Below are positions 1-31,063 of a stretch of DNA of 31,063 nucleotides, one piece after another; within the stretch, counting starts at the first letter, position 1; the number at the start of each line of letters is the position of its first letter. The translations under genes were made by a program, and so were the position numbers. The notes below the pieces were generated by a model. It saw only the letters and a list, made by a program, of their open reading frames with translations, was not told the origin of the DNA and did no database searches. This stretch comes from a virus. Lineage: Duplodnaviria > Caudoviricetes. Location: the IMG/VR virus record IMGVR_UViG_3300031999_000139, positions 1 through 31,063 of that record; one strand, written 5' to 3'.

Positions 1-1094
1 CCCTGACTCTGGTGAACCCCGTTCAGATACAAGTGAACGCATGTACTGGCCAACGGGGTGTAGTCCAACAGATCCGTCAAAGCTGTATCCGCATTCGTGA
101 TGTTCTGAGCGGCAACGGCTTCCTGGCGACACGTTGCACCAGTTTGTGCTGCCCACTTCAAACCCGAGGTTTGAGCCGAATCGACCACCAAGGCCATTCC
201 ATCAGTCACGCCCACCGGCAAATCAACCGGGGTTCCCGCCGCAGTAGCCGTAATCAAAGAACCCTTGGCCGATAGCGTGGATTTCTGAACGTAACGATCA
301 TCATGCGTATGACTACCGGGAATGACTTCTTGGAAAGCCACGCCGGTTTGTAGAGCGTTGTGCGGAGCTTCGTACAAGCTCATCGACTCACCGAACATCA
401 GGTCAACGACTTTTGGAGCAGCAAACGTGTACGCTTGCTCGACGTTGGAACTATCCTCGTAAAAGTACGAGAGAGTCAACTTGAGCATTGAACTCGCTGT
501 TGCGCCTGTGGGGATAGTCAGTCCACCGGGATTCAAGATCGTTACGCTCACGTTTGGCGTGACTGCGCTGATCTCGAAATACTGACCGTCCGCGTCCAGC
601 TTGATCCAATCGCCAACAACAACTTCGCCAGTATTTCCACTGAGCACAGTTGCGGTCCCGCCCCAAGTGTACGTCTGCACCAACGCGACTGGCGTACCTG
701 TCAACCGGCCAAACACTTCTTCGTGATTCGGCGTGCCTGTGTCGATAGGATCGTTGGTTGTGTTCTCACGAATCGTCACCTTGTTGTTTGATGCCGTGGT
801 CATCACAGCGGACAACGAGGTTGATCCGGCAATCTTCTTGGTCAATGACGCATCGAAGATTTTCTTGGTCAACGCATTGCTGGTATCCGAAGATGCCGCC
901 GATGCGGTAAACGCATTGGCTTGATCTCCGAAAATGAACCGCTTGGCGTTGAGTACGTCTGTGGCTGCACCCGCACCCATCTTGTGAACGTGATTCGACA
1001 AGGCAAGGGCATCGCCGCTCCCGTTCTGGTTCGTGGTGCCGATATCTACCGGGGTTCCTGTGGTAACTTGTGGTGCGCGAATAAGAGCTGGCAT
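1..1094 (-). CDS. Virion structural / fibre-like protein, partial (runs off the left edge; absent from the ORF track)
   Basis: My translation from ATG at 1094 (GAGGAG RBS upstream) stays open to the edge: MPALIRAPQVTTGTPVDIG...HTHDDRY...LYLNGVHQSQG. It is Thr/Ala/Gly/Val-rich, HTHDxRY and LYLNGV-type motifs are common in phage fibre and decoration proteins, and it lies downstream of the capsid gene. Confidence 0.7.
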   Translation of the reverse strand, partial: MPALIRAPQVTTGTPVDIGTTNQNGSGDALALSNHVHKMGAGAATDVLNAKRFIFGDQANAFTASAASSDTSNALTKKIFDASLTKKIAGSTSLSAVMTTASNNKVTIRENTTNDPIDTGTPNHEEVFGRLTGTPVALVQTYTWGGTATVLSGNTGEVVVGDWIKLDADGQYFEISAVTPNVSVTILNPGGLTIPTGATASSMLKLTLSYFYEDSSNVEQAYTFAAPKVVDLMFGESMSLYEAPHNALQTGVAFQEVIPGSHTHDDRYVQKSTLSAKGSLITATAAGTPVDLPVGVTDGMALVVDSAQTSGLKWAAQTGATCRQEAVAAQNITNADTALTDLLDYTPLASTCVHLYLNGVHQSQ

Positions 1095-1106
1095 TTCAAT
1101 ACTCCT

Positions 1107-1382
1107 CTAAAGTTGATAGGCGACTGTCACACGGTCGCCTACTGCGAGTGTGAACAAGTTGAGCCATGTTAGCGTAGTACCAGAAACAAGGTAATGGGTA
1201 AGACGATCATACTCGACCCCATTCACGGCTAATTTGTACGTATTCGGATCAAAAGCGACACTAGGCAACGTAAACACCGTTTGACCAATAGTAGCGACTG
1301 TGAACGCTACTCGTTGCCAGCTAACCTTTTTTACGTAGCGCCTATCTCCGCGGGGTATGGTAAGGGGATTAAGAACTCGCAT
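1107..1382 (-). CDS. Small beta-rich virion-associated protein
   Basis: 91 aa with the pattern GQTVFTLP...LAVNGVEY...YLVSGTTLTW...LAVGDRVTVAY, a small beta-sandwich repeat type seen in phage structural proteins; co-oriented with its neighbours. Confidence 0.65.
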   Translation of the reverse strand: MRVLNPLTIPRGDRRYVKKVSWQRVAFTVATIGQTVFTLPSVAFDPNTYKLAVNGVEYDRLTHYLVSGTTLTWLNLFTLAVGDRVTVAYQL

Positions 1383-1426
1383 ACGTCTGGCCCCAAGGTG
1401 TTAGCGGATCATCCCGCCAACCCATT

Positions 1427-1753
1427 TTAGCCGCGACGTTGGAACGCGACTAGTTCTATTGCTACTGAGCCTGAAGCAGACTTGAGCCACAAACTCTCAT
1501 GGTCGCCTGAAGCAGTCTCTACCGGACCTTCCCATTCACCATACGGGGTTGTGGCCGCGACTATCGGGATTTCCACGTAGTTTGCATCTGCCGTGTAATC
1601 CGCAGCGGTAAAGTACAGCTTGACGATACCTGCACCCTTATTTCGGATCTTGAGGTGTGCAATATGGAAAGGCAACCTGACCTTACGGCCGGTCCCGTCA
1701 ATCGTATCCCGTAGTACATACGGTACACCACCGCGAGTCTGGACAACGCTCAT
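1427..1753 (-). CDS. Hypothetical protein, probably structural (beta-rich)
   Basis: 108-aa ATG ORF with GGAGG upstream, tightly packed in the late operon. Confidence 0.65.
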   Translation of the reverse strand: MSVVQTRGGVPYVLRDTIDGTGRKVRLPFHIAHLKIRNKGAGIVKLYFTAADYTADANYVEIPIVAATTPYGEWEGPVETASGDHESLWLKSASGSVAIELVAFQRRG

Positions 1754-1780
1754 GGCAAACCTCCAAGCGGTCAGTAGATA

Positions 1781-2056
1781 CTACTTACCGATAGCCGTCC
1801 AGCAAACCTTAGCCGCTGCCGCACCTGGGGTTACGCCGTCTGCCTTGACCACGAGCAATTGCAGCTTCTGGTGCTCACCTGGCAAAACATCTTGCAACAC
1901 ACCGGCTACGCTAGCTTCGTTCGCAGTAGGAGCTTGCGCCATCGTTACAGAGAATGCCTGAACGTCACGCAAACCTGTATCGACAAGCAATGAACCTGTC
2001 ACCGTTTCGACTGCGCCGGCTACTTCTGGGAGATGGGTACTTCTAGGGCTACTCAT
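1781..2056 (-). CDS. Hypothetical protein, possible head decoration protein
   Basis: 91-aa ATG ORF with an AGGAG RBS; Ala/Val/Thr-rich; second gene after the capsid gene. Confidence 0.65.
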   Translation of the reverse strand: MSSPRSTHLPEVAGAVETVTGSLLVDTGLRDVQAFSVTMAQAPTANEASVAGVLQDVLPGEHQKLQLLVVKADGVTPGAAAAKVCWTAIGK

Positions 2057-2071
2057 TGTCGCTTCTCCTGG

Positions 2072-2548
2072 TTATTCGTACATAGCCGCTTTGATCTTCT
2101 CGACCAAAACCGCTTTGTCTTTTCCGTTGTACTTGATCTTGTAGGCTTTGGCACAGGCCAAAAGCCACTTCATGGAATACATCGCATCCGGATCTGCCCA
2201 ATCTTCGCCCTTTGCTGGGATAGGCGGGTCTTCCTGGGGCTTGGTTTCAACGGTAGCCGTAACTACCGCGGGTTTTTCGACATCAACAGGCTTGGGGGGC
2301 TCAATAATGGCCCCTGTAGACGTTATGAGCTTCATGGTGCCCTTTAGCACCTCTCGGGGTGCCTTGGGTACTCCCATGACCTGCCAAGCGTCCCTATTGG
2401 CTAATAGGCGCTCGGCATCGGCTTTTGGAACATCCACGGGGTTTCCGGCATCATCCCGAATCACCAAATCGTTGGCGATCTTGTAGATATTGCCGTTCAC
2501 CATCACTTGGCTGTTCTTCTTGTGGGGTATTCGGTTCTGAAGTTGCAT
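2072..2548 (-). CDS. Hypothetical protein following the major capsid gene
   Basis: Start moved to ATG at 2548 (MQLQNRIP), which has GAGGA upstream. A Pro/Thr-rich linker precedes a short helical C-terminal domain (WLLACAKAYKIKYNGKDKAVLVEKI) reminiscent of HeH/Rho-N-like modules. Confidence 0.65.
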   Translation of the reverse strand: MQLQNRIPHKKNSQVMVNGNIYKIANDLVIRDDAGNPVDVPKADAERLLANRDAWQVMGVPKAPREVLKGTMKLITSTGAIIEPPKPVDVEKPAVVTATVETKPQEDPPIPAKGEDWADPDAMYSMKWLLACAKAYKIKYNGKDKAVLVEKIKAAMYE

Positions 2549-2584
2549 TGGTATCCTCGCTCTCCTCAAATGTTTCGGGGTAAC

Positions 2585-2619
2585 AAAAAGTAGGGGCCCA
2601 GTTACCCAGGCCCCTACTT
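2585..2619 (-). terminator. Intrinsic terminator after the major capsid gene
   Basis: 11-bp perfect stem AAGTAGGGGCC / GGCCCCTACTT (2588-2598 with 2609-2619) running into a T tract on the minus strand, about 16 nt after the capsid stop codon. Confidence 0.85.
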
Positions 2620-2635
2620 ATTCAATCCATGCGGT

Positions 2636-4087
2636 CTACGGTTGACCCGTGAACCCAGTCGCTCTGCCCACGTTGGTAAACAGAACGTTCTTTCCTGGGG
2701 TGTAGAGAACGGGCACACCGTACAAGAGCATCATGAACCGGATGCTCGAATCCACCGTAGAGAGGGGGATTTTGACGAGCGGCGCCAGTTGTTTGAAGCT
2801 CATGTTCTCCAGGTTTTGCTGGAACAGATACGCACTGGTGCAGTACGGCAATGAAGCGTTGTAATCATGCAACGTCATCGCACCCGCACCCGCGGTATTC
2901 TTGACCCGCAGAATCAGGCGCTCTGAACCAGCCGCGCCATCCTTCTTGGACCGGAAGATTTCGTACCAATCCACCTGAGTCGCACCACCCGGAGTCATGG
3001 CCCAAGTAGTCTCGTCGCCAGCACCCACCGTAACTGCCGTGGGCCCAGCCACCAAGAGAACCGGAGCGCTGCGACCGTACCGGCTGCACGCTTGGATCTG
3101 GTAGAAGTAGTCGCCCGCATCATCGGTCTCAAACTTGCTGAGAACGCTGGTGGGGGTTGACGCTGGGGTGCTCACGGTCGGGGTACCCGGCCGCTTGGAA
3201 GCATCACCCCTGGCGATAGTGGGAGCGCCACCATCGTCAACGAACACGTCAGGTTGGAACGCCACATCACCCGCTGGCGAAGTGAAGCCCTTGATCTGCA
3301 AACCGACCATACCCTTGTCGGTTTTGTCGAACAGATCGTACCGTGCCTTCGGGAAGAACACCTTGGTAAGATCCGCAATGACCTTCGGGTTGGCATACAG
3401 GTCAGTCGGAGTACCGTAGTTGGGTGCGTCTTGAATGGTCAAAGCCCCGTCAATCAGAACATCCTCACTCAGCGGCTTGCCGCGGAGGTCAATGACGTTC
3501 GCTGCCGGCGAACTGGACTTGATCAACTTCTCGTAGCCGTCAAACTGCAACGTGCTGAGATCACTGTCAGCCTTGAAAAGGCCCTTCTCCAGAACGCGAA
3601 GTAAATGCATAGTTCCGTTCACCGCTTCTTGCGCGAGAACGTTACCATGCGCCGGTCGAATCAGACTCATGACGTGCGAAACACGCCGGGTAGTTCCAAG
3701 GTACACAACCTTGCTGAACTTTCTTTCGTAGGTCGAATCGTCCTCGGAAGGAAGATCGCCTTCGTCGATGAAACCCGCATCCGGATTCTGACCGTACGAT
3801 TGAATCTGGTTGAACTCCTCAATCGTGTTATAGGCTGGGAGCTTCGGAATGGATTTCCAGAACCGAATGTGGTCCATCTTGAACGTCACGTTTTTCAACG
3901 TACGCTCTAGGGATTCCACTCTGAGTGCAAATCCGTCGCCTGCCGTAACACTACCCGGAGGGTTAATGCTTTGGCCAGCGGTCAACGCCTTGTTCAGGTC
4001 ATCCAAATCGTTTTGGGTGGTAGAGCCGAAACCCTCCACACCTTCGTAATCTCTCCAAGAAACCATGCTACCGTTACTCATTGTCAT
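2636..4087 (-). CDS. Major capsid protein (Twort/A511/SPO1-like)
   Basis: 483 aa. The N-terminus LNKA-LTAG...GFALRVESLERTLKNVTF resembles the KS-xTxG...ALRxExL start of Herelleviridae capsid proteins. It has a beta-rich C-terminal insert (YFYQIQACSRYGRSAP...WYEIFRS), follows protease and scaffold, and is followed by a terminator. Confidence 0.92.
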   Translation of the reverse strand: MTMSNGSMVSWRDYEGVEGFGSTTQNDLDDLNKALTAGQSINPPGSVTAGDGFALRVESLERTLKNVTFKMDHIRFWKSIPKLPAYNTIEEFNQIQSYGQNPDAGFIDEGDLPSEDDSTYERKFSKVVYLGTTRRVSHVMSLIRPAHGNVLAQEAVNGTMHLLRVLEKGLFKADSDLSTLQFDGYEKLIKSSSPAANVIDLRGKPLSEDVLIDGALTIQDAPNYGTPTDLYANPKVIADLTKVFFPKARYDLFDKTDKGMVGLQIKGFTSPAGDVAFQPDVFVDDGGAPTIARGDASKRPGTPTVSTPASTPTSVLSKFETDDAGDYFYQIQACSRYGRSAPVLLVAGPTAVTVGAGDETTWAMTPGGATQVDWYEIFRSKKDGAAGSERLILRVKNTAGAGAMTLHDYNASLPYCTSAYLFQQNLENMSFKQLAPLVKIPLSTVDSSIRFMMLLYGVPVLYTPGKNVLFTNVGRATGFTGQP

Positions 4088-4140
4088 CTCTCCATTGTAC
4101 CCACTAAGGGGTTTTTGAGTTTGCTAATGGCCTCGATCCC

Positions 4141-5097
4141 TTAGTGGGCTGCGCGGCCTGATTTCTTCTCGTAGAACCCTTTGACTGCGCCCAACATGGG
4201 CTTGCTGATCAGATGGGTCTGCTCATACTTGGCCGTAGCGATAGCGATGTCTTCGCCAAACTCAGTCGCACCGCCCAAGCCCTTTTCCATGCTCTCTTCC
4301 ATGAGACCATCCAAGCCATCGAGCACTTGAGACTTGCTCAAGGTATCTTCGCCTGGCTGACCCGCGAAAGACTTCTGAAGCACTTGCGCTGAACGGGTAG
4401 TAACGCCAAGACTCTTGGGCGCTCTAGCCGGTCTCGCACCGATCACGCCCATTTCCTCGCTCATGCTCTTGACCATGAGTCCGATGTCTCGAATGGCCTT
4501 AGCCATCACAAGGTTGAACTCATGCCTACGATTGTCGGACTTTTGGATCTCGTCACCCACATTGCGCAACGACTTGACCAACTCACCATGTTGCTCTTGC
4601 AGGTATTCGGATACGTCCAGAGCCTTTTGCAGCGTATCGTTTTCGCCCATGCTCTTGACGATTGCTTCACCTGGCTCCTCGGCTACCGCACTCACACCAC
4701 CCAGCAATTCAAACAACTCTTCTTGCTCGCTCTTGCTGAGAGTGTCATCCGATGCCTTGGACAACAGGGCGGCTTTGCGACTGGGCATGTCACCGTCCGT
4801 AGCGAAAGCTGACAGTTTGTCCAGCGACTTCTGAAGATCTGCCGGCGTCAAACTCTTGCGGGCTTTCTCTTCCTCTTCGCTCTCTTCGCCAGCTTCAAAC
4901 TCCGGTGTCTCGCCACCTTCGTGCTCGGCACCTTCCTCTTCTTCGTCATCCTCGGCCTTGGACACAACGTCCTTGGGCTTCGCATCAGCGCTTACGCCCG
5001 ACGCTGGACCTACGCGAGTAGAGTTGAAATTTTCGTCACTGGGGGTCACGCCCACTTCAGGCTTGCCCTCTCCAACATACTCAGTACCTTTCTTCAT
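4141..5097 (-). CDS. Putative capsid scaffold protein
   Basis: 318 aa, acidic N-terminus, helical, located between protease and capsid genes, with about 15 x-x-K-[S/A/G] motifs (VSKA, LQKS, LSKA, LSKS, IVKS, LQKA, LVKS, IQKS, MVKS, MEKG and others). Confidence 0.8.
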   Translation of the reverse strand: MKKGTEYVGEGKPEVGVTPSDENFNSTRVGPASGVSADAKPKDVVSKAEDDEEEEGAEHEGGETPEFEAGEESEEEEKARKSLTPADLQKSLDKLSAFATDGDMPSRKAALLSKASDDTLSKSEQEELFELLGGVSAVAEEPGEAIVKSMGENDTLQKALDVSEYLQEQHGELVKSLRNVGDEIQKSDNRRHEFNLVMAKAIRDIGLMVKSMSEEMGVIGARPARAPKSLGVTTRSAQVLQKSFAGQPGEDTLSKSQVLDGLDGLMEESMEKGLGGATEFGEDIAIATAKYEQTHLISKPMLGAVKGFYEKKSGRAAH

Positions 5098-5113
5098 GAC
5101 TGCTCTCCTATGC

Positions 5114-6178
5114 CTAGAGTTTTCCGCAACGTTTGAGTTGTTTGGTCAACTCAACTATCCGCCCTGCCGTGTGAGCGGATGCGTGCGGAATTGCTCGCAT
5201 CACCCAGGCCACGGCTTCATCATTCGTTAATGCCTTATTCAAACTTGTAGAAGGACCAATCCCGTGCTGTGCCGCAGAACCCATCGTCACTTTGCCTTTG
5301 AAGCTACGCTTACCCGATGAACCTGCTCTAGCTGCCGGATCTGCCGGCTGGCCAGCGATACCCTTGTTGTGGGGCATGCGTGGGGGCTTAGCGATTGCTG
5401 GGGGCCTAATGTTCTTGAGACCGCTAGGAGGTGCGCCACCTGTACCCGTACCCCGCAGAATCGACGTGCCTTTTTTCAGAGGCTTAGGAGGTTGCCAATC
5501 GGATTCCAGGCTTTCGGGTCTCAGGGGAGCACCGTTACCCGCGGCCGTAAGCATCTTTTCCAAACGAGCCACGCGGGTTTCAAGATCATCGTTCTCTGCA
5601 CGCTCGAATGCTTCAAGGCTCTTATTCAGGATCTCTAAACCCGTGTCAGTATTTACGGGCACCGCAGTAACCGCAACATTACGCACAAGGGCTTTAGCGA
5701 TCTTACAACCCACCCATTGCGGCGTACCATCTTCCGACTTTTTGACGATAGTGCGTGGTCCTGTACGGCGTAGGATCGTGCCCTCTACGCTGAACCCAAG
5801 TTGCCTACCTGTACCCTGAAGCGCTTGGCCTAGTTCCCAAATCTTGTTCCCGCGTTCCGTATCAAGAATGTATCCCTCAGCCCAATGACCAGGGTGTTGC
5901 GCCGTTTTACCGCTAGGAAGCTTTTCACCCTTGCTGAACTTCTTGGCGACTTCGGGATAACCCACAATCCCATCAGTCTCTTTGCTATGGTTATCGTTGT
6001 ACCAACCATTCTTGAGCCAGTCAGACAGATCCAAAGCATCTGCCAATACTGTCTCGCCTTGTCGGTCTGGGGCTTCTGTAGAGATAATCCCACCAATACG
6101 GCGTTGCTTTCCTTTGGGTGCGTCAGCCTTTTCAAAAAAGGTTACAGGCACTTCAAACTGAAACGGAAAACTTCGCAT
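5114..6178 (-). CDS. Prohead (maturation) protease, HK97/herpesvirus-fold serine type
   Basis: Motifs GIISTEAPDRQGE, GWYNDNH (His), LGFSVEG (Ser) and VAVTAVPVN; upstream of scaffold and capsid. Start moved to ATG at 6178 (MRSFPFQF, GGAG RBS) because the track start at 6229 lies inside a hairpin. Confidence 0.88.
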   Translation of the reverse strand: MRSFPFQFEVPVTFFEKADAPKGKQRRIGGIISTEAPDRQGETVLADALDLSDWLKNGWYNDNHSKETDGIVGYPEVAKKFSKGEKLPSGKTAQHPGHWAEGYILDTERGNKIWELGQALQGTGRQLGFSVEGTILRRTGPRTIVKKSEDGTPQWVGCKIAKALVRNVAVTAVPVNTDTGLEILNKSLEAFERAENDDLETRVARLEKMLTAAGNGAPLRPESLESDWQPPKPLKKGTSILRGTGTGGAPPSGLKNIRPPAIAKPPRMPHNKGIAGQPADPAARAGSSGKRSFKGKVTMGSAAQHGIGPSTSLNKALTNDEAVAWVMRAIPHASAHTAGRIVELTKQLKRCGKL

Positions 6179-6190
6179 CCCATCTCCATA

Positions 6191-6238
6191 AAGCAAAAGG
6201 GGCAAGTACCCGGAGTTAACTCCAAGCACTTGCCCCTT
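6191..6238 (-). promoter_or_regulatory. Long terminator-like hairpin just upstream of the protease RBS
   Basis: Minus strand reads AAGGGGCAAGT-GCTT-GGAG-TTAA-CTCC-GGGT-ACTTGCCCCTT followed by TTGCTTT: a stem of about 19 bp including G-U pairs, with a 4-nt loop. Confidence 0.65.
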
Positions 6239-6407
6239 CCGGATCTAACGATCCCTACGGGTTCAACAGAGCCTATTTACAGACTCTTAATCTGTGCCAG
6301 TGCAGTTATCCAGAAATACAGAGAACTGTCAAGCGTTGCCCCTTCGTAAGAAAAAACATCTTGAAAAGAGATATGCGTTATGATAATCGGAGATCAGGAG
6401 GAACGGA

Positions 6408-7541
6408 ATGCAAGTGCAAAAAATCGTCAAATCCCTGGTAGCTGCTCTCAAGGAATTGTCGCCAGAGGAGCAAATTACAGAGATCAATACCATAAAAAAA
6501 GCGCTACACGAAATTTCGCCATTCAAGAATGAGCCTGTTGATTGCGTCCTCTGGATTCCTGCCCCGCAAATCAAAGCAAACGACTACAACCCCAACGTGG
6601 TTGCCCCTCCTGAAATGGAGCTACTACGGATCAGCATTCGAGAAGACGGTTACACCCAACCCATCGTGACCTGGGGTACTGACGAAAATCTGGAAGTCGT
6701 TGACGGGTTTCACAGGCATCGAGTAGGTAGCGAATGCACAGACGTAAACACCAAAATTTTAGGGCATTTGCCCGTTGTGGTCATACGCAACGCCAAAACA
6801 GATCGAAGCAACCGTATTGCTTCTACCATCAGGCACAATCGAGCACGAGGAAAACACGTTGTTGATTCCATGTCAGATATCGTTATTGAACTAAAAAACC
6901 GGAATTGGACAAATGAACGAATTGCCCGTGAACTGGGAATGGATCAAGACGAGATACTTAGGCTTTGCCAAATCACTGGTTTATCCGAATTGTTCAAGGA
7001 TGAGGACTTTTCGCGCTCTTGGGATATCAAGGATTCGGAAATAGGATTTGAGGAATTGACGGATGAAATCACTGAACAAGAAAAGGCTAAGAACAATTTC
7101 AGGTCAATAAACACAAGTGACAAGGCCCGCATTTTTCACACGTACGATAAATGGGAATGCTGCAAAGCGGGTTTGTACGCTACTTCCAAAGAAGGAATGA
7201 CCGGACCTGAATGCGAGCTAGAATACGCCAAATTCCTGAAAAACGAATCCGAATTTAGAGCTGCCCTGAACCATGTTATTACCGAATGGAAATACTCTTG
7301 CGAGCACTACTTAACCAATACCGCTATGAACCGAATCGCTTGGCTTGACCAAGCCTCTGTTTGCTACGCCCTAGAGATACCTGCCGTTTTCCGTGGCGGG
7401 TTCGCCTATTTGTCTGAAACTGAGCAAAACAAAGCGAATAACACGGCTTTGGAATACCTGAACCTATGGTTACGAAGAAACAAACGCCCAGAGGTTTCCT
7501 TGCAGGAAGCTATCACGGATAGCCAGGTCGATATTTACTGA
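6408..7541 (+). CDS. ibrB: IbrB-like ParB/Srx-domain protein with a C-terminal extension
   Basis: SPFKNEPVDCVLW, ANDYNPNVVAPPEMELL, DGYTQPIV, VVDGFHR and ASTIRHNRARGKH are IbrB-type ParB N-terminal motifs; AGGAGG RBS. An extra domain of about 140 aa begins at RIFHTYDKWEC. Confidence 0.85.
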   Translation: MQVQKIVKSLVAALKELSPEEQITEINTIKKALHEISPFKNEPVDCVLWIPAPQIKANDYNPNVVAPPEMELLRISIREDGYTQPIVTWGTDENLEVVDGFHRHRVGSECTDVNTKILGHLPVVVIRNAKTDRSNRIASTIRHNRARGKHVVDSMSDIVIELKNRNWTNERIARELGMDQDEILRLCQITGLSELFKDEDFSRSWDIKDSEIGFEELTDEITEQEKAKNNFRSINTSDKARIFHTYDKWECCKAGLYATSKEGMTGPECELEYAKFLKNESEFRAALNHVITEWKYSCEHYLTNTAMNRIAWLDQASVCYALEIPAVFRGGFAYLSETEQNKANNTALEYLNLWLRRNKRPEVSLQEAITDSQVDIY

Positions 7542-7548
7542 GGAAGCC

Positions 7549-8796
7549 ATGAACATAAAAAAGTACCAAAAAACCAGTGTTTTGGAAGCAGCCAGATCCA
7601 GAATCACGTTGTTGTTCGATCACTTCGAGAAAATATATTGCAGCTTCTCCGGAGGTAAAGATAGCTCTGTCATGCTGCATCTGCTGTTAGAGGAAGCAGA
7701 AAAACGAAACACGAAAATAGGTGTCCTAATTATCGACCTAGAAGCACAGTACAAGGACACCATTGACCACATAAGCAAAATGGTCACAAAGTACCAAGCG
7801 CACATAGACTTGCATTGGGTTTGCGTACCTCTGCTCTTACGGAATGCAGTTACCAATTACGAGCCGCGATGGGTATGCTGGGAGCCTGAGAAAAGGGATG
7901 TTTGGGTACGCGATATGCCTGCCAACGCTAAAACCGCAAAAGACTACCCGTTTTTCGTTCCCAAAATGGAATTTGAAGAATTCATGGTTCTATTCGGAGA
8001 CTGGTATTCTGAAGGGAAACTTACTGCGGCTTGTGTAGGTATCCGGTGTGATGAAAGCCTCAACCGCTATTGCGCCATAGCTACTTGGGAAAAACAAGGA
8101 CGCCAATACCACGATTTGATTTGGACAACCAAGATCATAGGAAACTGTTACAACGCCTACCCAATCTATGACTGGCGCACAGAGGATATTTGGCGCTTCC
8201 ACGGCAAGTACCCCGGTAAAGAGCACAACGCTGTGTACGACAAAATGAACAAAGCGGGAGTACCCCTAAGCCAGCAACGCATATGCCAACCTTATGGTGA
8301 CGACCAAAAACGAGGGCTTTGGCTATACCATATCTTAGAGCCCCAAACGTGGTTCAAAGTCGTGGCTCGCGTGAATGGCGTCAATTCTGGGGCACTTTAC
8401 ATCCAAGAAACAGGAAACATAAACGGGTACAACAAAGTCACGAAACCCCCACACCATACATGGCAAAGTTTCTGTAATCTGTTGTTACGGACAATGCCCC
8501 AGAAAACGCGAAAGCACTATTTCTTTCGATTCAAGAAATTCATTTCTGGTTGGAAAGATCGTGGGTATTCCAAAATCCCAGAAGAGGCACCACCTGAATT
8601 GGAAAGCAAATGTTGGGCACCATCCTGGCGACGATTATGCCGTGTGCTACTTAGGAACGACTATTGGTGCAAAGGACTTGGACAAACACAACCCAAAAGC
8701 GAAGCCTACGTGAAATTCAAGGAACTCAAAAAAGCGCGTCTTAGTATCACTACCAAATCATCTTGCGATAATGAATCTCTCGCCGGGGATGTCTAA
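7549..8796 (+). CDS. ibrA: IbrA-like PAPS-reductase / DUF3440 family protein
   Basis: PP-loop SFSGGKDS plus IDLEAQY, VGIRCDESLNR, YPIYDWRTEDIW, QRICQPYG and PSWRRLCRVLLRNDYWCKGL; GAGG RBS; directly follows the ibrB-like gene. Confidence 0.88.
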   Translation: MNIKKYQKTSVLEAARSRITLLFDHFEKIYCSFSGGKDSSVMLHLLLEEAEKRNTKIGVLIIDLEAQYKDTIDHISKMVTKYQAHIDLHWVCVPLLLRNAVTNYEPRWVCWEPEKRDVWVRDMPANAKTAKDYPFFVPKMEFEEFMVLFGDWYSEGKLTAACVGIRCDESLNRYCAIATWEKQGRQYHDLIWTTKIIGNCYNAYPIYDWRTEDIWRFHGKYPGKEHNAVYDKMNKAGVPLSQQRICQPYGDDQKRGLWLYHILEPQTWFKVVARVNGVNSGALYIQETGNINGYNKVTKPPHHTWQSFCNLLLRTMPQKTRKHYFFRFKKFISGWKDRGYSKIPEEAPPELESKCWAPSWRRLCRVLLRNDYWCKGLGQTQPKSEAYVKFKELKKARLSITTKSSCDNESLAGDV

Positions 8797-8958
8797 GTCT
8801 GCTTTGAGCTGCAAAGGTAGCTCTATATCGTGCTTACACCAATGGCATTTACTGTGACACTTGCCGTCTGGCGTGAATTCTACGGGACCATCCGAGCGTA
8901 TGCGTGTACGATCTCCGGTCTTCTGCACGACTTTATTTTTGCAATTTGGACAACGCAC
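8758..8958 (-). CDS. Small zinc-ribbon protein (Mu Com-like spacing)
   Basis: 66 aa with RCPNC...KCHWC. Its GTG start overlaps the upstream TAG stop (TAGTG), consistent with translational coupling. Confidence 0.65.
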   Translation of the reverse strand: MRCPNCKNKVVQKTGDRTRIRSDGPVEFTPDGKCHSKCHWCKHDIELPLQLKADLDIPGERFIIAR

Positions 8959-11900
8959 TAGGACATATCAACAGGGATCACAAAGCGTTGCAAGGGCTGT
9001 GAGTCTAGGAAACGTAGAGCTTTCTCCAAAGACTTCTCCTCGCTTATGGATTCTATCAACCGCCGCATGGCCGCATTGATACGCTTACGCTCCTCACCTT
9101 GAGGGTATATCTGGCATTCCCGCTTGGTGCCGTCTTTCTGCGTCCAGGTTCTTCCCGTGGGATATTTGGACTGAGTGCCAGACACGAGATAGCTGGACTT
9201 TCGCCCCTCCTCGGTCAACGTATCCTCGATGAAAGATTCGAATGCCCTAGCGAACATCTCATGCCCACGAGTCCAATAGTTGTCTTCTGCTTTACTGAAT
9301 GACGAGGCATCCTGATAGAACTCAGAGTGATGGTTCTCAGCCATCGCCCGATGCGCTTCAGTGATCTGCTTATTCTCCGCAGGGGTCGCCCGTCGCCTCT
9401 CTGCGTTCAGTTGTTTAATCAAAGCATTGGCCTCGGTTAGCTTCTTTTGTGCCTCTGGATTCTTGGACCGGATAGCTGCCATCACGTCTGCGTAGGCATC
9501 CTTCACCCGTGGTGAAATTCCCTCGGTAGCCCCATTAGACACCATGCGGCCAGCCTGAGTGCTAGTTGGGTCATGTGACACGGACAACAGATTGTCCATG
9601 GCATGCGCCCATTCGTGCGCGAGGCATCCACCACCCGCAATCTTAGTGATGTTGATGATCGCTTTTCCACTCTCATAATGAGCTGCGAATTTGCCGATAC
9701 CACGAGCCCCGATACCAATAGACAACCGACCATTCAAACTCACACGTTTTACGTCCACGCCCAAAATATCAGCGAGGTCCGAGAAAGCGCCATAAGCACC
9801 CTTGAGGTGCGAGTAAGCGTCCTTGTCGGTCACCCAATGACCAAACTGAACATTCTTTAACCCAAAATCTTTGGCCAGCTCTTGGGGTGTGATGTCCCCC
9901 ACCGGCTTTCCACCTTTTCGATCAATCTCGCCAGGCACGTCACGTTCCCATTTGAAGGGGGCTTCTCTGGGCTTGCTCGCCGTTCTCTTGACGCCTAACC
10001 GCTCGTGCAAAGCCTTGACCCTATCCTCTTGGCTAAGCTTGTCCTGTGCCCATCTCTCAGTGGCGCCAAGGGCATCTCGAAAAACCTTGGGGCCATGATG
10101 CTTAGGAGAAGAGTGCCCCACGATACCCACGAAGGTTTTGCCAAATCCAGCCGCCATGCGGACATAGGCGTTATTTTCGTTCACTTTGGATTCTAGGTTT
10201 GGATCTCTGGCGAATACTGTGATCGCCCCATCATTCCCATAGCTAACATCCAAGTGCTCATCTACTTTCAATGCTCTAGCGATAACCTGATTGAGCGGCA
10301 TAAAACGATACTCATCTCCACCTCGTGCCTCAAAAGCATCTTTAAGGGCACGCACCTTTTCATCTACAGCTTTCCATTCGGGAGAATCGTACTTCCAACC
10401 TTTTCCATACTTGGAATCAGAAATCTCCTCGATCTCGGCCAAAGCCTTTTTTCGCTCAGCGTAAGGCATCGTGAGCTTTTTACCTTGAGACACCAAATAG
10501 TCGTCATAAGCTTGGCCCACTTCATCGGCACTGAGAGTCTTAATACGCCGCTGACCCTGAATTAAGTGGTGCCAGTCCTCAATGAAATCCATGATGTCTT
10601 GTTTAGTTTTGCATTGGTCTATGGACTTGGCGAAAAAGTCCATGCCCTCGAGATAGTAACGCCTAGCCTTCCCTTCGTTTGCGGGTTTTTCAATAATGCA
10701 TTTCTCCATGGCATTCCGTAACAACACTACCTCTGGCTCCATGCCACGATCCAAAAGCTCTTGAGGTTCCCAAGTGGGCATGAGATTTTTCTTGGTAACT
10801 GCCCGCGCTTGATCCTCAGGGTTCATGTGCTCCAAATCAGTAACAGTAAGCGCTTGTGCTTTCTCCCATCGCGTTCCCGTGACATGGGTGCCCACGTCCA
10901 CCGCTAGTTCTTTGCGTCCGGTCTTAGCCTTCGTTGCTGGTTTCGTTTCCACTGTCATTTCCTGCACAGGTTTCGGATGTGCCGCGAAAGCTAAGTCCCG
11001 CTGAGTAGGTTTCTCTGTAACCTTCGCCACCATTTTCGGAGGTTCAGGTTTCTCTGTAACAGCCGGTTTCGTTTCCGGTTCAAAACCTATTTGTTTGGCC
11101 AAACGATCCATCTGCTCTGGCAGTAAAGAGATCCAACGGTTTCGACCTTCAGCCAATTGCAATTTACCGTTAGCCGTCAGTCTCAGGTTTTCAGGATGCC
11201 TGTAAGTCGTAGAGCGCAAATGAGTAGTAAGCGTAATCTCCCCACCGTTTTTGACGTGCTCTAGCACTTTTTCTGAAATCGCTTTATCCCGTATGTTGCG
11301 CTCCTGCTTGTACTGTTCATATCCCGCATCGGATTCCTTTTTTGCCGCATCCATTTTTGCTTCATGCTCGTCATAATCAAACTTTTCAGGCGTAGCGGTC
11401 TTCTCAGGCACCGTCGCGACCAGCTTCGGGCCTTTCTTCTCAATTGCCCGGTCAATGATACGCGCTAAGCGCATTGCCGCTACAGGCACGGCTTCACCGC
11501 TAGCATCTAGCTTGGCCAAATACTCTTCTTGCTGTTTTTTGATACTAGCCAAGTCTTCATGCGACAAATGCGTCAACTCCGTCACCTTATCCTCTAGCTC
11601 CTCTTTGGGAATAAGCGTTGACGGTTGGTTGGGCTCCCAGTGTTGCGTGTGCTGCGGATCTGCCCACAAACCACCTCTAGGACCAACGTAAGGACCACCC
11701 GCCTTTTCGAGCAGATCGAGGTACCGCACCTTACTCGGGATGATCACGAAGATATTGGGCGTCATGGCTTTGTAGATGTCATTGGTTGTTGCATTGAAAG
11801 TACCCTCGTTGCCTACGGCTTTGATCTGATTCGGCGCCCATGCAATCCAAACTTTGTGGGCATGCGTCCCTACGTTCCAGCCGCCCGTGTGCGCTATCCC

Positions 11901-14900
11901 ATCGTAACCGCGCTTCTGCGCCCAATCCTTGAACCCTTGTTTTTCGGTGTTGTAGTAATGCCCATCGGTCATGATGTAATGCACGTCACCCCAAGTGAGA
12001 GCATCCGGACTCGACAAATGCACTATGCCATGGTCTGGCGTACCGTCTTTCTTGGGTTCTGCAAACAGTAAATGCTGTTTGGCTTTCAAGAAATCCTCAT
12101 AAGAGAAATCCTTGCTGTACTCATCATGTCCCATCTTTCGAATACCCGATAGGTCATTGAGGTTCTTAGTGTAGAACGGCACTGAATCCTTATGCTCCCA
12201 CTTCTCTGGTATCGGTTTTTGGTCCCCAAGATATTGTGGGCGGTAGCGGTCCTTTTGGCGCTCCTGCATGTACCCTGCTAAGTCTCGGAAATCCGCTTTC
12301 GAGATAGGCGTATCCATGTCAATCGGTTTGCGCACGTTCAGATAGCACTCAAACACTTGAGGTGGCGTAACCGCTGGTTTGAAATCGCCTACCTTGTCCT
12401 TAGCCAATCGCGTCATGAGCGCTCGCAATCCCGCAGGCGAGCCATGGTGCATGTACTTCTCAGGTTGCCCCTTGGCATCCAAAATAGGACCGCTAGGACT
12501 TCTGTACTCCTGCAAAAACTTAGCGACGTTCACGCCTTGAGGTTCCATCGCTCGTTTGAGCGCAGCCGCCATGTATGATCGGTCTCTATCCGTATAGGCT
12601 TGATCCTCAGCTACAGCCCCATACCCCGGTGTACTCGCGATTACTTTCGTAGCCCATTTAGCCGGTAGGTGCGTTATCTCCTTGCCTGCGGCATCTGTAA
12701 TACCGTGCATCGAATTCCATTTGGCATCGTCACTTTGTTTTTCGGTATACTCTTTCGCGATCCCCGTATCCTCTGTGAAGTAGAACCCCTCACCGAAAAT
12801 GTTGTAGGTACTGACCTTGGCTGGGTCAAATGCCGTGAAGCCCCCTACGGCCGTACCATGATAAACCGGCATAGGTGCCATGTTGTGTTGCTCAGCCGGT
12901 TCACCCTTAGCGTTGACCACTTTGCTGGCATGCTGGGGGTCTTTCTCGTAATCCCCAAACCAACCGCGGAAGGACTTAGCCTTGATCCCCTGCTTTTGGT
13001 AGGCTTCCTTCGGATCGTCTTCCTCAGCCTCGGCATTGAGCCCAAAATCAAACGAGGTATCTAGGTCGCCTTCGATCTGTTCTGGATCAAAGGTTGCGTC
13101 CTCATCTGCTAGCTTAGCAATATGGTCCTGTAGCTTGGCTTCCTCATGCTCCCCACCTAGCTCAGCCGCGTAACTGGCATCTGCCTCAGCTTGCGCCCTC
13201 ACGTTGATCGCTATTTCCGCGTCTTCTGGTAAATGCAGCTTGATCCCGTGGTCTGTGAACCACTCTTGGAAGGTTTGGATCGCTTTCCTACTGTTGGTTC
13301 CATCCCAACGCTTATCCCTGGACACCAAACGGTCCCAAGCTTCTGCCGGCGACGATACTCGCGGATCTGGTGCGGCTTTACCTAACCGTCGCTTAGGCTC
13401 TACCAACCCCAGCGCTTGATTCAAATGGTCCAAGTCACCACCCGTATGCGCGGAAGGTTTCGGGCCCCTACCCGCTTTCCACGCTCGATAAGCGCTATCA
13501 GCTTTGTGGAATTGGTCTAGGAAATTCTCGTTGACCTCATGGGCTCCCTTGAGAGCACTGTAGGCTTGTTCCTTAGACCCAAAAAACGCACCCTTGGCTT
13601 TCCTTGGCCCCTTGACCTTGGGCAGTACCAGCACTGGCGTAGACGCTTTGTTCTCAGCATCGGCCGGCACATGGAAACGGTTATCCGGGTCTTTCAGCGC
13701 CGCTGCGCTCGCCTGTAGCGCTTTGTATTGGGTCGCCAATGACCTATGCAATGCCGCGGCTTCCCTGTGCATATCTGCCTGAGGTACGCCCATATCCGCG
13801 GCTTGCTGGTTTGCTTCGGCCGCTGCCAAATGGTTTTCAACGGAAGGTTCAACGCCAGTGAGTACCGTAAGATTGTTAGCGCGTTTGACTGCTAGGCGTT
13901 CAGGGGTTTTGATCTCGTAACGGTCCTCATGCTCTTTCAATGCGTTGCGTGCGTTCTCTCTCTGTACGTCGTTACCGTGGATCTTCGCCATAGCAAACGT
14001 ATGCTTGAGCCTGGTGTGCGCCTCGTCGATAGCCGCTTTGTGCTCCTCAGAAAACATCTCGTGCAAGTGCTCTTGCTTTACGCTCATCCGCTGGCCGGTC
14101 TCGTCATGTCTTACGGTCGCATAGCCATTCGGATGTACCTTTTCAACTTCGTAGTGCCCAACCTTCCCGTCATGCGTTATCTTGATCTTCTCACCTTCGG
14201 CTACAGGCTTGCCCATGTACTTGTTGGTGACTTTGTAGATGTAGTACCAACGCGGGCTTGCCTTGCCCGATGGGTAGCGCCGTAGGTACTTGTGCATAGC
14301 CCCTTTGATTAGGTCCACGGCACGATCAAACTCGAAAGCATCCGTAAGCCTACCGGACCAACTCATGCACAGGTCAAAGTCATCTGCGGAGATCACATGC
14401 AATTCATCGTGCATGCTTTTCGAGAAATCGGGTTCCCAAGGTTTCCTATGAGCTAACATTTCTGAAGGTGCTCCCTGATAAGAATTGTAGTGGGCTTCAC
14501 GCTTAAAGCGATCCCACAACAAATCCTCTGCGGCTTTCAATGCCTGTCTAGCAACCGTTTCTCTTGGGGTTTTCAGGTCTTTTGGAAAAGGCCAACTCTC
14601 TGGGATCTTCGCTTCTTTAACCTGTGTTGCTATTTTATCCGTTAGCCATTTCCGCATCACGGCTTTGACTTCGTACTCCGCTACACCAGACGAATGCTCG
14701 CCCACGTTCACCGCGTTATCCGTGCCCTTGAATCCCCACTTCAACCGTGGGTGTTGCACTTCCTTACGTGTATCCCCCGCGTAGCTCACATGATGATCAT
14801 GTCCAATAAAATACGAGGCTTCAGGAAACTTAGCTTCCACAACCAACTTTTCTTTGATCTGGGCTACCCAATCATCTAGTTTCTTGCGGGCTTCACCCAA

Positions 14901-15311
14901 CACTTTTTGCTTGGCTTCTTTCTCCGCTTGCTTAATCGAATCGTCGTCTAGGTTATGCGTGCCCCCTGCCATGCCTGGTCCACAACCGCTACCTACGCAT
15001 GCTTGCTTCCCTGTCTTTTGGTGTTCCATTTTGTAGACAATGGCATGCTCTTTACCACAACGATCACAAGTGGCACCCTCACCAGTCGCTAGGGCTATGC
15101 GCTTGCCCGTGTACCAGTCGATAGGTCGCAGATCCTTTACGCTATGGATCTTCCATTCCGGTTCTTTCGGAGCCTCATGCTTAGGTGTTTCATCCGCGTA
15201 CTCATAATCGTAGCCGCCACCGGCTTTCGCTTTACGGCTAAGGTACTTGTGGCCCGGTCGCTCGGCACCCCATGTGCTCTTTCTCAAATTCTCTGGAATG
15301 ACGTAACGCAT
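8958..15311 (-). CDS. Large polyvalent protein: Zn-binding module, ART-PolyVal-like ADP-ribosyltransferase and LPD1 (zincin-like) region
   Basis: 2117 aa. ART motifs FRGWFGD..SKVV, VYHGT, GFYFT, YLNVRKP, GYDG and NQIKAVGNEGTF (about 11770-12980). LPD1-type motifs VQFGHWV, AFSDLADILG, GARG, AAHYE, LAHEWAHAMD, EMFARAFE and YPQGEER (about 9040-9900). CDRC...CVGSGC near the N-terminus. Confidence 0.85.
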   Translation of the reverse strand: MRYVIPENLRKSTWGAERPGHKYLSRKAKAGGGYDYEYADETPKHEAPKEPEWKIHSVKDLRPIDWYTGKRIALATGEGATCDRCGKEHAIVYKMEHQKTGKQACVGSGCGPGMAGGTHNLDDDSIKQAEKEAKQKVLGEARKKLDDWVAQIKEKLVVEAKFPEASYFIGHDHHVSYAGDTRKEVQHPRLKWGFKGTDNAVNVGEHSSGVAEYEVKAVMRKWLTDKIATQVKEAKIPESWPFPKDLKTPRETVARQALKAAEDLLWDRFKREAHYNSYQGAPSEMLAHRKPWEPDFSKSMHDELHVISADDFDLCMSWSGRLTDAFEFDRAVDLIKGAMHKYLRRYPSGKASPRWYYIYKVTNKYMGKPVAEGEKIKITHDGKVGHYEVEKVHPNGYATVRHDETGQRMSVKQEHLHEMFSEEHKAAIDEAHTRLKHTFAMAKIHGNDVQRENARNALKEHEDRYEIKTPERLAVKRANNLTVLTGVEPSVENHLAAAEANQQAADMGVPQADMHREAAALHRSLATQYKALQASAAALKDPDNRFHVPADAENKASTPVLVLPKVKGPRKAKGAFFGSKEQAYSALKGAHEVNENFLDQFHKADSAYRAWKAGRGPKPSAHTGGDLDHLNQALGLVEPKRRLGKAAPDPRVSSPAEAWDRLVSRDKRWDGTNSRKAIQTFQEWFTDHGIKLHLPEDAEIAINVRAQAEADASYAAELGGEHEEAKLQDHIAKLADEDATFDPEQIEGDLDTSFDFGLNAEAEEDDPKEAYQKQGIKAKSFRGWFGDYEKDPQHASKVVNAKGEPAEQHNMAPMPVYHGTAVGGFTAFDPAKVSTYNIFGEGFYFTEDTGIAKEYTEKQSDDAKWNSMHGITDAAGKEITHLPAKWATKVIASTPGYGAVAEDQAYTDRDRSYMAAALKRAMEPQGVNVAKFLQEYRSPSGPILDAKGQPEKYMHHGSPAGLRALMTRLAKDKVGDFKPAVTPPQVFECYLNVRKPIDMDTPISKADFRDLAGYMQERQKDRYRPQYLGDQKPIPEKWEHKDSVPFYTKNLNDLSGIRKMGHDEYSKDFSYEDFLKAKQHLLFAEPKKDGTPDHGIVHLSSPDALTWGDVHYIMTDGHYYNTEKQGFKDWAQKRGYDGIAHTGGWNVGTHAHKVWIAWAPNQIKAVGNEGTFNATTNDIYKAMTPNIFVIIPSKVRYLDLLEKAGGPYVGPRGGLWADPQHTQHWEPNQPSTLIPKEELEDKVTELTHLSHEDLASIKKQQEEYLAKLDASGEAVPVAAMRLARIIDRAIEKKGPKLVATVPEKTATPEKFDYDEHEAKMDAAKKESDAGYEQYKQERNIRDKAISEKVLEHVKNGGEITLTTHLRSTTYRHPENLRLTANGKLQLAEGRNRWISLLPEQMDRLAKQIGFEPETKPAVTEKPEPPKMVAKVTEKPTQRDLAFAAHPKPVQEMTVETKPATKAKTGRKELAVDVGTHVTGTRWEKAQALTVTDLEHMNPEDQARAVTKKNLMPTWEPQELLDRGMEPEVVLLRNAMEKCIIEKPANEGKARRYYLEGMDFFAKSIDQCKTKQDIMDFIEDWHHLIQGQRRIKTLSADEVGQAYDDYLVSQGKKLTMPYAERKKALAEIEEISDSKYGKGWKYDSPEWKAVDEKVRALKDAFEARGGDEYRFMPLNQVIARALKVDEHLDVSYGNDGAITVFARDPNLESKVNENNAYVRMAAGFGKTFVGIVGHSSPKHHGPKVFRDALGATERWAQDKLSQEDRVKALHERLGVKRTASKPREAPFKWERDVPGEIDRKGGKPVGDITPQELAKDFGLKNVQFGHWVTDKDAYSHLKGAYGAFSDLADILGVDVKRVSLNGRLSIGIGARGIGKFAAHYESGKAIINITKIAGGGCLAHEWAHAMDNLLSVSHDPTSTQAGRMVSNGATEGISPRVKDAYADVMAAIRSKNPEAQKKLTEANALIKQLNAERRRATPAENKQITEAHRAMAENHHSEFYQDASSFSKAEDNYWTRGHEMFARAFESFIEDTLTEEGRKSSYLVSGTQSKYPTGRTWTQKDGTKRECQIYPQGEERKRINAAMRRLIESISEEKSLEKALRFLDSQPLQRFVIPVDMS

Positions 15312-15314
15312 TGC

Positions 15315-17096
15315 CTATCCCATCTTGATCGTGTTTTTCACAGCCGCGGTATTTTTCAGCCCCTCTTTGACGAGTTGCTTTTTCTTGGCTTCAATTGCAT
15401 CTTCATCCGCCAAAGTAGTCATAGCCGGCCAACCATCCGGCAAAACAATAGGCTTAGCCAACGTACCTTCAGGCAACGGCTCTTGGAATTCGTAATCTTC
15501 CTTGTTCTTACGCCCCTGAATATGCCGTTGCGCTAAGTTGTCCAACATCTCACGGGGTTGAATGTCCCAACCCTGCTCTTTCATCGTTGGCGGTTTGCCT
15601 CGCTTGGGTACGTTGAACAGGTAGTTGGCGCCTACGCCTGGACCTGGTGCCCGATGCCCTGCCATGGTCTCTACCATCTCAGCCGATACGTTACCCGTAG
15701 AGCTTAGCCCTGGTGCCGGCGTATCGCTCTTTTGCAAGGGGATCACAAACCGTGTTGCTGACTTCCCTTTTTTGAGCACGTTGCCGTCATGCTTGTTGCT
15801 CAAGTACGCCCATCGTTTGAAGTGGTCCAACGACATAGGGTCTACAGACAAATCGAACCCTGGCCGGTCATAGTGAAAACGATAAGCGGCTAGAGCCGCT
15901 TGCTCGTGAGGAAATCCAAGCATGATTTTGCTTTCATCGTAGATGCCTGTAGCCGGGTTCTGTTGCTGTACTACGTAAACCATCTGCGCTCTGGGATCTG
16001 GACCCAAGAATACGTCAAGCGCATCTCCGTCTATGCCGTCTGTATCTTCCACGTACCCATACGCGAAAAGAAGCGTGGTATCGCCCTCACTACCATCCGG
16101 AGCTTTCCAATGCCGGGTAGTGCCAGGCGCATTCTCGATAGCAATGGGCAATCCTTGGAAATCGACGTGACCTAAGCGCACGCTCTTAACCAAGTCCATT
16201 TCCTCAGTCATCGCTAATTCGAGATCCCCTTTGGCGCTATAGTCCACACCAAACTCTCCACCCGGTACTAGCTCACCTTGTTCATCGAAACCCCAACCAT
16301 CGGGAATACGAACAAGAGCACACTGGCAATGACAATGAGTTGACGGAATTACTGGCAACCAATCACGAGCCTTACGCCCATGATTTGTTCCATTACGCTC
16401 AAGCTGTGAAAGCTTGAAAATGCGGGGTTGGCCATCAGGCCCATTGTATAAGCGGGAGCAATGAGGGCAGCAGTCAGGCATGGATCTCTTAGCTACCCGA
16501 ACATCCCCACCAAACTTTTTCGCGTAATGGTCGGCTGTACCCCGCTGCATTGCGTTCTGAGTCTCTGTAATCGCGATCCTATCCCAATCCCTAGCCCAGT
16601 CTTTCGTTTCCCATCCCAACTTGCTTTTCAATTGCCGTGCTGATTCCCGCTTGGCTATGGATTCGGCTGTAGCCGTCCTAATCTTGTCCCGCATCTGCGC
16701 TTGTAGCTGGGTGTCTACGTTCAGCGCTGATTGCCCGGTAGCGAGGTCTACCCGCCTACCCAACCCTACCGCGTATTGCGCGGCCGTATGCTGTGCCACC
16801 TGTACCGCTCTCTGTTCTATGGGGCTCAAGGGTACGGGGTTTCTCCGCATGTAGAGTTTCAATTCTTCGTAACCCATTTTCGCTACCCGCGGATCGTCCA
16901 ACGCTGCTAATAGCTGGCCGTACACGTAAGCATCTTCGACACTGTTGATTTTGACGTTGATTAGACCCTTGGAACGTAGACGTTCCAAGGTCTCAGGGTC
17001 TACAGCGCTCGGATGTATGACGTTAGCTACAAACGCGCTGTGATGGTCTGCGATGATTTGCCGGATCTCATGGAGCTGTGCATCGGTAAGCAACAT
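15315..17096 (-). CDS. MuF-like head morphogenesis (minor head) protein fused to an inorganic pyrophosphatase-like domain
   Basis: MuF-type motifs WDRIAITE, CCPHC and HCHCQC, then GLPIAIEN, YGYVEDTDGIDGDALDVFLG and YDESKIMLGF typical of the InPase domain of polyvalent proteins. Confidence 0.85.
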   Translation of the reverse strand: MLLTDAQLHEIRQIIADHHSAFVANVIHPSAVDPETLERLRSKGLINVKINSVEDAYVYGQLLAALDDPRVAKMGYEELKLYMRRNPVPLSPIEQRAVQVAQHTAAQYAVGLGRRVDLATGQSALNVDTQLQAQMRDKIRTATAESIAKRESARQLKSKLGWETKDWARDWDRIAITETQNAMQRGTADHYAKKFGGDVRVAKRSMPDCCPHCSRLYNGPDGQPRIFKLSQLERNGTNHGRKARDWLPVIPSTHCHCQCALVRIPDGWGFDEQGELVPGGEFGVDYSAKGDLELAMTEEMDLVKSVRLGHVDFQGLPIAIENAPGTTRHWKAPDGSEGDTTLLFAYGYVEDTDGIDGDALDVFLGPDPRAQMVYVVQQQNPATGIYDESKIMLGFPHEQAALAAYRFHYDRPGFDLSVDPMSLDHFKRWAYLSNKHDGNVLKKGKSATRFVIPLQKSDTPAPGLSSTGNVSAEMVETMAGHRAPGPGVGANYLFNVPKRGKPPTMKEQGWDIQPREMLDNLAQRHIQGRKNKEDYEFQEPLPEGTLAKPIVLPDGWPAMTTLADEDAIEAKKKQLVKEGLKNTAAVKNTIKMG

Positions 17097-17115
17097 GGCC
17101 GCATCTTACACGGAT

Positions 17116-20100
17116 TTAACGTGAACGCACCATGCCCAACAGTTCATTCACGCTCTTACCGTACAGCACACCATTGCGCTCAAAGTCCCTAGCCTCATAG
17201 CCACGCTTGATCAACGCTTCCTTCATCCTTCGATAGGCAATGCTCTCACGGTCAATGATGTCCTGCACAGGGTCTACGGGTAACGCTTTGATCAAGGGTA
17301 GCTGACCTGGCAAAGGCTTGTTTTCAGGTGCGGGCTTCTGAGGTACGGGTTTAGGCGGTACGGCGAACATCTCTCGCTGTTTCGGCTTACCGGCGACCAC
17401 CTTTTGTGGATTGAATAGCCCACGTTGCCCAGGCAAAGGCGCTTCCTCTGGGTTCTGTTTCACTTTGACCGGCGTACGGATTTTGTGCTTGGGCTTCTCT
17501 GTACTTGTAGGTGTAAGGGTCAATCTATCCTTGGGCTTTGTTCCTGCGACCGTATTCCAAAAGGCTGTTTCCTCATCATGTTGTTTTTTGATTTTGGCCA
17601 ACGCTACATCTAGGCCAATGCCCTTAGGAATTGTGGCTTTCGCTTCAGCTTCCAATTTCTTGGTAGCCATGCCCAAATGGTGCTTCGCGAAGTCGTGTTT
17701 CTTGTCCCGCATCCACTCTAGTGATCTCGCTTGATAATGCTCCCAATGTCTTTGCCCTTCGGAAAAGTCGCGTCTAACGAATTCTTGCCCATGCTTCTGA
17801 TACAAGAAACGCAAGCGTGCCATATCGTCAGAAGCGCCTGAATCCCTATTCTTAGGATCGCCGGCATTCTTAGCCGCCTTACCCACGTCAAACATCACCA
17901 CGTTTCCGTTGGCATCTAGGCCGGCTTGAGGCTCATCGTTCAGCGCATACCCCTTTTTGTGCATCCCAATTAGGGAATCCTGCACAGCGTCTAATTGCTC
18001 ACGGGTAAATTTCTCTGGGATCTCTACCCAAGGCTTGATCTGGAATCCCTTATCCCCGTGTTTTACAAATTCGGATCTCTGTATTCCAGGCACACCGGCA
18101 TCGGCTAGCTCGTTACCGATAGCCACTTGCTTTTGAAGCATCGTAGCCGCTTCCTCTGGACTACGGTGCCCCGGATTCTCTGGCTGGTAGGGAACGGTCG
18201 TGGACACCTTCACAACCTTATCCCCGTGCTTAAAGGCCATGCCGTCATCGCCTTTGCCTAAAAACTTGGCCTTTCCAGAAGTTACCGCGTCAATGTCTGG
18301 GTTGCCGCTCGGTGGGAGATCAACCCTACCAGCCAAATCATTCTGGAAATGTTTGAGGCTCGCTTTGGGCATCCAAGGTCCGTAATCAGAACCCTCATGC
18401 CGGCCAACCTGTACCTTATCCCCTTCAGTTTTGAGCACTCTGTATGTGCTCTTATCCTCTTCCCTTCCAGAAATGGCCGGATGCACCGTTACGGCTAGGG
18501 TATCCCCTACTTTGGGTTCTCCCTGTACGCCAGCACCCGTAGGCTGTTTCAATCCCTCGATAACCCGATTGACTGCCGCGTTTACATCGTAATGTGCTGG
18601 GCCTTGGCGTTCCAGGGCTTGGCGTATTGTGACTTCTGCCGTTTTCGGATCTTCCGCTAACAGTTCTCTGTACTCGTTAGCGTACTCGTGCATTTGATCC
18701 AAAGCCCTAGCTACCCGCTGTTCCGTTGCTCGGTCATTCAGAATCGGAGTCAGTTCATAGCTGGCAATCTCGTCTGGCGTTAAAGGACGGTCATAAACAG
18801 CTTGACCATGCCGAAAGGCTTCGTGGGGTTCGTGGGTTGCCCCTTTGGGCACATTCGCGTGACTCACCGGGCGTAAATGCGCTCCATAGCGAAAGACACC
18901 GTTATGCGAGGCATCCCCAGATTCTTCCCAAGAAATCGTATGTGCGGCATCCGCCCACTTTCCACCCCGCGGACCAATGAAAGGGCCACCTTGCGCTTTG
19001 GAAAGGCTATCCAAAGATTTCTCTACGCCTTGTTGGGGAGCTGCGCTTGCTGCGCCGCTGCTTTCTTCGCTTCCCGCTTCGCTCGTGCCTCGTGGTACAT
19101 CTTCACCCAAGTCTCTACCAACATCGAATACGGAATAGCCGGCTTCCCTGAGTCTTTCAATCTCTCTGTGACCGTCTTCTGCTTCCCAGGTGACTGGTGT
19201 TTGGACATCGCCTTGCTCCTCTTTTGCTTTGGGAAGGTTGACCCTATCTGCTTCATCCAACGTCCTTCCTACCCCATGCGCAAAATGTAATCCGTTCTGA
19301 ATAACCACTTTACCATTAGGCATATCTTTAATCAAGATGGTCTTGTCTGTCAAGTCTTTCAGATCGGAAAACATTTCTTGGAGCTTTTCAGGATCTTCAT
19401 GGTGGGCCATGAATTCATCGCCATGAGGATGAGCGGCATGTACGGAATGACCATCCACCTTGGTCAACAATTCGCTGAATTTCCGCAAGATCGAATCTGT
19501 ATCCTTTTTGCCAAACGCATCGTTGAATGCTTTGACGCCACGCAAATCAGCCGAGGCTACGTAATGACCGGGGTTCAATGCCAACGATTTCTTGAACCCG
19601 TCATCGCTCAAAAGCCCGCTGCTTTTCTCTTGGTGGATTGTCTGGAAAGCTTCTTCGGGATCAAGCTTGGCGAATTGCGCGTGATGCTCAGTAGTTAATT
19701 CTACACCTTTGCCTGGGCCCATTGACTGCATCCGTGCGGCTATGGGTTGCATAGCTTCATGGGCTCGTGCCTTATCGGTACCCAAAGCCGCGGGGTGTTG
19801 CATACGGTGTCCCAAACGTCCCGCTTCTACCTCAGCATCCTTGTGCGCTTTATGCGCGTTGCCTAGTTTTTCCAGAGTAGCTGCGGTATCTGGACCGTGC
19901 TTTACGGCTGTAGCCGTCACTTTGACCCTACCACTAGGGTCAATCGCTAGGCTCATACGCTCAGCGATTTGATCTGCATGCGCTTGGTCCCGTACGTCGC
20001 CTTCGATATCGCCAGCCCTCTTTATCCCATCTGGAATATGCTGGCTCAGCTCATTGCCCATAAGCCTGAGAGCGCCATCCGGGGCCTCGTGGCCAAATTT

Positions 20101-21492
20101 ATCGTTGAACGCTTTGAACCCTTCCATGCTGAAACGTGCGGTCATCGGACGTTGGGGATCTCGCTGGCGTAGCTCAGCTCCCCGCTCGTTCAGCAAACCT
20201 GTATTACGGTCCTTGAAATAGGCGTTTCGCTGTTCATCAGGGGATAACTGCCCGTGTTGCTCACGTAGCTTACCCAATGACGCGGGTTCTGAGGCTACCT
20301 CTGGGTTTTGCTCTATTGGTTCCGATTTCGTTTCCGGAATTACCTTTGGGATTCGCACATCTTTCCAGGTCTGACCCTCTTTCAGATCCCCTTTCATTTT
20401 TGCGCTAAACGCTAATTCCTTACGCTCACTTTCCGCTTGTTTGGCATCCTGCCCTAGTTTGTCGATTGCTGTATTTAGGTAACCCATAGCGGTAGGAAGA
20501 TCGATCCCGCCCTCGTTATATGCATAAGTAATATCCAAATTCAGATCGAAGAAATCTTCTTTGGGATCTAAATTCGCGATACGTTCTTTGAGCCTGTTTA
20601 CAAGTACCTCCCCTTTAGGATTCACAAACCCAAGGTCAACCATCTTCGGTGGGCCCCCACCCTCCGGATGTATGAAACTGTCTTCCTTGAACTCTGGAGA
20701 CCCCCAACCTTTCTTTTCCAATTCCTTAGCGATAGTATCATATGCCTCACGCAAACCCTGAGAACCCCACGTACCCGATCTACCCTGTATGAATTCTCTG
20801 GTAAGCACATCATGTTGCGGATCGTATTTGTGTACCTTGGCTACGTACTTTTCTGCCGGTGTCCCCATAAGCGCTTGGTTAGCTTCTGCCTCATTGCGGA
20901 GCTTTTGCATGTCACCCGGCCGGCGATTACGGCTAACCTTATGAGCCCTGCCCTGTTCATCCGCAAACACCATACCTTCCCCACCTGAACCCACGTAACG
21001 CAAACTCGGAGCATGGGCTCCAGCCGCAGCCGCACGCATAGATCCCTGTACCACTTGAGGTTGAACAGCCGCATGTGCGTCTTGTTGGATCTGTTCATGG
21101 GGCACCGCGTCTTCCCAATGGATCGTGTGCTCTGGGTCTGCCCACTTGCCCCCTCTGGGTCCGATGTAAGGACCACCCGCTTTATTCAAATCGTCTGGCG
21201 TTACGGACTTCGTAATCGGTTGCCCTACGCTCGTATTCTCTACCGCTTCGGCCAACACCTTGGCGATGTCCAGGTGGATGCGCTCTAGGGTCTTTTCGTA
21301 CTCGTCTTTCGTGATCTTGTGGATGTCCCGCAGCGCTTTGTACTTCAACGCTGGTTCTTTCTCGGGCAACGCTTTTTCCAATGTTTCGGCTAGTTCTGGG
21401 CTGACTGGGTACAGCTCGTGGGCCAGAGCCTTGATTAGCTCCTCGCCCTTTTCGCTCAGTTCTTGCGGAGTAGCTTCTAGCCGTACACGCAT
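17116..21492 (-). CDS. Large polyvalent protein: kinase-like domain, tandem GGDEF-like domains, DarA_C-like domain, second kinase-like domain
   Basis: 1458 aa. VGSGGEGMVF..HKVS..VDLG; DRNTGLLNERG..FKAFNDKFGH and ADLRGVKAFNDAFG..HGDEF; YGAHLRP..VPKG..HGQAVYDRPLTPDEIASYELTP; FLGKGDDGMAF..VVKVS..FDVG. Confidence 0.8.
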   Translation of the reverse strand: MRVRLEATPQELSEKGEELIKALAHELYPVSPELAETLEKALPEKEPALKYKALRDIHKITKDEYEKTLERIHLDIAKVLAEAVENTSVGQPITKSVTPDDLNKAGGPYIGPRGGKWADPEHTIHWEDAVPHEQIQQDAHAAVQPQVVQGSMRAAAAGAHAPSLRYVGSGGEGMVFADEQGRAHKVSRNRRPGDMQKLRNEAEANQALMGTPAEKYVAKVHKYDPQHDVLTREFIQGRSGTWGSQGLREAYDTIAKELEKKGWGSPEFKEDSFIHPEGGGPPKMVDLGFVNPKGEVLVNRLKERIANLDPKEDFFDLNLDITYAYNEGGIDLPTAMGYLNTAIDKLGQDAKQAESERKELAFSAKMKGDLKEGQTWKDVRIPKVIPETKSEPIEQNPEVASEPASLGKLREQHGQLSPDEQRNAYFKDRNTGLLNERGAELRQRDPQRPMTARFSMEGFKAFNDKFGHEAPDGALRLMGNELSQHIPDGIKRAGDIEGDVRDQAHADQIAERMSLAIDPSGRVKVTATAVKHGPDTAATLEKLGNAHKAHKDAEVEAGRLGHRMQHPAALGTDKARAHEAMQPIAARMQSMGPGKGVELTTEHHAQFAKLDPEEAFQTIHQEKSSGLLSDDGFKKSLALNPGHYVASADLRGVKAFNDAFGKKDTDSILRKFSELLTKVDGHSVHAAHPHGDEFMAHHEDPEKLQEMFSDLKDLTDKTILIKDMPNGKVVIQNGLHFAHGVGRTLDEADRVNLPKAKEEQGDVQTPVTWEAEDGHREIERLREAGYSVFDVGRDLGEDVPRGTSEAGSEESSGAASAAPQQGVEKSLDSLSKAQGGPFIGPRGGKWADAAHTISWEESGDASHNGVFRYGAHLRPVSHANVPKGATHEPHEAFRHGQAVYDRPLTPDEIASYELTPILNDRATEQRVARALDQMHEYANEYRELLAEDPKTAEVTIRQALERQGPAHYDVNAAVNRVIEGLKQPTGAGVQGEPKVGDTLAVTVHPAISGREEDKSTYRVLKTEGDKVQVGRHEGSDYGPWMPKASLKHFQNDLAGRVDLPPSGNPDIDAVTSGKAKFLGKGDDGMAFKHGDKVVKVSTTVPYQPENPGHRSPEEAATMLQKQVAIGNELADAGVPGIQRSEFVKHGDKGFQIKPWVEIPEKFTREQLDAVQDSLIGMHKKGYALNDEPQAGLDANGNVVMFDVGKAAKNAGDPKNRDSGASDDMARLRFLYQKHGQEFVRRDFSEGQRHWEHYQARSLEWMRDKKHDFAKHHLGMATKKLEAEAKATIPKGIGLDVALAKIKKQHDEETAFWNTVAGTKPKDRLTLTPTSTEKPKHKIRTPVKVKQNPEEAPLPGQRGLFNPQKVVAGKPKQREMFAVPPKPVPQKPAPENKPLPGQLPLIKALPVDPVQDIIDRESIAYRRMKEALIKRGYEARDFERNGVLYGKSVNELLGMVRSR

Positions 21493-21502
21493 TGGGAAAC
21501 CC

Positions 21503-21889
21503 CTACGCTATGGGATCTCCCCAGCAAACGTACACGCCGCTAATATCTGTTTCGCCTTCGTTCTTTACAGAGACTTCTGTAATCTCACACTCCAGAAACA
21601 GCTTAGCCTTACCCGTATCCGATGCCTTGCGCATTTGAATCGCATCCGTAGATCCGTTCAAATACACCTTCGCATCCCCGCTCAGTTCCAGGTACAACCC
21701 CCTAGCTATCGTCACGTCACCAAAGGAAAGCGATTCCTGACTGGTAGCCGAAACCAGCAATACAGAGTTGACCTGACTAGCAAAGGTATCGGTTTGGATC
21801 GTGGCCGCGGTTTGGTCATCCTTGAACAACGCACGCTTCATGTTCGTATCGAGCGCAAGCTGTACTTGGACCGTGTGTTTCAAGCGCAT
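21503..21889 (-). CDS. Hypothetical beta-rich protein downstream of portal
   Basis: 128-aa ATG ORF with AGGAG RBS, filling the gap between portal and the 1458-aa gene. Confidence 0.7.
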   Translation of the reverse strand: MRLKHTVQVQLALDTNMKRALFKDDQTAATIQTDTFASQVNSVLLVSATSQESLSFGDVTIARGLYLELSGDAKVYLNGSTDAIQMRKASDTGKAKLFLECEITEVSVKNEGETDISGVYVCWGDPIA

Positions 21890-21899
21890 ATTCTAGCTC

Positions 21900-23681
21900 C
21901 TACAAACTGAAATCGACCTTTACGCTACGCTTTTGCACCGCTCGCTGCAAACTCTTCCGTAGCTGCAAACTCTTCCGTAGCTGTAGGCTCTTGGCGGCTA
22001 TCTCTTCTTCTTCCGATTGGTCATCGTCAGCATCTTGATCGTCGGCTTCCTGTTGGGCCAACAATTGCTGGAAATCGACTTGATCCCCTTGACCGTCAGC
22101 ACCAGGCGCAGCGTCAGCACCAGGAGCGTTAGGATCTGGCTGGCCCATCCCCGGCATACCCTGGCCACCACCTTGAGCCGCTTGGTCCTTAGCAGACGAG
22201 AATTGCAACCATGTGGAATCCAAAATCACTTCGCCTTTGCCCTCTGGCAATGGCGGTAGGTCATCTTCGGCCCTAATCTCATCCACTGTGCGGATCGTCT
22301 TGACGAGTTTGGTATTGAGGTCCGCTATCTCATCCCTGGTTTTCGCATCCAACCCTACAAACTTGAACTCAAAGTTTTCGTTCAAAGGCCAAATGATATG
22401 GTGGTTGAGTTGGGATTCTAGGAATCGAAGCAACGGACGTAGCCCACGCTCTTTTGACTCAGTGATTTTTTCCTTGTTGTTGGCTTCCTGCAACCCGCCA
22501 CGTTGACCCGTGTTACCGTATTTGAAATTGATCTCTACGGGGTCCATTGTGAAAATTGCGCAACTCAGTTTCAACAGGAAGTCCATGTACGCTGAAAATT
22601 CCATGTCGCGGTTAGAGTTTTGCAAACTAATCCATTGCAAATCTTCCGCATTAGTAATGGGAGTCCTCCACGAATTTTCTACCCCACTCACCATCTGATA
22701 CCAATGCCTGCGGAAAGCTTTTAACTGTCTCTCTGGGATAGCTCCCTTGAAATTCAAGATACCTTTCTGACTTGAACCTTGCGAAAAGGTTTTGACGTTG
22801 TATTCCCACGAAAACAGCAAAGCCGTAACTACGTTCATCAGCATTTCAAGTTCTGAAACGCCGTAACCAAACAACCGAATATCCGTGGATGGGTTGCGTA
22901 CACCAAAAATCATTTCCTCTTGGTTGTACTCACTTATGATCATCCCATCGTATACCTGCACATAACGGATAGCTTGTGGGTTCGCTTCGTTCAAATAGGT
23001 ACTAGCTGTATCAGCCAACCGAATAGTGCTGGCGTCTACTGCATAGAACTCCGCAGGTTCACCACGCCTATTAGGTACTACTTCTGCGCACGCCTGGTCG
23101 AACCGCATTGAATCGTACATGAACTTACGGACAAACTTCTCAAAGGTATCCCTACCCCGTGGGTTATCAGTCACACCTGTACGCTGTATGAAAACCTCGC
23201 TCTGTTGAATCCATTGCCTCTCGGCCTCAGTAGGTTGCTTACGAGAATCCCTAACCTTGATCCTGTAACCCATCTCATAGCGATCACGGCTAGGTTGGCA
23301 AAATGCAGAGATTTGCTGAATACGTGTTTGGATAATGGCTTGGATCGCTGGCGTTTTGGCAACGATGCTCTTGAGCGTACCGTAACTAACCGCACTAGGT
23401 TTTTCCTTGTAACCAAGTTGCTCGATAATGGCAAAAGGATCCCAAAACAAGGTCTTAGGATCTGCAACAGCTTCCTCATCCGGTACAGGATTCGACATAG
23501 CAGTATCAGGATGCGTACCACCTGGGGCATCGTCCTGGTCATCGTCACCCGTTACCGTAGGATCTGGATACCCGGCTTTCATCATTGCCGCTGCATCATC
23601 TTCCGCGAAATCCGTAAGGGCCTCGCCCGTAGCGCCGGCTAGGTTACGGGCTACGTTGCGTAGTCGCTCTTGCCAACCCAT
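21900..23681 (-). CDS. Portal protein
   Basis: 593 aa. FYAVDASTIR, FGVRNP..YGVSELE, KGILNF, DMEF, SKERGLRPLL and TVDEIRAEDDLPPL are characteristic of HK97-family and Herelleviridae-type portals; downstream of terminase. Confidence 0.92.
   Translation of the reverse strand: MGWQERLRNVARNLAGATGEALTDFAEDDAAAMMKAGYPDPTVTGDDDQDDAPGGTHPDTAMSNPVPDEEAVADPKTLFWDPFAIIEQLGYKEKPSAVSYGTLKSIVAKTPAIQAIIQTRIQQISAFCQPSRDRYEMGYRIKVRDSRKQPTEAERQWIQQSEVFIQRTGVTDNPRGRDTFEKFVRKFMYDSMRFDQACAEVVPNRRGEPAEFYAVDASTIRLADTASTYLNEANPQAIRYVQVYDGMIISEYNQEEMIFGVRNPSTDIRLFGYGVSELEMLMNVVTALLFSWEYNVKTFSQGSSQKGILNFKGAIPERQLKAFRRHWYQMVSGVENSWRTPITNAEDLQWISLQNSNRDMEFSAYMDFLLKLSCAIFTMDPVEINFKYGNTGQRGGLQEANNKEKITESKERGLRPLLRFLESQLNHHIIWPLNENFEFKFVGLDAKTRDEIADLNTKLVKTIRTVDEIRAEDDLPPLPEGKGEVILDSTWLQFSSAKDQAAQGGGQGMPGMGQPDPNAPGADAAPGADGQGDQVDFQQLLAQQEADDQDADDDQSEEEEIAAKSLQLRKSLQLRKSLQRAVQKRSVKVDFSL
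21945..21992. repeat. 18-bp tandem repeat in the portal C-terminus
   Basis: ctgcaaactcttccgtag at 21945-21962 and 21963-21980 plus a degenerate partial third copy; encodes KSLQLR-KSLQLR-KSLQ. Confidence 0.9.
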
Positions 23682-23685
23682 GGGT

Positions 23686-26600
23686 TTACCTCTTGCGAAA
23701 TACTACCGGGCTCGGGCCTTCAATCCGCACGTCTTCCTCTACGGGTCGCGGTTTCAGGATAGGGTCACACGCGCTCTTTTCGAGCCTAATGGCATCCCCA
23801 CCACCCATGTACGCGCTGCGTGGGAGCATGCGGTTGACTACCGTACCTTCCCCACAACCTGGACAAGCCGTCAACATCGCAGAGTACCTACACCCGCAAC
23901 CCTCTGACTTGCAAAGGACGTTTTGCCTAAGCACTGAACCTGGGAGCGCCAACGTAGGACTTGCCCCATGGTAGAAATCGGACTTCAACAGCGCTTCGGC
24001 CTCGGCATCCGTATTCCCGTGAATGCTGGCCATCGAAAGAGGATGCACAAAACCAACATGCACGTCATTGCTCTTTTGGAGCTTCGCAATGTGCTGCGCC
24101 GTTTCCTTCGCGACCATGGCGCGTTGTGACGCTGGCGTGAGGCTCTTGTAGCCCTCTGGGATCTCATCTTCCAAAGCCGCGGTGCCTGGGGTCATCTGCT
24201 TAGCCGGGTCACGGTCATCACCCAAGATTTCCTGTTCACCCTGGTTTACGCCTGTAAGCTGCCCCTTAGCGTCCTGGCCTTCACCCGCAGCCGACCCACC
24301 GTTACCCGTGGGAGTAGGTGTCTCAGTCAGATCCCCACCGTTGGCAGATCCGCCCAACGTGGTTTCAACAGGCTTATCAATTTCATCCCAGTCGTTTTGA
24401 TCTGGCATACCGTCTGCCTTGTTCAGATAGTCACCCAACTCACCTAGTCCTGATTTCCGCATAGCACATTTCTCCATTCGCTTGGCTTTGCCAGCCATGG
24501 CGTAAATACGTTCTTCCAAATCATCTACCTTCATGCCCAGCTTACCAGCTAGCGCATGTACTTGGGTATCGTCGGGATGCGGATCTCGTTGCAACAAAGC
24601 ATTGATCTCCGCAGTTACAGACTTCTCCATCTTCGCCAGCTTCGCGTAGTAGTGGCCATCTTCGGTCAAGTGGTCCATGGCTATCTCTTGCGCCACTTTC
24701 TTGCTCTTGGTGTGCTCCATTTCGACCTTGATACCTTGCGCCAGCGCTTTGGGGTCAAAGTCACTGGGGCTCTTGCCTGACGCCAAACCACCTGGGATCT
24801 GCTCAACACTCTTGCGCAAGTAGGCACCTAGCTCCGAGATCCCGTCGCTCTTTTTGAGGGGATTGCCCTGTGCGTCGTACCCCATACCCGCCATGAACTT
24901 TTCAGCACCCTTTTGGCTACTGAAAACCTTAACCGTTGGTCCATTTACAGCAACGAAATTATCCCCCTGTTTACGGATACCCCGTTCCTGAGATTCGCTA
25001 CCCGAGGTGCTAGTCTTGATCTTCTGCACCCCGATAGTGGTTTCCGGTTTCTTGGAGAATAGATCGCCTTGAACTGGCTTGGCGGGTTTTTCTTTTTCGG
25101 GTTCAGGCTTCTTATAGGTATTTACCCGATAATGCTGACCCGCAGTCGGATACCTGAAAATGGGTTGTCCTTCAGGATGCTTGCTCCAATCTTGCTGCTC
25201 TACCAATTCCTGTAACGCCTTCACCTTAGCTGTCTGGCGTTTGATAGCGTCATGATCTGGCTCATGCCCAGCCGTTGTCATTTCGTGGTGTTTCGCGTCC
25301 ATTTTCATGGACTCATCAAACGTCTTATGTGCTTCCCCCCAAAGGTCATCCAATTTCTCAGGATAAGGGATACCCGCTCTTTCAGACCAGTCCTTTTTCT
25401 CTGGTGAAGCCTTCGGATGCGTAGGGGCATCCTCTTTCACCGGGGTCTGGAATCCGGAAATCCCCTCCATTTTTTGACGTGGTGTAACAACGTTCCCCAT
25501 ATGCAAACGCACCGCTTGTGCCGCCATATAGCTCAAAGGCTTGTGCTCTGGCTCAGCACCTTGCTCGCCGCCATCTTTCCATTTTGCGTAGGCTTGTGCG
25601 TAAGCTTTCTTGGCTGGGTTCCTGATAGCTCGGATGTACTTCTGCACGTCCGGATGACTGAGGTACTTACCACCTTCAGGCGCTTTCTTTTCGCCGGTTG
25701 GTTTCAAACCCTTTTCTTGATTCGCGATAGCCGCTTCTAACCCATGAATGGTGTCAATGATCAAAGGGATTGAATACTTAGGCAAAGTAGGATCGTGTCG
25801 ATGCCCATGTTGCAAAGCAGCCAAATGCTGCTTGTATCTTGCTAACGCTGCTTTGTTCTCAGACAAAGCCTTAGCCCTTTCAGCGTCTGTAGGACCGCCG
25901 CCTTGTCCCGCTTCCCTATGCATCCTTTCCTTTGCGGTCTCTTGCTTCTCCCCAAACTTCGGCTTTTGCGCAATACCCTTATCGTTGATCTTGTAACCCA
26001 TCTCTGTAAGCGCTTGGGTTACTTTCTCATGCGATTGCCCGCTTTGCTCTGTGAGGTGCGCGACGTTTACGGGTTTCGTTATATCGTCGGGTAGGAAGTC
26101 GCGGACCTCCCATTTAGGAGATTCTTGCTTACCCGCCTGCCGATCAAACGTCACTTGCCCATGCGGATGTTCTGGATGGGGTTCAATCTCGTAACCCAAA
26201 TCCGCGATAGCCGCCTTAGTGCGGTCTACGTTCATTCCCGTATCAGATGCGAGCTGCCCCACCTTTTGCGTATGTACTCCACCAGCCCTCAGCGTTTTCA
26301 GGTGTCCTACAAGTTTATGGGTATCCGGATGTACTTGTTTGCCTGCCGGTTTCTTAGCCCCCGGCTCCCTTTGCGCGTCCATCCCCATACGGATAGCTTC
26401 AGGCTCAGTATGCGCAGAAAGGGTTTTGAATTTCCCATCCTCTTGCGCCACGTTAACCATGTAGAGATCTGGGTAAAGCTTGTTGATAGTTAGGTGCTCA
26501 TTGACGTTCGCTACTTCACCCGTGATCCCTTTTCTGTACTTCAAACTTTCGCCTTGTTTGGGTTTCTTACCCCTAGAAACTCCCGTCGCTTCCTCAGGCA

Positions 26601-27933
26601 ATTCCACAGGAGTATGAATCGTCCCCCCTCGCTGTTTCATACGTTCAGCTACAGTAGCCACGCTATGCGTTCCCAAAGATCCACTACCCGCCGCACCCTC
26701 TTTCTCCGGATCTGGTTCTGTAGCGTGCCATGCTCCGTTTTCCTGTCGTGTGTAATGGACTTCCCCACCTTGCGAATGCGGAGTTACTACTTTGCTACCC
26801 GCGGGCAATTTGTCCAAATGTTCCGCTTTGAAATCGTGACCTTGTGCGTAAACGTACTGATATCTTCCTGGGATACCCGTTCTCCGAATGTACTTATGCC
26901 CCGTGCGTTCCCCACCCGTACCCGCTTTCTCCAAGTAATCTCCCAAAGCGTCCAACCCGCTCATGCTTTTCTGGAATTGTGGCGGTACTGGTTTCTTCGG
27001 AGGCACGCCCGGTTGACCCGCAGGAGGCATCGCTTGTGCCGGCATCCCCGGTTTCGCCAATTGCGGTTCGTGAGGTGGCATCATGCCCTGTGCTGGCTTA
27101 CCCGGTTGCATAGGTGGCTTGCCCACCATACCCCTAGCCGTAGGTGCCCCTTCATTCGGCGGTAGGTTCTCAGGTGCCTGGTTAGGCGCAGACGCTGATA
27201 CCGGCGCACCCTGACCCATCGGAGGCTTAACCCCTGGCATACCTGGCTTACCCATAGCTCCCTGCATCTGTGCCGCATTAGGAGCCCCTTGAAGAGGCAT
27301 ACCGGGTTGCATAGGCATCGGAGGCTTATTGTCTCCCAATTGCGCTCCTAGGGCCTGTTCTGGGCCAACCATGGGGGGTTTAGGGGGCATCCCCGGCTGC
27401 ATACCCGGTTGCGCTCCAGGTTGTGGTTGCCCACCCTTCATTTCGACTTGTTTGGACTTCCAATGCTCATGCGCGTTCTCACCCTGACCCGCTGCCTCAG
27501 CATGCGCTTGGTGACGTGTAGCTGCGCTTTGCTGGGCCTCTGGGCCCAGCTTTGGGTTTTGTGCATGCTGCGCAAAGTATTGGCTGATTTCCTGATGTCC
27601 TTGGGCAGTCAAGTACCCACTGGCGTCAATCATGCCGGCGTCAAGCAATTCCTTTTGCGTACCAGGATGCAAGGACCGAAAGCCCTTTTCACCCAAGTGG
27701 CTAATCTTGGACAACGCGGCATGGAGGTTCGCTTTGTTCTCATGGATCGAAGGCGGCGGTAGCTTTGTGATCTGGCCCCCACCCTTTGCTTTCGCATCCT
27801 CAGCCCCTGGACCCGACAATTCAGCGCCGGCATCGTCACTGGGCCCGTCGTCTTCATCGTCGCTGCCTTTCATAGGCAACGAGGGGTTCGCTTTGCTCAA
27901 GTATTCTTCAACCAAATCGTCTGTGCTTTTCAT
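23686..27933 (-). CDS. Large modular head-associated protein with a P/G/Q/M-rich region, a DUF5661-like domain and a C-terminal Cys cluster
   Basis: Start moved to ATG at 27933 (MKSTDDL; GGAG RBS; just after the upstream stop), giving 1415 aa. GIKVEMEHT..IAMDHLTE..YYAKL is DUF5661-like; CKSEGCGC..CPGC lies near the C-terminus. Confidence 0.8.
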   Translation of the reverse strand: MKSTDDLVEEYLSKANPSLPMKGSDDEDDGPSDDAGAELSGPGAEDAKAKGGGQITKLPPPSIHENKANLHAALSKISHLGEKGFRSLHPGTQKELLDAGMIDASGYLTAQGHQEISQYFAQHAQNPKLGPEAQQSAATRHQAHAEAAGQGENAHEHWKSKQVEMKGGQPQPGAQPGMQPGMPPKPPMVGPEQALGAQLGDNKPPMPMQPGMPLQGAPNAAQMQGAMGKPGMPGVKPPMGQGAPVSASAPNQAPENLPPNEGAPTARGMVGKPPMQPGKPAQGMMPPHEPQLAKPGMPAQAMPPAGQPGVPPKKPVPPQFQKSMSGLDALGDYLEKAGTGGERTGHKYIRRTGIPGRYQYVYAQGHDFKAEHLDKLPAGSKVVTPHSQGGEVHYTRQENGAWHATEPDPEKEGAAGSGSLGTHSVATVAERMKQRGGTIHTPVELPEEATGVSRGKKPKQGESLKYRKGITGEVANVNEHLTINKLYPDLYMVNVAQEDGKFKTLSAHTEPEAIRMGMDAQREPGAKKPAGKQVHPDTHKLVGHLKTLRAGGVHTQKVGQLASDTGMNVDRTKAAIADLGYEIEPHPEHPHGQVTFDRQAGKQESPKWEVRDFLPDDITKPVNVAHLTEQSGQSHEKVTQALTEMGYKINDKGIAQKPKFGEKQETAKERMHREAGQGGGPTDAERAKALSENKAALARYKQHLAALQHGHRHDPTLPKYSIPLIIDTIHGLEAAIANQEKGLKPTGEKKAPEGGKYLSHPDVQKYIRAIRNPAKKAYAQAYAKWKDGGEQGAEPEHKPLSYMAAQAVRLHMGNVVTPRQKMEGISGFQTPVKEDAPTHPKASPEKKDWSERAGIPYPEKLDDLWGEAHKTFDESMKMDAKHHEMTTAGHEPDHDAIKRQTAKVKALQELVEQQDWSKHPEGQPIFRYPTAGQHYRVNTYKKPEPEKEKPAKPVQGDLFSKKPETTIGVQKIKTSTSGSESQERGIRKQGDNFVAVNGPTVKVFSSQKGAEKFMAGMGYDAQGNPLKKSDGISELGAYLRKSVEQIPGGLASGKSPSDFDPKALAQGIKVEMEHTKSKKVAQEIAMDHLTEDGHYYAKLAKMEKSVTAEINALLQRDPHPDDTQVHALAGKLGMKVDDLEERIYAMAGKAKRMEKCAMRKSGLGELGDYLNKADGMPDQNDWDEIDKPVETTLGGSANGGDLTETPTPTGNGGSAAGEGQDAKGQLTGVNQGEQEILGDDRDPAKQMTPGTAALEDEIPEGYKSLTPASQRAMVAKETAQHIAKLQKSNDVHVGFVHPLSMASIHGNTDAEAEALLKSDFYHGASPTLALPGSVLRQNVLCKSEGCGCRYSAMLTACPGCGEGTVVNRMLPRSAYMGGGDAIRLEKSACDPILKPRPVEEDVRIEGPSPVVFRKR

Positions 27934-27935
27934 CG

Positions 27936-28913
27936 TCAAATACTCCGGAGCTGCAAAAGCCCTTTTTTGAACAGCATCGAACCACCTTGAGCGCACGCCT
28001 TGTTGAGCGCTTGGGCTACCAACGGTTGGCCGTAAGTCTTCACCACATCGGACAACTTGTCTAGTGACAGACCCTCTGGCCCTGCATTGCCCAAACGATG
28101 CGTCACTACCCGGATAACCCTGGCTAGACGCTCCTCAGGATCACCCTGCTCAAACTTATCGACGATAGCGCCTGGTTTTTCCGATTTACTCACTGTGTTT
28201 ATTTTTCCAGTAGGCGATACCCATTGTTCTGCAAAATGCTTTTGACGGGCTTGCTCTTCCGAAGATTCCGGAGATACGCCCTGTTGACTTTCGTAAATGG
28301 GTTTACCACCCATTGCATGCCCCACTACCTTGCCACCCCTACTTCCCTCACCTTCACCCTTGCGCAATTCATCCACGGTAACTACCTGCACCATGCTCTT
28401 GCGCATGTCTCTGTAATAGCTCAGCGCACGAGAGAACAACGCACGCCGTAACTCTGGGGCCATACGGTCTGACAGCATCTTAGTTACCAGTTCATGCCTG
28501 ACCGTCAATTCGTTACGTGCGCTAAGCGCTTTGCCCAACAACCCTACCCATTCATTTTGCTTTGCACGATCCAAGCCCAGACCGTCAACTACGGATGCGG
28601 GACTCATGTACCTACCCGTGGGTTCGAACATCTGCGCCAACGTGGGCTCGCTCGGCATTTGTTTGGTCTGGCGTAACAGGTCAATGTTTTCTCGCGACGG
28701 TACCTGACCCGGCCATTTCGTGAGTATGAATTGCGGGCTCAGCGCACAGGTAGTGCTCTTGCTCATTTTTTCTGGCGCACTATCGCCGCTCATTTTTTGG
28801 TAGATGCCCATGATGTACGCCCAGTCCTTAGCTCGACCTTGCTTAGCTGCCAGCGCTTTCGCTTTATTCCAATGCCCCTCATCTTTCGCGTTTTTAACTA
28901 CCCCGACTGGCAT
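27936..28913 (-). CDS. Hypothetical modular head-associated protein
   Basis: 325 aa with AGGAG RBS; small helical N-terminal module (WNKAKALAAKQG..WAYIMGIYQKM); several hydrophobic-x-K-[S/A/G] motifs; GEGSRGGKVVGH..GGKPIY segment. Confidence 0.75.
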   Translation of the reverse strand: MPVGVVKNAKDEGHWNKAKALAAKQGRAKDWAYIMGIYQKMSGDSAPEKMSKSTTCALSPQFILTKWPGQVPSRENIDLLRQTKQMPSEPTLAQMFEPTGRYMSPASVVDGLGLDRAKQNEWVGLLGKALSARNELTVRHELVTKMLSDRMAPELRRALFSRALSYYRDMRKSMVQVVTVDELRKGEGEGSRGGKVVGHAMGGKPIYESQQGVSPESSEEQARQKHFAEQWVSPTGKINTVSKSEKPGAIVDKFEQGDPEERLARVIRVVTHRLGNAGPEGLSLDKLSDVVKTYGQPLVAQALNKACAQGGSMLFKKGLLQLRSI

Positions 28914-28934
28914 GTGCTATCTCCTATTCAAACA

Positions 28935-28989
28935 GGATGCGACGGTTACTAGGGAGGAGAGCGACCCCCGACCGTTCACCGTCGCATCC
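28935..28989 (-). promoter_or_regulatory. Intergenic stem-loop between terminase and the next gene
   Basis: Perfect 12-bp inverted repeat ggatgcgacggt (28935-28946) / accgtcgcatcc (28978-28989); followed on the minus strand by TGTTT and then the AGGAG RBS. Confidence 0.65.
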
Positions 28990-28992
28990 AAC

Positions 28993-29232
28993 CTACCAGT
29001 AATTTCGGATTTTGGAAGCGCTAGGAGCGCCCCCAAGCAACCGTCTGTTCATTTCTTGTTCATCCATATTCGCATCGTCTACCAAGTTGCCCTCGATTAT
29101 CGACGAATCCCCTAACTCTGGTTCTCCCATTATCTCTGTATCCACCAAATCGCCTTTTGCTTTTGGTGGTTCAGGTACTATCCCCAAAGCCTCATTGATC
29201 CGTTGCTCGATAGTTGTTTCTGGCGCTTCAGG
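28993..29232 (-). other. Open -1 frame, probably the displaced C-terminal tail of the terminase
   Basis: The frame is open from 29253 to the stop at 28993 and reads PEAPETTIEQRINEALGIVPEPP...GGAPSASKIRNYW; it has only a TTG or late ATG start of its own. Confidence 0.55.
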
Positions 29233-30857
29233 GGTTGAGTGTCTGTCGCATTCTCATCTTGTAGCATCTTATCCAAACTACCTGAAGGGGCAAGGTCATC
29301 GCCAAAGTCGAAACTAAAGCCCCCGGCTCGGATAGCTTGATCACAAATCCAAGCCGATAAAACCATGTCATCATGGGTGCCCACTGATTTCAACGTACCC
29401 TCAGCCCACGTAATGGATCTCATTTCTTCGATCCATAGGTTGGTCATCTCAATACTTCGCTTGTCACCACGAGGTATTCGAAACTTCCCGTTCTCCAACA
29501 ACACGCGAAGACTAGGGACACCCTTATCCAACGTGTTCTTTTGTGCGCCGGTCACGAATTGCTTGATGGGCAAGTCTGTTGTGCGGATCAACTCATCCCC
29601 GAAAATCCGTTGCATCTGATTCGCTTCTAGGAAGATCAACGCCGGATCGTACTTGTGCCCTGTTTCGTTGATCATGCTTAGCTGTGTCTGGTAGGGCAGT
29701 CCTTTGCCACGCTGTATGTCTATGATCCAACGATTGCCCCAGCGGTCCACGCCCATAGTCCAAATCACCGTGTAATCAGCCGCGGCCGAACTCGACATAG
29801 CGAAGTCCACACCCATGAAAATCGTGACGCCCAAACGGTCATAGATTTCCTTGGGCATACCCAGCGTAAGCGTAAATACTTCGGTAGGAGCGCCCCTAAA
29901 TAGGAATGCGGGAAAGAGGCTCATATCATCGGAAACGGGTTCCGCGAGAAATTCACGAGTAAAGCGAACGGTACCAATCTCGCGCTGTTTGGCTAACAAG
30001 CGCTCTTTGTCATAACGCGCTGGCCATAAAGGTTGCTCGTCTTTCCCTTGCAATGCGGGGTATTTTCTGAAAATATATTCCTCGTTAGTTGCCAAATCCC
30101 CATATAAATCAAGACAGTGGAACGGCGTTCCTACTACGATAATTTGACCACCCGGCACGCACATATTGGAAACAGCCGTATAGAAATAGTCGATCTGCTT
30201 TTTTCTCACCTGTTCGCTGTAAGCGGTCTCGTCATTCAGGGCGTCATCCACAATTATCCATCGAGGATGAGCGCCACGCACGCGAGTACCAAACCCACGG
30301 GCATAGATACGGTGCCCATTATTGAGGTGGATTGCCGTGCTAGACCATTTCTTGCCCTTACCCCCCATACTGGTATCGGGAACGAGATATTGTAACCGCG
30401 GATTCGTTTCCAGCTCTTGTTTGATGTCTCCTAGAATACGGGCCGCTTGATCTTGAGTAGCAGAGAAAATGAAGCCACTACCATGTGGTTGCTTAACAGC
30501 ACTCCAAATAGGATAAGCGAAGTCGAAGAAAAAACTTTTTCCGTGATCCCTTGGGGCTAATACACAAATACGCTTATGCTTTCGTAGTAGCTCGCTCCAT
30601 TCCAAATGATGAGCCCCCAATAGAAAGTGCCCATTGTAAGGCATCTCCGGAGGTCCACTTAGGATCTCACGAGCAAACAACGCACAGTCCTGAGAGATTG
30701 TCTGTAACAGGTACTCATCCCACTGAGAATCGCCTTGCGCGACCGTAACCCGTACGTCCTCACGCAATTCCTCATCAGTGACTTTGAATTCGTTGTTGTA
30801 GAACCTGGCGCCCAATCCACGGGGCTCGATACTCGGCACCTTAGCAGTCGCTTGCAT
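29178..30857 (-). CDS. terL: Terminase large subunit
   Basis: Walker A APRDHGKS, Walker B IIVDD, coupling motif VVGTP, and RNase H-like nuclease motifs GVDFA and HDDMVLS. Start tentatively placed at ATG 30857 rather than TTG 30923. Confidence 0.95.
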   Translation of the reverse strand: MQATAKVPSIEPRGLGARFYNNEFKVTDEELREDVRVTVAQGDSQWDEYLLQTISQDCALFAREILSGPPEMPYNGHFLLGAHHLEWSELLRKHKRICVLAPRDHGKSFFFDFAYPIWSAVKQPHGSGFIFSATQDQAARILGDIKQELETNPRLQYLVPDTSMGGKGKKWSSTAIHLNNGHRIYARGFGTRVRGAHPRWIIVDDALNDETAYSEQVRKKQIDYFYTAVSNMCVPGGQIIVVGTPFHCLDLYGDLATNEEYIFRKYPALQGKDEQPLWPARYDKERLLAKQREIGTVRFTREFLAEPVSDDMSLFPAFLFRGAPTEVFTLTLGMPKEIYDRLGVTIFMGVDFAMSSSAAADYTVIWTMGVDRWGNRWIIDIQRGKGLPYQTQLSMINETGHKYDPALIFLEANQMQRIFGDELIRTTDLPIKQFVTGAQKNTLDKGVPSLRVLLENGKFRIPRGDKRSIEMTNLWIEEMRSITWAEGTLKSVGTHDDMVLSAWICDQAIRAGGFSFDFGDDLAPSGSLDKMLQDENATDTQPLKRQKQLSSNGSMRLWG

Positions 30858-31063
30858 AGGAGGTACCCTGCCACGATCTGACAGTATTATCCAGAGACAA
30901 GTTAGGAATGAAACTGTTCCCAACCCGCTTGATAGTCAATGTGGGTTGGCGTCATGCCGCTGCGCTTGAACGGAGGGGGCCTACCAGCTCGCCTAACAGG
31001 TAACGGCGTAGTCTGTTGACCGCAATGACAAGTACGTTTCCCCGATGGGTAAGTATGGACTAC

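Follow-up and report, generated by a model that had tools for sequence, protein, structure and literature searches.

In bacteriophage T4, the head serine protease gp21 dices the scaffold, trims the capsid protein and removes the leaders (capsid-targeting sequences) of the cargo proteins IPI-III and Alt at a three-residue motif; the cargo is later ejected, and Alt, an ART, is cut at both ends (PMC9026906). Similarly, one protease acts on many internal head proteins in SPN3US (gp245) and phiKZ (gp175), often at several sites per propeptide. There, the cuts are at A/S-x-E in terminal propeptides, and the available text does not report a single chain giving rise to several enzymes (PMC10052503, PMC9026906). 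In SPN3US, about 80% of the head proteins stay uncut, and those cuts that were mapped only strip terminal propeptides (PMC10052503). Polyvalent proteins (Iyer et al. 2017, PMC5512222) have a repertoire of ART-PolyVal, LPD1, MPTase, InPase, GGDEF, DarA_C, DdrB-ParB and RelA domains and a head-gene context; their injection was proposed and the analogy with polyproteins already drawn. Release by embedded metallopeptidases is proposed in that paper, several proteins of the type are reported packaged or transferred uncut, and neither a cut motif nor a tag nor a clamp motif is named in its available text, where the words "linker" and "clamp" do not occur. Phage P1 packages its Dar antirestriction proteins in the head by means of an N-terminal targeting signal, but these are separate genes, and no repeated site-and-tag grammar is described in the available text (PMC9024508). 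We found no paper describing a tag-and-cut grammar.

The window, that is, the whole stretch of 31,063 nucleotides analysed here, is a fragment, 31 kb long against 97-110 kb in relatives, and contains an SPO1-like head module. As in polyvalent proteins, several unrelated domains are found per chain, drawn from the same repertoire, and the chains are encoded among virion and packaging genes; DarA_C is also shared with P1 Dar. The locus differs from polyvalent proteins as described in that the evidence points to a head protease acting in trans, and from T4 in three respects. The predicted cut is after Lys instead of Glu; several enzymes share one cargo chain, which has double sites in its interior, conserved beyond terminal propeptides; and whereas the known T4 signal is the part removed, each predicted product keeps a conserved N-terminal tag. 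The main genes are as follows (slashes mark predicted cuts).

2636..4087, minus strand: major capsid protein, with LNK/A (Lys codon 3989-3991)
4141..5097, minus strand: scaffold protein
5114..6178, minus strand: head-maturation serine protease
8958..15311, minus strand: 2117-aa polyprotein, with three tagged pieces, two spacers, a leader and a tail
15315..17096, minus strand: MuF-domain carrier, made of MuF (1-304), LVK/S, an untagged InPase, LQK/S and a tail
17116..21492, minus strand: 1458-aa carrier, with a conserved leader (K40, K95, K104) and a conserved tail
21503..21889, minus strand: conserved 128-aa gene of no known family, with 57 homologous ORFs among the fetched loci
21900..23681, minus strand: portal protein; candidate sites lie close to its two ends
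23686..27996, minus strand: 1415-aa carrier (ATG at 27933; 1436 aa from GTG)
27936..28913, minus strand: 325-aa carrier, with a conserved core, sites K52, K172, K185 and K243, and one GSRGG-tagged insert
29178..30923, minus strand: terminase large subunit (TerL), used as negative control

The five carrier genes sum to 17.8 kb, close to the 18 kb given in an earlier note on this DNA, though they are not contiguous, as the portal and 128-aa genes lie among them. A 66-aa gene and the IbrAB pair separate them from the protease gene, which adjoins those of scaffold and capsid. The protease matches phrog_1028 (E 3e-26), and its H64 and S130 (GFSVEG) are invariant across 26 relatives, of which only 2 have a match, a weak one, to Peptidase_S78; a search for a solved structure of it found none. 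It is 37% identical to SPO1 gp3.2 and 29% to the A511 protease, and has sites of its own, FEK/A before the protease domain and LNK/S after. Resemblance to the Herelleviridae (SPO1, A511, SP-10, Nachito; PDB 9vel, 5lii, 9row) extends to the capsid (about 37%, with 29-37% for the protease), a homologous portal, the scaffold motif and a K/S or K/A maturation site. However, between portal and protease the cultured members examined lack tagged polyproteins built of several blocks.

The earlier note had placed the motif [LIVMF]xK[SAG] at domain boundaries of the five carriers, and every motif that it quoted is present where it was said to be. Observed counts were compared, protein by protein, with those expected from composition. 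As claimed, the motif saturates the scaffold (14 versus 1.8 expected); it is also frequent in the protease (7 versus 1.8) and capsid (6 versus 1.7), and exceeds expectation in the 1458-aa (14 versus 6.1, p=0.0025), 1415/1436-aa (12 versus 6.3, p=0.02) and 325-aa (7 versus 1.8, p=0.0025) proteins. No overall excess was found in the 2117-aa (12 versus 9.2, p=0.23) or MuF (3 versus 2.0, p=0.32) proteins. Among the controls, TerL was at background (1 versus 1.6); the others gave IbrA 2 versus 1.5, IbrB 2 versus 1.0 and portal 3 versus 1.6. Since neither the 2117-aa nor the MuF protein passes on overall density, this was dropped as a per-protein test in favour of positional tests. The signal is positional. 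In three related genomes, counted on coding-strand ORFs, the head clusters held 58, 61 and 53 motifs (18.4, 27.6 and 21.5 expected), versus 48, 42 and 44 in the remainder (44.3, 42.9 and 38.4 expected).

Across 29 scaffolds, Lys occupied P1 360 times versus 46.5 expected, Arg 32 versus 26.1 and Glu 62 versus 60.3; thus the T4-type cut after Glu is not matched. The SPO1 scaffold has 11 motifs versus 1.1 expected. The capsid LNK/A, which the earlier note had seen at the N-terminus, aligns with the maturation sites of A511 and of the staphylococcal phage capsid PDB 9row, whose chain begins at the Ser following VVK. Lys-Ser cleavage in A511, stated in that note, agrees with the annotation of cps, where mat_peptide begins at Ser24, directly after Lys23. 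Capsid N-termini from tag loci had a site in 30/30 (lenient pattern), and all 70 tag loci had SPO1-like head genes. Whether the site changes along with protease specificity offered no contrast to compare, since the tag loci that include a capsid gene were all Lys-type. The A511 site, A-L-K/S, does not belong to the motif class, and the A511 scaffold shows just 2 matches versus 1.2 expected, so specificity varies within the lineage. From the alignment with annotated K/S sites, the motif is likely the site of an SPO1-type head protease. Motif alone cannot decide a cut, since conserved matches sit inside the kinase fold (LGKG 31/31, VGKA 23/31) and TerL (LDKG 10/10).

The 2117-aa polyprotein consists of an 11-aa leader, a tagged Cys module (12-298), a spacer, a tagged ART-PolyVal piece (337-1181), a second spacer, a tagged metallopeptidase-LPD1 piece (1204-2097) and a 20-aa tail. 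In the 1458-aa carrier, piece 105-825 (tag, kinase-like, GGDEF twice) is followed by a spacer and by piece 833-1402 (tag, DarA_C, kinase-like, QxxLF cluster); no junction site separates kinase 1 from the two GGDEF stretches in the window. The 1415-aa carrier runs from a Pro/Gln-rich piece through an HKY-tagged 692-aa payload and DUF5661 to a C-terminal region that is conserved, contains Cys and has four more sites. Homologues span 96-2658 aa for the 1458-aa carrier, 404-1715 aa for the 1415-aa one, 305-1446 aa for the MuF-domain one and 217-961 aa for the 325-aa one. Among the domains that the earlier note had named, ART-PolyVal, LPD1, InPase, GGDEF (two stretches), DarA_C and DUF5661 passed Pfam cut-offs, the MuF match was weak (E 0.15), and the kinases and the "Zn module" had no Pfam match; the latter shows four Cys and matches no family. 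The nearest named ESM Atlas neighbours of kinase 2 are kinase clusters (0.92), the two kinases align weakly with each other (hhalign probability 31%), and neither resembles the Kinase-PolyVal domain of P0007.

Some pieces also carry motifs resembling the beta-clamp-binding consensus Q-L-x-L-F (PMC4549789).

17290..17427, minus strand: QRGLF, QREMF and QLPLI, in a Pro/Lys-rich stretch ending at LIK/A (1458-aa carrier), recognisable in 5/6 aligned homologues
25057..25071, minus strand: QGDLF, in the 1415-aa carrier

These window copies are non-canonical variants, strict QLxLF being absent from the window. At the family level, QLxLF occurs 33 times versus 1.3 expected; the same pattern beginning with any of ten other residues is at background. 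Judged by composition only, the flanks fit a flexible segment, being rich in Pro (2.2x) and Lys (1.45x) and depleted in hydrophobics, and 51/68 motifs lie within 50-60 aa of a piece end. No phage-encoded clamp was found in 5 relatives.

Could the head protease cut the chains and the pieces serve as internal core or scaffold material that never reaches the host? The 1415-aa protein looks diced like a scaffold (12 sites, C-terminal pieces of 12-115 aa, a Pro/Gln-rich piece), payload-free homologues of the carriers exist, and this may well be so where the 1415-aa and 325-aa carriers yield small pieces. As a general account it is unlikely, because the tagged payload enzymes (ART, kinase, GGDEF, helicase, RelA, topoisomerase, Zeta kinase, Nudix) need cytoplasmic substrates, and the enriched clamp-type motifs are in long pieces in 68/68 cases and never in short ones.

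Tags and spacers lie at the predicted junctions.

11592..11699, minus strand: GPRGG-type tag after LEK/A (2117-aa protein)
11703..11768, minus strand: spacer 1182-1203, with an F-V-I-I-P strand motif
14187..14300, minus strand: HKY-type tag after LIK/G (2117-aa protein)
14304..14417, minus strand: acidic spacer 299-336, equal to the N-terminal leader of the stand-alone relatives L002, P0038 and P0040
15177..15275, minus strand: HKY-type tag after LRK/S (2117-aa protein)
18883..18993, minus strand: GPRGG-type tag after VEK/S..LSK/A (1458-aa carrier)
21073..21177, minus strand: GPRGG-type tag after LNK/A (1458-aa carrier)
24418-24453 and 24811-24849: spacers in the 1415-aa carrier similar to the next one
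26926..26967, minus strand: double-site spacer SMSGLDALGDYLEK (1415-aa carrier)
26812..26922, minus strand: HKY-type tag after LEK/A (1415-aa carrier)
28239..28355, minus strand: GSRGG-type tag right after LRK/G (325-aa carrier)

All 7 window tags have a site at most 14 residues upstream (background 0.11). In database proteins, 295/324 GPRGG copies and 87/88 of another tag set follow a site (background 9.5%); further counts gave 61/69, 149/165 and 62/66. For 29/324 GPRGG tags there is no adjacent site. The "individually tagged effectors" of the earlier note are an overstatement, as the predicted pieces measure 287-894 aa, are often multi-domain and in some cases (InPase, DUF5661, Pro-rich) untagged. 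Nor is there one shared tag: HKY is a separate, unrelated family, and all that GPRGG and GSRGG have in common is a GxRGG core. The GPRGG tag matches 778 protein clusters at 50% identity. No cultured phage convincingly matched the GPRGG, HKY or GSRGG tags, hits being at chance level, and a Pag-Yong1 hit had no tag on inspection; the cultured phage MA9V-3 shows the site-and-tag grammar in a single-module form (proteins XQU63102, XQU63100 and XQU63098), which DAC19_202 has as well. A likeness of the tags to the PBCV basic adaptor domain was rejected (0/7 tags match Pfam at E up to 1), and the GSRGG profile had no meaningful match in the PDB. The F-V-I-P strand motif was rejected as a family-wide signal and is lineage-specific at most, because its excess in the window and close relatives (3 versus 0.6) falls to background in 206 database proteins (26 versus 23.5).

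The boundary sites of the 2117-aa protein are kept in homologues (K11 3/3, K298 4/6, K336 34/34, K1181 17/24, K1203 23/31, K2097 27/27), whereas its interior matches are mostly lost (K603 1/18, K645 0/18, K1005 0/17, K1076 4/17, K1562 6/21, K2007 4/22). Portal K35 is kept in 19/30. Sites end ART in 13/14 and LPD1 in 29/30 cases (interior controls 0/14 and 2/31); they flank the untagged InPase (67/80 before, 85/90 after) and DUF5661 (26/37 before, 33/40 after). Motifs number 41 inside Pfam domains versus 53 expected, and 572 outside versus 323. Site plus tag stands in 27/36 gaps between different domains and 0/11 between halves of one enzyme, a weak control because those gaps are short (36-455 aa). 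Because of the common ancestry of the homologues, such counts do not amount to independent trials; clustering of 83 portals gave 60 groups at 70% identity and 14 at 50%.

Such conservation bears on the idea that internal motifs are relics of fused genes, or loading signals, and that chains stay whole apart from their terminal leaders. Spacers are demonstrably leaders of stand-alone genes, and known head proteases strip terminal propeptides from cargo. Yet junction sites persist while interior matches drift, Lys at P1 is kept ahead of 372/405 tags, a site also follows each payload, and a site exposed in the prohead would presumably meet the protease anyway. We regard this idea as quite improbable.

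The polyproteins might instead be cut by an embedded zincin metallopeptidase, as proposed for polyvalent proteins (PMC5512222).

9603..9617, minus strand: HEWAH zincin metallopeptidase motif in the 2117-aa protein, rival cutter or payload

This HEXXH motif, overlooked in the earlier note, is found in one of the five carriers; HEXXH is also present in the head clusters of 3/3 relatives and in 63/206 database proteins. It is absent from the other 143/206, all tag-bearing. The lysine motif of the junctions is dense in the SPO1, SP-10, Nachito and LysYB1 scaffolds and lies at capsid maturation sites, with no such polyprotein annotated in those stretches. We regard a zincin cutter as very improbable.

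Relatives swap, add and reorder modules at the sites (L001, L002, L004, L006, L007, P0065, P0092), the shuffling that the earlier note had proposed to look for, and homology breakpoints cluster close to them. That the motif marks module junctions, and that modules are shuffled there, is strongly supported by these comparisons. A DNA-level recombination signal, or a by-product of Lys/Ala-rich linkers, would account for the breakpoints and perhaps for the 62-77% DNA identity among the three GPRGG tags, but is largely refuted, as all synonymous codon types occur at sites, the enrichment is Lys-specific and survives composition correction, and the window has no other long repeat family.

Motif, motif position, capsid-site match, tags and shuffling are established by sequence comparison; since the modules are fenced by the motif at which related phages cut the capsid protein and are mostly tag-first, packing, cutting and injection are likely. 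The observation of the earlier note is confirmed and its interpretation partly supported. Probably, the five head-cluster genes combine conserved carrier ends with swappable, motif-fenced payloads, in chains that would enter the prohead uncut, be divided by the head protease and leave with the DNA, as tagged pieces, for the host. Leaders, spacers and tails (hydrophobic, rich in Leu, Phe, Asp and Glu) would bind the prohead core and be removed like the T4 capsid-targeting sequence. Very probably the phage's own head protease makes the cuts, after the junction lysines and alongside those in scaffold and capsid, which would yield pieces of 290-890 aa with a tag at the new N-terminus. Given cutting, there is a good probability that tagged pieces are ejected into the host. 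The tag is somewhat more likely than not a post-cut handle for retention and ejection, because internal copies are conserved though one loading event per chain would suffice; a role as loading signal is less likely. In the cell, pieces would counter defence or redirect the host, and some are candidates for docking on the host sliding clamp via QxxLF motifs. Each block would evolve as a cassette (leader-K/tag-payload-K/tail), and fusion of cassettes would explain the double sites.

The proposal provides a specific, testable answer to how polyvalent proteins are resolved, with the head protease, guided by a readable motif, in place of embedded peptidases, and the tags are candidate signals by which head proteins are picked out to be ejected. 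Site and tag together serve as a parser that splits giant unannotated phage proteins into payloads, likely injected anti-defence factors. If the tags are ejection handles, they may become tools for delivering proteins into bacteria. More tentatively, a large uncultured SPO1-like clade may possess a programmable delivery code, in which removable leaders load, the head protease cuts, hairpin-type N-terminal tags eject, and clamp motifs place pieces on the host replisome. If true, dsDNA phages would have their own equivalent of viral polyprotein processing, in which loading, cutting, ejection and localisation each have a separate signal, portable to any payload.

The window is a complete 31-kb virus record whose head cluster reads, on the minus strand, terminase, 325-aa carrier, 1415-aa carrier, portal, 128-aa gene, 1458-aa carrier, MuF carrier, 2117-aa carrier, 66-aa gene, an IbrAB pair (plus strand), protease, scaffold and capsid. 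Sequence identity is about 37% between its capsid and SPO1-like capsids; for the protease it is 37% with SPO1 gp3.2 and 29% with the A511 enzyme. Three smaller features lie among these genes:

6408-8796, plus strand: IbrB/IbrA pair (ParB-like, PAPS-reductase-like), between cargo and protease genes
8758-8958, minus strand: 66-aa Cys-rich gene, upstream of the protease
21503-21889, minus strand: 128-aa gene, after the portal

The motif [LIVMF]xK[SAG], with a predicted cut after Lys (written K/), was compared across genes in three relatives read whole, using mechanical ORFs on the coding strand and counting ORFs that cross stretch borders piecewise. Its [SA] form occurs at 2.2-3.2 times expectation in the head cluster, versus 1.0-1.1 times elsewhere. 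At the P1 position of 29 scaffolds, Lys is the sole enriched residue of 11 tested (360 versus 46.5 expected; Arg, 32 versus 26.1; Glu, 62 versus 60.3). In the A511 record the mature capsid is annotated as beginning at Ser24, directly after Lys23, and the 439-aa PDB chain 9row begins at the Ser following VVK of the 463-aa chain 5lii; LNK/A of the window aligns with both starts. The motif is real, and probably the recognition site of the window's head protease. The class proposed in the earlier note is slightly narrow, because the A511 site carries Ala at P3.

The three tag patterns, HKY, GPRGG and GSRGG, which mostly open payload blocks, were defined without including the site; the latter two share the GxRGG core, to which HKY bears no relation. 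All seven window tags have a site at most 14 residues upstream (background 0.11). Among distinct tags of the first loci, 61/69 have a site within the same distance, and the remaining 8 have one 23-30 residues upstream. Site-free profiles then served for database retrieval: GPRGG matched 778 clusters (50% identity level), the 150 best of them entering the tag counts, and HKY returned 57 proteins. In the resulting 206 proteins, among them the 1415-aa protein of the window itself and some from earlier loci, a site lies at most 12 residues upstream of 295/324 GPRGG and 87/88 HKY copies (background 9.5%), tags less than 16 residues from the N-terminus being set aside (34 and 8 copies, respectively); 7/10 GSRGG copies are preceded by a site. 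Further scans gave 149/165 and 62/66, the latter extending to capsids only about 30% identical. The counted sequences are related (83 portals form 60 clusters at 70% identity and 14 at 50%), so the counts here and in the next paragraph show how widespread the pattern is and should not be taken as independent trials.

The motif marks module junctions, also around blocks that have no tag. A site precedes InPase in 67/80 cases and follows it in 85/90; the figures for DUF5661 are 26/37 and 33/40, and the ends of ART and LPD1 carry one in 13/14 and 29/30 (backgrounds 0.10-0.27), versus 0/14 and 2/31 at interior control positions. The enrichment at boundaries over interiors anticipated in the earlier note was borne out in the 56 of 206 proteins scanned with Pfam, where domain interiors hold 41 motifs versus 53 expected and the remaining sequence 572 versus 323. 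In these 56, a site plus tag separates 27/36 pairs of different domains and 0/11 pairs of halves of one enzyme, a set in which gaps are short. Conserved matches also occur inside the kinase fold and TerL, so accessibility, and not sequence alone, must select the cuts.

Shuffling of modules at these sites, for which the earlier note proposed to look, is seen in homologous loci. A SNF2 helicase replaces the window's Cys module in L004, joined via LFKA-spacer-LIKA; L002 and the database proteins P0038 and P0040 are without that module and start at window spacer 299-336; L001 retains the ART block, with a different tag and payload immediately after LEKA. Extra tagged blocks occupy the 325-aa and 1415-aa carriers of L006, and the 325-aa carrier of L007 has no insert. 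In P0065 the blocks of the 1458-aa protein are in inverted order, kinase 1 and GGDEF being separately tagged pieces. Carrier ends are conserved, with total lengths of 96-2658 aa (1458-type), 404-1715 (1415-type), 217-961 (325-type) and 305-1446 (MuF). A second site lies within 45 residues of 173/343 internal tags (background 26%), and spacers are enriched in Leu, Phe, Ile, Asp, Glu and Ser. From the shuffling, conserved ends and double sites, we infer that the evolutionary unit is a cassette, leader-K/tag-payload-K/tail, a spacer being the tail of one cassette fused to the leader of the next.

Predicted tagged pieces measure 287-894 aa, with a further one of 58 aa. "Individually tagged effectors" is an overstatement: the pieces often contain several domains, and those with InPase, DUF5661 or the Pro-rich stretch lack all three tags. 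A HEWAH metallopeptidase motif, overlooked at first reading, lies in block three of the 2117-aa protein. The payloads are enriched for QLxLF, given as a clamp-binding consensus in PMC4549789: the 206 proteins have 33 copies versus 1.3 expected, and 49 tag-bearing locus proteins 11 versus 0.4 (non-head ORFs, 2 versus 0.8); ten alternative first residues and the reversed motif showed no enrichment, and all 68 looser copies fall within long pieces. With the N-terminal Pfam domain as sole probe, none of five relatives encodes a beta clamp. Relatives' payloads (P0058, P0064, P0080, P0124 and others) include type IB topoisomerase, SAM lyase, TMEM65-like, Zeta kinase, RelA/SpoT, Nudix and PAPS-reductase-like domains.

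In MA9V-3, a cultured phage of Chryseobacterium, there are head genes with a single module, built as leader-K/tag with a fourth tag type (three pattern matches, which start 5-7 residues downstream of a site; XQU63102 contains a similar tag), and its fused protease-scaffold gene holds 21 motifs versus 2.6 expected. In DAC19, the gene after MuF (L094:14503-16161) has a 20-aa leader ending VNK/A, then another candidate tag. In the Bacillus phage Nachito and the Lysinibacillus phage LysYB1, an ART-like gene adjoining MuF opens with a hairpin-like tag and has neither leader nor site; a similar tag opens the SNF2 helicase of LysYB1.

L254:3379-7933 and 14001-16313: MA9V-3 leader-K/tag genes and protease-scaffold gene
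L251:10181-12781, L253:10666-13284, L253:1465-4050: Nachito and LysYB1 ART-like genes with hairpin-like tag, and LysYB1 SNF2 helicase

The five near-complete relatives measure 97-110 kb, and one encodes a contractile tail and a family A polymerase. Six tag loci come from cellular assemblies, two with a Myxococcales label, a weak host hint; in one of these, L159, the entire head-cargo module lies inside a 3.5-Mb Myxococcales-labelled chromosome, adjoining a run of N, and is possibly a prophage. The IbrAB pair (GC 0.455 versus 0.52) is inserted on the strand opposite to its neighbours, is absent from this place in L001, L004 and L010, and has a single further copy among fetched loci. At the equivalent spot of L002 (7254-9667), two ORFs carry DNA-methyltransferase-like motifs, which suggests an insertion hot spot. 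CPxC ORFs resembling the 66-aa gene, whose product ends in a strand resembling an F-V-I-P motif, occupy the same place in genomes G001 and G005. The 128-aa gene matches no family and has 57 homologous ORFs among fetched loci. The relative G001 also encodes an RNA polymerase alpha C-terminal-like and an Hfq-like protein (L075:9306-9917, L076:13555-14124). In G002 and G005 the MuF domain is interrupted by inteins, and a cargo helicase carries an insert with a homing endonuclease:

L081:7213-11553, L090:8053-10833, L081:2-5371: intein and homing-endonuclease inserts

The passages available from PMC5512222 give the domain repertoire and a polyprotein analogy, crediting release to embedded peptidases; its supplements could list tags or junctions. 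Those of PMC10052503 describe terminal propeptide removal only, most head proteins being uncut, and those of PMC9024508, PMC7824862 and PMC9503650 head-packaged effectors without a site-and-tag grammar. In the literature covered, which takes in few subscription journals, we found no description of internal head-protease sites with tags. The window proteins are members of the phage-type polyvalent class, and the system resembles head-cargo processing in T4 in the way it works. Lys specificity, together with the predicted internal cutting by the head protease and retention of tags, sets it apart from both.

The site-and-tag grammar is well supported as real: its anatomy, conservation, shuffling and match to known maturation sites are established at the level of sequence. 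The role of the tag is the weakest step. A retention or ejection handle acting after cutting is favoured, because tags inside the chains are conserved too (63% mean column identity for GPRGG); a loading signal is the less likely role. Its "hairpin" is a reading of the sequence pattern. In the proposed mechanism, leaders and spacers would bring the chains into the prohead, as the targeting sequences of T4 do (PMC9026906), and the head protease would cut them during maturation. Small peptides would be lost and large pieces kept, with the tag at their new N-terminus; ejected into the host, these pieces would act on its defence and replication.

What the first reader, a model, noticed from the sequence alone, without database searches (positions are those of the whole stretch)
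14233..26935. Shared tag 2: HKY[LI]xR...Y-x-Y after putative cleavage sites
Seen: LRKSTWGAERPGHKYLSRKAKAGGGYDYEYA (about 15195-15287), LIKGAMHKYLRRYPSGKASPRWYYIYK (about 14233-14315) and LEKAGTGGERTGHKYIRRTGIPGRYQYVYA (about 26845-26935). Two share G-x-ER-x-GHKY. All follow a hydrophobic-x-K-[SAG] motif and head unrelated modules. Inference: a second basic/aromatic beta-hairpin tag, interchangeable with tag 1 or specifying a different timing or destination.
Basis: partly seen in the sequence, partly recalled or inferred. Interest (0 to 1): 0.8.

Follow-up and report, generated by a model that had tools for sequence, protein, structure and literature searches.

The report
Swappable handle on phage-carried enzymes
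This uncultured phage and over a thousand protein clusters elsewhere carry a 20-residue motif, missing from the family libraries searched, that sits just behind predicted head-protease cut sites and trades places with other short motifs in front of the same enzyme domains; it is likely a handle left on enzymes packed in the phage head, and it would hold them on the DNA so that they enter the cell with it.

Summary
Observation confirmed. Three copies of HKY[ILV]xR-x(4-10)-[YW]xYxY lie in two giant genes of an SPO1-like head module (chance 0.004 copies). Each follows an LxK|[SAG] site; a solved relative's capsid protein starts right after the aligned site.

The profile hits 1,599 protein clusters and matches no Pfam, PHROG or PDB family. 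133 of 211 non-redundant copies follow LxK[SAG] (controls about 8%). In an unrelated phage lineage whose head proteins are rich in LxH instead, the tag follows LxH. It also occurs at natural N-termini.

The tag swaps with the GPRGG tag in front of the same cargo domains, in both directions. It heads extensions already fused to portal or protease, so it is not simply a T4-type packaging propeptide. AlphaFold predicts a beta-hairpin with a basic/aromatic pattern.

Best reading: a retained N-terminal handle on cut-free cargo enzymes, probably binding the packaged genome (0.4); anchoring on a head protein is the main rival (0.27). Binding, cleavage and delivery are untested. Cultured Thermus phage Lalka8 carries the tag and allows a test.

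The parts
15195..15278 (-). HKY tag copy A, g2117 residues 12-39, behind the predicted LRK|S site (15276-15287); heads a predicted 287-aa piece
14235..14303 (-). HKY tag copy B, g2117 residues 337-359, behind LIK|G (14301-14312); predicted hairpin followed by a separate SH3/Tudor-like barrel
26848..26925 (-). HKY tag copy C, g1436 residues 358-383, behind LEK|A (26923-26934); heads a predicted 692-aa piece
26926..26967 (-). 14-aa peptide between two LxK sites just before copy C; one of three similar short peptides in g1436; candidate removable packaging propeptide
14052..14201 (-). SH3/Tudor-like barrel behind copy B
   Evidence: AlphaFold model pLDDT 84; best fold matches Z 5.0-5.6, rmsd 1.8-4.0 over 42-64 residues
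8958..15311 (-). g2117, polyvalent cargo protein (ART-PolyVal, LPD1); two HKY tags and one GPRGG tag
11637..11711 (-). GPRGG tag in g2117 with its LEK|A site; replaced by HKY/HLY in P0010 and P0113
23686..27996 (-). g1436, cargo protein (DUF5661), 12 LxK[SAG] sites
17116..21492 (-). g1458, cargo protein (GGDEF-like, DarA_C); two GPRGG tags
21115..21189 (-). GPRGG tag after the g1458 N-terminal domain; HKY tag at this place in P0142, L001, L002, L202, L233, P0007
18925..19005 (-). GPRGG tag in front of the DarA_C module; HKY/HLY in front of the homologous module in P0124 and L166
28332..28346 (-). core of a third tag type (GSRGG) in g325, after LRK|G
5114..6229 (-). prohead (head maturation) protease, the inferred cutter
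   Evidence: phrog_1028 E 3e-26
4141..5097 (-). scaffold protein, 14 LxK[SAG] sites against 1.8 expected
2636..4087 (-). SPO1-like major capsid protein; LNK|A at 3986-3997 aligns with the start of the 439-aa chain of PDB 9ROW
21900..23681 (-). portal protein
15315..17096 (-). minor-head-type protein with InPase domain (N-terminal half read as MuF-like from its position; Pfam gave InPase only)
29178..30923 (-). terminase large subunit

Best explanation
The HKY motif is a reusable, predicted beta-hairpin that is likely left at the new N-terminus of enzyme modules when the prohead protease cuts the phage's giant head-cargo proteins apart, and it would then bind the packaged genome so that the freed enzymes stay in the head and are carried into the cell with the DNA. 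Shown here: the motif, its place behind the sites, its clustering in head modules, its swapping with other tags and its spread over unrelated head types. Inferred: packaging of these proteins, cleavage after LxK, and retention of the tag on the mature piece. Inferred and weakest: that the partner is DNA and that the tag aids co-ejection. Packaging itself would come from fusion to portal, protease or MuF, or from the short peptides that are cut off in front of the tag.
For: Site is a real protease motif: scaffold 14 vs 1.8 expected, SPO1 scaffold 11 vs 1.3; PDB 9ROW chain (439 aa) begins right after the VVK of 5LII (463 aa), aligned with the window's LNK|A. Tag follows the site: 133 of 211 vs 8.0% and 8.5% in controls; 12 of 12 distinct strong copies in a later scan of another collection (read by eye). 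Site chemistry changes with the phage: six protease-capsid fusions of another lineage hold 48 LxH vs 8.3 expected and 6 LxK vs 13.5, and of 11 tags in that lineage 5 follow LxH within 12 residues and 0 follow LxK[SAG]. 12 of 211 copies sit at a plausible natural start instead. Tag not needed for packaging in 9 of 86 scanned proteins, where it heads an extension fused behind portal (6) or protease (3). Same tag in phages whose capsid and portal proteins show no BLAST similarity to the window's, which points to a partner common to all, such as DNA. Mean net charge +2.8 and 4.7 aromatic residues per 20; K 95%, R 96%, and alternating aromatic positions conserved. Cargo acts in the cytoplasm: ART, RelA/SpoT, zeta kinase, Acb1, SNF2, CCA enzyme, RNA ligase.
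Against: No binding, cleavage or virion data. Similarity to DNA-binding families is weak and could be chance: Arm-DNA-bind_1 3 of 123 members (E 0.03), MBD 2 of 123 (E 0.024). Copies at natural N-termini have no propeptide, so there the tag may itself be the packaging signal, which fits a protein partner better. In T4, proteins fused only to the removable targeting peptide are packaged and delivered with no retained leader (PMC9026906, passages), so a handle is not generally needed. Many predicted pieces have no tag: in g2117 the ART-PolyVal and LPD1 domains fall in untagged pieces if every LxK is cut. 17 of 211 copies have neither site nor start nearby. 25 of 113 tag loci showed no recognised head gene within the fetched DNA. 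SPO1's head region has the sites but no tag.
Confidence: 0.4

Rival explanations
1. The tag is a packaging and retention anchor that binds a head protein (inner capsid face, portal or scaffold core), bringing cargo into the prohead and holding cut pieces until ejection.
For: 12 of 211 copies stand at natural N-termini with no propeptide. Tags cluster between terminase and capsid genes in five larger records; 88 of 113 tag loci have a head gene nearby against 0 of 8 look-alike loci. P1 DarB's N-terminal 30 residues suffice for capsid targeting (PMC9024508, passages).
Against: The tag is near-identical in phages whose capsid and portal proteins have no detectable pairwise similarity, though folds may be shared. 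It is redundant for packaging where fused behind portal or protease. An anchor to the shell would have to let go for delivery.
Confidence: 0.27
2. The tag is a leader for the exit channel or acts after entry, for example by docking cargo on a host machine or protecting the new N-terminus.
For: Strict N-terminal position after cutting or at natural starts; cytoplasmic cargo.
Against: It occurs across very different phage and probable host groups, and also on very short or low-complexity basic proteins with no evident enzyme.
Confidence: 0.15
3. The tag is part of protease recognition, an exosite-binding hairpin that makes the neighbouring cut efficient.
For: Spacing to the site peaks at 3 (58 of 133) and 8-9 (39 of 133) residues.
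Against: Scaffold and capsid sites have no tag. The tag occurs with no site at natural starts, with spacers from 0 to over 12 residues, and with K-, H- and N-type sites.
Confidence: 0.1
4. The motif is a passive recombination or duplication relic at module borders with no protein function.
For: It marks the joints at which modules are shuffled.
Against: Conservation is at the amino-acid level with an alternating pattern, across 1,599 clusters at under 50% identity and with loop lengths of 6-12 residues.
Confidence: 0.04

Closest known systems
T4 capsid targeting sequence (CTS) of IPI/IPII/IPIII and Alt (PMC9026906, PMC7411985; passages seen)
   Same: Short shared peptide next to a prohead-protease site on unrelated internal head proteins that reach the host.
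   Different: The CTS lies before the cut and is removed; the HKY tag lies after the predicted cut and would stay. It recurs inside polyproteins and across unrelated head lineages. The closer analogue of the CTS here may be the short peptides cut off in front of the tag.
P1 DarB N-terminal packaging signal (PMC9024508; passages seen)
   Same: N-terminal roughly 30-residue signal on a large anti-defence head protein; the window's g1458 has a DarA_C domain and Lalka8's tagged gene lies near a DarB-like gene.
   Different: That paper found no consensus among Dar N-termini; the HKY tag is a conserved, repeated and swappable motif.
Polyvalent proteins of phages (Iyer et al. 2017, PMC5512222; passages seen)
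   Same: The host proteins are of this kind: ART-PolyVal, LPD1, InPase, DarA_C, PBECR2, MuF fusions in late head operons.
   Different: The string HKY does not occur in the main text and no LPD model matches the tag. The passages seen discuss release by embedded peptidases, not a shared leader after prohead-protease sites. The FTP supplements were not seen.
DUF7211 (PF23847), 25-residue motif
   Same: Short Gly/basic/aromatic motif right after LxH sites on small head-region proteins, in the same genomes as HKY tags.
   Different: No sequence match to the HKY tag; function unknown. It looks like a sister tag.
Beta-sheet DNA-binding domains (lambda integrase arm-binding domain, MBD)
   Same: Basic/aromatic beta strands; weak Pfam hits for a few members.
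   Different: Hits are at E 0.02-0.03 in 2-3 of 123 members; the tag is predicted as two strands with no conserved helix.

Membership tests
T4-type capsid targeting sequence | N-terminal propeptide removed by the prohead protease | tested here: not met
   The tag lies on the C-terminal side of the predicted site in all 3 window copies and 133 of 211 relatives, often inside the protein; the cut itself is inferred.
T4-type capsid targeting sequence | Sufficient to package a foreign protein | not testable with these tools
   Needs a reporter fusion.
T4-type capsid targeting sequence | Binds the prohead core | not testable with these tools
Polyvalent proteins (the host proteins g2117, g1458, g593) | Large multidomain proteins with conflict domains such as ART-PolyVal, LPD1, InPase | tested here: met
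Polyvalent proteins (the host proteins g2117, g1458, g593) | Encoded among virion head genes | tested here: met
   Between terminase and protease/capsid genes.
Polyvalent proteins (the host proteins g2117, g1458, g593) | Packaged in the virion and delivered to the host | not testable with these tools
   No proteomics for this phage; none in the Lalka8 paper passages seen.
Catalogued LPD domains (tag itself) | Match to a Pfam LPD model | tested here: not met
   Only LPD23, 1 of 123 members, E 0.16.
DUF7211 (PF23847) | Profile match | tested here: not met
   0 of 123 tag copies; the model does match neighbouring proteins.
Arm-type integrase / MBD beta-sheet DNA-binding domains | Three-stranded sheet plus helix that binds DNA | tested here: inconclusive
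   Weak hits in 3 and 2 of 123 members; model shows two strands.
SPO1/Herelleviridae-like head module with LxK-specific maturation | SPO1-type capsid protein with a conserved LxK|[AS] near the N-terminus and LxK-rich scaffold | tested here: met
   36-37% identity to SPO1-group capsid proteins; K and A at least 90% conserved in 25 relatives.

The most novel reading that the evidence does not exclude
Many tailed phages with unrelated heads share a set of interchangeable N-terminal handles (HKY, GPRGG, GSRGG, DUF7211) that the prohead protease exposes; they clamp freed enzymes onto the packaged genome so that the DNA drags them into the cell. The tag would then be a sequence barcode for injected counter-defence proteins in over a thousand uncharacterised clusters and a portable signal for protein delivery.
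Probability: 0.3. Interest if true: 0.88.

Novelty: new variant of a known kind. Interest (0 to 1): 0.7.

Why it matters
How internal head proteins are kept with the genome and brought out with it is poorly understood outside T4 and a few giant phages. A conserved motif that stays on the mature piece gives a direct handle on that question. Whatever it binds, the tag plus cut site marks where polyvalent proteins are likely cut and which unannotated modules are likely virion cargo: 34 of 57 tagged proteins scanned had no Pfam family at E 1e-4. Known cargo includes anti-CBASS Acb1, ADP-ribosyltransferases, RelA/SpoT and tRNA-repair enzymes. A cultured phage on a laboratory host (Lalka8 on Thermus thermophilus HB8) carries it.

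Tried and rejected
Family look-ups of the tag gave nothing significant: Pfam, PHROGs, PDB sequences (best E 1.8), protein atlas (best 0.82, lead only). Fold searches with the 38-residue model gave no match at Z 2 or more and none at E 0.001 among viral models; a two-strand model is too small for this to mean much. tblastn of the window's copy C against cultured phages found nothing; three relatives as queries gave only E 2-9 rows, of which Lalka8 was confirmed with the profile (28 bits) and Acutalibacter phage Fontainebleau was not; the others were not followed. Dropped before counting: 11 hits of an unrelated HKYL[ND]RCGW family (11.8-21.8 bits; 0 of 8 such loci near head genes) and 30 near-duplicates (241 to 211). 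In the genome scan, 12 distinct weak rows (23 bits or less, mostly Flavobacterium and Bacteroidales look-alikes) were set aside, 1 of which has an upstream site, and 3 loci gave no row. A separate BLAST of the piece behind the g2117 GPRGG tag hit only P0102, so the swap at that site rests on the multiple alignment and one long alignment. Ten paper searches listed no paper describing the motif; one search showed 20 of 36 rows, none on phages, and one search was swamped by unrelated terms. No paper was found that states the cleavage rule of SPO1-like proteases; the evidence is the deposited 9ROW sequence and motif enrichment.
Full report
Setting. The 31,063-base record is a phage fragment (29% complete). 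Its minus strand holds an SPO1-like head module: terminase, portal, protease, scaffold and capsid protein. Between them lie three giant genes: g1436, g1458 (GGDEF-like, DarA_C) and g2117 (ART-PolyVal, LPD1). These are polyvalent proteins in the sense of PMC5512222 (passages seen).

Observation. The three copies are real and at the stated places. Chance expectation is 0.004 against 3. The full motif is HKY[ILV]xR, a 4-10 residue loop, then [YW]xYxY. In 304 copies parsed from 332 profile hits, H was 94%, K 95%, Y 99% and R 96%. AlphaFold predicts a two-strand hairpin (mean pLDDT 68, 87 in the core). A second model of copy B with its neighbour shows the same hairpin followed by a separate SH3/Tudor-like barrel.

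Spread. They gave 252 distinct hits; 11 belong to an unrelated family and 30 were near-duplicates, leaving 211. A profile of 120 of these plus the window's 3 hit 1,599 of 1.84 billion cluster representatives at E 0.001. No Pfam, PHROG or PDB family matches. In five larger records the 3 to 13 copies fall in one block. In the stretches fetched they lie on the terminase side of the protease and capsid genes, near the portal (G001's capsid gene was not located). 88 of 113 tag loci have a recognised head gene nearby, against 0 of 8 look-alike loci; 25 do not. Cultured Thermus phage Lalka8 has one copy at the start of gene 4, near its portal and DarB-like genes.

The upstream site. LxK[SAG] is enriched in the window's scaffold (14 vs 1.8) and in SPO1's (11 vs 1.3). 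The capsid chain of PDB 9ROW is 24 residues shorter than that of 5LII and starts right after VVK, which aligns with the window's LNK|A. That is a deposited sequence, and I found no paper stating the rule. 133 of 211 tags have the site within 12 residues, against 8.0% at random positions and 8.5% after shuffling. Among the best 150 proteins, 282 of 312 tags have it within 35 residues against 15%; a later scan of cellular genome contigs gave 12 of 12 strong copies. Both of these sets were selected or scored with a profile that includes 8 upstream columns, so they lean towards the site.

The site changes with the phage. In a lineage with protease-capsid fusions (phrog_3270), six such proteins hold 48 LxH against 8.3 expected and 6 LxK against 13.5 (some LxH lie in the protease domain). 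Of 11 tags in loci of that lineage, 5 follow LxH within 12 residues, 3 follow x-[LIVM]-K, 3 follow none, and none follows LxK[SAG]. The same genomes carry DUF7211 right after LxH. A third group has x-[LIVM]-K directly before HKY, and one locus has FYN. Overall: 134 LxK, 23 x-[LIVM]-K, 8 LxH, 2 N-type, 12 natural starts, 15 with a site 13-35 residues away, and 17 with none, of 211. So the constant is the N-terminal position, not the lysine.

Swapping. Behind the g1458 N-terminal domain the window, L191 and P0065 have GPRGG, while P0142 (86% identical there), L001, L002, L202, L233 and P0007 have HKY. In front of the DarA_C module the window has GPRGG and P0124 and L166 have HKY or HLY. In front of the first g2117 module the window and P0102 have HKY and L191, P0065 and P0083 have GPKGG. 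At g2117 residue 1204 the swap is seen by alignment only.

What it is not. A T4 capsid targeting sequence lies before the cut and is removed (PMC9026906, PMC7411985; passages). The HKY tag lies after the cut. In 9 of 86 tagged proteins scanned it heads an extension fused behind the portal (6) or the protease (3), where packaging is already assured (the 86 were those of at most 1,000 residues from well-flanked loci). In the window, all 7 tags follow a short peptide of 7-38 residues bounded by two sites or the start. Two kinds recur: an F/Y-V-I-P motif (12 of 312 tags vs 0.3%) and a D-A-L-type helix (28 of 312 vs 1.0%). These are the better candidates for removable packaging signals, though most tags have neither.

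Mechanism. Capsid proteins of tag-bearing phages from different lineages, and the one portal pair compared, show no BLAST similarity, yet the tag is nearly the same. The tag is basic and aromatic and heads enzymes that act in the cytoplasm. I therefore favour a handle that binds the packaged genome, keeps freed modules with it and lets the DNA carry them out (0.4). Against this: no binding data; only chance-level likeness to DNA-binding families; copies at natural starts that may need the tag for packaging; untagged enzyme pieces in g2117; and T4 delivering cargo with no retained leader. Anchoring on a head protein (0.27), a channel or host-side leader (0.15) and a protease exosite (0.1) remain open.

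Novelty. Ten paper searches listed no description of the motif; most subscription journals are outside that library, and the supplements of PMC5512222 were not seen. An earlier AI note of this scan (e1-5995764) reports the same motif and site in another genome; it is a repeat, not independent support. What this report adds is the two-way swap, the change of site with lineage, the portal and protease fusions, natural N-terminal copies and a cultured test phage. Verdict: a real, uncatalogued module; new variant of the capsid-cargo signal theme; interest 0.7.

Noticed in passing
window 6408-8796 (+): ParB-like plus PAPS-reductase/DUF3440 gene pair on the opposite strand with lower GC (0.45-0.47 vs about 0.52), inserted between g2117 and the protease gene; absent at that place in G002, where the protease gene follows the g2117 orthologue.
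   Followed up: partly
window 28332-28346, L001:3399-4925: Third tag type, GEGSRGG..[VI]IGHT..GKPIY, after LxK sites; three copies in L001.
   Followed up: partly
window g1436 residues 344-357, 1050-1062, 1182-1193: Three near-identical 12-14 aa peptides between paired LxK sites; only one precedes an HKY tag.
   Followed up: partly
window g2117 residues 3, 1188, 2110 and 15315-17096 residue 450: Recurrent [FY]V[I]+P motif in short terminal or double-cut peptides; candidate removable packaging signal.
   Followed up: partly
window 24600-24800 region, g1436 residues 1085-1125: DUF5661 begins shortly after an LRK|S site; it also occurs in several tagged relatives.
   Followed up: no
L152, L137, L035, L168: DUF7211 proteins follow LxH sites in phages whose protease-capsid fusion is LxH-rich, which suggests a histidine-specific prohead protease and a role for DUF7211 as a sister tag.
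   Followed up: partly
L136:5965-7437, L183:1813-3291, L138:2371-4257: CCA-type tRNA nucleotidyltransferases and an RNA ligase with the HKY tag at or near the N-terminus; candidate virion-carried tRNA repair enzymes.
   Followed up: no
L281:371-6634 (Lalka8 DarB-like protein): About 100 residues from the start, a basic hairpin-like stretch (LVPEKRVVERGG...QTYWV) that may be a further tag type.
   Followed up: no
L295, L297, L298, L300, L303: Flavobacterium proteins of 136-168 aa with an acidic HKYEYRTG..Y.Y.Y look-alike and no upstream site.
   Followed up: no
G001 40937-65990: 13 tag copies in one complete 104-kb phage, 6 of them in one 1,432-aa frame.
   Followed up: partly
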